In this document: positions 1-64,000 of the stretch, piece by piece
Numbering within the stretch: position 1 is the first letter of the stretch
Layout: the number at the start of each line of letters is the position of its first letter
Assembly (NCBI GenBank): GCA_963761725.1
Contig: CAVXHP010000006.1
Location: 381,534-445,533, forward strand
DNA from: an uncultured Cytophagales bacterium
GTDB taxonomy: Bacteria; Bacteroidota; Bacteroidia; Cytophagales; Bernardetiaceae
DNA length: 64,000 nucleotides
Direction: 5' to 3'
Position numbers and translations under genes: made by a program
Notes under the pieces: model-generated
What the model saw: only the letters and a program-made list of their open reading frames with translations
Told to the model about the DNA's origin: nothing
The model's database searches: none

Positions 1-162
1 GTAAAACCAATTTTAAGTTCTTTTAAAGCCTTGAAAGATTGGAAAAGTAAGAGACAAGAATAAATTTTTACTCCTGTAACTCTTGTTACAAACTTCTAAA
101 ATAGAAAGGAGTAATTTTGTAGCATTCAATCTAGTTTCATAAAAATTTAAAAAGATACCACT

Positions 163-489
163 ATGTTAGATGCTCTCAAAAACGTATTCAAAAACTTATT
201 TAGCTCAAAACCACCAACAGACTACAAAACTCTTTTAAAAGAAGGAGCAATTATTATTGATGTTCGCTCAAAAGGCGAATATGCAAGTGGACACATTCAA
301 AAATCAAAAAATATTCCTTTAGATACTTTAGGGAATCAACTAACACAATTTAAAGATAAAGATCAAGTTATTATTACTTGTTGTGCTTCTGGAATGCGTA
401 GTGGAAGTGCTAAAAGCCTGTTACAGTCAAAAGGTTATACTAATGTTTATAATGGTGGTGGCTGGTCTAGCTTGAATAATAAGATTTAG
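163..489 (+). CDS. single-domain rhodanese-like sulfurtransferase
   Basis: 108-aa ORF with a rhodanese fold signature: IIDVRSKGEYASGHI, then the active-site loop CCASGMRSG with catalytic Cys. Confidence 0.8.
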   Translation: MLDALKNVFKNLFSSKPPTDYKTLLKEGAIIIDVRSKGEYASGHIQKSKNIPLDTLGNQLTQFKDKDQVIITCCASGMRSGSAKSLLQSKGYTNVYNGGGWSSLNNKI

Positions 490-550
490 CACAAAATATT
501 AAAAAAACAAAAATGGTATTTGAATTCTGAATTCAAATACCATTTTTTAA

Positions 551-1501
551 TTACTTCTCTTTTATCAAAATCTCTCCACTATCCGTAACTTCAATTATTC
601 CCTCTGGAATATCTGTCTTGTTTAGGTTTTGAATAATTGGAATTACTCTTTTCTGTTCATCAATCTTTACTCCTCCTCTTCCCAGTTGTATGATTGGCGT
701 AATCTGACCAGAAATAAACTTGCCTTCAGTATCAACTTTTATATTTACAATCGGTGCAAGTCCACTCACTCCACTCAAACTAAAACGGTCATAGGTACAA
801 AAATTACCCAAACTATAGGCAATGAATCTATCTTTATAGACTTCCATTGCACGAGTAACATGAGGTCCGTGTCCGAAAATAATGTCAGCACCCGCATCAA
901 TCATAGCGTGGGAAAAAGCATACACATTTCCTCTATTTTCTCCGTAAAAAGTCTCTGTCTTGCGTGTAATATGTTGCTTGCTTCTTCCTTCTGCTCCACC
1001 ATGAAAAGAAACAAGTACTACATCACAGGAATCATTTAATTTTCTGACAATTGCTTCGGCAGCCTTTATATCTCTAATATCCATTGTGCCAGAATTAGGT
1101 GCAAAGGCTGCAAAACCATATTTTACACCTTCTTTCTCAAAAATTGTATAAGGAGCAGTAGTAAGACCAGCAAACTCAATTCCTATACTTTTTAAGAATT
1201 TTTTGCTATTCTCTCTTCCTTCATTTCCAAAATCTCCCATATGATTATTGGCAATACTTACCACATCAAATCCTCCTTGCTTCAAAACATCTTCTACCAA
1301 TTTTTCAGGCATTCTAAAGGCATAACAAACAGAAGGGTCTGAACATTTTTTTACCTGTCCTCCTTTATCCAAAACCACACCTTCCAAATTACCAAAAGTA
1401 ATATCTGCACTCTTCAAAATTGAATCTACTTCTGAAATCAAATCCTTTCCATTATTAGGTGGCAAATGTGCAGCCGAAGGAAAGTTTGTTCCAAACATCA
1501 T
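551..1501 (-). CDS. CapA/PgsA-family protein (poly-gamma-glutamate synthesis / metallophosphatase-like)
   Basis: 316-aa ORF with CapA-like motifs (FGNLEGV..., SIANNHMGDFG, HGGAEG). No N-terminal signal peptide in this frame. Confidence 0.7.
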   Translation of the reverse strand: MMFGTNFPSAAHLPPNNGKDLISEVDSILKSADITFGNLEGVVLDKGGQVKKCSDPSVCYAFRMPEKLVEDVLKQGGFDVVSIANNHMGDFGNEGRENSKKFLKSIGIEFAGLTTAPYTIFEKEGVKYGFAAFAPNSGTMDIRDIKAAEAIVRKLNDSCDVVLVSFHGGAEGRSKQHITRKTETFYGENRGNVYAFSHAMIDAGADIIFGHGPHVTRAMEVYKDRFIAYSLGNFCTYDRFSLSGVSGLAPIVNIKVDTEGKFISGQITPIIQLGRGGVKIDEQKRVIPIIQNLNKTDIPEGIIEVTDSGEILIKEK

Positions 1502-1571
1502 ATCGCCTACTCCAATAATTTGAAGGTTTGTTTTCTTGTAGAATTATCTCAAGACAGATGAAAATGTAGTA

Positions 1572-1748
1572 TCATTTAATTTTAGTATTAGAGAATCTGC
1601 TAAATTTTGCTTTTAAGTCAGTAATTAAGGCTAAAGAATCAGTTGTCAGATTTTGTGTTGCTTTATAATCTGTCTGACTACAACTAAAGTGAGAAATACT
1701 AAAAGCAGGAAGAAAAACAAGAATAAAAAGTATTTTTTTGATTCGCAT
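1572..1748 (-). CDS. small ORF with lipoprotein-type signal peptide (possibly the detached N-terminus of capA)
   Basis: Hand-translated: MRIKKILFILVFLPAFSISHFSCSQTDYK... (58 aa). Hydrophobic leader plus Cys, immediately upstream of capA, which lacks a signal peptide. Confidence 0.25.
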   Translation of the reverse strand: MRIKKILFILVFLPAFSISHFSCSQTDYKATQNLTTDSLALITDLKAKFSRFSNTKIK

Positions 1749-2004
1749 AAGAAATAGGGAAATGTATAACTAGTTGTAATTAAATACAAAAAAAATAATT
1801 GATTTTGAAAAAACAATAAATGTTAATAAAAAGTTAATAAGAATTTAATTTGGTTATAAATTGCAAAAACGAATAAAATTTCGTATATTGTTTTTGTTAG
1901 TAATTTAACTAACAAGAAGTGAAAGTTTATTTTTGTAATACAGATTCTTAATTTACAATTATTTTCACTCATTTGTGCTTCAATTTTTCTAAAACACTAA
2001 TTCA

Positions 2005-2181
2005 ATGATTTTTATTGCCACAGAAGACCAGAAAGGAAAAATAACTGCATTTTTCGCAAAAAACAAAAAACAACTTAAAGAAAAAGGATTCAAATGGATT
2101 CGCAAGTTTGATGACGAACATCGTGCTATTCTTTGGGTAAACGAGAGTTACTTATTAAACAAAAAAGAATATTTGTATTAA
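2005..2181 (+). CDS. hypothetical small protein (58 aa)
   Basis: Hand-translated ORF MIFIATEDQKGKITAFFAKNKKQLKEKGFKWIRKFDDEHRAILWVNESYLLNKKEYLY. No recognisable family. Confidence 0.2.
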   Translation: MIFIATEDQKGKITAFFAKNKKQLKEKGFKWIRKFDDEHRAILWVNESYLLNKKEYLY

Positions 2182-2347
2182 CGATTAGTTATTAATTGTA
2201 AGTGATAAGTGAATTACACTGGTCAAGAATTGGTTCTAAAAAAGGCAGCTTGATAAATCAAGTTGTTACGTAATTTAAGCGTAGAAATTTGATTTATCAA
2301 ATTGACTGCGTCGTCTTTCAGTTCTAAAACTAATCACTAACCATTTA

Positions 2348-4447
2348 TCACTCATCACTATTTAGAAGGTCTTTTGCGATTATTTCCAGATACTCATGAT
2401 ACGGACTTAGTTTGGGAAGTGCATTCTTTATTTTCAGATACAATTGCTCTGCGTAGAGCTTGTCATTTTTTTCCATTGCTTGTGATAATTCTGTCAAATA
2501 TTTATCCATTATAGGCGATATTTCGGTTACGTTTCCTAAGAGACGAGCCAAAATTTCGCTAATTGTCCAAGCCCAAGGCATTCCTTCCAGTAGAAGAGGA
2601 TGAGTAATAATTCGCTCATCTTCCCATTCTAAAGCAAGAATATTATTTGAAGCCATAGACTGAATCATAAAAGGACTTTGCGTTCCTATTATAAATTGTG
2701 TATTTGGAAATATTTCTGAGAGACGAGGAATAAGAGTACGCTGCAAATTAGGACTTAAATGTACATCAATCTCATCAATCAACACAATCGCCTGTATGCT
2801 TTCTGGATGTTCCAAATCAAAGGGATGTTGAATGGCTCGTACACACAAATCCAATATCCAACTAAAAACAGTCTGAAAACCATCAGACATAACTGAAAGA
2901 AGAGCTTCTCCAGTAGAGGTCTGAAAGACAAAATCTCCATCTTTATTCAAACCCAAAAGTCCTTTTTCTAATTTTTCATCGTGTTTGTTTTCTGTGATTT
3001 CTTTGGAGGGTGCAAGCAGTCTATTAACTATTTTTCGGATAGTTTCTATATTATTTTCAATATAAGAATACGTGCTATGGTCATCTTCACTCTTCAAAAA
3101 ACCATTTTCTCCAAATAGAGATGCAATGGGAGCAAAAGTACGATGCTGAAAATCATAGTTTTTGAGTCCCTTTTTTCCTGTACTATAGCCTAAAATTAAT
3201 AAGTTTTCACGTATTATCTCAAAATAACGTTTATGACTTCCTGTATGCATGACACCATTTCTGTCAATCTTGAACTTTATATTTACTTCTTCTCCAAATC
3301 CTTGCAAACGTAGCACAAGGTGTCCTGCATCTTTATTTCCGTGTATAACATTTTCCCAGCCATAATTAATTGGAGGTTTGGGAATATTAGAAAGACCCAT
3401 AGCAATGAGTTGAAGAATGGTTGATTTGCCTGTTCCATTTGTTCCAACGATAAGCGTAACATTTTCTTTTGTATGGATATGAGGTAAATCAATGGATAGT
3501 TTGTCAAAACACCTGATGTTTTTGATAAACATGGATTCTAAAATAAGCGTATTATCTTCACTTACTTTGTGTTCTTCTGGAAAATCAATAGTTAGGAAAG
3601 GCGTAATAGTCTCAATAAAATGAACTTGAACTTGTTCTAAGACACGCATCACTTCAAAGTCTTCACAATCATCTACAAAAAAATACTCAAAATTAAACAC
3701 CATATTTTTTCCCAACATAGAATGTGGTGTTCGCTGTGCAGCCATTGCATTCAATTCTGTCAATGCAGTTTCAAAATACTTTTGTAATAATGGAAATGGA
3801 GTTGGATAAAGAACAGTCTCTTCTAAAAGTTGAGTAGCAGATTCATATAACTTTTGGGTAATCTGACGAATAATTCGATGACGTGCTACTGCCGACGAAC
3901 CCATATTTATTTTATAAGCTGTAATAGTAGAAGCTGCACGCAAATTTCTTTTTATAGGTTGAAAATTACCATCTCTATCAATAGCAAGATATTTTTCTGG
4001 AACATCCAATTCAGGATTAATAATAAGAGGTTCTTCTGCCAAATGAATATCTGAATCAGCACGCCAAAGCATTCTATTTTCTGGAGGAGACTTTACTCGT
4101 TTATGCTTGTTCATTATTGGAAACTGACTATCTTCATAAAGTTTGCATTCTTCACAAACAGGTAAAAGGTTTGTCCATTCATAGATAAGCCAATAATACA
4201 GTTCTGGCGACCTATAATGGGTCAGAAAGGCAGTCGATTCCTCAATAGAAATTCCTGCTTCACAAAAAGCACATTTATTATAATGGATTTCGAGAAGTTT
4301 GCCCAATACATCTTGGTGCATCAAAATATCCAAACGAGGATAACCCACAAACTTTCCTATCTCCAGAAGTGTCTGAATAATTTCTTCAGTTTCTGGAGAT
4401 TGTAAAATAGCTGGAATATCATTCGGATTTTTTCGTACTGAAATCAT
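2348..4447 (-). CDS. fusion protein: N-terminal HNH-like Cys-rich (zinc-finger nuclease-like) domain plus C-terminal AAA_21/ABC-type P-loop ATPase; candidate defence protein
   Basis: 699-aa ORF. N-terminal region has H-x3-CxxC (HYNKCAFCE) and N-x5-CxxC (NLLPVCEECK), as in HNH nucleases. Walker A is GTNGTGKST, Walker B is VLIDEIDVHLSP, and IIGTQSP is an H-loop like the TTHSP motif of AAA_21 ATPases. Confidence 0.6.
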   Translation of the reverse strand: MISVRKNPNDIPAILQSPETEEIIQTLLEIGKFVGYPRLDILMHQDVLGKLLEIHYNKCAFCEAGISIEESTAFLTHYRSPELYYWLIYEWTNLLPVCEECKLYEDSQFPIMNKHKRVKSPPENRMLWRADSDIHLAEEPLIINPELDVPEKYLAIDRDGNFQPIKRNLRAASTITAYKINMGSSAVARHRIIRQITQKLYESATQLLEETVLYPTPFPLLQKYFETALTELNAMAAQRTPHSMLGKNMVFNFEYFFVDDCEDFEVMRVLEQVQVHFIETITPFLTIDFPEEHKVSEDNTLILESMFIKNIRCFDKLSIDLPHIHTKENVTLIVGTNGTGKSTILQLIAMGLSNIPKPPINYGWENVIHGNKDAGHLVLRLQGFGEEVNIKFKIDRNGVMHTGSHKRYFEIIRENLLILGYSTGKKGLKNYDFQHRTFAPIASLFGENGFLKSEDDHSTYSYIENNIETIRKIVNRLLAPSKEITENKHDEKLEKGLLGLNKDGDFVFQTSTGEALLSVMSDGFQTVFSWILDLCVRAIQHPFDLEHPESIQAIVLIDEIDVHLSPNLQRTLIPRLSEIFPNTQFIIGTQSPFMIQSMASNNILALEWEDERIITHPLLLEGMPWAWTISEILARLLGNVTEISPIMDKYLTELSQAMEKNDKLYAEQLYLKIKNALPKLSPYHEYLEIIAKDLLNSDE

Positions 4448-4455
4448 AGATTCTA

Positions 4456-4497
4456 TGGTCTCTCAAACCCTTGGGGTTTTTGAAAACCCTAAGGGTT
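4456..4497 (-). terminator. hairpin downstream of gldC (putative intrinsic terminator)
   Basis: Imperfect inverted repeat aaacccttggggttttt / aaaaccctaagggttt between the gldC stop and the start of the next gene. Confidence 0.35.
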
Positions 4498-4504
4498 TAA
4501 AAGA

Positions 4505-4847
4505 TTACTGTTCTGTATTCTGCTGACTTTCCTTCAAATAAAGAGCTAATTTTTCGCAAAGCTGATGAATTTCTTGTGCCATATATTCATCATTGGTAGC
4601 TCGCATAAGTGTATCAGCCATTCCACCCAAAATATTTATACTAAACCCTTTCATTTCCTCAACAGGCATGTCTTTTGTCCAAAGGTCTAAACGCAAGACA
4701 GTTTTTTTCATGGCCGTCCCAAATTGCTAAGGCAATTGCTTTTGCTTCTTCAAGTTGATTTCCTGTATCAGATGCTTTCCAAAATATTTTTTCTGGAAGG
4801 TCTTTGTCATCTAATTCTATACTAAAACGGATTTCAGATTGTTTCAT
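4505..4847 (-). pseudogene. gldC: gliding motility protein GldC, split by a +1 frameshift in an A7/T7 run (possible sequencing error)
   Basis: ORFs 4659..4847 and 4505..4711 together match GldC (MKQSEIRFSIELDDKDLPEKIFW...AIWDGHEK // RLDLWTKDMPVEEMK...MRATNDEYMA). The frames join at the gaaaaaaac homopolymer near 4694-4702. Confidence 0.75.
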
Positions 4848-4966
4848 TTTTTTGATTTATAATTTCTGTATCGTAATTTTCTTTAATTAAAAGAGGAACA
4901 CAAATTTACGAAAAAAAACCACCTTATTCTATACTTGAAAATTGAATAAGGTACTATTCATTCAAC

Positions 4967-5200
4967 ATGAGTGTCATTGGTAAAAATCAAAAAATCCGTC
5001 TATTAGCTACAGAGTAGCTTTACCTTGGTAGAACAAGAATAGAAATTGATTTAAAAAGCTACAGCGTAGCGTAACTTTATTTTTAATTGCCAATTGTAAA
5101 GTTTCGCTACGCTGTAGCTCTATTAAAATAGTGTTTTTGATGTTCTACCAAGGTTACGTTGCTCTGCAACTAAAAGTCAATACCTAACAATGACACTCAT
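4967..5200. repeat. MITE-like palindromic repeat, family A, copy 1
   Basis: ~234-bp element with terminal inverted repeats (atgagtgtcattgg ... caatgacactcat) and an internal long palindrome (agctacagcgtagcgtaacttt...aaagtttcgctacgctgtagct). Near-identical copies at 18990..19233 (inverted) and 37002..37234. Confidence 0.8.
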
Positions 5201-5239
5201 ATTGATTCATTGGTTCTATATGACTTTAGTTGCAAACTA

Positions 5240-5345
5240 AATCTTGTATTTTGTTCAAGTCTGTACCGAAGGTCTAATTTGAACAAAATAAGCCTTTTTG
5301 AGCTTTAAATACACATTTCAAACTGATCAGACCTTGCGGTGCAGA
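5240..5345. repeat. hairpin repeat, family B, copy 1
   Basis: ~105-bp element with inverted arms gtctgtaccgaaggtct / cagaccttgcggtgcagac and ttgttcaag/cttgaacaa. Second copy in reverse at 57640..57760. Confidence 0.7.
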
Positions 5346-5457
5346 CCAATTTAAAATAGAGTATAGATACAATTAATTTTGCTTTGCTACTTACTCAATT
5401 AGTTAGGTATTTGTATTCATTTACCATTGATAATTTACCATTCATCATTCATCATTC

Positions 5458-7829
5458 CTATCTTCTGCTACCCGAATAGCTCATTGCTTCTCCTTTTCCA
5501 AAGGCGTAACTTACTCCAAAGGTTACAAAACGTCCACGCATTCCAAAATTATAGTTTTCGAAGGTAGGCTGATTTACAAAACTTTCTTGTATTCTTGATG
5601 CAAAAACATCTCTAATTCCTAAATTACCAACTACTTTTCCTTTAAGAAACTTCTTACGAATACCCAAATCCATAAAAGCAAAACCACTTTGTTTTCCTTG
5701 TACTGTTTCGAAGCTAGAACGGTAATTTCCAGCTATTTCAAAATCAATATCAGCAGGTAATTTTATTTTCGTGTCCAGACGAACAGACCATTGCGTTCCT
5801 GTAAAATCAAATTCTCGGCTTTCAAAAACTCCTCTTCGGTCAAAATACGTGTAATTAAAGTTACCATTAAAAGTAAGCCATTTAATAGGATTGTATTTTC
5901 CATTCGTTTCAAATCCAATAAGCGAATTTGTTCCAATATTTTGAGGTGTAGTAAAGGTAACATTATCTACAAAAGTAGAAACTCGTTCTACTACATCGGT
6001 CGTATATCTATGGTAAACACTAGAACTCATTGAAGCTTCTCCAAGTTCGTAGATACTTGTCAGTTCATAAGAGTCTGTAAATTCGGGTTGAAGGTCTGGG
6101 TTACCTGTACGAATATTAAAATTATTTCTGATATTAAAGAAAGGATTCAAATCCCACAATCTGGGTCTAAAAATACGTCTGGAGTATCCCGCTTGAAGTG
6201 CAAAATTTTCTGATGCTGTAAAGGAAGTATGTAAAGAAGGAAAAAGATTAGTAAAGTTTTGAGAATTAGATTCGTTTGTAGTTGTCAATTCTGTTTGAAG
6301 GTCTGTATTTTCTACACGCAAACCAGCTTTGATACCCCATATTTCAGTTTCAAAAGCTCCTGTTGCATACACTCCCAATACCTTCTGATTCCATTCAAAA
6401 TTATTGGTAAAATCCAAATTGCTTACATATTCTTATTTACAAAATCTTGTACTTCAAAATCATTTCCTACTCATTAATAACATACAATGCACCTGTTTCA
6501 AAAGTATATTTTTCTGTTATTGGATTGACATAATCTGCCTTAAAAGTATAATCTGTTTGGTCAAAAGTAGTAGCTGTAAGCTGATTACTATCTACATTTT
6601 CGCCTTCTAGTGTTCTATCAATAAAGACAGAAGAAAGGTCTTTTGCAAACGAACTTCCCAATGCACTTACTTGAAAAGTATGGTCTTCATTATTTTTGAA
6701 AGTTTTTGTCCAATTGAGTTCGTATTGCCATTTTGGGTTGGTAGCTTCTGTATCTTCATTACGCACCCACCTGGGAAATAGTATTATCATCTTCTAAAAA
6801 ACTAAAATTTGTTTCAGAAGGTTGGTCTTCTATTTCGTAGGCAAAGTTTCCTGAAAGTGTAAAGACATTGTACTCGTTTAGATGATAATCTGTACCTAAT
6901 CTGATATTGAAAAAGGTTTCGTTTCTAAACTCTTCTCCATCACTCAAAATAGTTTGTCCACTAATTAAATTTCGGTTGATGGCTTCTGTTTGTCTAGGTC
7001 TTGAGCGATGACCAATACCAAATTGAGTAAATAAATTAAACTTTTCAGTACGACGATTTATACTTCCTCCAAGACTATGATTAGCAGGAATACCTGTATT
7101 TGCAGAAATAGAACCATTCCAACCTTCCTTTGACTCCTTTTTAAGAACAATATTCAAAATTCCTGAGGTACCAGAAGCCTCATATTTTGCCGAAGGATTT
7201 GTAATTACTTCAATACTTTCAATCATATCTGCGGTAATAGTACCCAGTCCAGTACCACCATCTGTCAAGATAGAGGGTTTGCCATTGATAAGGATTTGTA
7301 CGCCAGCACTTCCACGCAAACTAATTTCTCCATCAATATTTACATTTACGGAAGGTACATTATTTAAAACTTCTAATGCACTAGCTCCCGTAGTGCTTAA
7401 GTCTTTTCCGACATTAAAAACACGTTTATCTAATTGAAAAGTGGTCTTGGAGACTTCTCCTTCTACTACTATTTGATCAAGCAGTTTCATATCTGGAGCA
7501 AGGGAAACAGTTCCCAAATTTACTTCATCACCTGAAATAGTAAATGCTGTTAGTGTCTTGGATTGATAACCCATAAAACTAATTTTTACATAAAAATTAG
7601 TTTGAGTAGTAGAGACAGAAAATGTTCCATCTTCGGCTGATATAACTCCTGTGATGAGTTCTTCTGTTCCTGTTTTGTAAAGTGCAACGGTAGCATAAGG
7701 AACAGGTTGAGCGGTTTCTTCTTCAACTAAATTGCCAAAGACTTCTATTTCTTGTTCTTGAGCAGTAGCAAAATTACTTCCTATAAAAAATAAGAATAAA
7801 CAAACTACGTGTAGTAAATAATTTTTCAT
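5458..7829 (-). pseudogene. TonB-dependent outer membrane receptor (CarboxypepD_reg-like N-domain plus plug plus barrel), split into three ORFs by two frameshifts
   Basis: ORF 6759..7829 carries a signal peptide, a carboxypeptidase-regulatory-like domain and plug motifs (ISLRGS...). ORFs 6467..6790 and 5458..6417 continue the beta-barrel. Frame changes at ~6760-6790 and ~6417-6467. Confidence 0.7.
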
Positions 7830-8148
7830 ATTTTTTTTTGATTTGTTGTTTTTTTCTAAACTTTGTGCTTCAAGAGTTGTTCTGATTTTCGTTTTTTTTA
7901 TGACTATGTCTTTCTATATAAACATTAGACACAAAGGAAAAGGAAAAGTTTAATGGACATTTTGCAAAAAACCTTAAAATATATAGTATATCAATTTTGA
8001 ACACAATAGGATTAAATAAAACTTTTCTTTGGAAATGCTGTTTTTGATATTTCAACCTTCAAAATAAAGAAAGGTAATCATCAGTAATGAGTTTTTTGAA
8101 AGAAAACTAACAACTCATACTATTTTTTCAACTATATAATTACACAAA

Positions 8149-9032
8149 ATGGCATCAGGATTTTTTGCTCTCTTCAACGATATTGCAGTACTTATGGACG
8201 ATGTGGCTGTAATGAGTAAACTTGCCACCAAAAAAACGGCAGGACTTTTAGCAGATGATTTGGCAGTAAATGCCGAGAAAGCATCGGGATTTGTTTCGAC
8301 TAGAGAACTTCCTATTTTATGGAGAATAACAAAAGGTTCTTTGCTCAATAAATTAATTATTTTGCCTGTTTTATTTCTTTTGAGTGCTTACTTTCCCGTT
8401 GCCATTGTCCCAATTTTACTGGTAGGAGGAGTTTATTTAGCGTATGAAGGTGCTGCAAAAATATATGAAACTCTTTTTGATAAGAAAGACAAAACTAAAG
8501 CAGGTATAGATAGCAAGAAAATGAGTGCAGCCGAGATAAAAGAGTATGAAGATGAAAAAATAAAATCAGCTATTATTGTAGATTTTATTCTGTCCGTAGA
8601 AATTGTAATTATCACTTTGAGTACCGTCATGAATAGTGATATTACTACACAAATTATAGTAGTAACCATAGTGGCTTTATAGCGACTGTATTTGTTTATG
8701 GACTTGTGGCTTTGCTTGTCAGAATGGACGATTTGGGATATAATCTGATAGCCAGAAACGACGAAGAGGATAGCACTTCGGATAAAATTGGACAGGCTTT
8801 AGTAAATACATTACCTTATTTAGTTAGAGGTTTAGGGATTTTGGGAACGGTAGCCATGATTTTGGTGGCAGGAGGAATATTTGTTCATAACATTGAATAT
8901 GTACATCATCTTGTAGAAGATTTCCCTGTTCCTACTATTCTTATTGAGTTTGTTGTCGGACTGATTGTTGGATTTTTGGCTTTGCCTATTGTAAAAGGAA
9001 TTATGAAGATTGTAGGCAAAAAAAACGAATAA
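8149..9032 (+). pseudogene. DUF808 (YedI-like) inner-membrane protein, split by a frameshift at a T-run near 8680
   Basis: ORFs 8149..8682 and 8706..9032 together resemble the ~290-aa DUF808 family (MASGFFALFNDIAVLMDDVAVMSK...). The frames merge at gtggctttatagcg (likely ttt vs tttt). Confidence 0.6.
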
Positions 9033-9821
9033 ATGGCACAAGATTATGACAAGATATTCAAAGAAAATATAGAGGAAATTATTCTTCCATTAGCTAAAAA
9101 ATTACTGAATATCGACCCAGAAGGACTTGAAGAAATCAAAGATGATTTACAATATACGATTGAACGTAAACCAGATTTTTTGAAAAAGGTAATTCATAAA
9201 GATTCTACAAAAGACTATATTCTGCATATTGAATTTCAAGTAAAAGACGAACCAGAAATGATTTATCGAATGCTTGAATATTATGCACTTTTACTTAGAG
9301 ACCATAAAATAAAACTAAAACAATACGTATTCTATATTGGAGAGGGAAAATCTAAAATGCCTATTTCGATAAAGCATGAAAAACTAGATTTCTCTTTTGA
9401 GGTAATTAGTATGCAATTAATAGATTATCACAAATTCTTGGATTCCTCAAAACCAGAAGAAGTCATTTTAGCAATATTAGCTGACTTTGGCAAAGAGGAA
9501 ACTCAAACTGCCATTACAACGATTGTAAAAAAGATAATGCAAATTACAGAACCAAACCTACAACAATCAAAATACGTTAGACAATTAGAAATACTATCTA
9601 GATTACGAGAACTACAAGAACAAATTATAAAATCTTTAGAAATTATGGCACTAACTTATGATATCAGAGGCGATATTCGCTTCAAGCAAGGCAAACAAGA
9701 AACACTGGTTGAAAATATAAAAGGTTTGATTTCTATTGAACTTTCTTTTGAGAAAATCGCAAAGGCATTGAATGTTTCGATAGATTTTATTGAAGAAGTT
9801 GCTAAATCTATGAAAAAGTAA
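9033..9821 (+). CDS. Rpn/YhgA-like PD-(D/E)XK nuclease family protein (putative transposase_31 family)
   Basis: 262-aa ORF with the characteristic LHIEFQ motif followed by MIYRMLEYYALLL, typical of the Rpn recombination-promoting nuclease / YhgA family. Confidence 0.6.
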   Translation: MAQDYDKIFKENIEEIILPLAKKLLNIDPEGLEEIKDDLQYTIERKPDFLKKVIHKDSTKDYILHIEFQVKDEPEMIYRMLEYYALLLRDHKIKLKQYVFYIGEGKSKMPISIKHEKLDFSFEVISMQLIDYHKFLDSSKPEEVILAILADFGKEETQTAITTIVKKIMQITEPNLQQSKYVRQLEILSRLRELQEQIIKSLEIMALTYDIRGDIRFKQGKQETLVENIKGLISIELSFEKIAKALNVSIDFIEEVAKSMKK

Positions 9822-9955
9822 ATAGAGTTTATTATATATCAATTTTCCTCTAATTCAATTTCTAATTTCTAAATCTAAATAAATTAGGCTACTTTCGTTA
9901 CTTAATTGTTTTGGTAAAAAAATATAAGAAATTCGTTTAAAAATTTAATTGAATT

Positions 9956-11242
9956 ATGGATTATTTGAGAGGATTGTTAGGAATGTTAGTTTTGCTAAGC
10001 GTGGCGTATGCATTTTCTAGCAATCGAAAAATGATAAATTGGAAACTGGTCGGAATAGGAATTCTTTTACAAATGGTTTTTGGAGTTCTGATTACTCAAG
10101 TTCCTTTTGTAGCAAGTGTATTTCAATCTGTAAGTGAAGGGTTTGTAAAATTTTTGAGTTTTTCTAACGATGGAGCAAAATTTTTGTTTAGTGATTTGGC
10201 TGATGTTCCTAAGGCTGGTTTTATATTCGCTTTTCAAGTTTTGCCTACTGTTATCTTCTTTTCTGCCGTAACAACAGGATTATATTATTTAGGCATTCTT
10301 CAAAAATTATCCTACGGAATTGCGTGGTTAATGGCAAAAACGATGGGATTATCGGGAGCAGAAAGCCTTTCAGCAGCAGGAAATATATTTTTAGGACAAA
10401 CAGAAGCACCTTTATTAGTTCGTCCTTTTATTGCCAAAATGACTACTTCCGAACTCATGTGTTTGATGACTGGAGGAATGGCAACTATTGCAGGAGCAGT
10501 TTTGGGAAGTTATGTTGCTTTTTTGGGAGGAGATGACCCTGTAAAACAAGCTGAAGTAGCTGCACGACTTTTAAGTGCATCGATTATGAATGCACCAGCA
10601 GGAATTGTTTTTGCCAAAATGCTTATTCCAGAAACCAAACCAGAACTTATAGATTCAGAATTAAAGGTAAATAAAGAAACACTGGGTGCAAATGTAATTG
10701 ATGCCTTAGCGATTGGTGCAGGTGATGGACTAAAATTAGCTCTCAATATTGGTGCAATGCTTTTAGCTTTTATTGCTGTTATTGCACTTCTTAATTACAT
10801 GTTGGAAGTAGTAGGAGATTGGACAACCTTAAACGCAATTATTGCAGAGAGTACCAACGGGATTTTTAATAAACTTTCGATGGAATATCTATTTGGACAG
10901 GTTTTTCGTTTGGCGGCTTTTGTAATTGGTGTAGAATGGGCTGATACATTACAGGTAGGAAGTCTTTTGGGACAAAAAACGGTTATTAATGAATTTGTAG
11001 CGTATGTAAGTTTGGCTGATATGCAAGCCAATAATGTAATTTCGCCTAAATCAATAACCATTGCTACCTTCGCTCTTTGTGGTTTTTCTAATTTTAGCTC
11101 TATTGCTATTCAAATTGGAGGAATTGGAGCAATGGCACCCAATCAACAAGCCAATTTGTCTCGTTTGGGACTAAAAGCTCTCTTAGCTGCAACGCTTGCT
11201 TGTATGATGACCGCTACGATTGCAGGAGCTTTACTTTCATAA
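9956..11242 (+). CDS. nupC: NupC/CNT-family concentrative nucleoside transporter
   Basis: 428-aa polytopic membrane protein with CNT-family conserved regions (GILQKLSYGIAWLMAKTMGLSGAESLSAAGNIFLGQTEAPLLVRPFI). Confidence 0.8.
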   Translation: MDYLRGLLGMLVLLSVAYAFSSNRKMINWKLVGIGILLQMVFGVLITQVPFVASVFQSVSEGFVKFLSFSNDGAKFLFSDLADVPKAGFIFAFQVLPTVIFFSAVTTGLYYLGILQKLSYGIAWLMAKTMGLSGAESLSAAGNIFLGQTEAPLLVRPFIAKMTTSELMCLMTGGMATIAGAVLGSYVAFLGGDDPVKQAEVAARLLSASIMNAPAGIVFAKMLIPETKPELIDSELKVNKETLGANVIDALAIGAGDGLKLALNIGAMLLAFIAVIALLNYMLEVVGDWTTLNAIIAESTNGIFNKLSMEYLFGQVFRLAAFVIGVEWADTLQVGSLLGQKTVINEFVAYVSLADMQANNVISPKSITIATFALCGFSNFSSIAIQIGGIGAMAPNQQANLSRLGLKALLAATLACMMTATIAGALLS

Positions 11243-11327
11243 GATTTTAGTTTTAGAATTAACATAAAAAAGGTTCAAACATTGCTGTTTGAACCTTTTT
11301 TGATATACATTAATCCATAAAATCTAA

Positions 11328-13112
11328 TTAATCACAATCATACACATATTGTGTAGTGCTTGTCGTGGTTGTTCCTGCTGCAATGATTGTAGCAACACTT
11401 GTACGCAATAATCCTTTTGCATCAATCGTATTATTTACTTCACCTTGACTTACACCATTTCCGTCCGTAACGACTGTTTTGAGAAGTTGACAATCTTTGT
11501 AAGTATTTACTTGCCTTTGAGTAAGAACGTCACTTGCATCAAAAGTTTCTACCAGTTTTGGGAAACTTCCTGTTGTATTTAGGAAATCAGAAGAAACTGT
11601 ATAGCCTGTTAATGCACCTGCTGGCGTATAAGAATCTGAACGAGTCAAACGTTTGTTTGTGTCATATGTATTGATTACATATGATGTTAGAGTTCCTGTT
11701 GCATCAAAATTATTTACTCTTACAGTACGATCTCCATTACTATACACATACTCAGCAGAACCTGTTGGGGTAGAACCGAATTTGGTTTCATCTTTTATTC
11801 TTCTTCCTTGTGCATCATATTGAATAGAAATAACTACGTTGCCAAAACCAGTTGCAGTAGTAATTGAGGAGAGATTTTTGACTCCATTCACAACCGTATA
11901 AGCATATGTTACAGTTATAGTTCCTGCTGCTGTTACTGATGTAGTTTTGGTTACATAACAATCAGGTAAATTACAAGGATTTCCTCCTCCTCCTGTTCCA
12001 GATGCAGCTTTTACAGTTACTTTCTTTGTTATTTCATTTGTTCCTACCGAATTTGTAACTACTAATTTTACATCAAAATCACCTGCTGCCGTAAAAGTAA
12101 ATTTTGGATTTTCCGCTGTTGAGCTAAAACTAGTCCCTGCTGCAGACCATTGATAAGAAGTTGCGTTTGTGCTTGTGTTTGTAAACGTTACTTCTTGTCC
12201 TGTTTCTGGACTAGCTGGAGAAAAACTAAATGCTGCAACAGGAGCTACTTGTGCAGCTTTTACAGTTACTTTTTTAGTTATTTCATTTGTTCCTACCGAA
12301 TTTGTAACTACTAATTTTACATCAAAATCACCTGCTGCCGTAAAGGTAAATTTTGGATTTTCTACTGTTGAGTTAAAACTGGTTCCTGCTGCTGACCATT
12401 GATAAGAAGTTGCATTTGTACTTGTATTTGTGAAAGTTACTTCTTGTCCTGTCTCTGGACTGGCTGGAGAAAAACTAAATGCCGCAACAGGAGCTACTTG
12501 TGCAGCCTTTACAGTTACTTTTTTAGTTATTTCATTTGTTCCTACCGAATTTGTAACTACTAATTTTACATCAAAATCACCTGCTGCCGTAAAAGTAAAT
12601 TTTGGATTTTCTACTGTTGAGCTAAAACTGGTTCCTGCTGCTGACCATTGATAAGAAGTTGCATTTGTGCTTGTGCTTGTAAATGTTACTTCTTGTCCTG
12701 TCTCTGGACTGGCTGGAGAAAAACTAAATGCTGCAACAGGTGCAGGTGGTGGTGGTGTATCTGCTGGAGCAACGCTAATTTGTTTGGTAACTGTCGTACT
12801 TCCACCTTCTCCTGTAGCTACTAATTTTATATCAAAAGTACCTACAGTAGTAAAAGTAAATGTTGGATTTTTTTCAGTAGAGTTGAAATTTGTTCCTGAC
12901 CAAACAAAAGAAGTTGCATTAGTACTTGTGTTAGTAAACGTAACAGCTTCGTTTACTTTCGGACTAACAGGAGTAAAAGAAAAATCTGCCGTTGGTGCTT
13001 TTGGTTTTTCCTCTTCTTCTTTTTCATCAGAACAGCTTGCTGCCACAAAGGAGAGCAAAACAAAAAAAAGGAAGACATTTTTTAATGTGTTTAGAAAGTG
13101 ATATGATTTCAT
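11328..13112 (-). CDS. secreted lipoprotein with four PKD-like domains (three near-identical tandem copies) and a C-terminal YD-repeat-like region
   Basis: Lipoprotein signal (LLSFVAASCSDE). An 83-aa unit (VAAFSFSPASPETGQEVTFTNTSTNATSYQWS...VTVKAAQVAP) repeats 3x almost identically. C-terminus has YD-like motifs (IQYDAQGRRI, YDTNKRLTRSDSY). Confidence 0.75.
   Translation of the reverse strand: MKSYHFLNTLKNVFLFFVLLSFVAASCSDEKEEEEKPKAPTADFSFTPVSPKVNEAVTFTNTSTNATSFVWSGTNFNSTEKNPTFTFTTVGTFDIKLVATGEGGSTTVTKQISVAPADTPPPPAPVAAFSFSPASPETGQEVTFTSTSTNATSYQWSAAGTSFSSTVENPKFTFTAAGDFDVKLVVTNSVGTNEITKKVTVKAAQVAPVAAFSFSPASPETGQEVTFTNTSTNATSYQWSAAGTSFNSTVENPKFTFTAAGDFDVKLVVTNSVGTNEITKKVTVKAAQVAPVAAFSFSPASPETGQEVTFTNTSTNATSYQWSAAGTSFSSTAENPKFTFTAAGDFDVKLVVTNSVGTNEITKKVTVKAASGTGGGGNPCNLPDCYVTKTTSVTAAGTITVTYAYTVVNGVKNLSSITTATGFGNVVISIQYDAQGRRIKDETKFGSTPTGSAEYVYSNGDRTVRVNNFDATGTLTSYVINTYDTNKRLTRSDSYTPAGALTGYTVSSDFLNTTGSFPKLVETFDASDVLTQRQVNTYKDCQLLKTVVTDGNGVSQGEVNNTIDAKGLLRTSVATIIAAGTTTTSTTQYVYDCD
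11990..12740. repeat. 3 x 249-bp near-identical tandem DNA repeat (PKD-domain units) inside CDS 11328..13112
   Basis: Antisense ORFs 12169.., 12430.. and 12667.. translate almost identically. Recurring landmarks are offset by 249 nt. Confidence 0.8.
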
Positions 13113-13371
13113 AGTGTAGATTATTTGGGGTAAAAAATTAAATTCAGAAAGAGATAAAACTAAAATATAGTTTTCTATTTATCATATAAAGGTAACGAAG
13201 ATAAGACAACCAAAACATACGTATAAATGGGTATATTTTGAAGAAACCTGATTTGTTCTTATATATTCTATTAACAATTTTATTACCATTACATCAAAAA
13301 TCTTCAAATTCTGCGTATCTTCGATAAAATTTTAGTTCCAAACTTGTTTTTGTTCTACATTTTCTCAAAAA

Positions 13372-13854
13372 ATGAATAACTCTTCTACTAATTCTTTGTC
13401 TAATTCTACACAGTTTGAGTGTAATTCTATTTCTGATTTGTCAGAGATAGCTCAAAAAGTTATTGCTTTAGCAAATCAACTAAATAGACGTATTTGGGTA
13501 TTAGAAGGAGATTTGGGAGCAGGAAAGACTACTTTTACAAAAGCTGTTTGTGCAGCATTGGGTGTAAAAGAAACGGTCAGTAGTCCTACCTTTGCTTTGA
13601 TAAATGAGTATGAAGGAAATTATGATAAGCAAGAATCAAAGCTCATTTATCATTGTGATTTTTATAGAATTAATAACCCTAATGAAGTTTTAGAGTTAGG
13701 AATAGAAGAATACTTTGAGAAAGCAGAAGATAATGGAAATTATTGTTTTATAGAATGGGCTTCTAAAATTGAGCCTTTTCTACCAGAAGAGTATCTGCAA
13801 ATCAATATAGAAGTAGATCAAATAAGTAATTCACGTATTTTTAGATGTGTCTGA
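13372..13854 (+). CDS. tsaE: tRNA threonylcarbamoyladenosine biosynthesis protein TsaE
   Basis: 160 aa. P-loop LEGDLGAGKTTF, then SPTFALINEY and YHCDFYRI, typical of TsaE/YjeE. Confidence 0.85.
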   Translation: MNNSSTNSLSNSTQFECNSISDLSEIAQKVIALANQLNRRIWVLEGDLGAGKTTFTKAVCAALGVKETVSSPTFALINEYEGNYDKQESKLIYHCDFYRINNPNEVLELGIEEYFEKAEDNGNYCFIEWASKIEPFLPEEYLQINIEVDQISNSRIFRCV

Positions 13855-13982
13855 AAAAATAATTTTATTTGATAAAACAGTTTGAAAAAGATATTTTATT
13901 CAATTGAATATAGCAATTCGTAATTTTTAATTAGCTAAGCTGATTATTTAATAATTCGTAATCCGTAATTGTTCCATAGCTT

Positions 13983-15215
13983 ATGAGTCAAGACGATGCC
14001 ATCAAAAAATTAGTACAACAGTACGAATATTATCAACCTCAAGAAATGCTTGCCAAAGTACGGGAGCGTAATCAACAGCTCACTATTGGTATTCCAAAGG
14101 AAACCAATCAAGATGAGTTTAGGGTGGCTATGCGTCCAGAAGCCGTTCGATTATTAGTTGCAAACGGACACGAAGTAATTCTAGAAACAGGTGCAGGTGA
14201 AAAATGTAAATATACCGACCACGAGTATAGCGATGCAGGAGCGCAAATAAAGTATTCTGCAAAAGAGGTTTTTCAATCCGAAATTATCTTGAAAGTTGCA
14301 CCTCCTACTTTGAAGGAATTGGAGGAAATGCAAGGACGAAAAACACTTATTTCTACTCTGCATTTGGCTACCGTAACACCTGAATATCTACATGCCATTA
14401 ATCGCAAAAAGATTACGGCTATTGCTTATGAAATGTTACAAGATAAAGAAGGTGGCTTGCCTGTTGTGCGTTCGATGAGTGAAATTGCAGGAAGTACAGT
14501 TATGCTGATTGCAGCCGAATATTTAAGTAGTGCAAACGAAGGACAAGGAATTATTTTGGGTGGAATTACAGGTGTTGCGCCTACAAATGTAGTTGTTTTA
14601 GGCTCGGGAACAGTTGGAGAATATGCCGCCAGAACAGCTCTAGGACTTGGTGCAAGTGTAAAAGTTTTTGATAGTAGCGTTCCGATGCTTCGCAGAATAA
14701 AATACAATCTTTTGCAGCCACATCTTTTTACTTCAATTTTTGACTTGGGAACTCTAAAAGCTGCTTTGGAAGAAGCTGATGTAGTAGTGGGAGCTATTCG
14801 TCCAGAAAACGGAAGAACCCCTTCTGTCGTTACGGAAGAAATGGTGTCTCGTATGAAACCAAATTCTGTAATTATTGATGTCAGTATTGATTATGGAGGG
14901 TGTATCGAAACTTCTGAAACTACTTCGCATCATAAACCAATTTATAGAAAGTACGATGTAATTCATTATTGTGTTCCCAATATTCCTTCTCGTGTAGCAA
15001 GAACAGCAACAAATGCACTTAGCAATATTTTTGCACCTATTCTTTTGCGTGCTGGCGAACTTGGAAGCATTGAAGAAATGATTTACGCTGATATTGGTTT
15101 TGCAAAAGGAGTTTATAGTTATCAAGGAGGTTTGACAAACCAACATTTGAGCAAAAAATTCAATATGCGTTTTAAGGATATTAGTCTTATTGCAGCAGCA
15201 AAACAAGGAATGTAG
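13983..15215 (+). CDS. ald: alanine dehydrogenase (AlaDH/PNT family)
   Basis: 410 aa. LTIGIPKETNQDEFRVAMRPEAV..., Rossmann VVVLGSGTVGEYAA, conserved C-terminal catalytic region. Has a ~30-aa N-terminal extension relative to typical Ald. Confidence 0.7.
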   Translation: MSQDDAIKKLVQQYEYYQPQEMLAKVRERNQQLTIGIPKETNQDEFRVAMRPEAVRLLVANGHEVILETGAGEKCKYTDHEYSDAGAQIKYSAKEVFQSEIILKVAPPTLKELEEMQGRKTLISTLHLATVTPEYLHAINRKKITAIAYEMLQDKEGGLPVVRSMSEIAGSTVMLIAAEYLSSANEGQGIILGGITGVAPTNVVVLGSGTVGEYAARTALGLGASVKVFDSSVPMLRRIKYNLLQPHLFTSIFDLGTLKAALEEADVVVGAIRPENGRTPSVVTEEMVSRMKPNSVIIDVSIDYGGCIETSETTSHHKPIYRKYDVIHYCVPNIPSRVARTATNALSNIFAPILLRAGELGSIEEMIYADIGFAKGVYSYQGGLTNQHLSKKFNMRFKDISLIAAAKQGM

Positions 15216-15217
15216 TC

Positions 15218-15293
15218 AGTTATTAGTTATTAGTTATTAGTTATTAGTTATTAGTTATTAGTTATTAGTTATTAGTTATTAGTGCTGAACTAT
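15218..15293. repeat. (AGTTATT)n heptanucleotide microsatellite, ~10.5 units
   Basis: Perfect tandem agttatt repeats immediately after the ald stop codon. Confidence 0.9.
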
Positions 15294-15396
15294 GCTTTTT
15301 TGATTTTTAGTATAAAAATCATTATTTTTAATAAAGAAAATTCGTAATCTTTAATTGACTTCGTCGCTTTGACAGGTCGTAATTCGTAATTGACTC

Positions 15397-16101
15397 ATGG
15401 CTAATTTTATTAAATCTCTTACTGGTCTTTTGGTTGTTCTTTTACTAGGATTTGGTGTTTATTATATCATTCTTCGAAAAGATGCAAAGGAATTATTGAC
15501 ACCAATAGAAACAGTTAGAGAAACTAATTTCAAAACTGTTTTGGAGGAAGTGGAAAGTTTAGGGAAATTAGAATTGGTAAAATATAATTTTAAAGATGTT
15601 GTCGAACACACGCAAAAAAACGGTTATAGTTCTGTTTTAGATTCAAAAGTGCTGCTGATTGTAGCTGGAGAAGCAGTTGGTTGTATGGATTTGACACGCA
15701 TAAAGACGGAAGATATTACGCAAGTAGGTGATTCTGTTTTTGTTCATTTGCCTGCTCCTGAACTATGTTATTATAAAATTGACCTTCAAAAATCTAAAGT
15801 TTATGATTCAGAGTCTTTGCCTTTTATTGCAGATGATAATTTGATAGGAGAAGCGTACGCAAAAGCAGAAAAACAAATTGAAAAAGCGGCTTTAGAATCT
15901 GGAATATTACTACAAACACAAGCAATGGCAAAAACTATGTTACAACCATTTTTGGAAAAAATTACTAAAAAAACCGTCTTCCTGACCTTTGAGCCTATTT
16001 CTACAAGCGAAAAAGTAAATCCTGAAAGTAAAAATAATTCTCAGAAAAATATATTAAATAATTCTACACCTATTCAGTCCAAAAGTTTGAATAAAGAGTA
16101 G
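15397..16101 (+). CDS. hypothetical membrane-anchored protein (possibly DUF4230-like)
   Basis: 234 aa. Single N-terminal TM helix (LTGLLVVLLLGFGVYYIIL), then a soluble domain. Start codon directly preceded by a cgtaattcgtaattg motif. Confidence 0.45.
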   Translation: MANFIKSLTGLLVVLLLGFGVYYIILRKDAKELLTPIETVRETNFKTVLEEVESLGKLELVKYNFKDVVEHTQKNGYSSVLDSKVLLIVAGEAVGCMDLTRIKTEDITQVGDSVFVHLPAPELCYYKIDLQKSKVYDSESLPFIADDNLIGEAYAKAEKQIEKAALESGILLQTQAMAKTMLQPFLEKITKKTVFLTFEPISTSEKVNPESKNNSQKNILNNSTPIQSKSLNKE

Positions 16102-16135
16102 ATTATGTTGAATCTATACTAAATGTCTTGTCAAA

Positions 16136-16924
16136 CTATTCTTCTATTTCTCCTATTGAGTTTATCTCTTCCTTCTGTTCTACTTTTTCTTCTGCTGTTT
16201 GTTTTCGTTCTTCATACAAAAAAGAAATATCAATCCAATAATTTTCTGGATTTTCCAAATCTATATAAATAGGAAGCGTTTCTCTTTGCTCCAAAAAGTC
16301 TGTTGGATCAGCAGCTAAAGGTTCACTTTTAAAAAGAAGTGTACTAGAATCTTCATCTCTTTTCCACTCGCACAAAATCACAAAAGCAGGTTTGTCTTGC
16401 AACATAATTTGTGGGTCTTGCACAATGGATTGAATTACACCTTCCAAAACACTTCCATTCTCTAAAAGCCATTTTTTACGATTGGCACGCAACCAAATCA
16501 AAAGTCCCCAAATAATTCCTCCTCCTATAAAAGCAACTCCTGTGATAGATAAAAAACTCATCCAAAACCATTCATAACGCACAATATGAGTATCATCAGG
16601 ATTGATAATATCATAATAAATCTCTACTACTTCTCCTAACTCGTAGCTAGAAAAACGAGAAACCTCGTGCCTTGCTTCTACCATTATCTTCTGACTATCC
16701 AACGCATAAAAACCAATAACAGGATATGTTTTATCTTCTGGGAGAGGTTTTATCTGGACTACTCTACCCAAAGTACGCTCGTATTTTGTCTGACGAATTT
16801 GTTCTTTATTCCAACTCTGAGCAGCCAGAACCAGAAAAACCAAACCTGTCAGAATAAGCGATAGAGCGAGATAAAATGCTGTTCTTTTCATTTTTGTTTT
16901 ACTTCTGTAGCCGATAGTTTTCAA
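16136..16924 (-). CDS. hypothetical membrane protein (two TM helices flanking a soluble domain, acidic C-terminus)
   Basis: 262-aa ORF with TM segments at ~15-35 and ~120-145. No confident family assignment. Confidence 0.45.
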   Translation of the reverse strand: MKTIGYRSKTKMKRTAFYLALSLILTGLVFLVLAAQSWNKEQIRQTKYERTLGRVVQIKPLPEDKTYPVIGFYALDSQKIMVEARHEVSRFSSYELGEVVEIYYDIINPDDTHIVRYEWFWMSFLSITGVAFIGGGIIWGLLIWLRANRKKWLLENGSVLEGVIQSIVQDPQIMLQDKPAFVILCEWKRDEDSSTLLFKSEPLAADPTDFLEQRETLPIYIDLENPENYWIDISFLYEERKQTAEEKVEQKEEINSIGEIEE

Positions 16925-17125
16925 CTTTCGACAAACTGTTTTCTGACAGCTAAAAACTGTCAGCTACATTATTTCTATAATTATGCAAAATACATAAATT
17001 TTGTTCACTTTTTTAGCATTTTATTTCGATTATTTGTTTCTCTTTTTCAGACTTACCAAACAAAAAACCCAACTCTGATAAGAACTGGGCTTGTTTTTGA
17101 AATCATCTCAAAATAAGAAGCTAGT

Positions 17126-17578
17126 TTATTTTGTCCCTCTAAATGCTAAAAAAGCCACACCACATGAAGTGGTAGAATTTTTGGGAAGAAAATCTAAGTA
17201 ATAAGGAGCTGTTCGATTACATTGAAAAGTAATAGTAGTATAGAATTTCCCTGAACTATTATCGTAATTAGAAGCGATAACTGTTCCTGAAAGTTCTTTG
17301 AAATTAGCAATAATACCATTTGCTCCACCCTCACTACTCAAAACAACAAGAGTATAAGTATTTCCTCTTGTCATGATTACAGTATAATTTCTAAAATTGT
17401 TACAGCCTCTACAAGTACGCTGAACACGATAACTCTTTGAGAGGCGATACCCGTTTTTGGATAAATCCCTTATAATTTTAGTTTGTGCTATTGAATCTAC
17501 ATCGCATTGAGCATTTACCTCAGAGATAGTAAAAACCACAAAGGCGAATAAACTACACAGAAAAAGTAAAATTTTCAT
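17126..17578 (-). CDS. hypothetical secreted Cys-containing protein
   Basis: 150 aa with N-terminal signal peptide (MKILLFLCSLFAFVVFTISEVNAQ) and 6 Cys. Confidence 0.4.
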   Translation of the reverse strand: MKILLFLCSLFAFVVFTISEVNAQCDVDSIAQTKIIRDLSKNGYRLSKSYRVQRTCRGCNNFRNYTVIMTRGNTYTLVVLSSEGGANGIIANFKELSGTVIASNYDNSSGKFYTTITFQCNRTAPYYLDFLPKNSTTSCGVAFLAFRGTK

Positions 17579-17756
17579 ACTTATTTTTTTTTAGAATTAC
17601 GATGAAATAAACGTTTTGTCTATTCAGATATATAAAATACATTTCCTACTACAATTAAATTTCCTAGCCAAACTATTTGCATTAGCTTTTGCTTTGAATA
17701 ATTTTGAGAATGAAAGATAGCCATAATAAATTAGTTCTCAATTTTCCTAAAAAAAT

Positions 17757-18830
17757 TTAGTTTACTTCTTCAATAAATTCTTCAAATCCCTTACTCATTA
17801 CTGTTTTTATAGTTCCGTTATCGTCATAAATCAAAAATACTTCTGTATTTTCTAATTTCTCAATCAGTGCTAAGGCTTTATCTTTTCCCAAAACCATACA
17901 AGCCGTTCCCAGACCATCGGCAGTCATTGCATCGCTAGCCAAAATAGTTGCACTCAAAAGCGTATGTGAAACAGGATAACCCGTTTTTGGATTGATGATA
18001 TGAGGATATTTTTTACCTTCTCTGATATAAAACTTGCGGTAATTTCCAGAAGTTACTAAGGATTTGTTATTTAAAGTAACAATGGCTTGAAGCTCTCTTT
18101 TCAAACTCTGATTTTCTTGATTACTGTCTTCTATGGGTTTGTCAATTCCTATTTTCCAACCTTTACCATCTGTTCCTGTTCCATTTGCTCGTACTTCTCC
18201 ACCAATTTCTACCATATAATTCGTTATATTTTTTTTCTCTAAAAATAAAGCAACTACATCAACTGCATAACCTTGAGCAATGGCATTAAAATTAAGTTCA
18301 ATATTACTTTTTGTCTTTTTGAGTGAAGTTTCATCAAACACAATATATTTATCAAAGCCTACAAATTCTAATAGAGAATCAATTTTATCAGACGGAATTT
18401 TTTCTGGTTCTTCTATTTCTCCAAAACCCCAAACACGAATAATAGGCGAAAGAGTTGGGTCAAAAGCTCCATCACTTATTTCAAAAATCTCTTTACTACT
18501 TTTCAGAACAGGATAAAAAAACTCGTTTTTAAAAATTATCGAACTATCAGAAGTTGATATTTTATTAAAAACAGAAATTTCAGAATCAGGAATATAGGTA
18601 GAAAGGCTTTGACTAAAAGCCACCAAAACAGAATCAAGAGCAATTTGATAGTTATTTCCTTTTTTAGAAATGTATTTTATAGTAAAAGTTGTTCCCTGCG
18701 TTTGTCCATAAACTTCATAGGTTTGCTCGTCGCTTGTCGTTTCTGTATCACGACATTTATACACCAAAAACATCAGCAGAATAAGTACACCTCCATAAAT
18801 TGCATTTCGATAATAATATTTTCTTTCCAT
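17757..18830 (-). CDS. apbE: FAD:protein FMN transferase (ApbE family)
   Basis: 357 aa with ApbE motifs: FDPTLSPI, AIAQGYAVD, VEIGGEV, HIINPKTGYP, SATILASDAMTADGLGTA. Confidence 0.85.
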   Translation of the reverse strand: MERKYYYRNAIYGGVLILLMFLVYKCRDTETTSDEQTYEVYGQTQGTTFTIKYISKKGNNYQIALDSVLVAFSQSLSTYIPDSEISVFNKISTSDSSIIFKNEFFYPVLKSSKEIFEISDGAFDPTLSPIIRVWGFGEIEEPEKIPSDKIDSLLEFVGFDKYIVFDETSLKKTKSNIELNFNAIAQGYAVDVVALFLEKKNITNYMVEIGGEVRANGTGTDGKGWKIGIDKPIEDSNQENQSLKRELQAIVTLNNKSLVTSGNYRKFYIREGKKYPHIINPKTGYPVSHTLLSATILASDAMTADGLGTACMVLGKDKALALIEKLENTEVFLIYDDNGTIKTVMSKGFEEFIEEVN

Positions 18831-18989
18831 TTTAATTTCTTCTTTTAGAGTTTTTTTGAAAATTGGGTAAGCAAAAATACAAACTATTCGTTTAAGATTT
18901 TTATAAGTATAAAGTTTATTAGTTTATACTTTAAAACATTCGTATCTCAATTTGTTTTATTAGAATAGAATCAAAACTATTTTTTCAAT

Positions 18990-19233
18990 ATGAGTGTCAT
19001 TTTTGAGTACTTGATTTTCAGTTGTAGAGCAACGTAACCTTTGTAGAACATCAAAAACGAGCTTTATCAGAGCTACAGAGTAGCGAAACCTTGTAACCTA
19101 TATGAAATTAGAATTAAAAATAAGGTTCCGCTACTCTGTAGCTTTTTAAATTAATTTTCTATTCTAATCTACAAAGGTTATGCTACTCTGTAGCTAAAAA
19201 ATGCCTATTTTGATTTTTATCAATGCCAATATT
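18990..19233. repeat. MITE-like palindromic repeat, family A, copy 2 (inverted orientation)
   Basis: Reverse complement aligns along its length with copies at 4967..5200 and 37002..37234 (gctacagagtagc..., ttctaccaaggttacgttgctct...). Confidence 0.8.
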
Positions 19234-19274
19234 TTTTAGAAACAATTTAATCAGAAACATTAAAAACAAACATC

Positions 19275-19919
19275 ATGGGAAAAACAGCCGTCATTGCAGG
19301 AGCTACAGGACTTATCGGACAAGAACTTATCAAATTGCTTTCAAAAGACAATAGATACGACAAAATTTTGGCACTTACTCGTAAAGCAAAAGCATCAGAT
19401 TTACCAAAATTAGAATACGTAGTTGTTGATTTTGACCATTTGCCTATTTATCAAGAAGAAATAAATGGAGATGATGCCTTTTGTGCCTTAGGAACGACAC
19501 GCCAAAAAGCGGGAAGTAAAGAGGCTTTTTACAAAGTTGATTATACCTACATTTGGGAATTTGGTAAAATAATGGCAAAAAACGATACTCAATCTTTTAC
19601 TTTAGTTTCATCAATGGGAGCAGATAAAGATTCGTTTTTTTATTACAATGAAGTAAAAGGAAAAATTGAAGATGCTATTTCTCAATTAGATTTTGAAAAA
19701 ATAACGATTGTTCGTCCTTCACTTTTATTGGGAGATAGAACAGAAGAGCGTTTTGGAGAAGGAATTGCACAAACTTTTTCTAAACTTTTTAGTCCAATCA
19801 TTCCAGCAAAATATGAAGGAATTGAGGCTTCACAAGTGGCAAAAGCAATGATAAAAGCTGCAAATGATGAGAAGAAAGAGTTAGAAATTATTGAAAATGA
19901 TGAGCTGCTGAAAATGTAG
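19275..19919 (+). CDS. NAD(P)H-binding atypical SDR family oxidoreductase/epimerase-like protein
   Basis: 214 aa. Rossmann motif AVIAGATGLIGQEL, YbjT/HTATIP2-like. Confidence 0.7.
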   Translation: MGKTAVIAGATGLIGQELIKLLSKDNRYDKILALTRKAKASDLPKLEYVVVDFDHLPIYQEEINGDDAFCALGTTRQKAGSKEAFYKVDYTYIWEFGKIMAKNDTQSFTLVSSMGADKDSFFYYNEVKGKIEDAISQLDFEKITIVRPSLLLGDRTEERFGEGIAQTFSKLFSPIIPAKYEGIEASQVAKAMIKAANDEKKELEIIENDELLKM

Positions 19920-20038
19920 TTTTTGATTGTTGGTGTCGCTTCGCTAAAATATCAACAATGGTAAAGTTTGATTGACATAAAAAATAGACTTATCACAAAT
20001 TTTGATTTTATGGTAAGTCTATTTTTTGTTGTATGATT

Positions 20039-20090
20039 TTCGAAGACTAAAGTCTTCGGTACATTTTCTCACGCTAAAGTGTGAGCTACA
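20039..20090. repeat. REP-like double-hairpin repeat, family C
   Basis: cgaagactaaagtcttcggtacattttctcacgctaaagtgtgagctaca. Related copies at 20866..20898, 20903..20935 and 31231..31281 (inverted). Confidence 0.7.
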
Positions 20091-20823
20091 TTTTTTTTGG
20101 TTTGTAATATCCATCTCTTTCTTCATCTATTTGTCCTCCTTCGTAAGCACACGTTCCCATTCTAGGAGAATTTACGACAGGCATTTTTGCATAATCCTCA
20201 AAATCTTTACACTTTTTTGCGTGTTTTTTGGCGCATTTTTTACAAAAAAATCCATCATCGTACATGTGAATTCCACAAATTTCCTCTGCAGGTTCTTTCT
20301 CACAAATTCGGCAAAGAATAGGTAATGGTTCGTTACGAGAAATTAAAACAATATTATCTGATTGAAGTGGTAGAGTATATTGATCTAGAACTTTAATTTT
20401 AAAATCAGTTGTAGAACCAAAATCATATTCATAATCAAGTACTAGTCCTTTTTCAAAAACTTTTGACACTTTTGTTGTCATCGGTTTTGTGTTTGGCTCA
20501 AATCCAAAACCAAAATCATCTCTCATATCCATAATCGTAACTTTAGATTTTACTCTAAAACTACTCATGTGTCCACAACATTCCAACCAAATTGCTCTAA
20601 AAAAATCATCTAATTCATCAAAATCGGTTGTACTTTCTACTGCCAAAACCAAAAACATTTCGGCTGCCGTTATAGTAAGATGATAATATTTAGCTTTGTT
20701 TTTGTTACCTTTCTCTAGCTCTTTTTCCATTTTTTTGAGATGCGTAGAAACGTGTCTGCTCATTCCTTGTTTGCTTATTGTTTCGCTACAATACAGGCAA
20801 ACTCCTTCTGATTTTAATGCCAT
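20086..20823 (-). CDS. hypothetical Cys-rich protein (possible zinc-binding; weak resemblance to pRiA4b ORF-3-like family)
   Basis: 245-aa ORF with CxxC pairs at both ends (CLYCSE..., CRICEK...CKKCAKKHAKKC). Flanked on both sides by family C repeats. Confidence 0.4.
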   Translation of the reverse strand: MALKSEGVCLYCSETISKQGMSRHVSTHLKKMEKELEKGNKNKAKYYHLTITAAEMFLVLAVESTTDFDELDDFFRAIWLECCGHMSSFRVKSKVTIMDMRDDFGFGFEPNTKPMTTKVSKVFEKGLVLDYEYDFGSTTDFKIKVLDQYTLPLQSDNIVLISRNEPLPILCRICEKEPAEEICGIHMYDDGFFCKKCAKKHAKKCKDFEDYAKMPVVNSPRMGTCAYEGGQIDEERDGYYKPKKM

Positions 20824-20865
20824 AATTTTTTTTGTTTAGAATATTAATCGCACCTTAAAAGGTAC

Positions 20866-20935
20866 GGTACATTTTCTCACGCTAGAGCGTAAGCTACATT
20901 TAATACATTTTCTCACGCTGAAGAGTGAGCTACAC
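20866..20935. repeat. two tandem family C repeat units upstream of gene 20086..20823
   Basis: ggtacattttctcacgctagagcgtaagctaca and atacattttctcacgctgaagagtgagctaca. Confidence 0.7.
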
Positions 20936-20939
20936 TTTT

Positions 20940-22568
20940 TTACAAAATCACTTCTTTTTCAAAAGTCTTCGTATTTACTCTCAAAATTTGATGATTATTT
21001 GTATCTGAAATATATAAATAATTTCCAATTAAAAGAACATCATTCGGTTCATTGAGTCCACTAATAATTGTTTTTACTCTATTTTTTTCTAAGTCCAAAA
21101 CTTTTATTTTTCCATTGTAGGTATCAGCAATATAAACTTGATTATCAGCATACAAAACACTTACAGGGTGCTGCAAAACTGCTTTTTGTGCCGTTCCATC
21201 TTCGTCTCCAAAATCAAAAAGTCCTGAACCAACAAGCGTTCTAACTTCCTTTTTTTGTAAATCTATCTGACGAATTGCACTCGCTTCTGAGTCGGCTACA
21301 TATAAGAAATTCTCAAACTGTGTAAGTCCACTTGGTTGATTAAAAGCTACTTTCTGAAAATCATCGCCATCTGTGAGCTGCTCTCTTCCACTTCCTGCAA
21401 AACGCTCAGTTTTATAATCCTGCAAATTCATTTTTAAGATTTGATGATTTCCAGCACTTGCGATGTACATTATATTTGGGTATTTTTTATCAATCAATAA
21501 ATCCCAAGGCGAATTTGGATTTACGTTTTCTCCCCACTTTTTATCTCCAAAATAATAACTTGTTTCGCCTGTTCCTGCAATCGTTTTGACAGTTTTGTTG
21601 ATTAAATCTGCTTCTTTTATTACATTATTTTTAGTATCAGCAATATATAATTTTTCTCCATTTGGAGATAAAGCTAATCCATGAGGTTCATAGAAACTTG
21701 TTTCCTGAAAACTTCCTTCTGTATTTCCTTTTTTAGAATTTCCAATAGTTTCAAATACTTTGCCTTTCAAATTTATTTTGATAATTCTATTATTTCCACT
21801 ATCAGCGATCCAGAAAGTAGGTTCATTATTATCATTCGCAGTAGTGTTTTCTTCTCCTTTTGCTTCTATTATTTTTGAGGGAAACATAAGTTCTTTTTTC
21901 TCTACTTTTGCAAGCTGAAATTCAAACTTTTGAGTATTTAATATTGATTTATTTTGATGAATAAGAGCTAAGATTTGATTTCTTGCATCTTCATAAAAAG
22001 TTTCTCCTGCACGCTGCCAAACTACTTTTTGGTCTGGAGAAATAAGTGTAAGCGTAGGCCAAGCACGAACAGCATAACTTTGCCAAACACTCATATCTGC
22101 ATCATTGATAACAGGATGATGAATTCCAAACTTTAAGGCAGCCTGACGAATTCGTTGTGTAGATTGTTCTGCACTAAATTTTGCTGAATGGATTCCAATT
22201 ATTACAAGTTCGTTTTCAAATTCTTTTTCTAATTTTTCAAGGTCTGGAATAATATGTTGGCAATTTATACATCCAAATGTCCAAAAATCTAATAAAACTA
22301 TTTTTCCTTTAAAGTCAGCTAATTTGTACGACTTTTCAGTATTTACCCAACCAAATTTTGTATCAATTTCGGGTGCAGTAGTGGGAGGAACAACCATATA
22401 TTTTGGACTTAATTTAATTACTTTTTGTGCTGTTTTGTCTTTATCTACTTCACTTGCAGAACCTTGTTTTTCACTACAAGAAATTAAGGCAAAACAAAAT
22501 AAAAGAGAGAAAAACAGTGTTTTTTTATTGTTTAAAGTACTGAGAATAGCAAACTTATGATTTTTCAT
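20940..22568 (-). CDS. lipoprotein fusing a thioredoxin-like TlpA/redoxin domain to an NHL-repeat beta-propeller
   Basis: 542 aa. Lipobox LISCSE. Redoxin motif IVLLDFWTFGCINCQHIIP...IIGIHSAKF. Then NHL-type repeats (YEPHGLALSPNGEKLYIAD, LYVADSEASAIRQID, VYIADTYNGKIKV). Confidence 0.75.
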   Translation of the reverse strand: MKNHKFAILSTLNNKKTLFFSLLFCFALISCSEKQGSASEVDKDKTAQKVIKLSPKYMVVPPTTAPEIDTKFGWVNTEKSYKLADFKGKIVLLDFWTFGCINCQHIIPDLEKLEKEFENELVIIGIHSAKFSAEQSTQRIRQAALKFGIHHPVINDADMSVWQSYAVRAWPTLTLISPDQKVVWQRAGETFYEDARNQILALIHQNKSILNTQKFEFQLAKVEKKELMFPSKIIEAKGEENTTANDNNEPTFWIADSGNNRIIKINLKGKVFETIGNSKKGNTEGSFQETSFYEPHGLALSPNGEKLYIADTKNNVIKEADLINKTVKTIAGTGETSYYFGDKKWGENVNPNSPWDLLIDKKYPNIMYIASAGNHQILKMNLQDYKTERFAGSGREQLTDGDDFQKVAFNQPSGLTQFENFLYVADSEASAIRQIDLQKKEVRTLVGSGLFDFGDEDGTAQKAVLQHPVSVLYADNQVYIADTYNGKIKVLDLEKNRVKTIISGLNEPNDVLLIGNYLYISDTNNHQILRVNTKTFEKEVIL

Positions 22569-22727
22569 TATTTATTATTTTAGTTAATTTTTTTGGTCCT
22601 GTTTGATGCAATTACGATTGTTGCAATATATTCTTTTCTGGCTTTTCTGAATTTCGTAGCTGTTTCTTTGACTTCATTATTTATAATCTGTAAAAATATC
22701 AAAATTGAAAAAGAATACAGAATTATA

Positions 22728-22805
22728 AAAAATTCTATATCCTTTTTTTGGTTTACTTTATATTTAACAGACTGGGAAGTCTGTTTTACAAAAAAAATAA
22801 TTATC
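22728..22805. repeat. ~78-bp direct repeat, left copy, bracketing the toxin-antitoxin segment
   Basis: aaaaattctatatcctttttttggtttactttatatttaacagactgggaagtctgtt... repeats at ~85% identity at 23467..23545. Confidence 0.75.
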
Positions 22806-22872
22806 TAACAAAAGTCTCTTAAGACTTCAATCAACTTTATTATTTCAGAGGGTAAAAGCGATGCAAATTTTG

Positions 22873-23140
22873 CTATGATGATAGGTTCTCAATAGTTACT
22901 ATTTTATTACACCTAACCTCACTTATTTTTGGTAATGGTCTGGATAAATATTGAATTTCTAAAAGAAATGAAAATATATCATTTCTTAGATTACTTGTTA
23001 TTGGACAAAGCAAATAATCATTATCTAAAGAATTTGAAATCTCATGCTTACAACAATTGCAGGTCGTCTTTTACTTTGAGAAAAATTATCAGAATAGGGA
23101 TAATTTACCCAAACTAAATCGCCTTGTTGGTATTTGCTCA
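22873..23140 (-). pseudogene. MazF/PemK-family toxin, frameshifted
   Basis: Hand-translated minus strand: MSKYQQGDLVWVNYPYSDNFSQSKRRPAIVVS... (PemK N-terminal signature). After a frameshift near 23040 it continues in another frame as ...DYLLCPITSNLRNDIFSFLLE...RCNKIVTIENLS. The ATG overlaps the upstream ORF stop (ATGA). Confidence 0.6.
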
Positions 23141-23395
23141 TTTATCTTGAAGTTGAGTTTCTTTAAAAAAATCGTCCCAAATGTTATCTTCTTCTGAATC
23201 CCAACTATTTTTGAAAGATTGCAAACTCAAATCTGTAAGCTCATCTATTTTTAATTCAGTTTCTACATCATCAATTTTTTCTACTTCTATATTTAATCGT
23301 TTAGCCATTTGAATTAAAATAGCTAAATCATTTAGGTTATTGGTTTTAAAAGATACATTCATAATTTTATCTAGTTGATTTTCACTAAAAATCAT
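23138..23395 (-). CDS. putative antitoxin partner of the MazF-like toxin (85 aa, family not recognised)
   Basis: Small acidic ORF immediately upstream of the toxin remnant, with its stop overlapping the toxin start in classic TA operon geometry. Confidence 0.4.
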   Translation of the reverse strand: MIFSENQLDKIMNVSFKTNNLNDLAILIQMAKRLNIEVEKIDDVETELKIDELTDLSLQSFKNSWDSEEDNIWDDFFKETQLQDK

Positions 23396-23466
23396 TTACT
23401 AATTCAATATACAAAAATCGTTTCAAATTTTCGTGTTTATCTACAAAAAAAGGATACAGAAATATG

Positions 23467-23545
23467 AAAAATTCTATATCCTTTTTTGATTTACTTTATA
23501 TTCAACAAATTAGGAAGTCTGTTATCCAAAAAAAATTAATTCAAA
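23467..23545. repeat. ~78-bp direct repeat, right copy
   Basis: aaaaattctatatccttttttgatttactttatattcaacaaattaggaagtctgttatcc... Extends into the purL stop codon. Confidence 0.75.
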
Positions 23546-25764
23546 TACTTCGGCAAAGTGGCCTCAAATTCTTCTCTTGCTTCATCTACCGAAAGCCAAA
23601 TATTTCCATCTATCTGACATACTTTTTCAGCAACTACACTTCCAAGATTTGAAAAATCTACATTATTAGTTTTAAGTATCGTTTCAAAATTTTCTTTCTT
23701 ATCTTGAGAAACCGAAACGACAACTCTACTCTGACTTTCCCCAAACCAAAACGCATCTTTACGAACTTTATGAGAAGTAGTCTTGACAGAAAAACCTAAC
23801 TCTTTACTGGCTGCCATTGCTGATTCTGTAAGGGTTACGAAAAGTCCACCGTCCGAAACATCATGAGCAGAAACGATAAGTTTGTTTTTGATAAGCTCTA
23901 AAATCGTTTTTTGAAGTTTTGCTTCTTCTTCCAAATCAATAAACGGAGCAGGAGAGGCTTTGTATTTGTGATAGGAATACAAATATTCGGATGAAGAAAT
24001 ATCATTTCTTGATGTTCCTAACTGATAAATAATATCGCCTTCATTTTTAAAATCTAATGTCATTTTGAGTTTAATATCCTCCAAAAGACCCAACATTCCG
24101 ATGGTAGGCGTAGGAAAAACAGGACCTTCATCAGAAGATTGATTATAAAAACTCACATTTCCACCCGTTACAGGCGTTTTCAGTTTTTCACAAGCTGCTC
24201 TCATTCCCTTTATTGCTCCCACAAAATGCCAATATACTTCTGGAATATACGGATTTCCAAAATTCAAACAATTCGTAATCGCAACAGGCTCGCCACCACT
24301 ACAAACAATATTTCTTGCAGCTTCACAAACGGCTATTATCGTTCCTTTTTCTGGGTCTGAATTTACATAACGAGAATTACAATCTACCGAAATAACAATA
24401 TTTTTATTTGTTCCTTTTACGTTTACAATCGCTGCATCAGAAGGCTGATTGGTAGAAGTATTTGCCGTTCCGACCATTGAATCATACTGTTCTGCAATCC
24501 AACGACGAGAGGCAATATTTGGATGACCAATTAAAAATTTAGCAATTTCTGGTAATTTTTCGTCTTCTGGCTCTTCTATTTCGTCAATCTGAAACTGTTG
24601 ATATTCACTAAAATAAGCTGGTTCGGTATATTCTCTGTGATAAACGGGTGCACCACCACCCAAAACTAAATCATCGGCAGGAACATCAGCCACCAACTCA
24701 TCGTTTACATAAAATTCTAAACGCTTCGAATCTGTAACTACTCCAATTTGAGCACAATTCAAATCCCACTTATCAAAGATAGCTTGTAATTCGGCTTCTT
24801 TTCCTTTCTTAATAACAATAAGCATACGTTCTTGAGATTCTGAAAGCAAAATCTCAAAAGGCTGCATATTTTTTTGTCTTGTCGGAACTTTATCCAAATA
24901 GATTTTCATTCCGTGTTCTCCTTTTGCACTCATTTCGGAAGTTGAACACGTAATTCCTGCTGCTCCCATGTCTTGGATTCCTATCAAATGACCTGTTGCG
25001 ATAGCTTCCAAGGTAGCTTCTAAAAGCAGTTTTTCTTGGAAAGGGTCGCCTACTTGTACGGCAGGAAGGTCTTTTATCGAATCATCTGAAATATCTTTTG
25101 AGGCAAATGAAGCACCATGAATTCCATCTTTTCCTGTTGCAGAACCTACAATATAAACTGGATTCCCTACGCCATACGAAATAGCAGAGGCAATTTTGTC
25201 TGTTTCTACAATTCCTGCTGAAAAAGCATTTACTAACGGATTTACATTATAGGATTCATCAAAATAAACTTCTCCTCCTACTGTCGGGATTCCAAAGGCA
25301 TTTCCATAATCTCCAATTCCTCTTACTACCCCTTTCACTAACCATTGCGTTTTTGGAGAAGTGATATTACCAAAACGGAGAGAATTAAGTTGTGCAATCG
25401 GTCTTGCTCCCATCGTGAAAATATCTCTATTTATTCCTCCTACACCTGTTGCTGCACCTTGGTAGGGTTCTAATGCTGACGGATGGTTATGCGATTCAAT
25501 TTTGAAACTACATGCCAAACCATCTCCAATATCCACCAAACCAGCGTTTTCTTCTCCTGCTTCTACAAGCATTCGTTCTGATTTTTTGGGAAGTGTTTTG
25601 AGCCAAACAATAGAATTTTTATAAGAACAGTGTTCTGACCACATAACAGAAAAAATACTGAGTTCAGTAAAATTAGGCTTCCTACCTAGAATTTCTTCTA
25701 TTTTGATAAACTCTTCTGCCGTAAGTCCTAGTTTTTGTGCTGTTTCGGTTGTCGTGATTTCCAT
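23536..25764 (-). CDS. purL: phosphoribosylformylglycinamidine synthase subunit PurL (FGAM synthase II)
   Basis: 742 aa. N-terminus [40 protein letters not shown] and AIR-synthase-related domains throughout. Confidence 0.95.
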
Positions 25765-26162
25765 AGTAATTGGGACGATTTGTAAAAACGAATAAGTATC
25801 AGGTTGGTATTTTTATGAATATACAAAAGTAACAATTTTTGAAGAGTTTGAGTAGTCTAAATCTTAATTTAAAATTTATTACAAAAAATTGTATTTTATG
25901 CTTTTTTTCTTTTACTTTATTTTTTCTTAGATACAATTGTTCAATAGCTAATTAATTCGTTTTTTTGAAACAACTACCTTAGTTATGGTGTTTTTGATTC
26001 ACGTAGAATGAAAGACTCTTAATTAGTTTTCTTTAAAAAAATTTTTTTCTTTTTTATTGTATTTTGTTTTGTAATTAACAAATTTCAGGATAAATATTTT
26101 TACTAAAACAACAACTAACTACTCAATTATCAGATACATTTTTTTATTATCTGTTTTCATAA

Positions 26163-28004
26163 ATGGCACTCAAATCATCTCTTCGTACACGTATTACAGT
26201 TGGCTTACTTTTTCTGCTAGGGATTATCATTCTTATTAGTGGGGTAGCTGTTTTTTATTTGACACGTCTTTCTAATTCATCGGATAAGATTCTAAGTGAA
26301 AATTATCAGACTATATTTTATGTTCAAACTCTAACAGAAAACTTTCAGGTTGTTTCCTCTTCTCAACTGCGGTATTTGGCAGATCAAGGTTTTGATTATG
26401 AGCTTTATAAAAAGTCAGATATGCTATCAAGTACATATATTGACTCATTATACCTTGTTATTGGAGATAAGAAAGAAAAGATATATTTAGATTCTCTCTC
26501 CTTAGGATATTCAAAGCTAGTAAAAGAGTTTGATGATGCAAGACAAGATACTTCTATTGTTCTGCCAGATATGGATTTGTATTACAACAAATTGAGATTA
26601 AACTTTCTTCCTGTAAGAGGTTATTTAGACAAGCTCAGAGAAATTAATCAAAATGAAATTATAGAAAAAAACGACTTTATACAAAGAAACACAGAAGATG
26701 CACTGCTTTATATGGCTATTATTGGTGGAATTTGTGTTCTGATTACTGTAGGTTTTATTTCTTATTTCCCTGTTTATTTGACAAAACCTTTGCACGATCT
26801 TTATTTGGCTTTGGAAGAAATGAGTAATAAAAACTATACCAAGCGTCTTTATGTAGGTTCGACCAATGAATTTGCACGATTGGCAACTTCTTTTAATAAA
26901 ATGTCTAGTAAAATAGCTGAATTCGAAAACCTAAACTTAGAAAAAGTATTAATTGAAAAAAAACGCACAGAAACGATAATAGAACATCTTCAAGATGGAA
27001 TAATAGGTGTAAGTGCTCAAAACAAAATTATTTTCATCAATCAAGTAGCTGAAATTTTACTTGATATGTCTTCAGAAGATGCTGCTGAGGTATATATCCC
27101 AAACTTACTTGTCAATAATGACATTCTTTACCACGTAATGGTAGATTTGATGGAAATAGACAACAGACAATCGTTCGCTGAAAAAACAATTAAAATTCCA
27201 TCAGCAGACCGAGATTTGTTTTTCTCTAGACAAGTAATGAGCCTTCCTGAAACAGAAGAACTTTCAGGACTTATTATTCTTCTCAAAAATGTAACGAAAT
27301 TTACAGAAATGGATGCTGCCAAAACGCATTTTATAGCTACCATTTCACACGAACTCAAGACTCCTCTCACTGCAATTCGTTTGAGTTTAGGCTTGTTAAA
27401 AGACAAAAGAATGGGATTGCTCAGTGAAGATCAGCTAGATTTGGTCAGTGATATAGAACAATCCACTGAACGCTTGTTTGCACTTACAGGAGAAATTCTT
27501 CAATTATCTCAAATTGAGTCTGGAAAAATAAAGATAAATCTTCAGCCTGTTGAGGTAGATGATTTAATAAAATACACTTTGCAAGCTGTAAAGGTATCTT
27601 CCGAACAAAAATTTTTATCCGTAGAAGCCGATACGGCTCCAAACTTACCTGTATTTTTTGCAGATATAGATAAGCTAAAATGGGTTATTATCAACTTTTT
27701 GACCAATGCTATACGGTATGCTCCCCAAAAATCAGAAGTGAGATTAAGCATTTATCCTGATAATAAAGGAGTTGTATTTTCGGTAACTGATTCAGGAAAG
27801 GGAATTAGTGAAATGTATCACTTAAAGATATTTGAAAAGTATTTTCAGATTCCTGATTCGGATGACAAGACCGATAAAAAAGGCTCAGGTTTGGGACTTG
27901 CCATTTGTAGAGAATTTATAGAAGCACATAAAGGCGAGATTTGGGTAGAAAGTGAAGTAGGAAAAGGCAGTACATTTTCTTTCTGGCTACCATTAGATTC
28001 ATAG
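26163..28004 (+). CDS. membrane-bound sensor histidine kinase
   Basis: 613 aa. N-terminal TM segments. HisKA H-box ISHELKTPLTAI. HATPase_c N/G boxes (LTNAIRYAP, GSGLGLAICREFIEAHKGEIWVES). Confidence 0.9.
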   Translation: MALKSSLRTRITVGLLFLLGIIILISGVAVFYLTRLSNSSDKILSENYQTIFYVQTLTENFQVVSSSQLRYLADQGFDYELYKKSDMLSSTYIDSLYLVIGDKKEKIYLDSLSLGYSKLVKEFDDARQDTSIVLPDMDLYYNKLRLNFLPVRGYLDKLREINQNEIIEKNDFIQRNTEDALLYMAIIGGICVLITVGFISYFPVYLTKPLHDLYLALEEMSNKNYTKRLYVGSTNEFARLATSFNKMSSKIAEFENLNLEKVLIEKKRTETIIEHLQDGIIGVSAQNKIIFINQVAEILLDMSSEDAAEVYIPNLLVNNDILYHVMVDLMEIDNRQSFAEKTIKIPSADRDLFFSRQVMSLPETEELSGLIILLKNVTKFTEMDAAKTHFIATISHELKTPLTAIRLSLGLLKDKRMGLLSEDQLDLVSDIEQSTERLFALTGEILQLSQIESGKIKINLQPVEVDDLIKYTLQAVKVSSEQKFLSVEADTAPNLPVFFADIDKLKWVIINFLTNAIRYAPQKSEVRLSIYPDNKGVVFSVTDSGKGISEMYHLKIFEKYFQIPDSDDKTDKKGSGLGLAICREFIEAHKGEIWVESEVGKGSTFSFWLPLDS

Positions 28005-28200
28005 AAAATTTTGAATATTTTCAGATTAATGCTTCTATTACGAATAATATAATGCAATTCTGTTTCAAAACTTATTTTATTTGGCTAGCATCTAATAAAA
28101 GTTTTACATAATTTTGCACAACGGCAAAAACGTTTATTCTACTGTTTTCGTTATATACCTTTAATTATTCATCAAATTTATTTAAAAATCAATCCTAACT

Positions 28201-28713
28201 ATGGCACTGCACTACAAAATAGATCAAATAGACAAACAGATTCTAGAAATTCTTCAAGAAAATGCTAAAATCACTAATGCTCAACTTTCAAAAGATATTA
28301 ATCTCTCACCTGCACCTACATTAGAACGTGTAAAAAAACTAGAAAATGCGGGTTATATCAAGAGTTATCATGCTCGTCTTGATGCTCAAAAATTAGGTTT
28401 GGGAGTGGCTACTTTCATTAGTGTAAAGCTAAATAAGCACAACAAATTAAGTAATGAAAATTTTGTAAACCAGATAAGAGCTATTGATGAAATAGTCGAA
28501 TGCCATTATGTTACAGGGTCTAGTGATTATGTTTTAAAGGTAGTTTCGAAGGATATAGAATCCTATCAAAGTTTGATAATGAATAAAATTAGTGAAATTA
28601 CAGAAGTAGATAATATGCAAACTATGGTAATTCTCAATACTATAAAGGATAGTGATTCACTTCCTATTCCAGAGGCAACTCCAGCCTTGATAAAAAATGC
28701 AGATAATGGTTAA
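28201..28713 (+). CDS. Lrp/AsnC-family transcriptional regulator
   Basis: 170 aa. HTH (IDKQILEILQENAKITNAQLSKDINLSPAPTLERVKKLE) plus RAM domain. Confidence 0.9.
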   Translation: MALHYKIDQIDKQILEILQENAKITNAQLSKDINLSPAPTLERVKKLENAGYIKSYHARLDAQKLGLGVATFISVKLNKHNKLSNENFVNQIRAIDEIVECHYVTGSSDYVLKVVSKDIESYQSLIMNKISEITEVDNMQTMVILNTIKDSDSLPIPEATPALIKNADNG

Positions 28714-28976
28714 GTAAAAATGCTCAATTTTGCTATATATTAAAATAGAAATAGTAAAAAAACAGGAATAAAAGACAACGTAATAATTCTGTAACATTAG
28801 ATTTTTAGCTTCTTAAATACTATGTTAATAGGTATTTACTAACACCTATTACTTGATTTCATTTTAAATTTTGTATTTTTGTTTAAAACTAATTATCTCT
28901 TGCTCTACTTTTTAAAGTAAATGTATAACTTAGTTTTATAAAAAATCTACTTTATTATAATTATTTCTATTCTGTT

Positions 28977-29531
28977 ATGCATATTGATCTTACCAATTCT
29001 GATAAAAAAGTAAAACTTTGTCGACAAGGTTTTTTGTACTTGCGAAAAAAAGGAATTCATGAAGGTTGGCGATTACATTCAGCGGGTTATGCTGTGCTTC
29101 AACAAATGAAGTTTGGAAAAATACAAACGCTTTATATGCACAAAATCTTGGCCGATACATTCATAAAGAAACAAGATACTGACAAGAGGCTTTTTGTGCG
29201 TATGCTTGACTCTAATAAGATAAATTGTCAGATAGATAATTTGGAATGGGCAACCATGTCAGAGCTTCGTCGTCATCAAACAAATCATACACCAAACAAT
29301 TATAGGGGAGTTTCGAAAGATGGCAAAAAATACAGAGCCATTATATATGATCAAGGTGAGCGAATTTATTTAGGTGTCTTCAATACTCCTGAGCTTGCCG
29401 CAGTTGCTTATAACCAAGAATCATTGAAGAGATTTGGTGTAACTGAAAGTCTGAACGAGCTTCCAAGTCCTTTAGATATGAGTCCTCCTCCTACACGAAA
29501 TGAAGTTACAAATGCAAGAGGAAGTAAATAA
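28977..29531 (+). CDS. AP2-domain-containing protein (HNH-homing-endonuclease-associated AP2-like DNA-binding domain)
   Basis: 184 aa. Central YRGVSKDGKKYRAIIYDQGERIYLGVFNTPELAAVAYNQ matches the AP2/ERF-like fold found in phage/HNH_3 proteins. Sits in an AT-rich intergenic context. Confidence 0.5.
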   Translation: MHIDLTNSDKKVKLCRQGFLYLRKKGIHEGWRLHSAGYAVLQQMKFGKIQTLYMHKILADTFIKKQDTDKRLFVRMLDSNKINCQIDNLEWATMSELRRHQTNHTPNNYRGVSKDGKKYRAIIYDQGERIYLGVFNTPELAAVAYNQESLKRFGVTESLNELPSPLDMSPPPTRNEVTNARGSK

Positions 29532-29553
29532 ATAGTAGTACTCAAATTTCTTT

Positions 29554-30072
29554 TTAGTCTAAGAGTACCTGTTTTTGGTCTAACTTATCTAAAAATCTTA
29601 CTTTGTAATTATCTAGGTAATCTTGATAAAATTTCCCATTTATCCATTCCGATTCTAGAGTAGCTTCCCATCTTTCATAAAATGTGATGGCTGGAGTATT
29701 CCAATCCAAAACTTGCCATGTCATCATATTTGTATTTTGGCGTTTGGCTTCTAAAATAGTAGCTTCAAATAAAAGTTTTCCTATTCCTTCACCTCTATAT
29801 TCTTCATTTACTAAAAAGTCTTCTAAATACAAACAGCGTCCTTTCCAAGTGGAGTAACGAATATAAAAAAGTGAAAAACCGATAATTCTATTACCTTGCT
29901 CTGCTACAATTGCACCATATGCAGGATTATCACCAAATCCATCAAGTAGCATTTGTCCGGGTGTAGTATCTACTTCATGTTCAGCTTTTTCATAAATGGC
30001 AAGCTCAACAATTAAATCAAAAATTTGAGGTACATCTTTTTCAGTAGCTCTGCGTATTGTTGTTTTTTTCAT
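29554..30072 (-). CDS. GNAT-family N-acetyltransferase
   Basis: 172 aa. Acetyl-CoA binding motif VNEEYRGEGIGKLLFE. Confidence 0.9.
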   Translation of the reverse strand: MKKTTIRRATEKDVPQIFDLIVELAIYEKAEHEVDTTPGQMLLDGFGDNPAYGAIVAEQGNRIIGFSLFYIRYSTWKGRCLYLEDFLVNEEYRGEGIGKLLFEATILEAKRQNTNMMTWQVLDWNTPAITFYERWEATLESEWINGKFYQDYLDNYKVRFLDKLDQKQVLLD

Positions 30073-30245
30073 AATTAATTTAGTTGTGTAGTACAGACTT
30101 TCTAGTCTGTGTAAAAAACAATAATTTCATTCTAATTTGTAAAAATAAAACAAAAATAAGTGTTTCTCTATTTTAGTGTGTAAATTTGTCAAATTAAAAG
30201 TACACAAATTATTTTTGCCAATCTATTTTCAATTTATTTAGAAAC

Positions 30246-31223
30246 ATGTCTGATTCTTCATCAATTTTGACTATTCCTCTACAAATTTCAGTTGTTATTC
30301 CTCTTTTCAATGAAGACGAATCGCTCCCTCCATTGCATGATTGGATTGTAAAAGTAATGGAAAATAATAATTTTTCGTATGAAATCATTTTTATAAATGA
30401 TGGTAGCACAGATAATTCGTGGAAGGTAATTGAAGAGTTAGCAAGTAAAAATAAAAATGTACGAGCAATTTGTTTTTCAAGAAATTATGGAAAATCACCT
30501 GCTTTAGATGCAGGGTTCAAAATTGTAAAAGGGGAAGTAGTAATTACAATGGACGCAGATTTACAAGACAGTCCAGACGAAATTCCTGAATTATATGATT
30601 TAATCAAAAATCAAAACTTTGATTTGATTTCAGGCTGGAAAAGAAAACGTCATGACCCACTTTCCAAAACACTTCCTACCAAACTTTTCAATGCTGCTAC
30701 TCGTGCATTTTCAGGAATCAAACTCAATGATTTTAATTGTGGATTAAAAGCCTATAAAGTTGAAGTAGTCAGAACATTAAATGTCTATGGAGAAATGCAC
30801 CGTTACCTTCCTGTTTTGGCAAAATGGAATGGCTTTACAAAGATAGGCGAAAAAGTAGTCGAACATAGAGCAAGGGAGTTTGGAAGCACAAAATTTGGTT
30901 TAGAACGCTTCACAAACGGACTTTTAGATTTACTTTCTGTTACCTTCATTACACGTTTCAAAAAAAAACCGATGCACTTTTTTGGTACACTCGGTTTGCT
31001 TTCCTTTTTTATAGGCTTCGGGATTGCTCTTGCAATTCTTGTAGAAAAATTCTTTGGAGCAAATGTCATAACAGAACGTGAACCCGTCGATATGCCTATT
31101 TTTTATATTTCACTTCTTGCAATTAGTGTAGGAACACAACTTTTTTTGGCTGGTTTTATTGCCGAAATGATAGTAATTCACTCTAATGAAAGAAATGATT
31201 ATATTATTTCAAAAGAATTGTAA
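30246..31223 (+). CDS. family 2 glycosyltransferase (polyprenol-phosphate/dolichol-phosphate sugar transferase-like, GtrB/ArnC-like)
   Basis: 325 aa. VVIPLFNEDESL, FINDGSTDNS, TMDADLQDSP DXD region. Two C-terminal TM helices. Confidence 0.85.
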   Translation: MSDSSSILTIPLQISVVIPLFNEDESLPPLHDWIVKVMENNNFSYEIIFINDGSTDNSWKVIEELASKNKNVRAICFSRNYGKSPALDAGFKIVKGEVVITMDADLQDSPDEIPELYDLIKNQNFDLISGWKRKRHDPLSKTLPTKLFNAATRAFSGIKLNDFNCGLKAYKVEVVRTLNVYGEMHRYLPVLAKWNGFTKIGEKVVEHRAREFGSTKFGLERFTNGLLDLLSVTFITRFKKKPMHFFGTLGLLSFFIGFGIALAILVEKFFGANVITEREPVDMPIFYISLLAISVGTQLFLAGFIAEMIVIHSNERNDYIISKEL

Positions 31224-31230
31224 CACACCT

Positions 31231-31281
31231 GTAGCATACGCTTTAGCGTGTGAAAATGCACCAAAGACTTTAGTCTTCGCA
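31231..31281. repeat. family C REP-like repeat (inverted copy)
   Basis: Reverse complement reads cgaagactaaagtctttggtgcattttcacacgctaaagcgtatgctaca. Confidence 0.7.
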
Positions 31282-31288
31282 AAAATAG

Positions 31289-31726
31289 TTATTTAAACAA
31301 ATCCTTCAATTTATATTTGTATTTTTCAAACATTCCTTCTGAATAGGTCTCAACGGCTTTCATACCTGCTTTTTTGACAAAACCTGTTACGACAGGAAAC
31401 AAAGCAGCCAATAAAGAGGCTTTTACACCTTTCATGAAAGATTGAGGAGAAACATCGCTTTGAGAAGAATTATTGGTATTGCCTTGAGGAGCTTGAACAT
31501 AGACAATTTGAGGTTCGTTTTGCTTTTTGCTTTTACCAAAAACTTTACGTCCCAAAAATCCTACTACTTTTATTCCTACATAAGCAGAAGCTCCACCAAT
31601 AAGAGCTAGTTTTGCTACATTTTTAGATACATTTTTGGTGTCTTCAATTTGTTCTTTTAAAGCAATTTTTTGAGCAAATTGCATCTCTTCTAATTCTTTT
31701 TTATGTAAATCTAAAGGCTTATTCAT
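31289..31726 (-). CDS. hypothetical protein (coiled-coil N-terminus plus glycine-zipper TM)
   Basis: 145-aa ORF. No confident family. Confidence 0.4.
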   Translation of the reverse strand: MNKPLDLHKKELEEMQFAQKIALKEQIEDTKNVSKNVAKLALIGGASAYVGIKVVGFLGRKVFGKSKKQNEPQIVYVQAPQGNTNNSSQSDVSPQSFMKGVKASLLAALFPVVTGFVKKAGMKAVETYSEGMFEKYKYKLKDLFK

Positions 31727-32064
31727 AATTTTGATATAGTTTAAAAAATGATATGTGTAGATAAGAAATAAGAATTAAATAAACTGCTACTTTCAAAACC
31801 ATAACTAGTTAATATTCAATTAATTAAATCCGTAATTGATTGATTACTCTCCTTTTATTTGTCTTTTCAATTCTTCATTACGAAGGTCTGTTTCCTCGTT
31901 TACTTGTTCTATAAGTGCTTTTTTTGCTTCTTCTTCTGTAAGAGTAGGTTTTACTTTTTCGTGCCTAATATCATCATCCATAATTCCTTTTTCTATATTC
32001 TTACGAGTAGTAGATTTTGGATATAATATTTGAGGAATTGTCTTGAGTTCTAAAGGCGTTCCTT

Positions 32065-32427
32065 TTATTCCATTCTGTTACTCCATCTTTCTACTTTTGA
32101 TTTAATCATAGATTGCATCGCAGCAAAAATAACAGCTAAAATAACATAAAATCCTGTTAGAATAGAAAATCCTGTCCAATAACGAGAATTAAAAAACCAT
32201 TCACTAATTCCAAAACCAAGCATAAGATTAAGGAAAAGAAAAATACAAAGTCCTAAAAAAGCAAAACCTGCTCCTTTGATTGCTCCATGAATAGCCTTTG
32301 TTCCACTATCAACAACGGATGTTTTTATAGTTTCAGATTGTAGCGTAACATAAAGGCGTATTTGTTCGGTAAGTGCATTTATTCCGAAATAATCCTTAAT
32401 TTGTTCTATTATTTGTTGTTTATTCAC
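32065..32427 (-). CDS. hypothetical small membrane protein (phage holin-X/holin family 3-like topology)
   Basis: 120 aa with two predicted TM helices (GFAFLGLCIFLFLNLMLGF, FSILTGFYVILAVIFAAM). Confidence 0.35.
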   Translation of the reverse strand: MNKQQIIEQIKDYFGINALTEQIRLYVTLQSETIKTSVVDSGTKAIHGAIKGAGFAFLGLCIFLFLNLMLGFGISEWFFNSRYWTGFSILTGFYVILAVIFAAMQSMIKSKVERWSNRME

Positions 32428-32708
32428 GATATATAAAAGTTTCAGTTGAAAAAATGGAATTCCTAATTATAAAAAAATCGAAAAATTAAAAGTTACAGCA
32501 AAAAAATCTTCCTTTGTAATTAAATGTTAAAAGTAACTATTTTTAAAGATTTCACAAAGACTATTTTTCAAACACTCATTTCAAAAAAAAGTTTAATCAA
32601 TTCTAAATTTTATCTTTGTTGAATGAATACTATTCAAAAAGCTGTATTTGCAAAACCAGAATCAAACAAAATCAATTGTTGATAAAATCGCTAAACCACA
32701 AGTCAAAA

Positions 32709-34035
32709 ATGAATTCATTTATCTATATTATTCTTCTACCTATTTTAGTTTTCTCTTGTACAAATAATAAAGTTGCTATTTCTAAAGAAGAAAATAAAAC
32801 AGAAACAATACATCAAGATTCTAGCAAAATAAGCCAGAAAGGAATTGTAATAGCTACTAACAAACTAATTATAGGAGCTGCACAAACTGAAAAGTATTTT
32901 GATTTAATCAAAAATAAGCGTGTCGGACTAGTTGTAAATCATACTTCAGTAGTTTATACTGAAAATGATTCACTTCATTTAGTAGATTTTTTACTCAAAA
33001 ATAAGAATGAGAACAAAATAAATATACAAACAATTTTTGCACCCGAACACGGTTTTCGGGGAACAGCAAGTGCAGGAGAGACTATCAAAAATGGAAAAGA
33101 TACAAAAACAGGAATTGATATAATTTCTCTTTATGGTAAAAACAAAAAACCAACTAAAGAACAGCTAAATAATATCGATGTTTTGATATTTGATATTCAA
33201 GACGTTGGTACCCGTTTTTATACTTACATTAGTACAATGCACTATTGTATGGAAGCTGCTGCCGAAAATAACAAACAAATAATTATCTTAGATAGACCAA
33301 ACCCAAATGGTTTTTATGTCGATGGTTGTATCAGAGAGGAAAAATACGAAGTCTTTTGTAGGAATGCACCCTATTCCGATTGTTCACGGACTTACAGTAG
33401 GCGAGCTTGCCAAAATGATTGAAGAAGAAAAATGGCTCAAAAATGAAAAAAAAGAAGTCGTACAATTAAAAGAAAATTTAATACTTATTCCTTGTCAAAA
33501 CTATTCTCACAAAGATAAATATAATTTACCTACTGCACCTTCTCCAAACCTACCTACTCAAAATTCAATTTTAATTTATCCTTCTCTATGCCTTTTTGAG
33601 GGAACAACAATGAGTGTCGGACGTGGAACAACTTTTCCTTTTGAAGTAGTAGGACATCCAAAATTCCCCAAAGAAAATGCATCTATTTCATTTACTCCGA
33701 TACCAAACGAAGGAGCAAAATACCCTCCTCTTGAAAATAAATTATGTTATGGAATCGATTACCAAACCCAAGAATTAGAAAGTAGTTTTTCATTAAAGCC
33801 TATTTTAAACTTTTATCAAATTATGAAAGATAAAGACTTAGAGGGAAAAGATAAAAGAGATAAAAAAGATAATTTCTTTAATTCCTACTTCAACACACTT
33901 GCAGGAAATGATAAACTACAAGCACAAATAAAAGAAGGTCTATCGGAGCAGGAAATCAAAGCAACATGGAAAGAAGATTTACAGACCTATAAAATAATGA
34001 GAAAAAAATATCTATTATATGAAGATTTTGAGTAG
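32709..34035 (+). pseudogene. DUF1343 / NamZ-like exo-beta-N-acetylmuramidase lipoprotein, split by a frameshift near 33335
   Basis: ORFs 32616..33422 (lipoprotein signal MNSFIYIILLPILVFSC from 32709) and 33307..34035 contain DUF1343 motifs (VGLVVNHTSV, DIQDVGTRFYTY, SFVGMHPIPIVHGLTVGELA). The frames join at gaggaaaaatacgaag. Confidence 0.65.
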
Positions 34036-34314
34036 CTTTTGAAGCTCAGAAGACTACTACTTGTGTTTTTTGCTTATTTCTCTTCAAACTCTATAATTTC
34101 AAAAACATATTCATATTTCCTCTGCGTTTCAAAAACGTATTTCGTTGATAAATAAAAAACAAAGTATTTTCATTAGTTTTTTTGAAAATATCTAAAAAAG
34201 TAGTTTCTTTGCAGTCTCAAATTTTTCTCTTAAAAAGAACATAAAGTTTGAGAGTCAGAGATATTCAAATCAACTTTGACTAAAAAAAATTCTGAAAAAT
34301 AAGCAAGTAAATAT

Positions 34315-34689
34315 ATGTTATACGTCTTAATAAGCATTGTACTTTTTGTTGCCATTTTATTAATGGTAGTAGTACTAGCACAAGAACCAAAAGGTAGTGG
34401 AATCTCTAAAGAATTTGGAGGTGCAGGAGCAAACCAGATTATGGGAGCAAAGAACACCACTAACATCATGGAAAAAATCACTTGGACGCTCATTGCTATT
34501 GTTTTTGCTGGAAGTATTGCAGCAACGTTACTTACTGATGCAGAAGCACCAACTTATGTTAGTCCAAATGTTGAAAGAGCAAACGAACAAGTTATTCCTA
34601 ATCAACTTGAAAATAGTGGTTCTCAACTTGAAGAAAACGATCCTACAAATCTTTCTGATCCTGAAAAAGGAGAAAAGACAGGAAACTAG
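34315..34689 (+). CDS. secG: preprotein translocase subunit SecG
   Basis: 124 aa. LAQEPKGSGISKEFGGAGANQIMG plus a second TM helix, with C-terminal extension. Confidence 0.8.
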   Translation: MLYVLISIVLFVAILLMVVVLAQEPKGSGISKEFGGAGANQIMGAKNTTNIMEKITWTLIAIVFAGSIAATLLTDAEAPTYVSPNVERANEQVIPNQLENSGSQLEENDPTNLSDPEKGEKTGN

Positions 34690-35050
34690 TACAAGAGTTA
34701 GTTATCGTTTTGTTTTCATTTCTAAATAATTCAACTTCAAAAAACTTTTGACGAATTTTAACGATATTATTTAGAAATGAAACTAAAAAAAGCAAAAATG
34801 AATTATATATCTGATTATACAGATTAATTTAAGTTTTCAAAGGTCTAGCTTTAAATGAATTAGTATATAATTCGAAAAATAATTCAAAATTTAATTTCAA
34901 ATATTTGGATTGTAAAAATAAAGTCTTTACTTTTGCACTCGCTTTAACACACAAACTAAACACAAATTTAATTTGTTTTAAGTGTTTTAAAAATAGTGTT
35001 TTAAAAAATACTATTTAAAAAGCAGGTTGAGAAACCTAAACAATCTAGTT

Positions 35051-35133
35051 GGGGGGATACCAAAGCGGCCAACTGGGACGGACTGTAAATCCGTTGATTC
35101 ATTTCTTCGCAGGTTCGAATCCTGCTCCCCCCA
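35051..35133 (+). tRNA. tRNA-Tyr (anticodon GTA)
   Basis: Hand-folded cloverleaf: acceptor stem GGGGGGA/TCCCCCC, anticodon loop cTGTAAa, long variable arm, T-loop GTTCGAATC. Confidence 0.85.
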
Positions 35134-35268
35134 CAAATAGTTTTTATAATTACATTTATGTGATTGAAAAAATTATTTTTATATTTATTCATTAGGAATA
35201 GATGGTATTATTTCAAATAAAACCAAACTTTGATTTTTAAAATTCTATTTTAAAATTTCAATTTATAT

Positions 35269-35341
35269 GCGAGAGTAGCTCAGTTGGTAGAGCGACAGCC
35301 TTCCAAGCTGTAGGTCGCGGGTTCGAGCCTCGTCTCTCGCT
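35269..35341 (+). tRNA. tRNA-Gly (anticodon TCC)
   Basis: Acceptor stem GCGAGAG/CTCTCGC, anticodon loop cTTCCAa, T-loop GGTTCGAGCC. Confidence 0.85.
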
Positions 35342-35526
35342 CTAATATAATCTGATACATAACTATTGGTATTTTTTATAGCATTACTTATTAGATACAT
35401 TTTTTGTAAAAATTTTTCTAATTAAAAAACAAACTTTTCACTAATCTCTATTTTAATATTTTTAGACTAATCCTCCAAAAAATAAAGTAAGATATTAGAG
35501 TATGGAAAGTTTCTATCATGCTATAA

Positions 35527-35598
35527 GCCGATGTAGCTCAGGGGTAGAGCGCTTCCTTGGTAAGGAAGAGGTCGTGGGTTCAATTCCCATCGTTGGCT
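35527..35598 (+). tRNA. tRNA-Thr (anticodon GGT)
   Basis: Acceptor stem GCCGATG/CGTTGGC, anticodon stem-loop cttcc-TTGGTAA-ggaag, T-loop GGTTCAATTCC. Confidence 0.8.
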
Positions 35599-35694
35599 CT
35601 ACGAATGGCTCTACCAAATGTATCAAATAGGTTATGTTTTATTAAGAATTACCTTTTCATACTATTCTCATACTATTTTAAATTCTTTGTTAAG

Positions 35695-36879
35695 ATGGCT
35701 AAGGAAACCTTCAACCGAGCGAAACCTCACGTAAATATCGGAACTATTGGTCACGTTGACCACGGTAAAACTACTTTAACTGCTGCAATTACGAAAGTAT
35801 TGGCAGATGCAGGTTATTCTGCAGCTCGTAGCTTTGACTCTATTGACAACGCTCCTGAGGAGAAAGAGCGTGGTATTACTATCAACACTTCTCACGTAGA
35901 GTATGAGACTTTAAATCGTCATTATGCTCACGTTGATTGTCCAGGTCACGCCGATTATGTGAAAAACATGGTTACGGGTGCTGCTCAAATGGACGGTGCT
36001 ATTCTTGTAGTAGCTGCTACTGATGGTCCTATGCCTCAAACTCGTGAACACATTCTTTTGGCTCGCCAAGTAGGTGTTCCTTCTATCGTTGTATTCATGA
36101 ATAAAGTGGATATGGTAGATGATGAAGAATTATTAGAACTTGTAGAAATGGAAATTCGTGATCTTTTGAGTTTCTATGATTTTGACGGTGATAATATTCC
36201 AGTTGTTCAAGGTTCTGCACTTGGTGCATTGAACGGAGAAGGCAAATGGGTAGATACTGTTTTAGCATTAATGGCTGCTGTTGATGAGAGCATTCCAATG
36301 CCTCCTCGTATTACAGACAAACCATTCTTGATGCCAGTAGAGGACGTGTTCTCAATTACTGGTCGTGGTACTGTTGCTACAGGTCGTGTAGAGCGTGGTG
36401 CTATCAAAGTAGGTGAGCCAATCGAAATCTTAGGATTAGGTGAAGCTCCAATCAAATCTACTGTTACAGGTGTAGAGATGTTCCGTAAATTATTAGATGC
36501 TGCTGAAGCTGGTGATAACGCTGGTATTCTTTTACGTGGTGTTGATAAAGAACAAATCAAACGTGGTATGGTAATCGCTAAACCAGGTTCTGTAACTACT
36601 CATACTAAATTTAAAGCAGAAGTTTACGTATTGAAGAAAGAAGAAGGTGGACGTCATACTCCATTCTTTAAAGGATATAATCCTCAATTCTACTTCCGTA
36701 CAACTGACGTAACTGGTGCTATTGAACTTCCTGAAGGCGTAGAAATGGTAATGCCTGGTGATAATATCACTATTACTGTTGAGCTTTTGAAGCCAATTGC
36801 AATGGAAAAAGGTCTTCGTTTCGCTATTCGTGAAGGTGGACGTACAGTAGGTGCTGGTCAAGTAACTGAAATTCTTTAA
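35695..36879 (+). CDS. tuf: elongation factor Tu
   Basis: [33 protein letters not shown]... The six-frame ORF starts at 35557, but the true start is the ATG at 35695, downstream of tRNA-Thr. Confidence 0.97.
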
Positions 36880-36936
36880 TCTAAAATTTTATTCTTTTGA
36901 ATAAAAAATACGATTAATTGAGCTATAAATATTAAA

Positions 36937-36976
36937 ATGACATTATTTTCTTTTGAAAGTGATGTCATTTTTTTAT
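36937..36976 (+). terminator. intrinsic terminator of tuf
   Basis: Stem atgacat ... atgtcat followed by ttttttt. Confidence 0.6.
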
Positions 36977-37001
36977 GTTTAAATATTATTTCTACTTCAA
37001 T

Positions 37002-37234
37002 ATGAGTGTCATTGGCAAAAATCAAAATAGGCATTTATTAGCTACAGAGTAGCTTTACCTTGGTAGAACAAAAGTAAAATTAATTTGAAAAGCTACAGCG
37101 TAGCGTAACTTTATTTTTAATTGCCAATTGCAAGGTTTCGCTGCTCTGTAGCTCTATTAAAGTACGTTTTTGATGTTCTACCAAGGTTACGTTGCGGCTA
37201 CAACTAAAAGTCAATATCTGAAAATAACATTCAT
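37002..37234. repeat. MITE-like palindromic repeat, family A, copy 3
   Basis: atgagtgtcattggcaaaaatcaaaataggcatttattagctacagagtagc...aaagtcaatatctgaaaataacattcat. Aligns with copies 1 and 2. Confidence 0.8.
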
Positions 37235-37945
37235 ATTTCTACTTGATTACTATTCTAAAATATTTTTAATTTCGTTTTTTTTGATATATTCAAGCTATGA
37301 AACGATTATTCTATCTTATTTCGGCTCTACTTTTTTGTCTTGGAATTATGTTTTACAAACAAACTCCTACTTACAATCCTTTTGATGAGGTTTTTGATGT
37401 TGATATAAATCAACTTGTAGAATGTGATACAATTTTTGCAGAATGTGGGTATATTCAATTTTCAACTAAAAACAGATAAAAATTTGAAATGTTTATTATC
37501 ATCTTTGGGAAGATTGATAATATTGTTTCAAAATGTTTTACTTATGTGGAAGATACTATTTCTATTCCAGAAAAGTATGATCATGAGAATTATTTGATTC
37601 TGTAATGAAATTACCCACCAATATAAAGAATTTTAATAATCATTAAATGAATTTGATTATTTCTATTTGGACAAAAGTAAAGATGGTTATTATACAAAAA
37701 TAAAAATTATTCATAAAACATCATCTTGATACAATTACAACTTCATTAGATTGGCAAGAGTTAGAAAACGATTCTACAAAAATCGTTCGTACCATAAGCT
37801 ATTATAAAATCAAACCAAGAATATATTCGTAATGCCAATGGAGGTTTCATAGAGTAAAATAAGTAATTATTTAATCTAAAAACTAAATTTCATTCTTTCG
37901 GTTTAGGATATTTAAAATCCAACTCATAAAATTAATTCTACCAAA

Positions 37946-39366
37946 AATGAAATTCTTTTATTCCCTTTCACTATTTCTATTCATTTCTTCTTTATCTTTG
38001 CTCAAAAAACTCAATTACCTATCTCTGAATATGACCCTAAAATTTATGAAATTATAAAAAATACTTCTACTCAAAATGTAGAAAACGATGTCAAAAAATT
38101 AGCAGACTTCGGAACTCGTCATACGCTTTCTGATACTGTTTCAGAAACTCGTGGAATTGGTGCAGCCAGAAGATGGATAAAAGCAGAGTTTGATAAAATT
38201 TCGGCAGCTTGTAATGGTTGTTTGGAAGTATCATATCAAAGAAATTTACTCAAAAAAGGAGCAAACGAACGCATTGTAAATGATGTTTGGATTGTCAATG
38301 TAATTGCAGTTTTGAGAGGAACAGAGAATCCAACTAGTTATGCTATAATGGCTGGTGATATTGATTCTCGTGCTTCTGATGTTACTAATTTTACAATTGA
38401 TGCTCCAGGTGCAAATGATAATGCTACAGGAATTGCTGGAATTTTGGAAGCTGCACGAGTTTTGTCAAAATATCATTTAAAGATGGAAGTAAGTTTAAAA
38501 ATAGTGTTGTATTTGCAGCACTTTCTGGAGAAGAACAAGGACTTTTCGGAGGACAGTTTATGGCAAAACAAGCCAAAAAAGACGGTTGGGATATTATTGG
38601 AGTAATTAATAATGATATGATTGGAAATATTGAAGGTGTTGATGGAGTAATTGATAATCGCAGTTTTCGTATTTTTTCAGAACCAACACCTGTTACAGAA
38701 ACTGAACAGGAGAGAAATAGAAGACGTTATTATGGAGGAGAAATAGATGGTGTTTCTCGTCAACTTGCTCGCTACATCCATTCTACTACTCAAAAATACA
38801 TGCCTGAAATGAACCCTACTATGATTTATCGCTTAGATAGATTTGGCAGAGGTGGACATCACAAACCTTTTAATGATGAAGGTTTTGCAGGAGTTCGTAT
38901 CATGGAAAGCCACGAAAATTATAACCGTCAGCATCAAGATATTAGAGTAGAAAACGGAATAAAATATGGCGATGTAGTAGAGGGAGTAAATTTTGACTAT
39001 TTGGCAAAACTTACTTCTGTCAATGCAATTGTACTTGCCAATTTGGGTTGGTCACCTTTAGCACCTCAAAATGTAAAAATTGGTGGAGCAGTTCAGCCTT
39101 CAACTACACTTTCTTGGGACAAGCCAAAACAAGACAATTCTACAATAATTGGTTACAAAGTTTATTGGAGAGAAACCACAGCTCCACAATGGAAAAATGC
39201 TCGTTTTGTGCCAAAAGAATTGTATCAAGATAATGGAAATACAAAAGAACAGATTACCTTTGTACTAGAAAATATCGTCATCGATAATTATCTTTTCGGA
39301 GTAGCTACGGTTGATGAAAATGGATATGAAAGTATAGTAAGTTTTCCAAAAGAAGTAATTCGATAA
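37946..39366 (+). pseudogene. M28-family aminopeptidase with C-terminal fibronectin-III-like domain, split by two frameshifts
   Basis: Signal peptide MKFFYSLSLFLFISS in frame A. Frame B 38001..38605 has DIDSRASDVTNFTIDAPGANDNATGIAGILEAARV. Frame C 38560..39366 has GQFMAKQAKKDGWDIIGVINNDMIGN... Frameshifts at ctcaaaaaactc (~38003) and catttaaagatgg (~38545). Confidence 0.65.
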
Positions 39367-39487
39367 AAATTACGGATTACGGATTACGGATTACGGACTA
39401 AAAGCTATGAACTACAAATACCAATCAAAACATATTTAACTGAAATTAACTGGTTACTGATTACTGGTAACTGCTAACTGACAAAGA

Positions 39488-39874
39488 ATGGAAATAGAAG
39501 ATTACAACGACGCAGAATTAGACACCAAATATTTAGGCAAATTGACGACAAACTTCGTTAAGATTGCAGATAATCTGAAAGAAGCAGGTTATCAAATAAA
39601 AAAAAGAGGTTTTTCTTCCTATCCTATTTTTCCTATTTGTAAATCAAAACAACCTATCGGACAGGTTTTGTTTGCAAAAAATGATATGCCAGAATTAGAA
39701 TGGGATTATTACGCTTCTTTTTTGGAAGAGTTTGAGCAGAGAAATATTTTGGATAAAGAAGGAAGCAAGCGTTTTAAGGCAGCTTACAAAAACCCAGATG
39801 AGTTTTGCTGTCTTTTTGTGATTGATGAAACTTTTACACGATTTGTTTTTGTGCCTTATCCAGAGGAGGAATAG
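39488..39874 (+). CDS. hypothetical protein (128 aa)
   Basis: ORF only. No recognisable family. Confidence 0.4.
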   Translation: MEIEDYNDAELDTKYLGKLTTNFVKIADNLKEAGYQIKKRGFSSYPIFPICKSKQPIGQVLFAKNDMPELEWDYYASFLEEFEQRNILDKEGSKRFKAAYKNPDEFCCLFVIDETFTRFVFVPYPEEE

Positions 39875-40115
39875 AATTGAAAATGTAATAATTAATTCAA
39901 GTTGCGTATCACAGACTTCCTAGTTTGTGTAAATAGTAAAACAAGCCTTTTCAAAACAAAAATGCCTATCCATTCAGACTAGGAAGTCTGAAATACGTAT
40001 AATCCAGAACTTAAGTTAATTATATAAATGGGAACTTGAAATTTCAGGTTTCCATTTTTTTTGAAACCTATTATTGCATAGCTAATCAAAACAAAATTGA
40101 CAAATAGAAGTTGAA

Positions 40116-42602
40116 ATGAAAGCAAAACTTATTTTATTGCTCCTTCATTTTTTTTATAGTCTAATCATTATTTTATCAAATGCGAAACATTTTTTACCTT
40201 TTCGTACCTCGTTTTTCTGTACATTTTTTTATTCATTCTTTATTTTCTTGGTTATTGCTTTTTTAATTAGTGGTTGTACTGGTCTTAGTAGAATCACAAA
40301 AGAAAATCCTTTATATACTGGAAGTGAAATAAAATGGGACAAAAAAGAGGGAGACATTTCAGAAGAAAAACGTGTAAAAGCCGAATCAGAAGAAGTATTA
40401 GCACCAAAACCAAATACAAAATTTTTGTGGATGCGTCCACAACTTGCTTTTTACAATACATTTTATACCGAAAAAGAAAAAGGTTTAAAACATTGGTTGA
40501 TGACCAAAATTGGAAAACCTCCAGTCTTGGTAAATGATATCAATGAAGAACGTATTAGGCTTTTGGTTTTGAATAGACTTTTAGCAAACGGACATTTTCA
40601 AGCCGAAACAGAAGCTGAAATTAAACAAAAAAGAAAAACAGCAGAAATAATTTATACAGCAACTATTTATCAACCTTATACATTAGATACAATCAATTTT
40701 CCTGAAGAGCCAGACCCATTAGGCAATGTTCTTAATAATGCAACTGAAGAAACTCTACTAAAAAAAGGAGACCCTTACAATTTTGAAGTCTTAGAGCAAG
40801 AAAGAGAGAGATTAAACCAGTATGCAAAGGAAAGAGGTTATTTTTATTTCAATGATAAGTTTATTATTTATAAGCTAGATTCAACCGTCGGAAACCGTCA
40901 GATAAATGTTTATATGCAGGTAAAAGACAAAATGCCTGATATTGCTAGAAAGCCTTATCGAATTAGAGACGTATTTTTGTATCCTAATTATGCTATGGGA
41001 ATGGATACTATCAAAAGTCCTGAAAGTCTAAAGAAAATAGGAAAACTAGAAGGAGATTCTAGTTATTATTGTTTGATGGAAAATTGTGTTTTTCGTCCAG
41101 AAATTCTTGCTCGTTCGATTTATTTAGAACCCGATACACTTTATTCCGCACAAAGACACGAACAGACTTTGAAACGCTTAATGGGTCTGGGAGCTCTCAA
41201 ATTTGCAGATATTCGTTACAAACTTACTGATTCTCTGGGAGATGAAGGTTATTTAGATGCTTATGTTCAGATGGTTCCTTCTAAAAGAAAATCATTTAGA
41301 GCAGAGTTAGACGTAGTTTCGAAATCTAATAATTTTACAGGACCAGGATTAAATTTAAGTTACAGAAACAAAAATACGTTTAGAGGAGCAGAACTTATGG
41401 TAGTTCGTTTAGACGGACGTTTTGAAACTCAACTTAGTGGACGAAATAGAAACCAAAACATAGAACAACCCAATCAGCAAAATGGAGTTTATTCGTATGA
41501 AATTGGAGCAGGCTTGGAAATATATGTTCCTCGTTTTATTAGTCCTTTCAAATTTCCTAGTTTTAGTCAAAAATATGTCCCAAAGACGGTTTATCAAGGA
41601 GAAGTTCAATTATTAAGCAGAGTAAATTACTTTAGATTACTTTCTGGAACGGCACAATTTGGTTATGAATGGCAAGAGACGGCAGCTAAAAGACATCGTT
41701 TTAATCCTATTTCTATAAATTATGTCCGTCTGATGGACACTACAAGTCTATTTAATCAAGCCATTGGAGATAATCCCTTATTGAGAAGAAGTTTTCAAAA
41801 TCAATTTATTTTTGGGGGTAATTATTCTTTTACCTATCAGAGTGCTGCTAAAGCAGATGAGAATACACGAAAAGATAAAAATCACTTTTTCTTCAATGGA
41901 AATGTTGATGTAGGAGGTAATCTTATCCATACTGTTCAAAGCCTTTTTACTTCAAGAGAATCTAGCGGTGCAGAACCTTACACTATTCTTAGTGAGCCTT
42001 ATGCTCAATATTCTCGTGTAGATTTGGATTTTAGATATTATTTGAATTTTAATGAAGAAACCCATCACAAGATAGCTACTCGTTTTATTGCTGGTGTAGG
42101 TTTCGCTTACGGGAATGCTGATGTTTTGCCTTATACAAAGCAATTTTTTGCAGGTGGAGCGAATAGTATTCGTGCCTTTCAAGCTCGTTCGATTGGACCT
42201 GGTTCGTATATTTCGAAGGATAGCACAAGTGGACTTTTCTATGACCAGACAGGAGATATGCGTCTGGAAGCAAATATTGAATATCGTTTTCCTATTTATA
42301 GCGTTTTCAAAGGTGCTGTTTTTGCCGATGCTGGTAATGTTTGGCTTGTTAGAGAAGACCCAGACCGTGAAGGTGGTGTATTCAGAACAAATGATTTAAT
42401 TGATGATATTGCTGTTGGTGTAGGTGCAGGACTTCGTGTAGATGTAAAGTTTTTTGTAATTCGTCTGGATGCTGCTTTTCCTCTTAGCAAACCTTGGTTA
42501 CCAGAAAATGAACGTTGGGTAAGAAGACAAATAAATGTAAGAGACAGGGATTGGCGAAGAGATAATTTGGTACTTAATATTGCTATTGGATATCCTTTTT
42601 AG
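40116..42602 (+). CDS. Omp85-superfamily outer membrane protein, lipoprotein type (TamL/BamA-like)
   Basis: 828 aa. Possible lipobox LISGCTG after a long hydrophobic leader. Central POTRA-like region. C-terminal surface-antigen barrel ending NIAIGYPF, with a terminal aromatic beta-signal. Confidence 0.65.
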   Translation: MKAKLILLLLHFFYSLIIILSNAKHFLPFRTSFFCTFFYSFFIFLVIAFLISGCTGLSRITKENPLYTGSEIKWDKKEGDISEEKRVKAESEEVLAPKPNTKFLWMRPQLAFYNTFYTEKEKGLKHWLMTKIGKPPVLVNDINEERIRLLVLNRLLANGHFQAETEAEIKQKRKTAEIIYTATIYQPYTLDTINFPEEPDPLGNVLNNATEETLLKKGDPYNFEVLEQERERLNQYAKERGYFYFNDKFIIYKLDSTVGNRQINVYMQVKDKMPDIARKPYRIRDVFLYPNYAMGMDTIKSPESLKKIGKLEGDSSYYCLMENCVFRPEILARSIYLEPDTLYSAQRHEQTLKRLMGLGALKFADIRYKLTDSLGDEGYLDAYVQMVPSKRKSFRAELDVVSKSNNFTGPGLNLSYRNKNTFRGAELMVVRLDGRFETQLSGRNRNQNIEQPNQQNGVYSYEIGAGLEIYVPRFISPFKFPSFSQKYVPKTVYQGEVQLLSRVNYFRLLSGTAQFGYEWQETAAKRHRFNPISINYVRLMDTTSLFNQAIGDNPLLRRSFQNQFIFGGNYSFTYQSAAKADENTRKDKNHFFFNGNVDVGGNLIHTVQSLFTSRESSGAEPYTILSEPYAQYSRVDLDFRYYLNFNEETHHKIATRFIAGVGFAYGNADVLPYTKQFFAGGANSIRAFQARSIGPGSYISKDSTSGLFYDQTGDMRLEANIEYRFPIYSVFKGAVFADAGNVWLVREDPDREGGVFRTNDLIDDIAVGVGAGLRVDVKFFVIRLDAAFPLSKPWLPENERWVRRQINVRDRDWRRDNLVLNIAIGYPF

Positions 42603-42649
42603 AAAGAAATTTTGTTAATTAAATTAATTTCAATTATACCAAACCACAA

Positions 42650-42682
42650 AAAAGACCTTCCACAAAGTAGAAGGTCTTTTGA
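42650..42682. terminator. bidirectional intrinsic terminator between convergent TamL-like gene and recA
   Basis: aaaaagaccttc cacaaagta gaaggtctttt: perfect 8-bp stem flanked by A-run and T-run. Confidence 0.7.
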
Positions 42683-42747
42683 TATATCAAACAAATAGAT
42701 GAAGTAAATCCATTTTTAATCAAAACTCAAAATTAGTTACAGACAGG

Positions 42748-43908
42748 TTATTCTCCGTCTTCTAATTCTTCGTCTTCAAAGACAAAGTCTTCATCGCTTT
42801 CTTCCTCTTCACTTTCGTCTTCAGAAGTTGCAGCAATAGCTTTTTCTGCTTTTTTGTCTTTGCCTTTGGCTCCTTTATTTCTACCTTCTTTTTCTGCTAA
42901 GACTGATGCCTTATCCAAATCACGTAGTTGTTTTTCAAGGTCTGCCATTAATACCTCATCGTCTTCGATAAGAGCTTTTACAGAATCACGACCTTGTCCG
43001 AGTTTGTTGTCTCCGTAAGAGTACCAAGAACCCGATTTTTTTACGATATCCAAATCAACAGCCAAATCCAAGATTTCGCCAGCTTTAGAAATTCCTCTTC
43101 CATACATAATATCAAACTCAACTTGTTTGAAAGGAGGAGCTAATTTGTTTTTCTTGACACTTACACGAGTACGGTTACCCGTAATTTTGTCTCCGTCTTT
43201 GATTGCACCAATACGGCGAATATCCAAACGAACAGAAGAATAAAACTTAAGTGCATTACCACCCGTCGTAGTTTCTGGACTACCGAACATTACACCAATC
43301 TTATCACGAAGTTGGTTGATAAAGATACACGTACATTGCGTTTTGCTAATTACACCCGTCAGTTTACGAAGTGCTTGCGACATAAGACGTGCTTGAAGAC
43401 CCATTTTAGAATCTCCCATATCACCTTCTAATTCTGCCTTTGGCACAAGAGCAGCCACAGAGTCAATTACTACAATATCAATCGCAGTTGAGCGAATCAA
43501 TTGTTCGGCAATTTCTAAGGCTTGCTCACCATTATCAGGCTGTGAGATAAGAAGGTTATCCAAATCTACACCTAATGCTTGAGCATAGGCACGGTCAAAA
43601 GCGTGTTCTGCATCAATAAAGGCAGCTAATCCACCTTGTTTTTGTGCTTCTGCAATAGCGTGCAGAGTGAGCGTAGTTTTACCAGAAGACTCTGGTCCAT
43701 AAATCTCTACTACTCTACCACGAGGTAATCCACCAATTCCTAAAGCAATATCAAGTCCTAATGAACCTGTTGAGATGCTCGGAATATCTACTACATTATC
43801 GTCAGTCAATTTCATGACTGTTCCTTTTCCGTAAGTTTTGTCTAATTTTGCTAGAGTTACTTTTAGTGCTTCTAGCTTCTTTTTTTGTTCGTCGGCTGCT
43901 TTCGCCAT
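42748..43908 (-). CDS. recA: recombinase RecA
   Basis: 386 aa. Walker [10 protein letters not shown]. Canonical RecA core ([14 protein letters not shown]). Acidic C-terminal tail. Confidence 0.97.
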
Positions 43909-43960
43909 AATTGAAATATATATAAGAGTGATAAATTATTTACTGATTTTTGTGTCCTTT

Positions 43961-44286
43961 AAGGATAATACAAAATTAATAGTGCAGAACGTAAGCGATT
44001 TACGTTGTAAAAATTAATTTCTTAAAAAACATTAAATTTCATTTTCTAAGACTTTTTTTAATCCGAAGCTAAAGCATCGGCTACATTAAAGAACAATACA
44101 AAATTAAGAGAGCAGAACGTAAGCGATTTACATTCTAGAAATTATTTCTAAAAATAGTTTTAAAATTTAATTTTTAGAAGTATAATTTTTTCTTATTATC
44201 CGAAGCTAAAGCATCGGCTAGATTAAGAATACTACAAAGATAATGGTGCAGAACGTAAACGATTTACGTTGTGAAAAATAATTTGA
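43961..44286. repeat. ~2.5 tandem copies of a ~130-bp repeat in the recA upstream region
   Basis: Each unit contains gcagaacgtaagcgatttacgtt (palindromic aacgta...tacgtt) and atccgaagctaaagcatcggcta. Unit boundaries ~43961, ~44089, ~44224. Confidence 0.75.
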
Positions 44287-44342
44287 TTATCTGGTATTTT
44301 GAAGTAATTCGTAAAATATCAAATCTTTAAAGTTATTATTTT

Positions 44343-45107
44343 TTGTACTTTTACAGACTTATTAGAGTAAAACAAAATTCAAAAAATTATATAGTTACTA
44401 TGGAAAATTACACAATCAATTATCACAAAACCTTCTTGACTGATATATCAAAAGGTCTTCAAGCTGCTCTTGATGCCTACAAAAACCAATATATCAAACA
44501 AGCAATTTATGCCTTCGGAAGTCCGACCAGCAAAGACGACAAACTCAGTATAGAATTTGCGACAGCTCCACAAGGTCATTGCTTTACCGATTATGTACTT
44601 TTAGAACAGCAACTCAACAAACAAAAAATCTATCAACGTTATCTTGAAGAGCAATCAGAAGCGAAAGAAATACCTTTATTGAGTAAGTTTATTCCTTCTC
44701 TTGAAAAATCATATACTTCCCTTTTTAGAATTATAGATGTTGATGTAGAAGAGGGAATTATCTATTTTGATGATGTTTTGGGAGTAAAGGAAAATCAAGA
44801 AATTGCAATTATAGATAAAATACTTGCTGATACAATAGACAGAAATCCTATTAATATGAATTTTTTGATGTTCTTTCGTTTCATTCCTTTTTTAGGAGAT
44901 TTTATTGATATGAATGATGAGGAAGATGTAGTAAAGGGAATGACAAATGGGTATATTTATATATTCAATCCACAAGAAGAACATAAAATTATAAAAGAAT
45001 ACGAAAAAATGGCTGCCAAAGTACGAGTTTCGAAATCTTCTTCTAAAAGACAAATTGCTTTTACAGAACTAGATAAAAAGTACGGACAAAAATTGTTGTT
45101 GTCTTAA
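44343..45107 (+). CDS. hypothetical protein
   Basis: 254-aa ORF (alternative start MENYTINYHK at 44401). No recognisable family. Confidence 0.4.
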   Translation: MYFYRLIRVKQNSKNYIVTMENYTINYHKTFLTDISKGLQAALDAYKNQYIKQAIYAFGSPTSKDDKLSIEFATAPQGHCFTDYVLLEQQLNKQKIYQRYLEEQSEAKEIPLLSKFIPSLEKSYTSLFRIIDVDVEEGIIYFDDVLGVKENQEIAIIDKILADTIDRNPINMNFLMFFRFIPFLGDFIDMNDEEDVVKGMTNGYIYIFNPQEEHKIIKEYEKMAAKVRVSKSSSKRQIAFTELDKKYGQKLLLS

Positions 45108-45117
45108 TTAAATAATT

Positions 45118-47860
45118 CTAAAACTTAAAACGAACAGAAGCCAAAATTTGTCGTGGTCGCAAATCAAAAACAGTTTGTGTATAAAAAAAACTAGAATTAG
45201 AAATATTCACAAACTGTTTTGTATTCAGAATATTAGTCAGAGAAAGTTCTAAATCAATAGATTTTTTGACAAACGTATATCTATAAAGCATATCCAAAAA
45301 CTGGCTATTTTGAGTAATTGCATTGTTTGCTTCTATTTTATTCTGATAAAAATCTGCTTTTAGAGAAATATAATTTGCACTATTTGGATAAATGCTAAGT
45401 GAGATTTGATGTTCTTGTTGTTGGATTGTGTTTAGTCTTTCATCAGAAATAGTGGCATTCAGAAATGAAAAACGGTTTGAATACGTCAGACCAAAATACT
45501 TGCTAAAATCAGTATTTATTTTTCCTCCAAACTGTATATTCTGATTCTGGACTTGCTGTAAATTTTCATTAATAGAAACTAGGTTTTGGGAAAGATTGAA
45601 AGATGAATTTAGTGAAAAGGTAGTCTTTATTTTATAGAAAAATTTGCTTGCTGTTGAGTTTATTACATGCGAAGTAAAGTAATTAGTCCTCAAAATTCCT
45701 CTCAGAATAGCCGTTCCGTTCTCATCAAATTCGTTTTGCCAGATCAGGTTGGTCTTTCCATAACTATAAAAATAAAGTCCATTAAAAAAAATAGAATTGA
45801 TAGGATTTCGGTAACTAATTCCTGCATTGAGCGTAGAATTGAGTGTTTGCTGAAGTGGAACATCATTTCTTGTAATGCTTCTATAATTCTGCAAAATATA
45901 TGCTTCATAAAGCCGATTTATTTTACCAAAATCATTATTCAATCTTGCTCCTGCTGACATTTTCCAGTAATTACTCAACTCTTTTGCAACTCTCAAACTC
46001 GGTTCAATGGTTAGGCGTTCTAGCTTTTCAGTTTGGTTTTGTAGTTTTTTATCTATATCAAAATAATGTAGAGAAATAGGAACATCAAAATTAATTTTCC
46101 AGTTTTTCTTTTGATACTGCGTTCCTATTTCTGCAAAGGCTGTATAATGAGCAAAGGAAAGCTCATTTTGAAACTCATTTGATAATCTTAGATTTTTTGA
46201 ATCTGTTTCGAAAGCAGTATTGTTTTCTAGGTCAATAGAACTTTCTAATTTTTGGTAACTGGTCTGTATTCCCAGTTTTGGAGAAAGCGAAACACCTTTT
46301 ATTTTTTTGGTAAAACTGACCGAATTTTGAGTAAAAAATGTTTTTTGATTTAGATTTTGGATAATCTTGTTATAGTTTTCCACACTATCATTTGCAGCAA
46401 AATTTGTTAGATTAATTATCAGTTCTGGGAAAACAACAGGATTTACACCCAAAGAAGGAACATGATTTTGATAATTAATAGTAGAATTAAAATTTAGCAC
46501 ACTTTTTTTAATTGATTTGTTTGGAATAATCCAGTTTAGCGTATTGCTAATTTCTGAAAAAGGATTCAAAACGTCTTGAGAAATGGTTTGAATATCACTC
46601 TGTTCTTCTCTTCTAATTATTCCATTCTGACTGTTCCATTGTCTTTTTATTTCCAACTCATTTTTAAAATAGTTTTGTTTTGAGTTTTTGGTGAGAATAA
46701 ATTTTGCTTCTAGCTCACTATTTACAAATCTATTTTGAGTATTTTCTAGTAGATTTATTTCAGAATTAGGCAGGAAAATGGTTGTTTGTGTATTTCCAAA
46801 CTGCTTTTGAGTATCATTGAAATAAGAAAGATTTGTTTTTAGCTGATAGTCATTTTTTAGTTTAGTCAGAAAATTAAAACTAAATAAATGAATTTGATTA
46901 TTGAGCCAACGATTTTGAGTAAAATTAGGCGTATTCAACCTTTGAACAGAAAGCCAATCTATTTTTTTAGGAACTTGAGAGTTGGCAATAAAATCTTCTA
47001 GCGTAAACGAACGAAGCTGAGAAGAAACGTCATTTCCAGTATTATTGGTCTGATAAGAAGCAATCAATTGATTTTTCTTTCCAAAAAACATCGGAGTTAC
47101 GTTTGCATCCCACAGAAAAGGAATAAAATTTTGATTATCTTGAATTAGACCACTTCCTAGTTTTGCTGTTCCTGTTGTGGTAATTCCATTTTTGAGCTTT
47201 ATGTTTAGCGAAGTATTATTCGAAAAAGTAAGTGAATCTAATGCTTTTATAGGTTGATGATTTTCTAGTATTTCTACTTTTTCTACAGCATCAGCAGGAA
47301 TATTTTTGTTTGCTAAATCGTATTTTGCCTCCAATAAATCTAATCCTTCAATATAATATTTTTCAATGGGTTTGCCTTGATACAAAATTTTTCCATCTGG
47401 CTGTACTTCTATACCAGGCATTTTGGAGAGTACATCGGCAATTACTCTATCTTTTTGAGACTTAAAACTCTCTACATCAAAACTAAGTGTATCACCTTTT
47501 CTAGAAATCGGATTTGTCTTTTTAAAAACAATTTCTTCTAATACTTGTACTTCACTTTCCAATCTAAAATCAATTGTCTGATTTTTATTTGCTATCTTCT
47601 GTTCTACTTTTTTGTGTGAAATATGGGTAATTCGGAGCAGTAAAGAATCTGCAGGCAAATTAAACTTTAAGATTGTATTTTCCATCACTCTTCGAAATAT
47701 AAAATGGCTTTACCAGTTCGCTATCTGTATTGAGAATAATTATGCTTGCATTTGAGATAGGATTATCAAACTCATCGGTCAATATTCCTGTAATTTGAGT
47801 TGTCTGTGCAGTAGCGTAAAAACACAGATTGAGAAATAGAATTGTAAATAAATTACGCAT
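45118..47860 (-). pseudogene. TonB-dependent receptor-like outer membrane protein (CarboxypepD_reg-like N-domain plus plug plus barrel), frameshifted near 47660-47690
   Basis: ORF 47660..47860 has a signal peptide and MRNLFTILFLNLCFYATAQTTQITGILTDEFDNPISNASIIIL. ORF 45118..47688 has a plug region (GIEVQPDGKILYQGKPIEKYYIEG) and ends VRFKF. Confidence 0.65.
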
Positions 47861-48173
47861 TTTGTGGCTAATTTTAAACCCTAAAAATTCTTAGCGATTT
47901 TTAGGGTTTTATAGTTTTTGGAAAGAATCAAAGAAAATAGTTTACTCTAATTCAATTGGATTATTTTCACGTTTTAGACGAGCTTCTGTATTTTTTTTCA
48001 TTCGTCATCGTTTTTGCCCTCCAGAAGATATTCATATCAGCAAATTTCAATTGTGGATTTTCAGTTCAAATTTCTTTTTCATTTCCCAAAATTCTTTTTT
48101 AGAAATTATTTTTTCAAGTTGGTCTACAGCATCATAAACGGTAGACTTTCCAACAGTCTGTATTTCTAACAAA

Positions 48174-48750
48174 CTAAATTGATAATGACTTTTCAGAGTC
48201 TGTAATTTGCATTATTGTACCCAATAATCCAATAAATTTATAAGGAAAAGCAGTCAATGGAATTTTAGTCGTGTACCAAGCTGTATAATTTCTACCTGCA
48301 AAATTAGTGGTTGCTTTTTGACATAAATAATTTCCTATAGTAAGAGTGTCATCTGAAAGTTTCCAGTCTAAATTTATTTCTTCCTGATAAGCAAATTCTT
48401 GTAAAGCAACTCTTTCATAATGATTAGTGACATTCTTTTCATTAAAAATAATATATGTATTTTTTGGGTTCTTAGGACGATCGGTTGGGTTTCCCATCAT
48501 GTTCATCAACTGCTGGTTACTAGAAGTAAATACAACAGAATCTCTAACAAATAGATCTTGGCTTAAAAAGTAACTTGCATTGTCAAACATATCCAGATAA
48601 AATAACTCATTACTGACTGAATTAACGTCCGTAGAATCTAATCTATCTGATATTTTAAATCGTAGATTAGCGATGCCCCGTTTGTGCTTTTGATAAAAAC
48701 GGAAAAATCAATAAAACCGTGAAGAGAAAGTATTTCATTTTGATTTGGTA
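48174..48750 (-). pseudogene. GLPGLI-family-like secreted protein, frameshifted at a T-run near 48700
   Basis: Signal peptide MKYFLFTVLLIFPFLSKAQ in one frame (from 48750). Remainder is in ORF 48174..48590 and its upstream open frame, with FIGLLGTIMQI near the C-terminus. Confidence 0.45.
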
Positions 48751-49327
48751 TTAGTAAAAATGAAGAGCAGTTATATGATTAATTAAATTGTTAGTCTAAA
48801 TTAAAAATTAATTATACAAATTTATTACATTATTTTTTTTAAAATTTTTAAAAGTTTTTTTTGAACAACCTTGTTTTTGTACCAAAAACAGAAAATATAC
48901 TTAAAAAATTTTCATTAAATAATTATGTTTACTAAAATGATTTTCTATACAATTAAACAGAACTCTTTTATATAGGTCAGTTCATAGAGCAGACCGTTTA
49001 TAAGCATTAGTAGATGGTCTGCCCTTCGGGACTGACCTATCTATTCAAAAAATGTCTAGTAATTATGATTTTCATAAAAGCCAACATTGATATTTTCTTA
49101 GCAAACTCAAAGACAAAAAAACCATAATAAATTTTGTGTTTCATTATGGTTTTATTTTTCGGAAAAATGTTTTTTTTAATTAACAATTACAGGTACATAA
49201 CCAGCCTTTCTGCCAAGAACGACAGGTTCCAGAACCCTCACACTTTTTATCTTAGTAAGGACAATCAGTATTGTAGAAACTCCAAGCTCTAACACTCTGT
49301 GTTATTTGTTTATTTCTCTATCTTATC

Positions 49328-49681
49328 TTACGTAATTTTCAAAACCTCAAAAATAACCATCAGTTCGCTTTCTGTAACATTTTTCCCTAAATAGTCATAA
49401 CGAAAAGTAGTAATTCCTCTTTCACTATATTCAACAGTTTCCATAAAAGATAGTAAATCTTTAGAAGGAATTTTAGAAAAGATATCTTTATAGTGAAAAT
49501 TAAGAACAATATCTAGTTCTTCTCTATTTGTAATCTTAGTAGGAAGTTTTTCAGAATTTACTACTTCTTTTTCTAGAAAAGATAAAACTGCTGTTTCCTT
49601 TGTCATTTCTTCTTTACTATTTACGCAAGAGAACAATCCTATCATCACAAAGAGCATCAAAAAATAAAATGAATACTTCAT
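49328..49681 (-). CDS. hypothetical small lipoprotein
   Basis: 117 aa. Signal/lipobox MLFVMIGLFSCVNSKEE. Confidence 0.45.
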   Translation of the reverse strand: MKYSFYFLMLFVMIGLFSCVNSKEEMTKETAVLSFLEKEVVNSEKLPTKITNREELDIVLNFHYKDIFSKIPSKDLLSFMETVEYSERGITTFRYDYLGKNVTESELMVIFEVLKIT

Positions 49682-50228
49682 AAAAAATGTATTAAATGTG
49701 AATAAATATAAACGTTTAAATAATCTCTACTTATTCATATATTTTCTTGCAAGAAATACCTTTTCTGACCTATTCGCAACCACATCAAAAAGATATAAAA
49801 TACACAAAGTAAGAGAAATAATAAAACATATCAAATAAATGATACAATTCTCAAATAAGACTTTAAAATTGTATTTATCTTTTATCAAATTCAATTTCTT
49901 AGCTATTTTTGAGAATAATTATTTGTTAATGACAATCTAAATTAAAAATTAAAAATTAATTATGCAAATTTATTACATTAATTTTTTTAAACTTTTAGAA
50001 GATTTTATTGAACAATTACTTTGTTGAGTTAGAAACAAAGAAAAATAACTGAAAATAGTTTCATCAAATAGTGCTATTTAATTTCATGTATTAAAATTTC
50101 TAATCCAATTAGCAATAAAAACACAAAAATGGTATTTTTGTAGTTAAATGTATAACAGACTTCCCAGTCTGTTACAAAAATAGATTGTATTTGCACAGAT
50201 TAAAAAATCTGTACTACTTGAAAAATAT

Positions 50229-52074
50229 ATGAGTCAGCCCAAATCAAAAGATGAATTAAGAGAGCGTTTGAAGGATATTATCAGAAATATTCCACGCCAA
50301 CCTGGTATTTATAAGTATAAAGATGAGAGTAATGAAATTATTTATGTAGGAAAAGCAAAGGAATTACGCAAACGTGTTTCTAGTTATTTTACCAAATCGC
50401 ATCAATACGACCGAAAAACTCGGCAGCTTGTTCGTGAAATAAGAAATGTAGAAATTACTATTGTCGATAGTGAAGCTGATGCACTGCTTTTGGAAAATAA
50501 TTTGATAAAAGCACATCAGCCGAAATACAATATTTTATTAAAAGATGGAAAATCATATCCTTATATATGTATAACAGACGAGCCTTTTCCTAGAGTTTTT
50601 ATTACCAGAAACCCTAATAGAAAGCAAGGAACGCATTACGGACCTTATACAAATGGAAAAACTTTGTACGCTATCAATGAACTTGTCAAGAAATTATATA
50701 CAATCAGAACCTGTTATTATAATTTGAGTGAGCAAAATATTGAGGAAAAAAAATATAAAGTGTGTTTGGAATATCATATCAAAAACTGTAAAGGACCTTG
50801 TGAGGGTTTGCAAAGTGAAGCCGAATATTTGAAAGATATCGAACAGATTAGAAATATTTTAGTGGGTAAAACATCAAGAGCAAAAGAATATTTCAAAACC
50901 AAAATGAAAACGGCAGCCGAAACAATGGAATTTGAAGAAGCCCAAAAAGCAAAAGAAAAATGGGAAGCTCTTCATACCTATCAAAGCAAATCCCTTATCA
51001 CAAATCCGAATATTTCAGATACAGAAGTGATTGCACTCTTAGATGATGAAGCAAATGTTTATGTAAATTATCTACGAATTGAAGATGGAAGTATTGTTTA
51101 TACAGCCAATGAATCCTATAAAAAACGGCTTGACGAAACGCCAGAGGATATTTTGCCGATGGTTGCCGTAGAGTTTAGACAGCGTTTTGGAAGTGAAGCC
51201 GAGCGAATTGTGAGTAATATTTCGGCAGAAATTCCGTTGCCAAAAGTAGAAGTCATTAATCCAAAAATTGGAGATTTAAAAAAACTTTTAGATTTATCAC
51301 TCAAAAATGTAGAGTATTTTAAGAAAGAAAGATTAAGAAAGAAATTAGATTTTGCAGAAAAGAAACAAGAAAGAGGACTTTTAGCTGTAGAATCACTTGC
51401 AAAAAGATTTAGGATTAAAAGAATTGCCTTTACACGTAGAATGTTTTGATAACTCCAATTTGCAGGGTACAAATCCAGTTTCTTCGATGGTTTGTTTTAT
51501 TAATGGAAAACCATCAAAGAGAAATTACAGAAAATACCACGTCAAGACTGTAGAAGGAGCAAATGATTTTGCAACGATGTATGAAGTGGTTTATAGAAGA
51601 TACAGAAGGCTTTTAGAAGAAAAACAACCGTTGCCAAACTTAGTAATTGTAGATGGTGGGAAAGGACAACTTAGTTTTGGAGCACAGGCGTTGAAAGATT
51701 TAGATTTGTATGGCAAAATTCCAATTATTGGAATTGCGAAGCGTTTGGAAGAAGTTTTTTATCCAGAAGACCAGCATCCTATTTATATCAATAAAAAATC
51801 TCCTTCCATCAAACTCATTCAACATTTGCGTAATGAAGCTCACCGTTTTGCCATTACTTTTCATAGAGATGTTAGAAGTAAAAATGCACTTCGCAATCCA
51901 TTGGAAAATGTAAAAGGAGTGGGAAAAGCAACTATCGAAAAGCTACTTTTGGAATATAAATCTATTAAAAAAATTTCAAAAACACCAGATTCAGAATTGA
52001 AGGAATTGATTGGTACAAATCGTACTCGTTTGATTAGAGAATATATTAAAAATAATCCTGATTTGTTGAGTTAG
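50229..52074 (+). pseudogene. uvrC: excinuclease ABC subunit UvrC, split by a frameshift near 51420-51445
   Basis: ORF 50229..51449 has GIY-YIG (GIYKYKDESNEIIYVGKAKELRKRVSSYF) and the UvrBC region. ORF 51397..52074 has the RNaseH-like endonuclease and HhH C-terminus (LENVKGVGKATIEKLL). Confidence 0.85.
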
Positions 52075-52089
52075 AATTTTCATAAAAAA

Positions 52090-52125
52090 ATGACATTATT
52101 CAAAAAAGAATAATGTCGTTTTTTC
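52090..52125 (+). terminator. intrinsic terminator downstream of uvrC
   Basis: Stem gacattattc / gaataatgtc with aaaaaa loop, followed by gtttttt. Confidence 0.55.
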
Positions 52126-52182
52126 GTAATTTTTAGTTAGCTACGCTGATTATTTCGTAATTCGTAATCCGTAATTGAATTA

Positions 52183-53221
52183 CTATTTTCCCAAATGCAC
52201 ATAAACGGGAAAATGGTCACTATAACCACCTAGGTATTTTGTTCCTACATACATTCTAAAAGGATTTCCTTCGTATTTTCCTGATGCTTCTTTCAAATAT
52301 TCTGCATCATAAATAGCTCTATCAAGATAATTCAAGCCTTTGGCATTATTAGTTAAAAGTCCATTACTAATAATCATTTGGTCAAGCATATTCCAATCTC
52401 CTCTATAATTATAAGTTCCTTTTCCTTGTTTTTGTAAAGAATAAAAGACATTAAAAAGCTGTTTTCCTTGAAGGTCTTTCGAATCAACTGCCTGCAATCC
52501 ATTTGCAAGACTTTCATTAAATGGTTCATCATTAAAATCTCCCATCAAAATAATTTTTGCATTTTTGTTTTCAGCTTCCAAATCATCTACAATCTGACGA
52601 GCAACAAGTGCCGAAACCATACGTTTGGGTGCAGATTTCTCTTCTCCTCCACCTCTTGACGACCAATGATTTACAATAAAATGAATTTGTTCTCCTTCTA
52701 ATTTTCCAGAAACCAGCAAAACATCTCTCGTCTTATCATTATCAGCTAATTTTGCTTCGTAATTTTTGGAAAAAGTAACTTCAAAAACGGACTTCTTTAT
52801 AAAGAAGTGCTACATCAATTCCACGCTCATCTGGCGAATCATATTGTACATAATCGTAACCCTTTTCTTTCAGAATTGACTCATTGATTAAATCTTGTAA
52901 AACCTTTTCATTTTCTATTTCACAAACTCCAATTATTTCTGCTCCATCTTCATCTCCTATCGAACTGATTACTTTAGCTATTTTTTGTAACTTCTCTGCA
53001 TAGCGTTCGTTTGTCCACTCTTGCTTTCCGTTTGGCGTAAAATCATCATCAAAGGTATTTGGGTCATCATCTGTATCAAACAAATTTTCTACATTATAAA
53101 ATGCAACTGTATGTATCGGAGTAGATAGCTCTTGCTTATCAATTACGCTTTTGGGTGGCGAGCAAGAAAAAAGAACCAAAAGACTGATTATAATTATAGA
53201 AAATAGAAATATATTTTTCAT
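52183..53221 (-). pseudogene. endonuclease/exonuclease/phosphatase (EEP) family lipoprotein, frameshifted near 52760
   Basis: ORF 52781..53221 (signal plus VAFYNVENLFD...IGVCEIEN) and ORF 52183..52719 (LMGDFNDEP...SDHFPVYVHL). An alternative frame across the gap reads continuously (LLYKKSVFEVTFSKNYEAKLADNDKTRDVLLVSGKLEGE). Confidence 0.65.
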
Positions 53222-53289
53222 TGAATTTTATGATTTTGAAGTAACTTGAGTTTTTTATTTTTTTTTGATTTCTTTATTTTTGATGTCTT

Positions 53290-55167
53290 CTAAAAGTTAA
53301 GTTGCAGACCTATCAGCAAAACATCATCTACTTGGTCTTCGTTTTCTTTCCATTTATCAAATTGATTAGTAAAGAATTGATGCTGCTCTTCCATTGGTTT
53401 ATGATGATTTTCAAAAAGTAATTGTTTGAATTTTGCTTTCATAAACTTCCTTCCTTCATCTCCTCCAAATTGGTCTTGATAACCATCAGAATAAATATAA
53501 ATAGTAGTTGGTTTGCTTACATCAATAGTATGCTTTTGAAAATTAACTCGTTTGTTTTTATAAAATGCTCCTCCTACACTTGCATTAGTTCCCTTTATTT
53601 CGTGTAATTGATTATCCTGAATATAAATAAGAGGATTCTTTGCACCTACAAAATCAATCGTTTGTTTTTCTGAATCATAAACACACATAGACAAATCCAT
53701 TCCATCTCTGTTATCTGTTTGTTCTTGTTGAAGAGACTGAATAACTCCTTTGTGCAATTTCTCAACTAATAAATTAGGTTCTTCTAAAGTAGCTTCATTT
53801 GAAAACTGGTTCAAAAGGTTATAACCAATCATAGACATAATTGCTCCAGGAACGCCATGTCCTGTACAATCTATGGCAGCAATAGCTATACGCATATTTC
53901 CATTACTACTCATTTTTCTATCAATCCAATAAAAATCTCCTGAAACTATGTCTTTTGGTCTGTATAATATGAAAGATTTGGGGAAAAGAGCGTTTACTAT
54001 TTCAGTAGGAGGAAGAATGGCACTTTGAATACGTTTTGCATAATTTATACTCTGATGTAGTGTTTTGGTTTTAGATTCTAGTGCAAGGTAAGAATACTCT
54101 AAAGCCTTATTTTGTGCTCCAATTTGCTGTGTTCTTCTTTCTACTTCTTTTTCTAATCGTTGTTCTGATGTTTGTAACTCTTTGTTGATACGGTTCATTT
54201 CTTCCATTGCTTGTTGCATGATGGCTTCTTGTGCCTCCATTTGCTCTGTTTTTTCTTGAAGTTCTTCAAAAGAATTACGCATTGCTTCTTCCTGTTCTTC
54301 TATCTGATGGAGCTGAAATCTGTTTTCTTCTATTTTTGCTAATAATTTTTGTTCTTGTTGAGTAATTTGTTCGTTTACGCTTGTGAGTTCCTCAACAGTT
54401 TGTCTCATTTCTTCTTCTTGTGTCTGCAACTCATTATTTTTGAGAGCCATTTCTTTTTTATCTTCTTCTAATTTGTGCAAAGCCATTTGAAGAGATTTTT
54501 CAGTAGTAGCAAGTTCTTCATTTTGTTCTTGTGTTATGGCATTTAGCTCTTCGGTTTCTTTAAGTATTACCAACAACTCTTTTTCTGAATTCTCATTATT
54601 AATAGAAAGCGAACCTACAAGCATCGCAATAATAGGAAACATGAGAAACAATAAGGCTGCATGAATTATATTTTGCTGTAAAGGCTCAAGAATTCCCCAG
54701 TCTTCCAAACCGTATTTCAGTTCTATGCCGTAAAATACGAGTGCAGATAAAAGAGTAAAAGTGCCCAATAAAATAATTGTGTTTCTGTTGTCTTTTATAG
54801 AATATATAGAAAAAGGAATAATAGCTACTAAATAAAAAACATGAGAAATTCCAGAATTTTTGCCTAAGAAAGGAATAAAAGCAACTACTGTAAACCAAAA
54901 TAGGAAATAAGTAGAAAGACGAGAGATAGCAAATTTCTTTTTTGAATTAAGATATAGATTGAAAATAAATCCAGCACCAATACCGACTACCAAAATAGAC
55001 AACTGCCATTGTATAAAAATATATAAAGCAAAAAAAGCAGGTACAGCAAATAAAATCAAAAAATTAATTTGATTCAATATTTGCACACGTTTGCGTTCCC
55101 CTCTTTCCATAGAATTATCTATGCCAAGAGAAGAAATTTTTTGCCATGTTTTTTTAGTAAAACTCAT
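53290..55167 (-). CDS. membrane-anchored PP2C/SpoIIE-family serine/threonine phosphatase with coiled-coil linker
   Basis: 625 aa. Multiple N-terminal TM helices. Long coiled coil (EEL...QEQNEEL...). C-terminal PP2C domain (IAAIDCTGHGVPGAIMS...DGMDLSMCVYD...YIYSDGYQDQFGG). Confidence 0.8.
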   Translation of the reverse strand: MSFTKKTWQKISSLGIDNSMERGERKRVQILNQINFLILFAVPAFFALYIFIQWQLSILVVGIGAGFIFNLYLNSKKKFAISRLSTYFLFWFTVVAFIPFLGKNSGISHVFYLVAIIPFSIYSIKDNRNTIILLGTFTLLSALVFYGIELKYGLEDWGILEPLQQNIIHAALLFLMFPIIAMLVGSLSINNENSEKELLVILKETEELNAITQEQNEELATTEKSLQMALHKLEEDKKEMALKNNELQTQEEEMRQTVEELTSVNEQITQQEQKLLAKIEENRFQLHQIEEQEEAMRNSFEELQEKTEQMEAQEAIMQQAMEEMNRINKELQTSEQRLEKEVERRTQQIGAQNKALEYSYLALESKTKTLHQSINYAKRIQSAILPPTEIVNALFPKSFILYRPKDIVSGDFYWIDRKMSSNGNMRIAIAAIDCTGHGVPGAIMSMIGYNLLNQFSNEATLEEPNLLVEKLHKGVIQSLQQEQTDNRDGMDLSMCVYDSEKQTIDFVGAKNPLIYIQDNQLHEIKGTNASVGGAFYKNKRVNFQKHTIDVSKPTTIYIYSDGYQDQFGGDEGRKFMKAKFKQLLFENHHKPMEEQHQFFTNQFDKWKENEDQVDDVLLIGLQLNF

Positions 55168-55432
55168 TTATCTCGTTTACTTATAAATAAAAATGGAAAA
55201 TAGAAGTTTTCATTTAAAAAGTAGCAGTATATATAGTTGTTTTCTGATTTCTGATTTTTAATTGGAACTATTCAGAAATTTACCATAATTTATTGAATCT
55301 AAAAAACCAAAACAGAATTAAAGCAGAACTAAAAAAAACTCTTTCTCATAGAGAAAGAGTTTTCGAACCTAACACACAAACACAAACAATAGAGAAATTA
55401 CTCAAAAGAGAATAAAAACTCTATATGTTACA

Positions 55433-56347
55433 CTATTTGATAGCAGGAATTTCCTGCTCTTGGGTTGCGCTTCCCAAGTTTCTTGAATGGCTTTGAGTAG
55501 AATGAGTAGAGTTAGAAGAAACTTCATTTCTTCCCGTAAATTTGCTCATTGAATTATATACATTAAAAATATTTCCTGCAAGGAAATCATAAACTCTAGC
55601 TGGCATTACTCCTCTTAATAATGGCAATACCTTTACCATAAATGGTTCTTGTACTAATATTTCGTTTGATTTAACAGCCTTTATAATTTCTTCAGCAATT
55701 TCTTCAGGAACTAAAAGTGGTGTAATAAGTGGTGCAGATGCTCCATTAAACATTCCTGTATCAATGTACCCAGGCATTACTGTTGTTACATGCAAATCTG
55801 TTTTCTGACGATCGTTTATCTGTTCCATTTCCAAGCGAAGCGATTCAGACCAACCCAAAACTGCCCATTTACTACCTGCATAAACAGACATACGAGGATT
55901 TGGCGTAAATGCTGAAGCCGAAGAAATGTTAATAATATGACCTGCTCCTTTTTTTATCATTCCAGCTACAAATGCTCTAGCGATGTGCATCACACCCAAA
56001 ACATTTATACGAACTGTTTTTTCAATTTCTTCATACGTATGGTCTTCAAAATGCTTTCCTACTACAATTCCTGCATTATTGAATAAAATATCTATTGTTC
56101 CTACTTCTGTTGCTACCTTTGCAGCAGCATCTTGAATGCTCTCCAAATCTGAAACATCCACTTTATACGTATGAACTCTATAACCTTTGTTTCCAAATTC
56201 TAAAGCTGTTTGATCAAGCCCTTGTTGATTAATATCCCAAATTACAAGCTCAGAAGCACCTTCTTCCATACACTTACGACCCATAATTTTGCCGATTCCA
56301 CTAGCTCCTCCTGTAATAAGTACGATTTTGTTGGTTATTCTTGACAT
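55433..56347 (-). CDS. SDR-family short-chain dehydrogenase/reductase
   Basis: 304 aa. TGGASGIGK, NNAG, catalytic YAGSK. Confidence 0.9.
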   Translation of the reverse strand: MSRITNKIVLITGGASGIGKIMGRKCMEEGASELVIWDINQQGLDQTALEFGNKGYRVHTYKVDVSDLESIQDAAAKVATEVGTIDILFNNAGIVVGKHFEDHTYEEIEKTVRINVLGVMHIARAFVAGMIKKGAGHIINISSASAFTPNPRMSVYAGSKWAVLGWSESLRLEMEQINDRQKTDLHVTTVMPGYIDTGMFNGASAPLITPLLVPEEIAEEIIKAVKSNEILVQEPFMVKVLPLLRGVMPARVYDFLAGNIFNVYNSMSKFTGRNEVSSNSTHSTQSHSRNLGSATQEQEIPAIK

Positions 56348-56678
56348 AGTATTTTAATGGTTAATTATCAATGATTGACTATAAACGAATTACAATTGAC
56401 TTTAATGAACTTTACTTTCTTTGATTTTTACAAATTGCTTGTTAAAATTTTTCTAGCCATAAAATATTTTAAAAAAATACTCGGCTTGCATACTATCTAT
56501 AAACGTCTATATTCGAAATAAGTTGTGAAAAACTAAAAAATATTTTTCTTTTAATTTTACTAGGAAAAGGCAAGCCATTTTCCCTACTTCTGAAATTCTC
56601 ATTATCTCGTTCCAATATATTAGAAATTTTTATTCTCCAATCCCCAATCTCTCGTTCCTCGCTCCTAATCTCCATTCC

Positions 56679-57311
56679 CTATTTCAACATTCTTTCTACC
56701 ATTTTCCAATGTGTGGTAATTAAGTCGTTTTTGGTTAGGGAGAAATAATGTTCGATTATATTTGCTTTGCGTTTTATTACCTGCAAAACTCCTGTAAACT
56801 GACTCCAAAGCACAAAAGCAGTTTCAAATGGATTTCCCTGCTGAGTAATACTTCCATCTTTTGCTCCTTCTCTAAGTGCTTTTACCAAAATTGTAATTAC
56901 TGCATTTCCTTCTTCTAAGGCTTGCAAAGATTCAGATTCAGCAGAAGAAAGATTGAATGTATCGTTTTCATAATCCAAAATAGTAGTAAAATAATTTGGA
57001 TATTTTTCTGAAAATTCTACATACGTTTTTCCTACAATGATAATTTTTTCATAACCTGTTTTTCCTTCTTTTGTAGCTTCACGCAACATTTTTCTAAGAA
57101 TAACAAATCCTCTTAAAATAATAGCTCTATATAACTCTTCTTTACTCTTAAAATAAAGATACAATGTTCCTTTGCTAAGTTCGGCTGCTTTGGCTACTTG
57201 TGCCATTGTCGCAACTGAAAATCCATGCTTAAAAATTACATCTTCGGCTGCATCTACGATTGCGTTTTTTCTATGTACTCGTTCTCGTGCCTTGCGTTCT
57301 GCTATTCCCAT
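56679..57311 (-). CDS. TetR/AcrR-family transcriptional regulator
   Basis: 210 aa. N-terminal HTH (FSVATMAQVAKAAELSKGTLYLYFKSKEELY). Confidence 0.9.
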   Translation of the reverse strand: MGIAERKARERVHRKNAIVDAAEDVIFKHGFSVATMAQVAKAAELSKGTLYLYFKSKEELYRAIILRGFVILRKMLREATKEGKTGYEKIIIVGKTYVEFSEKYPNYFTTILDYENDTFNLSSAESESLQALEEGNAVITILVKALREGAKDGSITQQGNPFETAFVLWSQFTGVLQVIKRKANIIEHYFSLTKNDLITTHWKMVERMLK

Positions 57312-57639
57312 CTAAGCGTTCTGAAATTTAGATTCTAACTAGATTGTGTGTTCGTTTAAAATGACCAGCAGTCATTATATGAATACAAATATACTAGAAA
57401 GGTTTTGATTTACAACTATTTTCTGTAAAAAAGTAGAAATAATTTTAAGTTTAACATTTGTAACTTACTTTTTATCAGATGATTATATAGTTATTGCATT
57501 TTAATTAGATAAAATTATATTTTTATTTTATTTGAATTTTTCTTTTAAAAATGACCGAGTGTCAGTGAAATTTATTTTATATAAAAAAGTGGCTCTTCCG
57601 ACTTTCTAGCGATTTTCGTATTCTAAAAACTAACTTCTA

Positions 57640-57760
57640 TTTTAATTTGGTCTGTACCGAAGGTCTGACCAAGTTAAAATACGCATTTGCAATTTGTAAA
57701 GGCTTATTTTGTTCAAGTCAGACCTTCGGTACAGACTTGAACAAAATACAAAATATATTT
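57640..57760. repeat. hairpin repeat, family B, copy 2 (inverted)
   Basis: ggtctgtaccgaaggtctgacc ... gtcagaccttcggtacagac inverted arms. Reverse complement aligns with 5240..5345. Confidence 0.7.
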
Positions 57761-57837
57761 TTTCGCTAGAAAGTCGGAAGAACCAAAAAAGTTTTAGAAT
57801 TTTGATTTCCAAAACTTTTTTTCAAATTTATTATTTC

Positions 57838-59091
57838 TTACTCTTGCTCATCTTGATTTTCCTCAATTATTCCATAATCTTCATTATTAAAATCCTTTGC
57901 TTCAGCATAATGATTAGGACGAACATAATTAGGATAAATCTGAAAATGACGAGCTGCAATAAGTTCAATTAATTTTTCTTTTAGTTCGTCTAAGTTTTCA
58001 TTTTTGGCTGCTGAGACGAAAACAGTATTTTTTGTATCCGTTCCCAAATAAGACTCTTTGAGTTCTTCCAAAGTAGGAGGACAAACCAAATAGTTTTGAC
58101 CTACCTGAACATCATTTGTATAAGCATCAATTTTATTAAAAACTAAAAGTGTAGGCTTTTCGGCTGCTCCTAATTCCTTAAGCGTTTCTTGTACTACTTT
58201 TATCTGCTCTTCGAAAGCTGGATGCGAAATATCTACCACGTGAATAAGAACATCGGCTTCCACAATTTCCTGCAATGTAGATTTAAAACTGGCAATAAGC
58301 GTAGTAGGTAATTTGCGAATAAAACCAACCGTATCAGAAAGCAAAAACGGAATTCCTTCCCAAAAAACCTTACGAACCGTAGAATCAACGGTAGCAAAAA
58401 GTTTGTTTTCAGCAAAGACATCCGAACCACTCAAAATAGTCATTAAGGTAGATTTTCCAACGTTGGTATAACCCACCAAAGAAACACGAACTACTTTATG
58501 ACGCTGTTTGCGACGAGTTTCGTCCTGCATTTCAATTTTTTTCAAACGCTCTTTCAAAAGCGTAATTCTATCTCTAACAATACGACGATCCGTTTCAATC
58601 TCCTTTTCACCAGCTCCACGCTGACCCACACCACCACGCTGACGAGAAAGGTGAGTCCACATATTGGTAAGACGTGGCAAAAGATATTGATAACGAGCAA
58701 GTTCAACTTGTGTACTTGCTTGTGAAGTTTGGGCTCTGTGCTTGAAAATTTCTAAAATAAGTGTACTTCTATCAAAAACTTGTTTGTTTTCGAATTCTTT
58801 ACCAATATTTCGAACGTGGCGAGGCGAAAGTTCGTCATCAAAAATAACAGTGTCAATTTCTTTCGAAATCATATATTCCTGAATTTCTTCAATCTTTCCT
58901 TTTCGTACAAAAGTAGTCGTATCTGGCGTATCTAATTGCTGCGTAAAACGCTTTACACACTTTATCCCCAGCGTTTCTGCCAAAAATTCTAGTTCATCTA
59001 AATATTCTTGTGATTTTTGTAAATTTTGTTTTTGATTGACAATTCCTACCAAAACGGCTGTTTCGGGTTTTGTATTTTGAGTATCTAGCAT
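57838..59091 (-). CDS. hflX: GTPase HflX
   Basis: 417 aa. HflX N-domain, then G-domain motifs (VGYTNVGKSTL, DTVGF, NKID). Confidence 0.95.
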   Translation of the reverse strand: MLDTQNTKPETAVLVGIVNQKQNLQKSQEYLDELEFLAETLGIKCVKRFTQQLDTPDTTTFVRKGKIEEIQEYMISKEIDTVIFDDELSPRHVRNIGKEFENKQVFDRSTLILEIFKHRAQTSQASTQVELARYQYLLPRLTNMWTHLSRQRGGVGQRGAGEKEIETDRRIVRDRITLLKERLKKIEMQDETRRKQRHKVVRVSLVGYTNVGKSTLMTILSGSDVFAENKLFATVDSTVRKVFWEGIPFLLSDTVGFIRKLPTTLIASFKSTLQEIVEADVLIHVVDISHPAFEEQIKVVQETLKELGAAEKPTLLVFNKIDAYTNDVQVGQNYLVCPPTLEELKESYLGTDTKNTVFVSAAKNENLDELKEKLIELIAARHFQIYPNYVRPNHYAEAKDFNNEDYGIIEENQDEQE

Positions 59092-59242
59092 ATATTTTTT
59101 TTAGGTATAGAAAGGCTAGTGTGGTGTTTTATAATCTTGTCAATTTATGAAACTGCATCCTTTTTAGTTTTGTTTAAAACAAGAGATTCTGACAAGTGTT
59201 TTACTACAATTCTAATTTTCTAAAATTCGTTCCTTAGTAGAT

Positions 59243-61984
59243 TTATTTCTTAACTTTTGTTTCTCTCATAAACATCACATCTGCATTAGAAAATGTAATA
59301 TGTCTAAAATAACCTCCTCCAACTTTGATTAGTTTATTAAGAGAATCTTCTGCGTTTTGAGTAGAATAATTTAGAATAGAAAGAATAATATCATTTTCTG
59401 CATTCTCTTTTACTAATTCTAGTAAAGAATTTTCTACTTCAAAATCGCCATCAGTAACCAAAATTACTTTGTTGTTTCCTTTTCTTTTATAGTTTTGGTT
59501 GGCAGTTTTGTAGGCTATTTTCACTCCTTTTTCTACATTCGTTTTACCTTCCGATTCCAATTCATCTATAACTTTTAAGATTTTGTCTTTCTCATTTCCA
59601 GAAGTTGGAGATAACATTACCTTTGCTTTTCCAGAATATACCACAATAGAAACTTCGTCTTCGGCTCTCATATTGGCTACAAATAGTTTCAAAGATTTCT
59701 TTAAAAGTGGCAAACGGTCGGCTCGCTGCATCGAACCTGAAACATCTATCAAAACAACCAAATTGTTAGGAGCATATCCATCCAAATTATAAAATTTTTC
59801 ATCTACTGTTGAGTTATCCAAATAGAGTGTATCTTTTTGATAAATATAAATAGTATCTCTTAAAACAGTAGATTTTTCTTTTGATTTTTTATTCGAATCT
59901 GCATTGGATTTAGTTTTTTTCTCAGCAACTTCTATAGGTTTGCTGGTTTCTTGTGTCTTCTCAACTTTTGAGGTTATAGCTTCTTTTTCTATCACACCTC
60001 TACGAGATATAGCTATAAATGAAACGTCAGGAAGAAATCGGTAAGGTAGTTTCTCTAAAAATCCATTGTAATCGTTTATTGAATTTTCATATAGTCTGAA
60101 ATTTGAACTAAATGTATAATTAGATCTTTTATATAGACTGTAATAACTATGTTCATCGTAAAATTTATCTGACAGCCCATATATTATTTCAGATGCCGTT
60201 TGTTCTATATAGTCATAATAATAATGTGATTGCTCTATCTCTTTTCTAGGTGGTTCTCTTTTTCTGTCTATGTTAAAACCTACATATCGTTCGTATTCTT
60301 TTTTAAGAGAATCTATCCTAGGAATCTCATCATTATCTAACAGATACCTATTATGTAATTCAAGAGCTAACTTTCTCTGTTGCAACAAAAGGTCTTGCAT
60401 CTGTTTTACAGATTTATACCAATAACTCTCTTTAGAAACAACATTTTTGGCATAATAGGAATTTGTTATATCTTCTCTTAGCTTTGAGTGATGAGACAAA
60501 AGAGAGTCAGAAAGCACGAAATATCGTTCTTTCATACGCTCAAGAGAATCTGTAGTAGTACCAAACTTGTCAAAACGTTCTTTCATAGCACCTTGTGTCG
60601 TAGTACCAAACATTTCACTATAATATGCTCTTTTATGTATAGAGTATAGTTCTTCTGAAATAGAATATATATTTTCTACTTGAGGCAATAAACTTTCTTT
60701 ACAGTTTTTAGGTAGCGCATCGCTATATAGCTTTACCTTCAAATAACTTTCTTTTGGCAAAATTTTTTCAGATACCATTTTAGAGATACTTTCTATCTTG
60801 TACTTCGAATCAGGATGGTTAAGATAACCGATTGTTTCTACATTAAATCTTTTATGCCCCTGTTTTACTTCTTCTAAAAAATACATATAGGTTGAAAATG
60901 CCTCAAATTCCTTTTCAGTCCAAGACTTAGATGAAGAAGAACAATCACAGATTTGATAAGGAATATCTTTGTAATAAGAGAACTCAGCAGAAAATTTGCT
61001 ACTGCTTTTCGCTCTCTTGTAAGGTATAAAAGCTAAAGGAACAGAAGAATTATAATGACCATACTCCATTCCCATTTCTAGAAGTCGGGAGTAATCAGAA
61101 GTAAGGATATCCAAAGCAATACTCAATCTTGCTAAAGCAAAATTAGAATATTCATCGTTGTCTGTTGTTTCTATATCATCACTATTTATGATTTCTTTTT
61201 TCTCCTTTTGATGATGCTCCAAATTGCTAATCAATTTCTCCAGTATATACGAATCTGATTTGTAAGTAGAAAACTTATCCTCTCTTAGCTCCATAAGCAA
61301 TTTCTCGTTGTGTAGATAACTTTTATTTACTGCTTCGATGAACGCAGAAGTATTTGTTCGTGTGAGAAGTGGCGAGTAACTGAAATAGAAAGGCTTCAAT
61401 AGCAATTTCTCTTCTAAAATATGCTCTCTTACTAATTTATCAATGTCCTTAAATCTAGAAGTATTGACTAATTTCTGTTGTGCAATATTTTCTAGTTTAG
61501 TTTGATATTCATAAGCAAGCTCGTCGTGAATATCAAATAGTTTAAAAAGAGAATCTAAAATTGAATGATATTCATCAAAATTATCTTGTTCATGTTTTTT
61601 AGTTTTATAGTAAATCTCTAACCTCTTAACTCTTTCAGCTATCTTCTCAAAACCTAACTTTGTTTGTTCCTTTATTTTTTTCAAAGATGTAGAACTAGCT
61701 CCCAAAACACTATTTCGTATAGGAATTGAAGTGTATAATTTGTCAAACAATATTAAATCTAAGGAGGGATTGAAATAATCTATATGGTAGGTAGTATCAT
61801 TTTGTAACACACTAAAAGGCTCGCTGTCTTTGAGTTCGTAACTTAGATTCCAGACTTGAGTGTTTGTTTCAGAAAGAAATTTTACGTGTGCATCCAACTC
61901 TTTTTTTATAGTAGCCTTTTGTGCTTTCGCCGTAAAAGAAATAAGAAAAATAGCTGCGAAAATTAAAAAAATATATTTAGTCAT
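59243..61984 (-). CDS. large secreted protein with C-terminal von Willebrand factor type A (VWA) domain
   Basis: 913 aa. Signal peptide. C-terminal MIDAS-containing VWA domain (VVLIDVSGSMQRADRL...VILVTDGDFE). Confidence 0.7.
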   Translation of the reverse strand: MTKYIFLIFAAIFLISFTAKAQKATIKKELDAHVKFLSETNTQVWNLSYELKDSEPFSVLQNDTTYHIDYFNPSLDLILFDKLYTSIPIRNSVLGASSTSLKKIKEQTKLGFEKIAERVKRLEIYYKTKKHEQDNFDEYHSILDSLFKLFDIHDELAYEYQTKLENIAQQKLVNTSRFKDIDKLVREHILEEKLLLKPFYFSYSPLLTRTNTSAFIEAVNKSYLHNEKLLMELREDKFSTYKSDSYILEKLISNLEHHQKEKKEIINSDDIETTDNDEYSNFALARLSIALDILTSDYSRLLEMGMEYGHYNSSVPLAFIPYKRAKSSSKFSAEFSYYKDIPYQICDCSSSSKSWTEKEFEAFSTYMYFLEEVKQGHKRFNVETIGYLNHPDSKYKIESISKMVSEKILPKESYLKVKLYSDALPKNCKESLLPQVENIYSISEELYSIHKRAYYSEMFGTTTQGAMKERFDKFGTTTDSLERMKERYFVLSDSLLSHHSKLREDITNSYYAKNVVSKESYWYKSVKQMQDLLLQQRKLALELHNRYLLDNDEIPRIDSLKKEYERYVGFNIDRKREPPRKEIEQSHYYYDYIEQTASEIIYGLSDKFYDEHSYYSLYKRSNYTFSSNFRLYENSINDYNGFLEKLPYRFLPDVSFIAISRRGVIEKEAITSKVEKTQETSKPIEVAEKKTKSNADSNKKSKEKSTVLRDTIYIYQKDTLYLDNSTVDEKFYNLDGYAPNNLVVLIDVSGSMQRADRLPLLKKSLKLFVANMRAEDEVSIVVYSGKAKVMLSPTSGNEKDKILKVIDELESEGKTNVEKGVKIAYKTANQNYKRKGNNKVILVTDGDFEVENSLLELVKENAENDIILSILNYSTQNAEDSLNKLIKVGGGYFRHITFSNADVMFMRETKVKK

Positions 61985-62005
61985 CTTTTGATTATTGTTT
62001 AAAAA

Positions 62006-63280
62006 TTAGTTTTTCACACTAGCAAAGCAAAAACCACAAATTGCTTTTGGATAGAAATAGGTTGATTTTTGTGGCATTGTAAAACCAGATTTACAGACAT
62101 CTTTTACTTCTGTCATCGTAACGGCATTCGTAATTATGGCTACATCGACTTCTTTTCGAATTACTTTGGTTACGCAGTCTGTAAAATTTCTTTCAAATTG
62201 AATCTTTGTACTTTTGCGTTGGTCTTTTCCTTTTATTCCAATTATTTTTTCGATAATAAAATAATGAAGTACAGTAAGGTCAAGATTTTTGACAGAATCT
62301 GGAAATTTCCATTCCATAGTTTCCCACTTTTCGGGTTTTAGACGGATTTTGTAAGCATTTTCTGAAAATATAACTCCAAATGTCCATTTTTTACCCCAAA
62401 TCATTTGGTCTAAATCTGACGTATTTTCTACCTGTTTTAGTACAAAATCTTCTTCTAATCTCTTTATAAACTCTTCTTCACTTAACTTTAAATCTGTCAA
62501 TAATCTATGTGTAGGCAAAATACGAAGGTCATTTGAGCTAGAATTAGTCAGATACATCAAATGGAAATTATATAATTCATCGCCTGTATGATTTGGATTT
62601 TCTGCCTTACATTTTTGGCGATGAACCATCGAACCCTCATATCTGTGATGTCCATCTGCCAAAATAATAGTCTTGTCTTCTAACTTTTGTACAAATTTTT
62701 CTACAATCTTCGGGTCGTCTATTTTTGCAAAAACTTCTCTTACACCTTGATAATCTTCCGTTTCATAAATTGGGTTTTTAATTGCCTCATCCATATACTG
62801 CTCTAGCTCAAACTTATCATCTCCATATAAGCCATGTGTCGGACTTACATTCAATCCTGTTTTTTCTAATAATTCTATTCTATCATTTACAGCAGCAGGA
62901 ATGGTATTTTCGTGTCTTAAAATTATATTATCCTTCCAATCATACGCCTTTATTAGTGTTACAAAACCTTTTCTACAATACTCTTTCTTTTTCGAAATGC
63001 GTGTAGGAAGCATAAAGTATTGATAATAAACATAAATAGTTGGTTTTTCGTCTTGCTCAATTGTTCCGTCTTCTATCCATTTTATAAGTGTTTTTCTGGC
63101 ATCATCAGCAGGACTTTGACCCAAAGGAACAGACAAATGAATACTATTTAATGGATTTTGGTATAGTTTATCTCGCTGTTTTTGAGAAACAACATCAAAT
63201 AAAGGAGAGGTAAACTCTTGAATTTGAGGAGTTAATGAAGAATTATATCTCCAAGCACGAAAAGGACGGATTTCTGCCAT
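62006..63280 (-). CDS. DUF1015 family protein
   Basis: 424 aa. N-terminus MAEIRPFRAWRYNSSL, characteristic of DUF1015. Confidence 0.75.
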   Translation of the reverse strand: MAEIRPFRAWRYNSSLTPQIQEFTSPLFDVVSQKQRDKLYQNPLNSIHLSVPLGQSPADDARKTLIKWIEDGTIEQDEKPTIYVYYQYFMLPTRISKKKEYCRKGFVTLIKAYDWKDNIILRHENTIPAAVNDRIELLEKTGLNVSPTHGLYGDDKFELEQYMDEAIKNPIYETEDYQGVREVFAKIDDPKIVEKFVQKLEDKTIILADGHHRYEGSMVHRQKCKAENPNHTGDELYNFHLMYLTNSSSNDLRILPTHRLLTDLKLSEEEFIKRLEEDFVLKQVENTSDLDQMIWGKKWTFGVIFSENAYKIRLKPEKWETMEWKFPDSVKNLDLTVLHYFIIEKIIGIKGKDQRKSTKIQFERNFTDCVTKVIRKEVDVAIITNAVTMTEVKDVCKSGFTMPQKSTYFYPKAICGFCFASVKN

Positions 63281-63406
63281 AATTAGGGAGTGGGAATTAG
63301 ATATTAGGAAATGAGAATGAGGACATGGGACATGAGAATGAGAAGTTAGGATTATGAATTGTATTTCATCATTTCCATGTCCTAGTTCCTATTCTCCCAT
63401 TTCCTA

Positions 63407-63712
63407 TCAGACGACTTCCAAAATTGTGCGAAAAGCAACTACTTTGTTTCCAAATTTTTGAGTGTGGTCTTGTTGTAATTTGGGAGCAAATTTTTGTTGA
63501 TACTGTTCCAAATCTTCCAACGAATTACAAAAATACTGAAAAGCATATGTTGTTCCTTCTTCGTCTGGAAGTGTAGATAAGAGTTTCAATATTTTGTTTT
63601 CTACAAACATTCCTGTATTCATAACATCTGGAATATGTACTTCTTTCATCCATTTTATCCAATCTTTGTGAATGGCATCTTCTACATTTACGGTAACATT
63701 ATATAAAATCAT
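63407..63712 (-). CDS. DUF4286-family small protein
   Basis: 101 aa beginning MILYNVTVNVEDAIHKDWIKWMKEVHIPDV, typical of the Bacteroidetes DUF4286 family. Confidence 0.55.
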   Translation of the reverse strand: MILYNVTVNVEDAIHKDWIKWMKEVHIPDVMNTGMFVENKILKLLSTLPDEEGTTYAFQYFCNSLEDLEQYQQKFAPKLQQDHTQKFGNKVVAFRTILEVV

Positions 63713-64000
63713 TTCAGAGAATTAGTTTGTTTTTGTGTCTTATTTTTATGCACTATTTCTATATCCTAATGGTGTATTTCTGAAAAATTCAGAATAACCT
63801 ACTAAAAAGCAAAGGTACTAATTTCTTAACTTATTTGTTAGATAAAAGCTATATGCTTTTACTTTGCATCTCAAAATAATTTCATAAAAAATATCCCTTT
63901 ATTTCTATAAAAAGAAACAAAAGGATATTTACTAATTTCATTTTCATCTACAATTATTTATTTTTCTATTTTAATAATTACTTCATTTTGGTTTAATTGT

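What the first reader, a model, noticed from the sequence alone, without database searches (positions are those of the whole stretch)
2348..4447. Orphan 699-aa HNH-like/AAA_21 ATPase fusion protein between capA and gldC: candidate single-gene defence system
The protein joins a Cys-rich HNH-like N-terminal module (HYNKCAFCE ... NLLPVCEECK) to a complete AAA_21/ABC-type ATPase (Walker A GTNGTGKST, Walker B LIDEIDVHLSP, H-loop IIGTQSP). HNH nuclease plus AAA_15/21 ATPase is the component set of Septu (PtuA ATPase plus PtuB HNH). It also resembles OLD/Gabija/PARIS-type ATPase-nuclease systems. Here the two parts are fused in one polypeptide, in nuclease-then-ATPase order. The gene is monocistronic. 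It has its own hairpin (4456..4497) separating it from gldC. Downstream are two ttgat(a/t)(a/t)atcaa palindromes (2247..2300). The locus is wedged between housekeeping genes and next to MITE-rich DNA, as expected of a defence islet.
Basis: partly seen in the sequence, partly recalled or inferred. Interest (0 to 1): 0.72.

Follow-up and report, generated by a model that had tools for sequence, protein, structure and literature searches.

The report
Partner-less Septu ATPase with nuclease-like head
This intact 699-residue gene is a relative of the Septu anti-phage system in which a copy of the nuclease subunit is built onto the front of the ATPase subunit, but unlike its relatives it has lost the separate working nuclease and has altered catalytic sites, so it is an unusual variant of a known system rather than a new one.

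Summary
The ORF (2348..4447, minus strand, 699 aa) and the quoted motifs are real. Residues 1-282 are a complete PtuB-like module (B'): HNH domain plus helical C-terminal domain. Residues 300-699 are a PtuA ABC ATPase. Profiles, solved structures and two AlphaFold models agree.

The fusion is not rare: 97 of the 150 best cluster representatives share the nuclease-then-ATPase order, and PADLOC's long PtuA1 models already cover it.

In all 8 fused loci examined outside the window's clade, a separate canonical PtuB gene follows. In the window's Bernardetiaceae-centred clade none does (5 lineages with enough downstream sequence).

That clade has also lost two positions invariant in 46 stand-alone PtuBs (Glu before the His; Asn after the second CxxC) and has Gln at the ATPase H-loop His. 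H77, N93 and Cys4 remain in the window protein.

The gene is under strong purifying selection (dN/dS about 0.06) and lies among housekeeping genes. It sits directly downstream of gldC in three diverged lineages, so "orphan, monocistronic" is unproven.

Best reading: a partner-less, remodelled Septu derivative. Its nuclease activity and defence role are uncertain.

The parts
2348..4447 (-). Intact CDS of 699 aa: a 'long PtuA' (B'-A) protein, made of a PtuB-like module, a linker and a PtuA ABC ATPase
   Evidence: ORF. PADLOC PtuA1 PDLC00292 at 7.5e-57 covers residues 1-612. AF2 model pLDDT 79.5. dN/dS 0.057 against the L001 orthologue.
3908..4447 (-). Residues 1-180: PtuB-like HNH (beta-beta-alpha-metal) domain with a Cys4 zinc knuckle (C59, C62, C98, C101), His77 and Asn93. 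It lacks the acidic residue before the His (Thr76) and the Asn after the second CxxC (Lys102).
   Evidence: PADLOC PtuB1 7.5e-36, NCBIfam PtuB 3.2e-8, TIGR02646 6.5e-5. H77 aligns to the EHF His of solved PtuB. Column counts against 46 stand-alone PtuBs. Foldseek top 9 hits are PtuB chains.
3602..3907 (-). Residues 181-282: helical C-terminal domain of the PtuB-like module. In solved complexes this part of PtuB binds the PtuA C-terminal domains.
   Evidence: Helices 183-210, 218-235, 243-258 and 264-278 in model m3491799d465e, pLDDT 90.5. Foldseek alignments span whole PtuB chains, TM 0.54-0.66 normalised to the target. PtuB CTD role from PMC12673091.
3557..3601 (-). Residues 283-297: disordered inter-module linker
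   Evidence: pLDDT below 50 at 283-286 and 288-297 in the full-length model.
2351..3556 (-). Residues 298-699: PtuA-type ABC ATPase with a C-terminal helical domain
   Evidence: Pfam AAA_21 2.9e-15 and AAA_15 3.7e-12. PDB sequence hits to PtuA of Septu and of retrons Ec78/Ec83, 1.5e-19 to 6e-15. Foldseek top 50 hits are all PtuA chains.
3419..3445 (-). Walker A, GTNGTGKST (335-343, Lys341)
   Evidence: G335, G340 and K341 are invariant in alignment A1.
2765..2782 (-). Walker B, LIDEID (556-561). It is followed by VHLSP instead of the canonical LHLHP.
2672..2683 (-). H-loop position, TQSP (589-592). Gln590 replaces the His that is conserved in all stand-alone PtuAs and in fused proteins outside the clade.
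   Evidence: Alignment against 26 PtuA-type ORFs, 23 from two-gene loci and 3 ATPase-only. Gln is seen only in the 7 nearest 50% clusters.
4459..4504 (-). Strong stem-loop between the gldC stop codon and the gene's ATG. It has no U-tract. It may be a partial terminator, an attenuator or an RNA-stability element.
   Evidence: -29.1 kcal/mol, z -5.6. Unique in the window. Hairpins of different sequence occupy the same junction in L001 (z -2.6) and L004 (z -3.6).
2237..2309 (-). Stem-loop (arms TTGATAAATCAA / TTGATTTATCAA with a CAGC/GCTG extension) followed by U6: a terminator-like element 3' of the gene
   Evidence: z -2.9; 1 of 200 shuffles as stable.
4505..4847 (-). gldC directly upstream on the same strand, broken by a 1-nt frameshift in this window. 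The same gldC-then-gene adjacency is found in three diverged lineages.
   Evidence: Adjacency in L001, L004 and L005/L006.

Best explanation
Identity (shown). The gene encodes a 'long PtuA' of the Septu lineage. It has a full PtuB-like module (B': HNH domain plus helical CTD, residues 1-282), a flexible linker, and a PtuA ABC ATPase (residues 300-699). In the wider family this long PtuA is the first gene of a two-gene Septu and is followed by a separate, fully canonical PtuB.

What is special here (shown). The window's gene belongs to a small Bernardetiaceae-centred clade that has lost the separate PtuB and has remodelled both active sites. In B' the acidic residue before the catalytic His and the Asn after the second CxxC are gone, while His77, Asn93 and the Cys4 zinc site remain. 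In the ATPase the Walker A, Walker B and signature motifs remain, but the H-loop His is Gln.

Mechanism (inferred by homology with solved PtuAB complexes). Two chains engage head-to-head through their ATPase domains around ATP. The Gln H-loop makes hydrolysis slow, so nucleotide occupancy acts as a switch. B' cannot dissociate as PtuB does in Septu or retron I-A, so it would be held or released by conformational change. When a phage cue or a fall in ATP relaxes the dimer, B' engages nucleic acid (DNA or tRNA), causing growth arrest.

I take a self-contained, chemically attenuated, single-chain Septu-type defence as the most likely function. Whether B' still cleaves is not established.

Expression is probably by read-through from gldC across a hairpin, which would keep levels low.
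For: Homology:
- PADLOC PtuA1 7.5e-57 and PtuB1 7.5e-36.
- NCBIfam PtuA and PtuB hits, both below the equivalog cut-offs.
- PDB sequence hits to PtuA and weak hits to PtuB that align H77 and N93.
- AF2 models with pLDDT 79.5 and 90.5.
- Foldseek: whole protein matches PtuA chains at 1e-17 to 1e-13. Residues 1-290 match 9 PtuB chains at probability 1.0, then only weak Cas9 hits.

Family size: 97 of the 150 best 50%-identity cluster representatives have the B-A order.

Partner pattern: a stand-alone PtuB lies directly downstream in L008, L009, L046, L048, L054, L056, L079 and L080. None is present in the window, L001, L002, L004, L005 or L007.

Active sites:
- Stand-alone PtuB: Glu/His/Asn/Cys4/Asn are invariant (n=46).
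- Window clade: 0 of 13 acidic before the His, 12 of 13 His, 13 of 13 Asn, 0 of 13 Asn at the third position.
- The H-loop Gln occurs only in the clade.

The gene is functional: dN/dS is 0.057 overall (B' 0.081, ATPase 0.038), equal to capA (0.062) and rhodanese (0.079).

Mechanistic precedents:
- PtuA Walker motifs and PtuB His/Asn are essential in Septu EcB88 (PMC13096335).
- The PtuB H57 and Zn-finger Cys residues are essential in Eco7 (PMC12673091).
- A PtuA dimer binds PtuB through the C-terminal domains, and ATP regulates the nuclease (PMC12065111; PMC12819146).
Against: - Both canonical metal-ligand positions of the HNH site are missing in every clade member.
- Several clade members have gone further: P0006 has His changed to Tyr, and P0009, P0010, P0021 and P0022 have three of the four zinc Cys replaced. 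Nuclease catalysis by B' is therefore not the feature conserved across the clade.
- B' is often catalytically dead in relatives that keep a real PtuB. His is present in only 53 of 94. This suggests B' was a non-catalytic scaffold before the partner was lost.
- The context is housekeeping, there are no PADLOC hits nearby, and no phage carriage was found.
- Housekeeping-like evolutionary rates and stable synteny are atypical for a defence gene.
- No experiment exists for any long PtuA without PtuB, and I found no paper describing this architecture.
- The ATP-switch and tethered-effector steps are inference only.
Confidence: 0.45

Rival explanations
1. Domesticated derivative. After the real nuclease was lost, the protein was retained for a non-defence role as an ATP-dependent nucleic-acid-binding or scaffolding protein with a nuclease-dead B'. 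It is co-expressed with gldC and may be functionally coupled to it.
For: - gldC lies directly upstream on the same strand in three diverged lineages: window/L001, L004 and L005/6. The L005 gap is 5 bp. All other neighbours differ.
- GldC identity between these lineages is only 52%, no higher than to Cytophagales that lack the gene.
- dN/dS and amino-acid identity equal those of the housekeeping neighbours.
- The remodelling of both catalytic sites is consistent across the clade, not random decay.
- Half of the clade's lineages have additionally lost the His or the zinc site.
- The context is housekeeping and no viral contig carries a relative.
Against: - Hugenholtzia (L002; its gldC is on another contig, L044), L007 and L045 carry the gene without gldC.
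- GldC is widespread without this gene, so any coupling is not obligatory.
- Adjacency within one family can be inherited synteny.
- L004 and L005 have a DNA methyltransferase or XisH/XisI downstream, which suggests a variable region.
- No known housekeeping role exists for any PtuA relative.
Confidence: 0.27
2. A sensor/regulator half of a split system. The long PtuA still works with a PtuB, or another effector, encoded elsewhere in the genome.
For: - In 8 of 8 related fused loci a canonical PtuB is required by layout.
- The PtuA C-terminal domain that binds PtuB is retained.
- B' lacks the canonical metal ligands.
Against: - No other PtuA- or PtuB-like ORF exists anywhere in the 64-kb window or in the flanks of five clade lineages.
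- Septu partners are otherwise always adjacent and usually overlap.
- The remodelled H-loop suggests a changed mode of action rather than simple relocation of the partner.
Confidence: 0.13
3. One reading: a new single-gene defence system made by fusing a fully active HNH nuclease to a complete AAA_21 ATPase, sitting as an orphan monocistronic gene in a defence islet.
For: - The domain pair is that of Septu.
- H77, N93 and Cys4 are present.
- There is a terminator-like element 3' of the gene and a hairpin 5' of it.
Against: - The architecture is common and already modelled in PADLOC.
- The order is B-A with a further B downstream in relatives, so it is not a fusion of the two operon genes.
- The HNH metal-ligand positions and the ATPase H-loop His are missing.
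- There is no defence island.
- The gene is syntenic and gldC-linked in relatives.
Confidence: 0.08
4. A decaying relic of a Septu system, on its way to becoming a pseudogene, in a genome region rich in frame disruptions.
For: - The partner has been lost and the catalytic positions are degenerate.
- Neighbouring capA, gldC, the TonB-dependent receptor and DUF808 are all split by frame disruptions in this window.
Against: - The 2.1-kb ORF is intact.
- dN/dS is 0.06 on both halves.
- The full-length protein is conserved from 34% to 89% identity, with invariant Walker A/B and core residues.
Confidence: 0.04

Closest known systems
Septu with a 'long PtuA' ([PtuB-like-PtuA] + PtuB). Detected by PADLOC as PtuA1 (models PDLC00292, 00288 and 00291, 726-773 positions) plus PtuB1. 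Examples: Gluconobacter oxydans plasmid NZ_MZ127818 and Bacillus mycoides plasmid NZ_CP036038.
   Same: - Same single-chain order: PtuB-like module, linker, PtuA ATPase. Same length class (about 690 aa).
- Alignable from residue 1 to about 650.
- B' is also frequently non-canonical there.
   Different: - Those loci always have an overlapping downstream stand-alone PtuB with invariant EH...N...CxxCN (8 of 8). The window clade has none.
- They keep the H-loop His and DxHLHP. The window clade has Gln and has lost the second His.
- They occur on plasmids and next to R-M genes. The window gene is chromosomal, among housekeeping genes and gldC-linked.
Canonical two-gene Septu (E. coli PtuAB; PDB 8EE4, 8EE7, 8EEA; Septu EcB88)
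   Same: - The ATPase half is homologous and structurally superposable on PtuA.
- The N-terminal half is superposable on PtuB, including its CTD.
- The His-to-Asn spacing of 16 residues matches the solved TIGR02646-type PtuB chain 22bv_F and the H75/N91 spacing reported for Septu EcB88.
   Different: - One polypeptide instead of two, with the nuclease-like part N-terminal although the operon order is ptuA then ptuB.
- The nuclease module cannot be released.
- The acidic residue before the His is absent.
- The H-loop His is Gln.
- NCBIfam PtuA/PtuB equivalog scores are far below the cut-offs: 119 against 500, and 34 against 150.
Retron type I-A effectors (Ec78/Eco7, Ec83 PtuAB)
   Same: They give the best sequence and fold matches in the PDB for both halves. 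They also have a Cys4 zinc finger in PtuB (PMC12673091).
   Different: - No reverse transcriptase gene nearby and no Rfam RNA family in the neighbourhood.
- The retron-specific PtuA elements (N-terminal extension binding RT, msDNA-binding flap; PMC12819146) are replaced here by the B' module.
OLD, Gabija GajA and PARIS AriA (ABC ATPase with a Toprim nuclease)
   Same: An ABC-type ATPase of the AAA_15/AAA_21 kind controlling a nuclease. GajA and OLD are also single-chain ATPase-nuclease proteins.
   Different: The nuclease there is Toprim and C-terminal. No Toprim match was found here, and all the best PADLOC hits are PtuA/PtuB.

Membership tests
Septu (PtuA + PtuB) | PtuA: ABC-type ATPase (AAA_15/AAA_21) homologous to PtuA | tested here: met
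   Pfam AAA_21 2.9e-15 and AAA_15 3.7e-12. More than 20 PADLOC PtuA1 models, best 7.5e-57. PDB PtuA chains by sequence and by fold.
Septu (PtuA + PtuB) | A separate PtuB HNH nuclease gene adjacent to ptuA (two-gene operon) | tested here: not met
   No second PtuA/PtuB-like ORF in the 64-kb window, nor in the flanks of clade loci L001, L002, L004, L005 and L007.
Septu (PtuA + PtuB) | PtuB fold (HNH beta-beta-alpha-metal domain plus helical CTD) present in the system | tested here: met
   Residues 1-263 match PADLOC PtuB1 at 7.5e-36. The AF2 model of 1-290 has pLDDT 90.5. The Foldseek top 9 hits are PtuB chains at probability 1.0, TM 0.54-0.66 normalised to the target.
Septu (PtuA + PtuB) | Canonical PtuB catalytic constellation: (E/D)-His, Asn, Cys4, and Asn after the second CxxC. 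All are invariant in 46 stand-alone PtuBs. His and Asn are experimentally essential. | tested here: inconclusive
   His77, Asn93 and Cys59/62/98/101 are present. Thr76 replaces Glu and Lys102 replaces Asn. Essentiality of the His and Asn comes from PMC13096335 and PMC12673091. E. coli-type PtuBs also lack the CxxCN spacing, so loss of activity cannot be concluded from sequence.
Septu (PtuA + PtuB) | Intact ABC ATPase motif set, including the H-loop His | tested here: not met
   Walker A, the signature-like MSDGF and Walker B are present. The H-loop position is Gln590 and DxHLHP is DVHLSP. All 26 PtuA-type ORFs in the alignment (23 from two-gene loci, 3 ATPase-only) and the non-clade fused proteins keep His.
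Septu (PtuA + PtuB) | NCBIfam equivalog thresholds for PtuA (NF041760) and PtuB (NF041761) | tested here: not met
   119.3 bits against a cut-off of 500, and 33.7 bits against a cut-off of 150. TIGR02646 gives 23 against 52. These models are built on the retron-type proteins.
Septu (PtuA + PtuB) | Protection against phage | not testable with these tools
   Needs a phage challenge of a host expressing the gene.
Long-PtuA Septu subtype ([B'-A] + [B]) | Single chain with an N-terminal PtuB-like module and a C-terminal PtuA | tested here: met
   Both HMMs hit in B-then-A order. 97 of 150 representatives share this order.
Long-PtuA Septu subtype ([B'-A] + [B]) | A stand-alone canonical PtuB immediately downstream | tested here: not met
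   Present in 8 of 8 non-clade loci (L008, L009, L046, L048, L054, L056, L079, L080). Absent in the window, where the gene is followed by a terminator-like hairpin and a convergent 58-aa ORF.
Retron type I-A | A reverse transcriptase and msr/msd ncRNA next to ptuAB | tested here: not met
   The neighbours are rhodanese, CapA, GldC, a TonB-dependent receptor, DUF808 and a nucleoside transporter. No Rfam family is found in 1-12000.
OLD / Gabija GajA / PARIS AriA | A Toprim nuclease domain linked to the ABC ATPase | tested here: not met
   No Toprim family among the Pfam hits at E<=1. The C-terminal region matches the PtuA CTD.

The most novel reading that the evidence does not exclude
A Septu-derived ATPase with a pseudo-nuclease head has been domesticated in Bernardetiaceae and is functionally coupled to GldC, the small gliding-motility-associated protein of unknown mechanism. 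On this reading the pair is a conserved two-gene unit. Either GldC took over a partner or regulator role after the real PtuB was lost, or the protein now serves a housekeeping role tied to gliding or cell-surface biology.
Probability: 0.1. Interest if true: 0.7.

Novelty: new variant of a known kind. Interest (0 to 1): 0.4.

Why it matters
This work makes three points that I did not find in the papers I could search.

1. The N-terminal ~280 residues of the widespread 'long PtuA' are a paralogue of the PtuB nuclease itself, and this copy has often lost the catalytic His. Such Septu systems would then carry a pseudo-nuclease next to the real one. That bears on how PtuA holds and releases PtuB.

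2. A small clade has discarded the real nuclease yet keeps the long PtuA under strong purifying selection, with coordinated changes in both active sites. It is a natural test of whether a tethered, non-releasable PtuB-like module can act alone, or whether defence ATPases can be repurposed.

3. Annotation pipelines that require both PtuA and PtuB are likely to miss, or only half-call, such genes (inference; neither PADLOC's system caller nor DefenseFinder was run).

None of this overturns current views of Septu. It is a modest extension, not a new kind of system.

Tried and rejected
- Pfam alone gave no HNH hit, so nuclease homology had to come from PtuB-specific profiles and from fold.
- The PDB sequence search with residues 1-289 gave only marginal PtuB hits (E 0.12-0.5). 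These were useful for residue alignment, not as proof. Proof came from the separate N-terminal model.
- The first genome scan with alignment A1 failed for lack of conserved stretches. They are not exhaustive and did not return the Bernardetia genomes themselves.
- The profile re-search of the protein collection added almost nothing.
- P0001 could not be located by exact look-up, so the source assembly is not named.
- Li et al. 2024, the Septu structure paper, is not held. Its content is cited only through later papers.
- Six literature searches and follow-up reading of hits found no description of a fused or long PtuA. This is absence in the held library, not proof of absence.
- Rejected: OLD/Gabija/PARIS membership (no Toprim).
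- Rejected: retron effector (no RT or ncRNA).
- Rejected: a read-through fusion of ptuA-ptuB (wrong order, and a PtuB still follows in relatives).
- Rejected: an assembly artefact (the same order is found in 97 clusters).
- Rejected: phage-borne (no viral contig).
- The sigma-70 promoter scan was uninformative: 14 sites against 17 expected. It does not model Bacteroidota promoters.
- I could not inspect model coordinates, so the geometry around His77 and any compensating acidic residues (Glu99, Glu100, Asp106) remains untested.
Full report
OBSERVATION

Every quoted motif is at the stated place. Orthologues start with the same MISV(R/K) residues, which supports the start codon.

On the gene's strand the order is: TonB-dependent receptor (split into three ORFs), a MITE-like element, gldC, a hairpin, the 699-aa gene, a terminator-like stem-loop, then a convergent 58-aa ORF, an AT-rich spacer, capA and rhodanese.

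The hairpin between gldC and the gene is strong (-29.1 kcal/mol, z -5.6) but has no U-tract. The two 'palindromes' downstream are the two arms of a single stem-loop, which is followed by U6 on the gene's strand.

WHAT THE PROTEIN IS

Pfam sees only the ATPase: AAA_21 at 2.9e-15 and AAA_15 at 3.7e-12, with no HNH family at E<=1.

PADLOC profiles give a much clearer answer.
- PtuA1 model PDLC00292 (726 positions) aligns to residues 1-612 at 7.5e-57.
- PtuB1 model PDLC00316 aligns to residues 1-263 at 7.5e-36.

NCBIfam's retron-type PtuA and PtuB models and TIGR02646 also hit, but far below their equivalog cut-offs.

By sequence, the ATPase half matches solved PtuA chains of E. coli Septu and of retrons Ec78/Ec83. 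The N-terminal half aligns weakly to solved PtuB. His77 falls on the His of the EHF motif; one deposited chain carries Ala there. Asn93 falls on the W.NLF Asn.

Two AlphaFold2 models were made.
- The full-length model has mean pLDDT 79.5, with a disordered linker at 283-297. Foldseek against the PDB returned only PtuA chains in the top 50.
- The model of residues 1-290 has pLDDT 90.5 and pTM 0.85. Its nine best hits are PtuB chains at probability 1.0, with TM 0.54-0.66 normalised to the target. The alignments cover the HNH domain and the helical C-terminal domain. Only weak Cas9 hits follow.

Residues 1-282 are therefore a whole PtuB-like module (here called B'), and residues 300-699 are a PtuA.

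THE FUSION IS COMMON AND IS NOT A FUSION OF THE TWO OPERON GENES

An exhaustive phmmer search of 1.84 billion cluster representatives gave 13,600 hits at E<=1e-3. I classified the best 150 with HMMs built from stand-alone PtuA and PtuB ORFs.

| Architecture | Count | Length |
|---|---|---|
| B-A | 97 | 585-941 aa, median 691 |
| A-B | 2 | 606-670 aa |
| A only | 45 | 129-1237 aa |
| B only | 6 | 196-297 aa |

In canonical two-gene Septu loci fetched from genomes and metagenomes the order is ptuA then ptuB. The window protein's C-terminal half matches the upstream gene and its N-terminal half matches the downstream gene.

Every fused gene outside the window's own clade is itself followed by a second, stand-alone PtuB with fully canonical motifs. 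This holds in eight loci:
- L008, L009, L046 and L048
- L054 and L056
- two annotated plasmids, where the fused gene is named 'AAA family ATPase' and, in Gluconobacter, the downstream gene is named 'retron system putative HNH endonuclease'

These downstream proteins are PADLOC PtuB1. A stand-alone PtuB also matches the first ~212 positions of the long PtuA1 model. The layout [B'-A]+[B] is therefore an existing Septu subtype at the level of detection tools. I found no paper that describes the N-terminal domain as a PtuB paralogue.

WHAT IS SPECIAL ABOUT THE WINDOW'S CLADE

The closest relatives are 34-89% identical. They come from Bernardetia sp., Hugenholtzia roseola, a Bernardetiaceae MAG, a Bacteroidota MAG and metagenomes. 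They differ from the rest of the family in three linked ways.

1. None has a downstream PtuB. This holds for the window, L001, L002, L004, L005/6 and L007. L045 is too short to judge. Counting lineages, that is 0 of 5 against 8 of 8.

2. The B' active site is remodelled. Alignment to a stand-alone-PtuB HMM gives:

| Position | Stand-alone PtuB (n=46) | Fused B' outside the clade (n=94) | Window clade (n=13) |
|---|---|---|---|
| Acidic residue before the His | 46 (45 Glu, 1 Asp) | 53 | 0 (Thr/Ala/Gly/Met) |
| Catalytic His | 46 | 53 | 12 (Tyr in P0006) |
| Asn | 46 | 91 | 13 |
| Asn after the second CxxC | 46 | 42 | 0 |
| Four zinc Cys | all invariant | mostly kept (C2-C4 in 86-89 of 94) | three of the four replaced in 4 of 13 |

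The window protein itself keeps His77, Asn93 and all four Cys.

3. The ATPase is remodelled. The canonical motifs are DE(I/L)DLHLHP and QFI.STHSP. In all clade members they read DEIDVHLSP and QFIIGTQSP. The H-loop Gln occurs only in the seven nearest clusters.

Walker A, the signature-like MSDGF and Walker B are intact.

IS IT FUNCTIONAL?

Against the Bernardetia sp. orthologue (86% identity), dN/dS is 0.057. It is 0.081 for B' and 0.038 for the ATPase. This is indistinguishable from capA (0.062) and rhodanese (0.079). dS is about 1.5 and near saturation, so the values are rough, but purifying selection on both halves is clear. The gene is not a relic.

CONTEXT

The neighbours within about 16 kb are housekeeping genes and have no PADLOC hits. 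There is no Rfam family in the first 12 kb, no relative in viral contigs, and no other PtuA/PtuB-like ORF in the 64-kb window.

The same gldC / gene / 58-aa ORF / capA / rhodanese order is found in Bernardetia sp..

Unexpectedly, gldC lies immediately upstream on the same strand in two much more distant members as well: L004 (37% identity, 93-bp gap) and L005/6 (34-35% identity, 5-bp gap). All other neighbours differ there.

This gldC is the ordinary, widely conserved GldC. Between these lineages it is only 52% identical, no closer than to Cytophagales whose gldC is followed by other genes.

Hugenholtzia, L007 and L045 carry the gene without gldC.

Where the gldC-gene gap exceeds 50 bp there is always a hairpin, but of unrelated sequence.

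The simplest reading is an ancestral placement downstream of gldC with expression by read-through. A functional link to GldC is possible but not shown. 'Monocistronic' is therefore unproven, and 'defence islet' is weakly supported at best. Downstream content does vary between lineages: a methyltransferase in L004 and XisH/XisI in L005.

MECHANISM

Shown:
- Homology of both halves to PtuB and PtuA.
- Retention of the ATP-binding motifs.
- Loss of the partner gene.
- The altered catalytic positions.
- Purifying selection.

Taken from the literature:
- PtuA dimers engage head-to-head around nucleotide and hold one PtuB between their C-terminal domains. ATP binding or hydrolysis regulates the nuclease (PMC12065111; PMC12819146; PMC12673091).
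- The PtuA Walker residues and the PtuB His, Asn and zinc Cys are needed for defence.
- Activated PtuAB nicks DNA in vitro and leads to tRNA-Tyr cleavage in cells.

Inferred:
- The window protein dimerises through its ATPase.
- The Gln H-loop slows hydrolysis, by analogy with H-loop substitutions in other ABC ATPases (my own knowledge), so nucleotide occupancy acts as a switch.
- B' is covalently tethered, so it is controlled by conformation rather than by release.

Whether B' cuts is open. His, Asn and zinc are present, but both canonical metal-ligand positions are absent. Acidic residues inside the second CxxC (CEEC) might substitute for them; I could not test this.

I rank the readings as follows:

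| Reading | Confidence |
|---|---|
| Self-contained, attenuated, single-chain Septu-type defence | 0.45 |
| Domesticated non-nuclease role, possibly gldC-linked | 0.27 |
| Dependence on an effector encoded elsewhere | 0.13 |
| Decaying relic | 0.04 |

COMPARISON AND NOVELTY

The protein works like, and descends from, Septu. It fails membership of canonical Septu on three tested features: a separate PtuB, an intact H-loop, and the NCBIfam equivalog scores. It fails the long-PtuA subtype on one: the downstream PtuB. It is not an OLD/Gabija/PARIS protein (no Toprim) and not a retron effector (no RT or ncRNA).

I class it as a new variant of a known kind. A specialist would find two things moderately interesting: that B' is a PtuB paralogue and often a pseudo-nuclease, and that a partner-less, conserved clade exists. 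Neither is startling. Interest 0.4.

Noticed in passing
window 4505-4847 (-): gldC is split into two overlapping ORFs (4505-4711 and 4659-4847) by a 1-nt insertion, relative to the intact 114-aa orthologue in Bernardetia sp. It is either a pseudogene or an assembly indel.
   Followed up: partly
window 551-1748, 5458-7829, 8149-9032: Three more neighbouring genes are broken. capA is split into a 58-aa signal-peptide piece and a 316-aa piece, against 397 aa in L001. The TonB-dependent receptor is in three ORFs. DUF808 is in two (177 + 108 aa against a 302-position profile). With gldC this makes about five frame disruptions in about 5 kb of coding sequence, while the 2.1-kb Septu-like ORF is intact. 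This could be long-read indel error or real gene decay.
   Followed up: no
window 4946-5221; also about 19072-19194 and 37041-37152: A MITE-like nested palindromic element: outer arms of 37 nt and inner arms of 80 nt, carrying GCTACAG(C/A)GTAGC motifs. It sits between the TonB-dependent receptor and gldC. Related copies occur at two other places in the window: 9 motif matches against 0 expected.
   Followed up: partly
window 2005-2181 (+): A 58-aa ORF convergent with the gene is conserved in Bernardetia sp. (L001 4479-4655) but in no other fetched locus. It has no Pfam or PADLOC hit.
   Followed up: partly
L008, L009, L046, L048, L054, L056, L079, L080: In 'long PtuA' Septu loci the N-terminal PtuB-like copy often lacks the catalytic His (for example DQ in Gluconobacter and DK in L008), while the downstream PtuB is fully canonical. 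This suggests a pseudo-nuclease domain paired with the real nuclease.
   Followed up: yes
L016 5887-10638 (Roseivirga MAG): Two complete ptuA-ptuB pairs lie in tandem: 5887-7038/7035-7916 and 8037-9755/9652-10638.
   Followed up: no
L053 2-3877 and L073 2147-5251 (metagenome contigs): Very long ORFs (about 1290 and 1035 aa) carry the PtuA ATPase at their C-terminal end, behind large N-terminal regions that matched neither HMM. Each is followed by a PtuB-like ORF. These are further domain fusions in the family.
   Followed up: no
L010, L011 (Candidatus Parabeggiatoa), L012 (Microscillaceae): ATPase-only relatives (430-577 aa) whose ATPase is closest to the window clade (GKSTLLQLIALGL Walker A region) but which keep the H-loop His. 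Their N-terminal regions were not PtuB-like by HMM.
   Followed up: no
window 1500-2250: A very AT-rich spacer (GC 0.23-0.24) lies between capA and the 58-aa ORF. It contains only short, low-complexity ORFs.
   Followed up: no

What the first reader, a model, noticed from the sequence alone, without database searches (positions are those of the whole stretch)
4505..53221. At least 12 single-base frameshifts in 11 genes, nearly all at homopolymer runs
These genes each read as two or three adjacent ORFs that reconstitute a full-length conserved protein after a 1-nt shift: gldC (4694-4702, A7), TonB receptor 1 (two shifts, 6417-6467 and 6759-6790), DUF808 (8676-8684, T-run), mazF-like (about 23040), namZ (33335, A5), M28 peptidase (two shifts, about 38003 A6 and about 38545 T3/A3), TonB receptor 2 (47660-47690), GLPGLI (about 48700, T5), uvrC (about 51420-51445) and the EEP nuclease (about 52760). 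Essential or conserved genes such as uvrC and gldC are affected, and the positions sit in A/T runs. This pattern is typical of homopolymer indel errors (454/Ion/nanopore-type) rather than true pseudogenes. Downstream annotations would miscall these as pseudogenes or split CDS.
Basis: seen in the sequence. Interest (0 to 1): 0.55.

Follow-up and report, generated by a model that had tools for sequence, protein, structure and literature searches.

The report
Assembly-error frameshifts in a metagenome genome
About a quarter of the genes in this stretch of a Bernardetia genome assembled from a metagenome are broken by small insertions and deletions.

Summary
The split genes are real in the sequence and in the public record: the fragments are deposited as separate proteins on one 739,377-bp NCBI/ENA contig. 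The count is too low, though. I find at least 29 frame-breaking lesions in 12 genes: TonB1 3, mazF 4, GLPGLI 5, plus two missed genes with 3 and about 6.

The homopolymer attribution fails. None of the lesions resolved against relatives changes a run of 5 or more. The gldC A7 run is conserved in seven relatives, and that lesion lies 5-8 nt from it. None of the 54 coding runs of 7 or more is hit.

Four sibling contigs of the same ENA assembly (ERZ25039505) overlap the window at 96-99.7% identity. They carry intact uvrC, GLPGLI, mazF and the TonB2 junction. Against each sibling pair the window has almost no private substitutions: 0 of 108, 4 of 92, and 1 in 12 kb. It does have private indels, which sit on sites where the siblings differ, for example CTT / TTG giving CTTG in uvrC. 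The siblings carry their own breaks elsewhere, including recA.

Verdict: consensus artefacts of a strain-mixed, probably long-read, metagenome assembly. Low interest, and not a biological feature.

The parts
551..1748 (-). PGA_cap (CapA-like) gene, broken by 3 lesions: +1 within 1593-1613, +1 within 1546-1555 (GTC-TTGA-GAT), -1 within 1520-1530 (AC-CTT; relative has ACTCTT).
   Evidence: tblastn of L006/L008 orthologues hits two frames; DNA alignment and three-frame reading
4505..4847 (-). gldC, split into 62-aa and 68-aa ORFs.
4694..4697 (-). gldC lesion: one extra base in the Leu codon. Minus strand reads TGT-CTTG-CGT. Relatives read TGT-CTT-CGC (L006, L007) or TGT-TTG-CGT (L008-L012). The A7 run (plus strand T7, 4702-4708) is identical in all 7 relatives.
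   Evidence: alignment; coordinates
5458..7829 (-). TonB-dependent receptor 1 (791 aa when rejoined), in four frame segments.
6767..6776 (-). TonB1 lesion 1: +1. TCC-CAGG-TGG; relatives have Q (CAG/CAA), R or K at this residue.
6466..6475 (-). TonB1 lesion 2: -1. AAT-GA_-GTA; L015 has GAT.
6426..6437 (-). TonB1 lesion 3: -1. AAT-AA_-GAA; L015 has AAT. The 14-aa segment VGNDFEVQDFVN between lesions 2 and 3 is in a third frame and is conserved in all relatives.
8149..9032 (+). DUF808 gene. -1 lesion at 8675-8678: window GTGGC-TTTATAGCG against L015 GTGGCACTTATAGCG (Leu codon).
22808..23141 (-). mazF/PemK toxin gene. Four single-base deletions relative to the intact 114-aa copy on sibling contig L021: 23044 (A of AA), 22890 (C), and two in 22814-22828 (G; A of AA). 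Only 6 substitutions in 610 aligned bases of the toxin-antitoxin module.
32709..34035 (+). namZ (DUF1343). +1 lesion somewhere in 33324-33351. An A5 run at 33340-33344 is a possible site but not a demonstrated one.
37297..37857 (+). Hypothetical gene upstream of M28, with about 6 frame switches near 37480, 37514, 37595, 37640, 37705-37723 and 37807-37826.
37947..39366 (+). M28 peptidase. A -1 lesion in the signal-peptide region 37950-37996, upstream of the conserved FAQ motif and therefore not in the A6 run. A second -1 lesion within 38465-38502, in a length-variable loop.
45118..47860 (-). Outer-membrane CarboxypepD_reg protein ('TonB receptor 2'). +1 lesion at 47665-47677: minus strand TAC-AAT-C-TTA-AAG against L004 TAT-ACC-TTA-AAG.
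47945..48738 (-). GLPGLI/Porph_ging gene. Lesions: -1 at 48668 and +5 (AATCT duplication) at 48635, both shared with L005; +1 at 48194; +2 at 48064; -2 at 48033. There is also an in-frame +3 at 48005. The copy on L004 is intact (262 aa).
50229..52074 (+). uvrC, split into 406-aa and 225-aa ORFs (public proteins P0122 and P0138).
51399..51399 (+). uvrC lesion: an inserted G. Window TCA-CTTG-CAA; sibling L004 TCA-CTT-CAA; sibling L005 TCG-TTG-CAA.
52183..53221 (-). Endonuclease/exonuclease/phosphatase gene. +1 lesion within 52783-52792: minus strand GAA-GTCC-GTTTTT against L002 GAA-CCT-GTTTTT. Parsimony places it in GTCC; the adjacent T5 is not excluded.

Best explanation
The window is part of a 739-kb contig of a Bernardetia (Cytophagales) metagenome-assembled genome. 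Its sequence is a population consensus of several co-occurring strains that differ by 0.3-4%. The frame-breaking indels are errors of that consensus, not mutations carried by any cell.

Two things appear to happen.
(a) Where strains differ by one or two nearby substitutions, the read pile-up can represent the difference as an insertion plus a deletion. The consensus then keeps both alleles in tandem (+1) or neither (-1). Examples: CTT / TTG gives CTTG in uvrC; GAC-TTTT-A / GA-TTTT-CA gives GACTTTTCA in GLPGLI. The same CTTG hybrid occurs in gldC, and CAG / AGG gives CAGG in TonB1.
(b) In accessory or fast-evolving segments that only some strains carry (the mazF module, GLPGLI, the hypothetical gene at 37.3 kb), read support is presumably thinner and more heterogeneous, and plain single-base errors persist.

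Homopolymer length plays no detectable role.

Shown:
- the lesions, their positions and their sequence contexts;
- intact alleles on sibling contigs;
- the near absence of private substitutions in the window;
- the coincidence of window-private indels with sites where the siblings differ;
- independent lesions in the sibling contigs.

Inferred:
- the long-read, Flye-type origin (from record names such as contig_2059, and from consecutively numbered alternative contigs);
- the pile-up mechanism;
- the lower read depth in accessory segments.
For: Source. uvrC, gldC, TonB1, DUF808, namZ, M28, TonB2 and EEP fragments and 9 intact window proteins are all on one NCBI+ENA contig of 739,377 bp.

Sibling contigs of ENA assembly ERZ25039505 overlap the window:
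- L004 (contig_18620) and L005 (contig_18621): 96% identity over 47.5-52.1 kb.
- L013 (contig_11872) and L021 (contig_11873): 96-99.7% identity over 15.5-28.3 kb.

Intact alleles on siblings:
- uvrC, 614 aa, one residue different from the rejoined window protein (P0121);
- GLPGLI, 262 aa, and the TonB2 junction;
- mazF, 114 aa.

Three-sequence counts of private substitutions:
- 47767-48784: L005 55, L004 32, window 4.
- 49420-52070: L005 89, L004 19, window 0.
- 16188-28299: L013 280 and L021 237 (inflated where L013 lacks the toxin-antitoxin module), window 1.

The window's private differences are frameshifting indels. All three in the L004/L005 stretch lie within 1 nt of an L004/L005 substitution. 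The chance per site is 0.22, 0.22 and 0.11, so about 0.005 jointly.

At 48000-48075 the window alternates between L004-like and L005-like strings every 3-10 nt.

Sibling contigs and a second Bernardetia genome in the same assembly have their own lesions:
- L005: uvrC broken twice.
- L013: at 20385.
- L021: histidine kinase split.
- L002: recA frameshift inside the Walker A motif, and TAA in place of CAG in M28.

All isolate genomes (B. litoralis DSM 6794, MNP-M8, Wsw4-3y2, ABR2-2B, OM2101) have single-frame uvrC and gldC. Three of them (B. litoralis DSM 6794, MNP-M8, Wsw4-3y2) also have single-frame TonB1.

No lesion lies in a run of 6 or more, although 174 such runs are in coding DNA.

Background: Flye collapses strains into consensus contigs (PMC8302730). 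Long-read MAG indels cause frameshifts (PMC9262707).
Against: No reads are available, so no lesion is directly shown to be absent from the molecules.

Polymorphism does not always produce lesions. purL and the histidine kinase (23.5-28 kb) are intact in the window, although L013 and L021 each differ from the window at roughly 120-150 sites there.

The four mazF deletions are not next to sibling differences, so mechanism (a) does not explain them.

Two GLPGLI lesions (48668, 48635) are shared with sibling L005 and could be real variants.

For TonB1, DUF808, namZ, M28 and EEP the nearest relatives are only 80-85% identical in DNA (for namZ only 45-51% protein identity). There the 'both alleles in tandem' reading is compatible with the data but not demonstrated.

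The sequencing platform is inferred from contig names only.
Confidence: 0.85

Rival explanations
1. Classical homopolymer-length miscalls (454, Ion Torrent, nanopore R9) are the main cause. Each lesion would be a +-1 error in the length of an A or T run.
For: Runs of exactly 5 lie within 6 nt of 5 of the 28 lesion positions, including namZ (A5 at 33340-33344), uvrC (A5 at 51401-51405) and EEP (52783-52787). The namZ and EEP lesions cannot be placed more precisely than intervals that include those runs. Several lesions can be written as changes of 1 to 2 or 2 to 3 in very short runs.
Against: The gldC A7 run is conserved in 7 relatives, and the extra base lies 5-8 nt away, outside the run. The uvrC extra base is a G between T and C, two bases before the A5 run, which itself has the same length in L002-L005. 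None of the 174 coding runs of 6 or more, or the 54 of 7 or more, is affected. The longest run touching the resolved lesions is 1-4 nt. The 5-in-28 proximity to 5-mers is about the base rate: 14% of positions lie within 3 nt of such a run and 28% within 10 nt.
Confidence: 0.05
2. The lesions are real. This lineage would be undergoing genuine gene decay, with about a quarter of its genes being recent pseudogenes, as in host-restricted bacteria.
For: Some genes carry many lesions (GLPGLI 5, the hypothetical gene about 6), as old pseudogenes do. Two GLPGLI lesions are shared with sibling contig L005. The broken genes are individually dispensable. Strictly essential genes in the window (tuf, purL) and recA are intact.
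Against: The window has 0-4 private substitutions per 1-2.6 kb, but several private frameshifting indels in coding DNA. That indel-to-substitution ratio is not seen in natural divergence. TonB1 keeps 82% identity to orthologues in every segment after three frameshifts, with no stops in the correct frames. Intact alleles co-occur in the same sample. Other genomes and contigs of the same assembly show the same kind of damage in different genes, including the recA Walker A motif. The hybrid strings CTTG and C-TTTT-C equal the union of two co-occurring alleles.
Confidence: 0.07
3. Programmed ribosomal frameshifting or transcriptional slippage restores these proteins in vivo.
For: None specific. 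Only that the shifts are +-1 and that both frames stay open around each junction.
Against: At least 29 sites in 12 unrelated genes. There is no shared slippery motif (contexts listed). Every orthologue in more than 20 Bernardetia genomes and contigs is in a single frame. Some genes would need 3-6 successive shifts.
Confidence: 0.01

Closest known systems
Frameshift (truncated-protein) errors in long-read genome and metagenome assemblies, as measured by IDEEL-type tests (Sereika et al. 2022, PMC9262707; Watson and Warr 2019, cited from memory)
   Same: Many genes are split by 1-nt indels. The fragments are deposited as separate short proteins. Orthologues in isolate genomes are full length. The damage hits random genes in several contigs of one assembly.
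   Different: The textbook form of this error is concentrated in homopolymers. Here long homopolymers are untouched, and the lesions sit in runs of 1-4 nt.
Strain-collapsed consensus contigs from strain-oblivious assemblers such as (meta)Flye (Strainberry paper, PMC8302730)
   Same: The main contig has no private alleles relative to pairs of alternative contigs from the same assembly. It behaves as a centroid or mosaic of co-occurring haplotypes 96-99.7% identical to it.
   Different: That paper describes collapse and loss of identity. It does not describe conversion of substitutions into tandem-allele indels. The link to frameshifts at polymorphic sites is my inference from this window.
Genuine pseudogene-rich genomes (for example Mycobacterium leprae or Sodalis-type recent symbionts; from general knowledge)
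   Same: A high fraction of broken genes, some with several lesions.
   Different: Those genomes also show private substitutions, nonsense codons, deletions and IS expansion, and their lesions are found in every read. Here private substitutions are absent, and intact alleles co-occur in the same sample.

Membership tests
Homopolymer-length sequencing error | The indel changes the length of a mononucleotide run, typically 5 nt or more | tested here: not met
   Resolved lesions touch runs of 1-4 nt. The gldC A7 and uvrC A5 runs have the same length as in relatives.
Homopolymer-length sequencing error | Error frequency rises with run length, so long runs are preferentially hit | tested here: not met
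   0 lesions in 174 coding runs of 6 or more, 54 of 7 or more, and 13 of 8 or more.
Consensus artefact of a strain-mixed (collapsed) metagenome assembly | Alternative contigs of the same assembly cover the locus and carry the intact allele | tested here: met
   L004 has intact uvrC, GLPGLI and the TonB2 junction. L021 has intact mazF. All are from ERZ25039505. No sibling contig was found for gldC, TonB1, DUF808, namZ, M28 or EEP.
Consensus artefact of a strain-mixed (collapsed) metagenome assembly | The consensus has no private substitutions relative to the co-assembled haplotypes | tested here: met
   Window-private substitutions: 0 of 108, 4 of 92, and 1 in 12 kb.
Consensus artefact of a strain-mixed (collapsed) metagenome assembly | Lesions coincide with polymorphic sites, with both alleles in tandem or neither | tested here: inconclusive
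   Met for 51399, 48194 and 48064 (joint chance about 0.005). Compatible for gldC, TonB1 6771, TonB2, DUF808 and one PGA_cap lesion, using more distant relatives. Not met for the four mazF deletions.
Consensus artefact of a strain-mixed (collapsed) metagenome assembly | Individual reads do not carry the lesion | not testable with these tools
   No read data are available.
Genuine pseudogene | The lesion is accompanied by lineage-specific substitutions or relaxed constraint | tested here: not met
   Almost no private substitutions. TonB1 segments downstream of the lesions are 82-92% identical to the orthologue, against 72% upstream.
Genuine pseudogene | The same lesion is present in independent close relatives | tested here: inconclusive
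   Only GLPGLI 48668 and 48635 are shared, and only with L005, which is itself an error-bearing contig of the same assembly. All other lesions are private to the window.
Programmed frameshift | The shift site and two-frame architecture are conserved in orthologues | tested here: not met
   All orthologues examined are in a single frame.

The most novel reading that the evidence does not exclude
A minority of the lesions might be real strain-level variants rather than consensus errors. The candidates are the multi-lesion accessory genes: GLPGLI, whose -1 and +5 changes are shared with sibling L005, and the hypothetical gene at 37.3-37.9 kb. That would mean accessory surface-protein genes are being inactivated differently in co-existing Bernardetia strains.
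Probability: 0.08. Interest if true: 0.3.

Novelty: not a real feature. Interest (0 to 1): 0.1.

Why it matters
This matters mainly for data hygiene. About a quarter of the genes in this public MAG stretch are deposited as split or truncated proteins: uvrC as 406 + 225 aa, gldC as a 62-aa N-terminal fragment plus a 68-aa ORF for the rest. Such entries seed singleton clusters in protein databases. They inflate pseudogene counts and could be misread as loss of repair or motility genes.

The useful nuance is that homopolymer-aware polishing would not repair these lesions, because they are not in homopolymers. They need strain-aware re-assembly, read-level phasing, or reference-guided frameshift correction. 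The main contig should also be treated as a population consensus rather than the genome of one strain.

Tried and rejected
1. A genome-contig scan with the intact 625-aa neighbour returned only one distant locus.

2. Exact look-ups of the window's own proteins in the look-up of encoding contigs failed, although the proteins are in the collection. The source contig is apparently not indexed, so its record name and sample could not be read.

3. A concatenated query of five rejoined proteins to the search for homologous proteins returned nothing and wasted a search.

4. L014 (ERZ25070556), fetched through the nucleoside transporter, was not syntenic for DUF808/TonB1.

5. The metagenome-contig scan for namZ gave only relatives at 45-51% identity. 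These confirm the length of the rejoined protein but cannot place the lesion.

6. An apparent frameshift at the start of tuf (35.6 kb) was rejected. It comes from a public gene call on L002 that reads through tRNA-Thr, and tuf is intact.

7. I considered clustering of lesions along the window as evidence. Once the missed lesions were added, the large gaps were no longer significant. Only the within-gene hotspots (GLPGLI, the hypothetical gene, mazF) stand out.

8. I considered a systematic motif error. CTTG occurs at three +1 lesions, GATC at an L013 lesion and CCAGG at TonB1 6771. I rejected it as a general cause because no single motif is shared by all the lesions; how many copies of these motifs are unaffected was not counted.

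9. dN/dS was not pursued. The window has no private substitutions against which to measure it.

10. A literature search for the assembly accession found nothing.

Full report
**What the window is.** The window is 32% G+C. A rejoined UvrC finds its best matches in Bernardetia (Cytophagales). The closest are 95% identity to a protein on a 1.87-Mb contig of ENA assembly ERZ25039505, and 92% to Bernardetia sp. MNP-M8.

A cluster look-up showed that the two uvrC fragments of the window are themselves public proteins: P0122 (406 aa) and P0138 (225 aa). Both lie on one NCBI+ENA contig of 739,377 bp. The same holds for the gldC, TonB1, DUF808, namZ, M28, TonB2 and EEP fragments and for nine intact proteins. 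So the lesions are in the deposited assembly.

Record names in that assembly have the form contig_2059, contig_18620/18621 and contig_11872/11873. I take this as a sign of a Flye-type long-read metagenome assembly. That is an inference, since I could not read the record for the source contig.

**Checking the observation.** Three-frame reading confirms that each named gene is split. Orthologues show that the pieces rejoin into colinear full-length proteins:
- GldC: 111-114 aa in relatives.
- TonB1: 791 aa against 790-795 aa, 83% identity, 100% coverage.
- DUF808: 296 aa in L015.
- MazF/PemK: Pfam positions 2-101 of 109 are covered only by the joined segments (47.8 bits, against 21.1 and 16.6 for the fragments).
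- NamZ: gapless against five homologues.
- M28.
- The CarboxypepD_reg outer-membrane protein called 'TonB receptor 2'.
- GLPGLI.
- UvrC.
- The EEP nuclease.

The count is too low:
- TonB1 has three lesions. A conserved 14-residue segment, VGNDFEVQDFVN, sits in a third frame between two single-base deletions.
- mazF has four single-base deletions relative to an intact sibling copy.
- GLPGLI really runs from 48738 to 47945 and has at least five frame-breaking changes.
- A PGA_cap gene (551-1748) has three lesions.
- A hypothetical gene (37297-37857) switches frame about six times.

The minimum total is 29 lesions in 12 of about 49 genes.

**The homopolymer claim.** Seven relatives all have A7 in gldC, exactly as the window does. 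The extra base is in the Leu codon 5-8 nt beyond the run. The window reads TGT-CTTG-CGT, where relatives read TGT-CTT-CGC or TGT-TTG-CGT.

In uvrC the extra base is the G at 51399, lying between CTT and CAAAAAG. The A5 run has the same length in four relatives.

The remaining resolved lesions touch runs of 1-4 nt. None of the 174 coding runs of 6 or more is hit, nor any of the 54 of 7 or more or the 13 of 8 or more.

A run of 5 or more lies within +-15 nt of 37% of all positions in this A+T-rich window. That is why a reader working from ORF overlaps of 30-50 nt would see 'A/T runs' at most junctions. Only namZ (A5) and EEP (T5) remain compatible with a run-length change, and neither is resolved.

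**Sibling contigs.** Four short contigs of the same assembly overlap the window:
- L004 and L005: 96% identity over 47.5-52.1 kb.
- L013 and L021: 96-99.7% identity over 15.5-28.3 kb.

Intact alleles on these contigs:
- L004 encodes an intact 614-aa UvrC, one residue different from the rejoined window protein. It also has an intact 262-aa GLPGLI protein and an in-frame TonB2 junction.
- L021 encodes an intact 114-aa MazF next to an antitoxin identical to the window's.

The siblings carry their own breaks:
- L005 has two other frameshifts in uvrC.
- L013 has one at 20385, where the window is intact.
- L021 has a split histidine kinase.

L002 is a different Bernardetia species in the same assembly. 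It has a frameshift inside the recA Walker A motif, and TAA in place of CAG in M28. Damage of this kind is therefore a property of the assembly and not of one lineage.

**The decisive pattern.** In three-sequence comparisons the window has almost no private substitutions:

| Region | Sibling 1 private | Sibling 2 private | Window private |
|---|---|---|---|
| 47767-48784 | L005: 55 | L004: 32 | 4 |
| 49420-52070 | L005: 89 | L004: 19 | 0 |
| 16188-28299 | L013: 280 | L021: 237 | 1 |

The L013 and L021 counts are inflated where L013 lacks the toxin-antitoxin module.

A real third strain should have a branch of its own. A majority consensus of a mixed population has none.

What the window does have privately is indels in coding DNA, and they fall on sites where the siblings differ:
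- At 51397-51399, L004 has CTT, L005 has TTG, and the window has CTTG.
- At 48189-48194, L004 has GAC-TTTT-A, L005 has GA-TTTT-CA, and the window has GACTTTTCA.
- At 48064, the window inserts two bases into a cluster of sibling differences.

All three lie within 1 nt of a sibling substitution. The joint chance of that is about 0.005. Between 48000 and 48075 the window alternates between L004-like and L005-like strings every few bases, which recombination does not produce.

The same 'two alleles in tandem' reading fits several other lesions, using more distant relatives:
- gldC: CTT and TTG, both seen in relatives.
- TonB1 6771: Q and R are both seen in relatives, and the window's CAGG equals CAG plus AGG in tandem.
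- TonB2: AAT-C-TTA.
- DUF808: the lesion falls in a Leu codon.
- One PGA_cap lesion: TTG/TTA giving TTGA.

For these it is compatible with the data but not proven.

**What this mechanism does not explain.** The four mazF deletions are not adjacent to sibling differences. They lie in a toxin-antitoxin module that sibling L013 lacks altogether, so the module is accessory. I infer thinner read support there, with plain consensus errors persisting.

purL and the histidine kinase are intact in the window, even though L013 and L021 each differ from the window at roughly 120-150 sites there. So polymorphism is not sufficient to cause a lesion. Two GLPGLI changes are shared with L005 and may be real variants.

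**Rivals.**
- Genuine gene decay is unlikely (about 0.07). The indel-to-substitution ratio is unnatural. TonB1 stays 82-92% identical to its orthologue after each frameshift. Intact alleles co-occur in the same sample.
- Programmed frameshifting is excluded for practical purposes. All orthologues are in a single frame, there is no shared motif, and some genes would need up to six shifts.
- Classical homopolymer error is refuted for the resolved sites. At most it explains one or two of the unresolved ones.

**Comparison with what is known.** Frameshift-ridden long-read MAGs are well documented, usually with homopolymers as the culprit (PMC9262707). Flye is known to collapse similar strains into consensus contigs (PMC8302730). 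This window is an ordinary instance of the first problem, caused largely by the second, in a data set where homopolymers are called correctly.

**Verdict.** This is not a biological feature. Interest is low. The practical message is that this MAG needs strain-aware polishing, and that its split proteins should not be read as gene loss.

Noticed in passing
window 4958-5215, 18985-19230, 36985-37245; L021 9050-9360: A MITE-like intergenic repeat of about 260 bp. It has 17-nt terminal inverted repeats (CAATATGAGTGTCATTG ... CAATGACACTCATATTG) and internal GCTACAGAGTAGC palindromes. The copy at 18985-19230 is absent from sibling contig L013 and present in L021, so it is an insertion polymorphism among co-occurring strains.
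   Followed up: partly
window 22808-23395: The mazF/antitoxin module is present in the window and in L021 but missing from sibling haplotype L013, which has about 500 bp of other sequence between purL and the thioredoxin-NHL gene.
   Followed up: partly
L004 1260-2447 (equivalent to window about 48785-49100): Sibling contig L004 has an ISL3-family transposase inserted between GLPGLI and uvrC. It is absent from the window and from L005.
   Followed up: no
L021 12222-14558 (adjacent to window about 16105-16188): Sibling contig L021 carries an N6/N4 DNA methyltransferase plus a CfrBI-like restriction enzyme that the window and L013 lack. This is a strain-variable restriction-modification system.
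   Followed up: no
window 35051-35599: A tRNA-Tyr, tRNA-Gly, tRNA-Thr cluster lies directly upstream of tuf. The public gene call on the related contig (L002, 459 aa) and the window's longest ORF (35557-36879, TTG start) both read through or up to tRNA-Thr. The true tuf starts near 35692 and is intact.
   Followed up: yes
L002 7598-7732 and about 1760: In a second Bernardetia genome of the same assembly, recA is split by a 1-nt insertion plus a G-to-A change inside the Walker A motif (GPESSGKT). Its M28 peptidase has TAA where the window has CAG, with conserved in-frame sequence continuing after it.
   Followed up: partly
window 15500-28303 and 47566-52156: The main contig behaves as a centroid or mosaic of pairs of consecutively numbered alternative contigs. 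It is L013-like (99.3-99.7% identity) over 15.5-22.6 kb. Over purL and the following intergenic region (about 23.5-26.5 kb) it agrees with either L013 or L021 at every variable site. It should be treated as a population consensus rather than one strain's genome.
   Followed up: yes

Follow-up and report, generated by a model that had tools for sequence, protein, structure and literature searches.

Three copies of one non-coding element of ∼240 bp, the middle one (c2) inverted, lie in the window, by which we mean the whole 64-kb stretch of DNA analysed here, from an uncultured Cytophagales bacterium. The copies are very probably AT-rich, non-autonomous DNA transposons, as the original prediction, which read them as miniature transposable elements with inverted repeats (MITEs), had proposed: their termini are conserved, all four copies collected (three in the window and one in a related genome) are flanked by target-site duplications (TSDs) of 7 bp, and the site of c2 is found empty in another strain. 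This adds a recently active MITE family, with its ends, its TSD and an empty allele documented, to a poorly sampled lineage of uncultured Cytophagales. Among bacterial mobile elements it is of an ordinary kind, and it brings in no new kind of biology.

Copies of the element

The three copies were identified by alignment, and a whole-window repeat search agrees; the exact limits of the element were taken from the comparison with the empty site together with the multi-copy alignment (Table 1). The places first proposed for the copies proved right, with limits that reach four bases further out at the left end. Pairwise identity is 80–90% among the copies of the window and 82–93% between these and the fourth copy (in locus L002, see below), and c2 is the outlier in divergence, with a central loop that is 10 nt longer. 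The GC content of the copies is 0.31–0.335 (genome GC 0.32). Sequences flanking the copies are unrelated to each other, and the limits of the element are sharp and identical in all copies.

Table 1. Coordinates of the element copies, of the modules of c1 and of the target-site duplications (window positions unless a locus is named)
Feature	Position	Strand	Remarks
Element copy 1 (c1)	4963-5204	+	242 bp; both TIRs intact; 4-copy alignment; nhmmer E 2e-79
Element copy 2 (c2)	18986-19230	-	245 bp; recent insertion; empty-site alignments, 4-copy alignment, nhmmer
Element copy 3 (c3)	36998-37237	+	240 bp; perfect left TIR, decayed right TIR; alignment, nhmmer
Element copy in L002	L002 342-581	-	240 bp; both ends present; flanking repeat AATATTT
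c1 left TIR, CAACATGAGTGTCATTG	4963-4979	+	one mismatch to the consensus CAATATGAGTGTCATTG
c1 right TIR, CAATATGAGTGTCATTG on the minus strand	5188-5204	-	0 mismatches
Inner local hairpin H1, GCTAC-AGA-GTAGC	5006-5018	+	invariant in four of four copies
Box B, ACCTTGGTAGAAC	5022-5034	+	pairs with 5142-5154; one compensated pair in c2 (G-C to T-A)
Central stem-loop: GCTACAGCGTAGCG, 33-nt loop region, CGCTACGCTGTAGC	5058-5118	+	on the minus strand TTTTT follows the stem, a terminator-like look
Box B', GTTCTACCAAGGT	5142-5154	+	falls in the family's best-conserved block
Inner local hairpin H4, GTTGC-TCT-GCAAC	5158-5170	+	two compensated base pairs off the mirror image of H1
c1 left TSD, ATTCATT	4956-4962	.	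sequence reading; same 7-mer at 5205-5211
c1 right TSD, ATTCATT	5205-5211	.	directly followed by another, unrelated palindromic element (its GGTTCT end)
c2 left TSD, ATTTTTT	18979-18985	.	once in the empty-site contig L003, twice in the window
c2 right TSD, ATTTTTT	19231-19237	.	sequence reading and empty-site alignment
c3 left TSD, TCTACTT	36991-36997	.	direct repeat readable as 7-10 bp
c3 right TSD, TCTACTT	37238-37244	.	sequence reading

The element stands out clearly from the background of the window. A 20-nt core of the element occurs three times (0.00 expected), and all nine occurrences of the inner motif GCTACAGNGTAGC (0.05 expected) fall within the three copies. The terminal inverted repeat (TIR) CAATATGAGTGTCATTG is found at five ends of the three copies; the scan for it returned six matches (0.24 expected), two of which are 3-mismatch matches outside the copies. 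A search of the window by nhmmer with a profile built from the four copies gave exactly three matches, and no degenerate extra copies.

All three copies of the window are intergenic and have no coding capacity, both as predicted. No ORF of at least 30 aa lies within c1 or c2, and none that fits inside a copy is longer than a 44-aa frame of c3 with a TTG start, which is broken by stops in c1 and c2; no copy has a credible ORF. The right TSD of c2 ends 38 nt upstream of the ATG (19275) of a NAD-binding-domain gene, and c3 is located ∼20 nt downstream of the terminator hairpin of tuf. The three copies are clustered within 32 kb of the window (vs one core match in the 3.8-Mb contig of the related MAG that holds the fourth copy), which may be due to local hopping, a strain-specific burst or chance.

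Terminal inverted repeats, target-site duplications and an empty site

The TIR is 17 nt long (CAAYATGAGTGTCATTG), and c1 and the L002 copy have it at each end. Terminal inverted repeats had been proposed for the element and are indeed present; their length (17 nt) and their position, four bases further out, differ from the proposal, and c2 has only one canonical end (18986-19002). The opposite end of c2 is non-canonical: it reads ATTGGCATTGAT, aligns to positions 8–19 of a normal end (i.e. it is 7 nt short) and directly abuts a perfect TSD. Either a divergent subfamily with such an end is the active one, or insertion involved aberrant processing of the end; c2 is the most divergent copy although it is the recent insertion. 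The right TIR of c3 (AATAACATTCATATT) has two substitutions and lacks the terminal G, and because this last base of the element is missing, the duplication of c3 can be read as 7 to 10 bp.

Direct repeats of 7 bp flank four out of four copies (c1, c2, c3 and the L002 copy), and A or T makes up 25 of the 28 bases of the TSDs. At a GC content of 0.32, we calculate a probability of ∼1e-4 per copy that seven out of seven positions agree by chance. Conserved boundaries and target-site duplications had been set beforehand as the test of a mobile element, and both were found, as conserved termini and as 7-bp flanking direct repeats in four copies.

The most direct evidence comes from an insertion polymorphism. 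Through the gene adjoining c2 we reached an ENA metagenome contig (L003) that aligns to positions 15500-28303 of the window, with 98.4–99.8% identity over 11.4 kb. This contig has no copy of the element at the place of c2; it has an empty site with a single ATTTTTT, reading ...CTATTTTTTAGAAAC... where the window reads ...CTATTTTTT, the 245-bp element and ATTTTTTAGAAAC.... The flanks of the site are 100% identical between the two over the aligned 186 + 53 nt, and the insertion is exactly 252 bp, that is, the 245-bp element plus 7 bp. A Logan assembly from a more distant relative (L037) also lacks c2 in the same intergenic region; therefore a gain of c2 in the strain of the window is more parsimonious than a precise loss in L003. 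c2 was inserted recently in the lineage of the window, and the empty site with its single target is direct and decisive evidence of transposition. The description of the family as actively dispersed thus holds as far as recent activity is concerned, which is shown by the presence and absence of c2 in strains that are ∼99% identical.

The same observations bear on a reading in which the copies arose by segmental duplication or recombination and are no transposable element at all. With only three copies in the 64 kb of the window and few found outside it, the count would suit this explanation, but the limits are sharp and identical in all copies with unrelated flanks, each copy has its own 7-bp duplication, and the polymorphic site differs by exactly the element plus 7 bp. 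We reject segmental duplication on the per-copy TSDs and the exact empty site, and consider it to have virtually no chance of being right.

For the other copies the comparison is with more distant sequences. In two syntenic loci of ∼80% nucleotide identity (L035 and L036) the spacer between tuf and the M28 peptidase gene is 221 bp long and holds no element: the conserved terminator hairpin of tuf is followed by unrelated sequence, and the absence of c3 is thus seen in diverged relatives only. The nearest relatives of the flanking genes have at most 88% amino acid identity for the M28 peptidase and at most 72% for the TonB-type receptor on the side of c1. The fourth copy was found in an uncultured Cytophagales MAG (L002; CAVRCG010000004.1), with both ends and a perfect 7-bp duplication, AATATTT. 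Because its GC content is the same as that of the window and its tetranucleotide signature correlates with that of the window as well as parts of the window do with each other (r = 0.985), L002 is taken to come from the same or a very close organism.

Interior architecture and predicted fold

From the TIR inwards the element consists of an unmirrored A-rich spacer, a local hairpin (GCTAC-AGA-GTAGC), a box (ACCTTGGTAGAAC), a spacer and the central stem, after which the mirror modules follow in reversed order. The central long stem is formed by AGCTACAGCGTAGCG-AAC-TTT and its mirror. To call this interior almost perfectly self-complementary, as was done at first, is an overstatement: the element is a modular palindrome, in which the arms of c1 match at 89 of 111 aligned positions (∼80%), plus 20 gap columns, and the complementary positions cluster in blocks, namely the TIR, ACCTTGGTAGAAC and, at the centre, AGCTACAGCGTAGCG-AAC-TTT. 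The predicted folding into a hairpin is well supported: the folds match this modular order and are far more stable than those of shuffled sequences. Folded as RNA, one strand of c1 is predicted to reach -97 kcal/mol (z -11.4 against shuffles) and the other -104 kcal/mol (z -12.8), and the single-stranded DNA folds of the three copies have z-scores of -10.3, -5.7 and -4.5. In these DNA predictions, the outer small hairpins pair within themselves and stand out as side arms.

The 13-nt motif GCTAC-N3-GTAGC is found in the window only inside the three copies. H4 differs from the mirror image of H1 by four transitions that form two compensated pairs, such that the local hairpin is kept and the long-range pairing is weaker. 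These compensated changes (n = 4 copies) may reflect selection that favours the small hairpins, or templated repair inside a quasi-palindrome.

Could the element be primarily a structured non-coding RNA gene or a cis-regulatory hairpin (an sRNA or terminator cassette), that is, an exapted MITE under selection for RNA structure whose spread is secondary? The predicted fold is very stable on both strands, a terminator-like GCTACNCTGTAGC followed by TTTTT is present on the minus strand of the element in c1 and c2 (in c1 this strand is also that of the flanking genes), and compensated pairs are seen in box B (one) and between H1 and H4 (two). There are also precedents, as sRNAs and terminators derived from MITEs are known in other bacteria (PMC10969869). 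Several observations speak against this reading, however: the arms have no strand bias of G:U vs A:C mismatches (5/6, 7/4, 6/7 and 5/10), the consensus fold has a covariation term close to 0 (+0.44) with one out of 65 pairs compensated, no copy has a conserved Bacteroidetes-type promoter (TAnnTTTG), the orientation of the copies relative to the neighbouring genes is inconsistent, and templated repair can keep the symmetry of a palindrome without selection. A search of Rfam (gathering and E-value thresholds) returned no family, with only sub-threshold matches to generic hairpins (miRNA precursors). We give the RNA reading a slight chance.

The small hairpins also invite a comparison with REP, BIME and REPIN sequences and their RAYT transposases, with which the element shares an extragenic location, a palindromic structure and GTAG-containing small hairpins arranged as inverted pairs. 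Under such a reading, a REP-associated tyrosine (HUH) transposase would have spread the element, itself a compound of small palindromic units with a GTAG-type head. Each arm does contain small GTAGC/GCTAC hairpins and a box GGTAGAAC, the same genome has an unrelated family whose small hairpins precede (G/C)TACA (8 units over 5 sites vs 0.14 expected), and the two compensated pairs between H1 and H4 look as if the small hairpins matter. But HUH/Y1 transposition (IS200/IS605, RAYTs) leaves no target-site duplication, whereas the present element has 7-bp duplications at four out of four copies and a single target in the empty site, which largely refute this reading. The element differs further in its long (17-nt) TIRs, in a unit of ∼240 bp in place of a 20–40-nt imperfect palindrome with a conserved GTAG head, in an apparently low copy number (one real core match among the species-representative genomes) against the tens to hundreds of copies of REP-type units, and in that no RAYT gene was found among the 10 window ORFs scanned. 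A REP- or BIME-like nature, offered at first as the alternative to a MITE, is thus disfavoured by the TSDs and in our view highly improbable.

Searches for further copies and for a parent element

We searched for further copies in several collections. Among species-representative genomes (∼185,000 species, one genome each) a 19-base invariant core of the element retrieved one true further copy (that of L002) and one chance match. A metagenome scan with an 18-base core gave no true copy, all nine matches being chance matches that cover the pattern alone; in viral contigs the TIR pattern had 22 matches, all by chance, and a two-arm pattern had none. A BLASTN search of a plasmid collection with the element returned no match. 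As other copies might have been miscalled as small ORFs, the translated element was also searched against protein databases, which yielded no word-sharing candidate and one irrelevant tandem-repeat protein. A high copy number is accordingly not confirmed, with three copies in the window, one more in ∼185,000 species-representative genomes and none in the metagenome and viral scans. On sequence comparison the family appears to be new and narrowly distributed, while the kind of element is well known.

An insertion sequence (IS) with matching terminal inverted repeats, which the original prediction had named as a thing to look for, was not found: there is no autonomous IS with such ends in the window (TIR scan) or in any fetched locus. 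Among 10 candidate ORFs of the window no transposase domain was detected (Pfam), and no match to a Y1 transposase either.

Comparison with known elements

Prokaryotic MITEs are defined as elements shorter than 500 bp with TIRs of 4–30 bp and flanking direct repeats, AT-rich and able to form a stable stem-loop (PMC10969869). The copies described here are 240–245 bp long and contain no transposase gene; they have 17-nt TIRs (one end is decayed in c3 and non-canonical in c2) and a fixed 7-bp TSD (four out of four); c2 is absent from L003 and L037; and the GC content of 0.31–0.335, the intergenic location and the fold z-scores of -4.5 to -12.8 agree with the remaining features. Two points count against the MITE reading: a recent copy (c2) with one canonical TIR is not predicted by a simple two-TIR model, and few copies are known (three in the window, one elsewhere), with no matching IS in the window or the fetched loci.

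With known prokaryotic MITEs (e.g. Correia/CREE of Neisseria, RUP of S. pneumoniae, the QMITEs of Coxiella and MITEAba12) the element shares a length below 500 bp, TIRs, a TSD, the lack of a transposase, AT-richness, intergenic location, a long stem-loop and insertion polymorphism between strains. It differs from them in that it has no sequence similarity to anything retrieved, in that its interior is made of symmetric small-hairpin modules, in an apparently low copy number here, and in that a parent IS was not found in the window or the fetched loci. Correia elements and MITEs derived from IS630/Tc1-mariner duplicate a TA dinucleotide, whereas the present element duplicates 7 bp and none of its TSDs is a duplicated TA.

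Taxonomically, the nearest analogue is MITECca01, from the Cardinium endosymbiont of Oedothorax gibbosus; MITECca01 is abundant, is derived from an identified parent IS, ISCca4 (IS982 family), and keeps 5'-AGMTTGTW-3' beside its left repeat (PMC9769881). The two elements share a host of the order Cytophagales, a length of ∼240 bp, a lineage-restricted distribution and the lack of a transposase; they differ in that AGMTTGTW, the adjacent motif by which the two were compared, is absent beside the left TIR of the present element.

An IS4-type parent was considered from the TSD length and the ends. The ISPepr1 subgroup of IS4 has 7–8-bp direct repeats, AT-rich targets and the end consensus YT-AA-YTT---A (5'-CT), and the other IS4 subgroups have 5'-CA ends with 8–13-bp repeats (PMC2266710). 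ISPepr1 is the only tabulated IS4 subgroup that combines 7–8-bp repeats with an AT-rich target, as seen in our element (7-bp TSD, 25/28 A or T), but its consensus YT-AA-YTT---A does not match CAAYATGAGTGTCATTG, the element ending in CAAYATGAGTGTC; the other subgroups share the 5'-CA start and not the repeat length. An IS4-subgroup parent was rejected, as the ISPepr1 consensus misfits CAAYATGAG (PMC2266710).

A model for the movement of the element

DDE transposons make a staggered cut in the target, their ends are joined to it, and gap repair leaves a target duplication. Our MITE family was presumably moved in this manner by a DDE transposase supplied in trans; we infer both the class of the enzyme and its action in trans. 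The transposase, most likely of DDE type, would be encoded elsewhere in the genome and bind both ends of the element. It would cut the target with a 7-nt stagger, the ends of the element would be joined to the target, and repair of the gaps would yield the 7-bp duplication. The two GCTAC-N3-GTAGC-type hairpins per arm and the ACCTTGGTAGAAC box are candidate subterminal sites for protein binding or structure formation. Whenever the element is transcribed or single-stranded, the symmetric modules would fold it into a long hairpin, and a terminator-like activity on one strand may be a by-product.

A more specific version of this model has a small but real chance of being correct. The transposase would then be of an uncatalogued type that makes 7-bp duplications from 5'-CAAYATGAG ends, the inner hairpins would be functional, and the second palindromic family of this genome (see below) would perhaps be moved likewise. 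If so, the GCTAC-N3-GTAGC hairpins would be recognition or regulatory structures, not passive remnants of a palindrome, and the transposition of c2 with one canonical end could also be accounted for.

Whatever the enzyme, the ends of the element are a precise query for its transposase. The element is also a marker of strain-level variation, and its presence can break up or mislead assemblies and gene calling.

Other repeats and neighbouring features

A second, unrelated family of palindromic, MITE-like sequences is found at window positions 5212-5335 and ∼57588-57795, with the core GGTCTGTACCGAAGGTCTGAC...GTCAGACCTTCGGTACAGAC; one copy (GGTTCT...) begins immediately after the right TSD of c1. 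A 216-bp copy of this family in L003 (6827-7043) has the ends GGTTGTTTGACAATTTTTGCAC / GTGCAAAAATTGTCAGAGAACC and is bordered by seven T on the left and nine T on the right. This copy is absent at ∼22588 of the window, so that the second family is also polymorphic between the two strains; a GGTCCTGTTTGA stretch at this place may be the remnant of a deletion. The second family may be moved in the same way as the MITE family.

We observed other differences between the window and its relatives. L003 (∼7180-7310) lacks a segment of ∼740 bp (22790-23530) that in the window holds an 85-aa ORF (23138-23395). The segment is bounded by direct repeats of ∼95 nt (22702-22798 and 23444-23536), and the difference fits a deletion or an insertion via these flanking repeats. 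The intergenic region upstream of a histidine-kinase gene (window 25882-26112, L003 9660-9823) is highly diverged, with several indels, between strains that are otherwise 98–99% identical. Between c3 and the M28 peptidase gene, ∼700 bp (37245-37940) have no counterpart in the 221-bp spacer of L035 and L036; they hold fragmentary small ORFs only, including a 60-aa signal-peptide-like ORF (37297-37479).

Small hairpin units, often in tandem, consist of a variable 6-nt stem, the loop CTAAAG, the complementary stem and (G/C)TACA, usually with T-runs. There are 8 such units at 5 intergenic sites (20041-20095, 20849-20935, 31230-31283, 44063-44086 and 44200-44222; 0.14 expected), and their stems vary yet stay complementary, which gives them a REP-like or terminator-like look. 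Other repeats of the window include three imperfect direct repeats of ∼130 nt (43958-44312) between recA (42748-43908) and the next gene, each with the small hairpin GCAGAACGTAAGCGATTTACGTT and partly conserved in L035; a 55-nt sequence repeated with 93% identity in two intergenic places far from each other (13917-13971 and 52123-52177), reading TTCGTAATTTTTA.TTAGCTA.GCTGATTATTT...CGTAATTCGTAATCCGTAATTG; three to four tandem 249-nt coding repeats (12003-12949) inside a 594-aa ORF (11328-13112, minus strand); and a 7-nt microsatellite, (AGTTATT)n, at 15218-15284, just downstream of an alanine-dehydrogenase-like gene.

Several genes of the window are split into two or three overlapping ORFs (5458-7829, 4505-4847, 32616-34035 and 38222-39366) and are intact in relatives: those for a TonB-type receptor, a small protein that we take, from its sequence, to be GldC (putative gldC), NamZ and the M28 peptidase. 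Rather than marking pseudogenes, these splits probably stem from erroneous homopolymer indels in a long-read assembly. Adjoining c1 lies a gene on the minus strand (2348-4447) that may be of a defence type; its product of 699 aa has ATPase domains (AAA_21/AAA_15/AAA_23, with AbiEii-like / OLD-type matches).

Follow-up and report, generated by a model that had tools for sequence, protein, structure and literature searches.

The purL locus described here is best explained, with a probability of roughly 0.7, as a strain-variable slot at the putative purL terminator in which a self-contained type II toxin-antitoxin cassette of about 0.65 kb has been inserted, the terminator being duplicated at insertion. 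Comparison with related genomes shows a presence/absence polymorphism in which the upstream terminator module is duplicated around the insert. The toxin-antitoxin cassette itself is ordinary; the unusual part is the recurrence of the terminator-duplicating bracket around diverse small inserts. The locus lies in a stretch of 64,000 nucleotides, hereafter the window, which has a G+C content of 32% and comes from a Bernardetia-like member of the Cytophagales. The PurL protein of the window is 93-99% identical in amino acid sequence to Bernardetia PurL proteins, and its orthologue in L001, a metagenome contig that shares 97.8% identity with the window along 12 kb, carries the Pfam domains FGAR-AT_linker, AIRS and AIRS_C.

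All features of the locus are found on the minus strand. In this direction, purL is followed by a 95-nt module and, after an upstream region of some 85 nt, by a small ORF and a PemK-like ORF; the module then recurs, and a spacer of about 140 nt separates it from a gene for a 542-aa protein. The purL gene appears in the ORF list at 23536..25764 and encodes subunit II of FGAM synthase (742 aa), with its stop codon at 23536-23538. The right, purL-proximal copy of the module (23447..23541) takes in this stop codon and consists of the purL TAA, a T-run, a degenerate palindrome, a spacer and a putative terminator hairpin with its U-tract, while the left, distal copy (22708..22802) starts at the ancestral stop codon of the toxin, its palindrome being perfect and the stem of its hairpin 17 bp long. 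Between the copies there are no genes other than the toxin-antitoxin pair, namely the antitoxin ORF (23138..23395, 85 aa as drawn) and the pseudogene of a PemK/MazF-family toxin (22801..23141, ancestral stop TAA at 22801-22803), and the ATG of the toxin overlaps the TGA of the antitoxin by 4 nt (ATGA). They are preceded by the cassette 5' region (23363..23446), a putative promoter/operator that contains the conserved block GATTTTTGTATATTG at 23405-23419. On the far side, the 542-aa gene (20940..22568), which encodes a thioredoxin/AhpC-TSA protein with NHL repeats according to Pfam searches of its L001 and L165 orthologues, forms the right boundary of the purL slot in the lineage of the window.

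Local alignment of the two repeats (22708-22802 and 23447-23541) gave two 1-nt gaps and a spacing of 739 nt, and in a blastn-short search with the left copy as query the right copy was the only match in the 64-kb window (87.9% identity over 91 nt, E 1.3e-19), a third copy being absent from it. The initial annotation had described direct repeats of about 78 bp; these are real and 88% identical, but they extend about 20 nt further on the low-coordinate side. The remainder of its description of the bracket agrees with the present analysis, including the two small minus-strand genes with ATGA overlap between the repeats, the extension of the right repeat into the purL stop codon and the ACAGACT...AGTCTGT palindrome carried by both repeats. 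Each copy opens at a TAA stop codon, that of purL in the right copy and the ancestral one of the toxin in the left copy, and the repeats are two copies of the purL 3'UTR, a putative terminator module formed by a T-run, a small palindrome, a spacer and a hairpin. The two copies are 84-88% identical to each other and 79-82% identical to their orthologues in other species; since they are barely closer to each other than to the latter, either the duplication in the window is old or one of the copies is foreign.

After repair of its reading frame, the toxin of the window matched PF02452 (PemK_toxin) with an E-value of 2.2e-14 and 54 bits (cut-off 23.1); the match to the NCBIfam MazF model lay below the cut-off (28 bits vs 120). 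The allele of L001 is intact (114 aa) and is accompanied by an identical antitoxin. At the RRPA(I)VVS and CPITS motifs it can be aligned with MazF proteins of known structure. Compared with this allele, the toxin of the window shows four single-base deletions, at about 23046, at about 22891 and two near 22823; the N-terminal sequence and the PemK/MazF-like character first noted for this gene were confirmed, but not the single frameshift noted with them. These deletions, which rest on one assembly, are the only coding indels in the 12-kb alignment of the window with L001, and the toxin differs from that of L001 in 10 of 345 columns vs 0 of 306 for promoter plus antitoxin (Fisher p 0.002). As read from this assembly, the module would therefore now be an orphan antitoxin followed by a toxin pseudogene, and the toxin is apparently dead in this genome. 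A less probable reading, although one with arguments in its favor, is that the frameshifts are assembly errors and that the cassette is a fully functional toxin-antitoxin system here. At least five other genes of the window are broken up into neighboring ORFs (a TonB-dependent receptor, DUF808, NamZ, an M28 peptidase and UvrC; 5458-7829, 8149-9032, 32616-34035, 38222-39366 and 50229-52074), several of the breaks coincide with A5-A6 runs, and in L005, a related genome bin from long reads, purL is heavily frameshifted. The split genes may be real pseudogenes or residual assembly indel errors and, because of them, some frameshifts in this assembly may be errors. Nevertheless, the four deletions of the toxin fall within 345 nt and none is in a long homopolymer (two are at AA doublets and two at single bases), whereas no deletion occurs in the other coding sequence of the 12-kb comparison or in the adjacent 400 nt of the cassette. 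Moreover, independent knock-outs of the substitution type recur in relatives, as W11stop in L083 and as a change of the start codon from ATG to ACG in the short-read assemblies L161-163, beside which L164 is intact. The antitoxin is intact in all these knock-outs, and toxin loss with retention of the antitoxin appears to recur in three lineages.

The small gene upstream of the toxin was named an antitoxin on the basis of its context adjacent to PemK, since in every locus retrieved, at four genomic locations, it stands directly upstream of a PemK gene or of its inactivated remnant. The 85-aa ORF of the initial annotation exists, but its product probably comprises 74 aa (23138..23362, from Met12 at 23362), because 14 of the 15 family members obtained by a word-indexed search, all except the ORF of the window, have 71-78 aa and their alignment with it begins at Met12. 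In the C-terminal half, which is acidic, W54, D59, W62, F65 and F66 are invariant. Comparison of the antitoxin with Pfam, NCBIfam, PADLOC and PDB revealed no significant match, so that the HMM search suggested for both proteins placed the toxin in PF02452 and found no family model for its neighbor. Among distant relatives, sub-threshold matches to DUF2683 were obtained for 3 of the 10 scanned, and a profile search of 1.84 billion cluster representatives retrieved 23 at E<=1e-3. An AlphaFold2 model built on the antitoxin alignment was poor (pLDDT 55.6, pTM 0.29) and for this reason was not used for fold search. Judged from sequence and gene context, the antitoxin is a member of a rare, unmodelled family partnering MazF-type toxins. 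The block GATTTTTGTATATTG is kept upstream of all homologous cassettes at the four genomic locations, and the region that contains it is the putative promoter/operator of the cassette. Away from purL, homologous cassettes of the same subfamily occur between SSF and GT2 genes, among TPR/CHAT genes and near a HisKA gene, and no flanking repeats were found around them at those loci.

With respect to the anatomy of the module, two mismatches interrupt the palindrome ACAGACTTCCYAGTCTGT (18 nt, ACAGACT-N4-AGTCTGT) in the right copy (at 23505-23522), and in the left one (at 22767-22784) it is perfect. The arms of the right-copy hairpin lie at 23446-23461 and 23472-23487 and are followed by a U-tract; the left-copy hairpin (about 22708-22748) has a 17-bp stem with a fold energy of -27.6 kcal/mol and a z of -5.7. 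Across copies, the stem of this putative terminator comprises 16-17 bp flanked by A- and U-tracts, with z between -2.5 and -5.9. The module folds as two separate hairpins, both of which are kept in eight copies from six genomes; among these copies, every one-sided change in the hairpins is a G.U wobble on the sense strand, a pattern that fits an RNA-level role in the purL transcript, and no double compensatory changes were found. A consensus scan called no terminator, the hairpin included; the probable reason is that the loop is beyond the limit of the scanner or that the U-tract is absorbed into the stem. Promoter-like matches were at chance level. Every Rfam match in the interval 22000-24000 of the window had E>2, far below the gathering score. 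Orthologous copies of the module follow purL singly in L005, L119 and L166, and another is present after purL in L167. In the Bernardetia sequence examined (the 64-kb window and about 20 related loci), the purL hairpin is confined to the purL slot. Scanning of metagenome contigs with the hairpin pattern retrieved 68 loci, nearly all of them unrelated gut-type sequences, with L119 as the only Bernardetia purL locus; a match in L110 was rejected as a chance hairpin. The palindrome by itself is dispersed in intergenic positions, with seven matches in the window vs 0.22 expected (22767, 23505, 30093, 39911, 39974, 50155 and 50195), the one at 30093 being missing from the orthologous region of L119, and it looks like a REP-like element. 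A role as a regulator binding site was considered and rejected, as the neighboring genes (GNAT, GT2, Omp85 and UvrC-like) have no common theme.

Empty sites with a single copy of the repeat, whose existence had been anticipated in the initial annotation, occur in several relatives. In L165, the nearest relative found (purL 98.5% identical at the nucleotide level, downstream flanks 99.7-99.9% identical), one hairpin and no cassette lie between purL and the same 542-aa gene, and the downstream flank of the left module of the window is continuous with this single hairpin. Because the UTR between stop codon and hairpin in L165 differs from that of the window, it represents an alternative allele and not a simple excision product. 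In L005, L119/L169-174 and L166, one full module follows purL and is succeeded by other genes, and two repeats with nothing between them were not found in the relatives examined. These empty sites, together with the match of the toxin to the PemK family, support the original proposal of a toxin-antitoxin cassette inserted behind purL with duplication of the flank. A further insert in L165, palindromic and MITE-like (GTCTGTACCGAAGGTCTGAC ... GTCAGACCTTCGGTACAGAC), measures about 226 nt and lies upstream of the 542-aa gene at about 4990-5200, equivalent to a position near 22590 in the window.

The same cassette, with the same 5' junction, is present at purL in a more distant lineage (L159/L160), between 42-nt hairpin repeats that are 95% identical. 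Between L159/L160 and L001, the dS of the toxin (0.60) matches that of purL (0.57), and therefore the association of the cassette with purL could be as old as the lineages. Divergence between the window and L001 is mosaic, with 112 differing sites in purL (95% identical), 9 in the 542-aa gene and an identity of 99+% downstream. This distribution points to frequent homologous exchange, a process that would disseminate or eliminate such alleles, and the sequence comparison suggests recent recombination around the purL locus. Elsewhere in L001, a restriction-modification pair formed by an N6_N4_Mtase with HEAT repeats and a CfrBI-type endonuclease is inserted at 12120-14573 and is absent from the corresponding part of the window (about 16101-16208).

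The module is not specific to the toxin-antitoxin cassette, since other cargo in the purL slot, as well as a neighboring 245-aa gene, is likewise bracketed. Over at least eight Bernardetia lineages the slot is either empty or filled with one of four cargoes, which comprise the toxin-antitoxin pair, a 187/188-aa gene alone or with a GNAT gene, and a pair of 260-aa and 355-aa genes; the inserts measure 0.7-2 kb and the arrays have 1-3 units. The finished genome of B. litoralis DSM 6794 (L167) has a 188-aa gene after purL between repeats of about 110 nt, which take in a degenerate copy of the last 20 nt or so of purL. Also in this slot of L167, at 9062-9848 and in opposite orientation, lies a PemK-family gene of 117 aa that is distinct from the toxin of the cassette and is preceded by a gene of 111 aa; a degenerate fragment of GNAT comes next. 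Bernardetia sp. OM2101 (L002) presents three hairpins, one after purL, one after a 187-aa gene and GNAT and one after two further genes, and its third repeat takes in 62 nt of the GNAT 3' end with 91% identity. In these two genomes the bracketing duplications span 44-110 nt and always end at the hairpin. In all slot cases, the insert starts right after the U-tract and the start of the distal repeat varies (42-110 nt); in five of six, the last stop codon of the cargo coincides with the start of the distal repeat or falls among its first bases. The second bracketed unit of the window (20022..20941, minus strand) contains a PRiA4_ORF3-like gene of 245 aa (20086..20823) and has the same bracketing architecture as the toxin-antitoxin cassette, with a different hairpin module, TGTAGCTCAC-N6-GCGTGAGAAAATGTA. 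Two copies of this module (20868-20898 and 20904-20934) follow the stop codon of the 542-aa gene, the third (20060-20090) overlaps the TAG stop of the 245-aa gene itself, and the module was found at that spot only. Further repeats in the window include three tandem 249-nt coding repeats inside a 594-aa ORF (12003-12749), an (AGTTATT)n microsatellite (15204-15301), three tandem intergenic units of about 130 nt with hairpins beside recA (43958-44312) and, ahead of two small genes on the minus strand, a direct repeat of 64 nt whose copies are 88% identical (48798-48861 and 49946-50009).

We propose that the cassette, in which a promoter region of its own precedes the genes for an acidic antitoxin of 74 aa and an endoribonuclease toxin of the MazF/PemK type, would occupy a slot of Bernardetia genomes whose start coincides exactly with the 3' edge of the purL terminator. 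Insertion may have taken place at the end of the terminator U-tract with duplication of 40-110 nt of upstream sequence, so that one copy of the module would end the purL transcript and the other the cassette transcript. By analogy with known systems, RNA cleavage by an intact toxin would be held in check by binding of the labile antitoxin, whose acidic tail rich in Trp and Phe would fill the RNA groove of the toxin in the manner of MazE on MazF. As to the event itself, we tentatively favor recombination of a small DNA, carrying the cassette plus a terminator, with the resident terminator, for example as a circle through one crossover of the Campbell type, catalyzed by RecA or another recombinase. 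A second possibility, to which we give slightly less weight, is that replication stalled at the hairpin, switched template and copied the terminator twice. Once formed, the allele would spread or be lost among strains via homologous recombination in the flanks. Neither a recombinase nor a transposase or integrase was found near any occupied site, and no recombinase domain was detected in the roughly 30 window ORFs screened or in the called genes of L001, L159, L166 and L167. The inserts lack the marks of a transposon or insertion sequence, with neither terminal inverted repeats specific to their ends nor a transposase, and the duplication is variable, with 42-110 nt, instead of short and of fixed length. 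An origin by reverse transcription of mRNA was rejected, as about 45 nt of the insert precede the conserved -7-like box, and so was an IS200/IS605-type element with hairpin ends, as the empty sites keep one hairpin. Extended to the genus, the proposal would be that Bernardetia captures genes at the 3' edge of terminators independently of an integrase, copying the terminator and a variable upstream stretch to the far side and building short integron-like arrays behind housekeeping genes, with the purL cassette and the 245-aa gene as two of its products in the window; this generalization is speculative, and we give it a low probability.

Among the other explanations of the bracket, the one that survives best, although we consider it unlikely, is that the repeats are the attL/attR scars of a site-specific integrative element at the purL 3' end, which decayed to a toxin-antitoxin addiction module, and that the arrays of other genomes are tandem accretions at this one attachment site. 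Integration by tyrosine recombinases typically produces repeats of 40-110 nt in which the 3' end of the target gene is contained; the repeat of the window starts at the purL stop codon, and, as described, that of L167 includes about 20 nt of purL and the third one of L002 includes 62 nt of GNAT. Tandem arrays with a repeat in common, and the presence of PRiA4_ORF3-like and Bro-N-like genes nearby, also agree with such an origin. However, no integrase or other element gene was found within about 6 kb in any of the five occupied genomes, the inserts are of only 0.7-2 kb, with the last cargo stop at the repeat start in five of six cases, and the repeat length changes from insert to insert, while the window and L159 have the same minimal cassette and the same 5' junction.

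It is still less probable that the slot holds an array of integron-like cassettes, or clustered attC-type sites, without an integrase of its own, in which the hairpin module would be the recombination site and the integrase would be encoded elsewhere. Cassettes of 0.7-2 kb formed by one or more genes and a structured repeat of 40-110 nt, with stop codons at the repeat start and an insert boundary fixed at the repeat 3' end, are in line with this arrangement, and chromosomal integrons typically contain toxin-antitoxin cassettes that bring their own promoter (PMC11023631). The module, however, shows no RYYYAAC...GTTRRRY core pair (RYYYAAC is absent, and GTTRRRY occurs by chance at the palindrome end only) and forms two separate hairpins, not one bulged attC hairpin. 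No integrase was present among the window ORFs screened, some of the repeats take in coding sequence of the preceding gene, unlike attC sites, and the arrays have at most three units. Finally, it is very improbable that nothing was duplicated and that two independent members of a common terminator/REP-like family flank the cassette by coincidence, as the dispersal of the 18-nt palindrome and the generic hairpins that fit the stem pattern in unrelated metagenomes might suggest, because the full module with its terminator hairpin was not found at any other position, either in the window or across the other Bernardetia loci examined, the similarity extends over the non-palindromic spacer, and in other genomes the repeat reaches into purL or GNAT coding ends.

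The movement of chromosomal toxin-antitoxin cassettes, and of other very small accessory genes, in the absence of any mobility gene has long been a loose end. The purL slot, which includes that of the culturable type strain B. litoralis DSM 6794, offers a concrete system in which terminator hairpins can be studied as candidate landing pads for gene capture, and a rare, unmodelled antitoxin family for MazF-type toxins is now defined. A literature search found no published account of a terminator-duplicating cassette insertion, and the locus can be compared with several known systems.

With MazEF and PemIK (Kis-Kid), the cassette shares a toxin of the PF02452 family, whose RRPA..VS and CPIT motifs align with MazF structures, a bicistronic organization with the antitoxin first and a 4-nt ATGA overlap, and an acidic C-terminus of the antitoxin that contains Trp and Phe. 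It differs from them in that the antitoxin has no detectable relation to MazE/PemI (AbrB-type) or to any other modelled antitoxin, and in that the toxin of the window is apparently a pseudogene. Like integron cassettes, the inserts are small, end in a structured repeat of 40-110 nt and have their stop codon at the repeat and, like toxin-antitoxin cassettes of sedentary chromosomal integrons, the one described here would have its own promoter and sits on a platform that bears different cargo between strains (PMC11023631). Unlike them, the purL slot has no integron integrase, attI or attC core sites that could be found, and its repeats copy the terminator of the preceding gene, and sometimes its coding end, in arrays of 1-3 units.

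The direct repeats that reproduce the 3' end of the target gene, the tandem accretion and the presence/absence polymorphism are also features of integrative and cis-mobilisable elements, whereas the purL-slot inserts are ten to a hundred times smaller, have no integrase in or near any of them and are bounded by repeats of varying length; no mobility genes lie between the repeats, which enclose only the toxin-antitoxin genes in the window and one or two unrelated small genes in the other inserts. REP/BIME palindromes resemble ACAGACTTCCYAGTCTGT in being short, dispersed and intergenic, but only the small palindrome is dispersed, the terminator hairpin and the whole module being confined to the purL locus. 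In the minimal mobile elements of Neisseria, alternative small cargo lies between the same conserved genes and is swapped by homologous recombination in the flanks. Although these elements, unlike the purL slot, are not defined by duplication of an upstream terminator, an exchange of cargo through the flanks fits the mosaic divergence observed at the purL locus.
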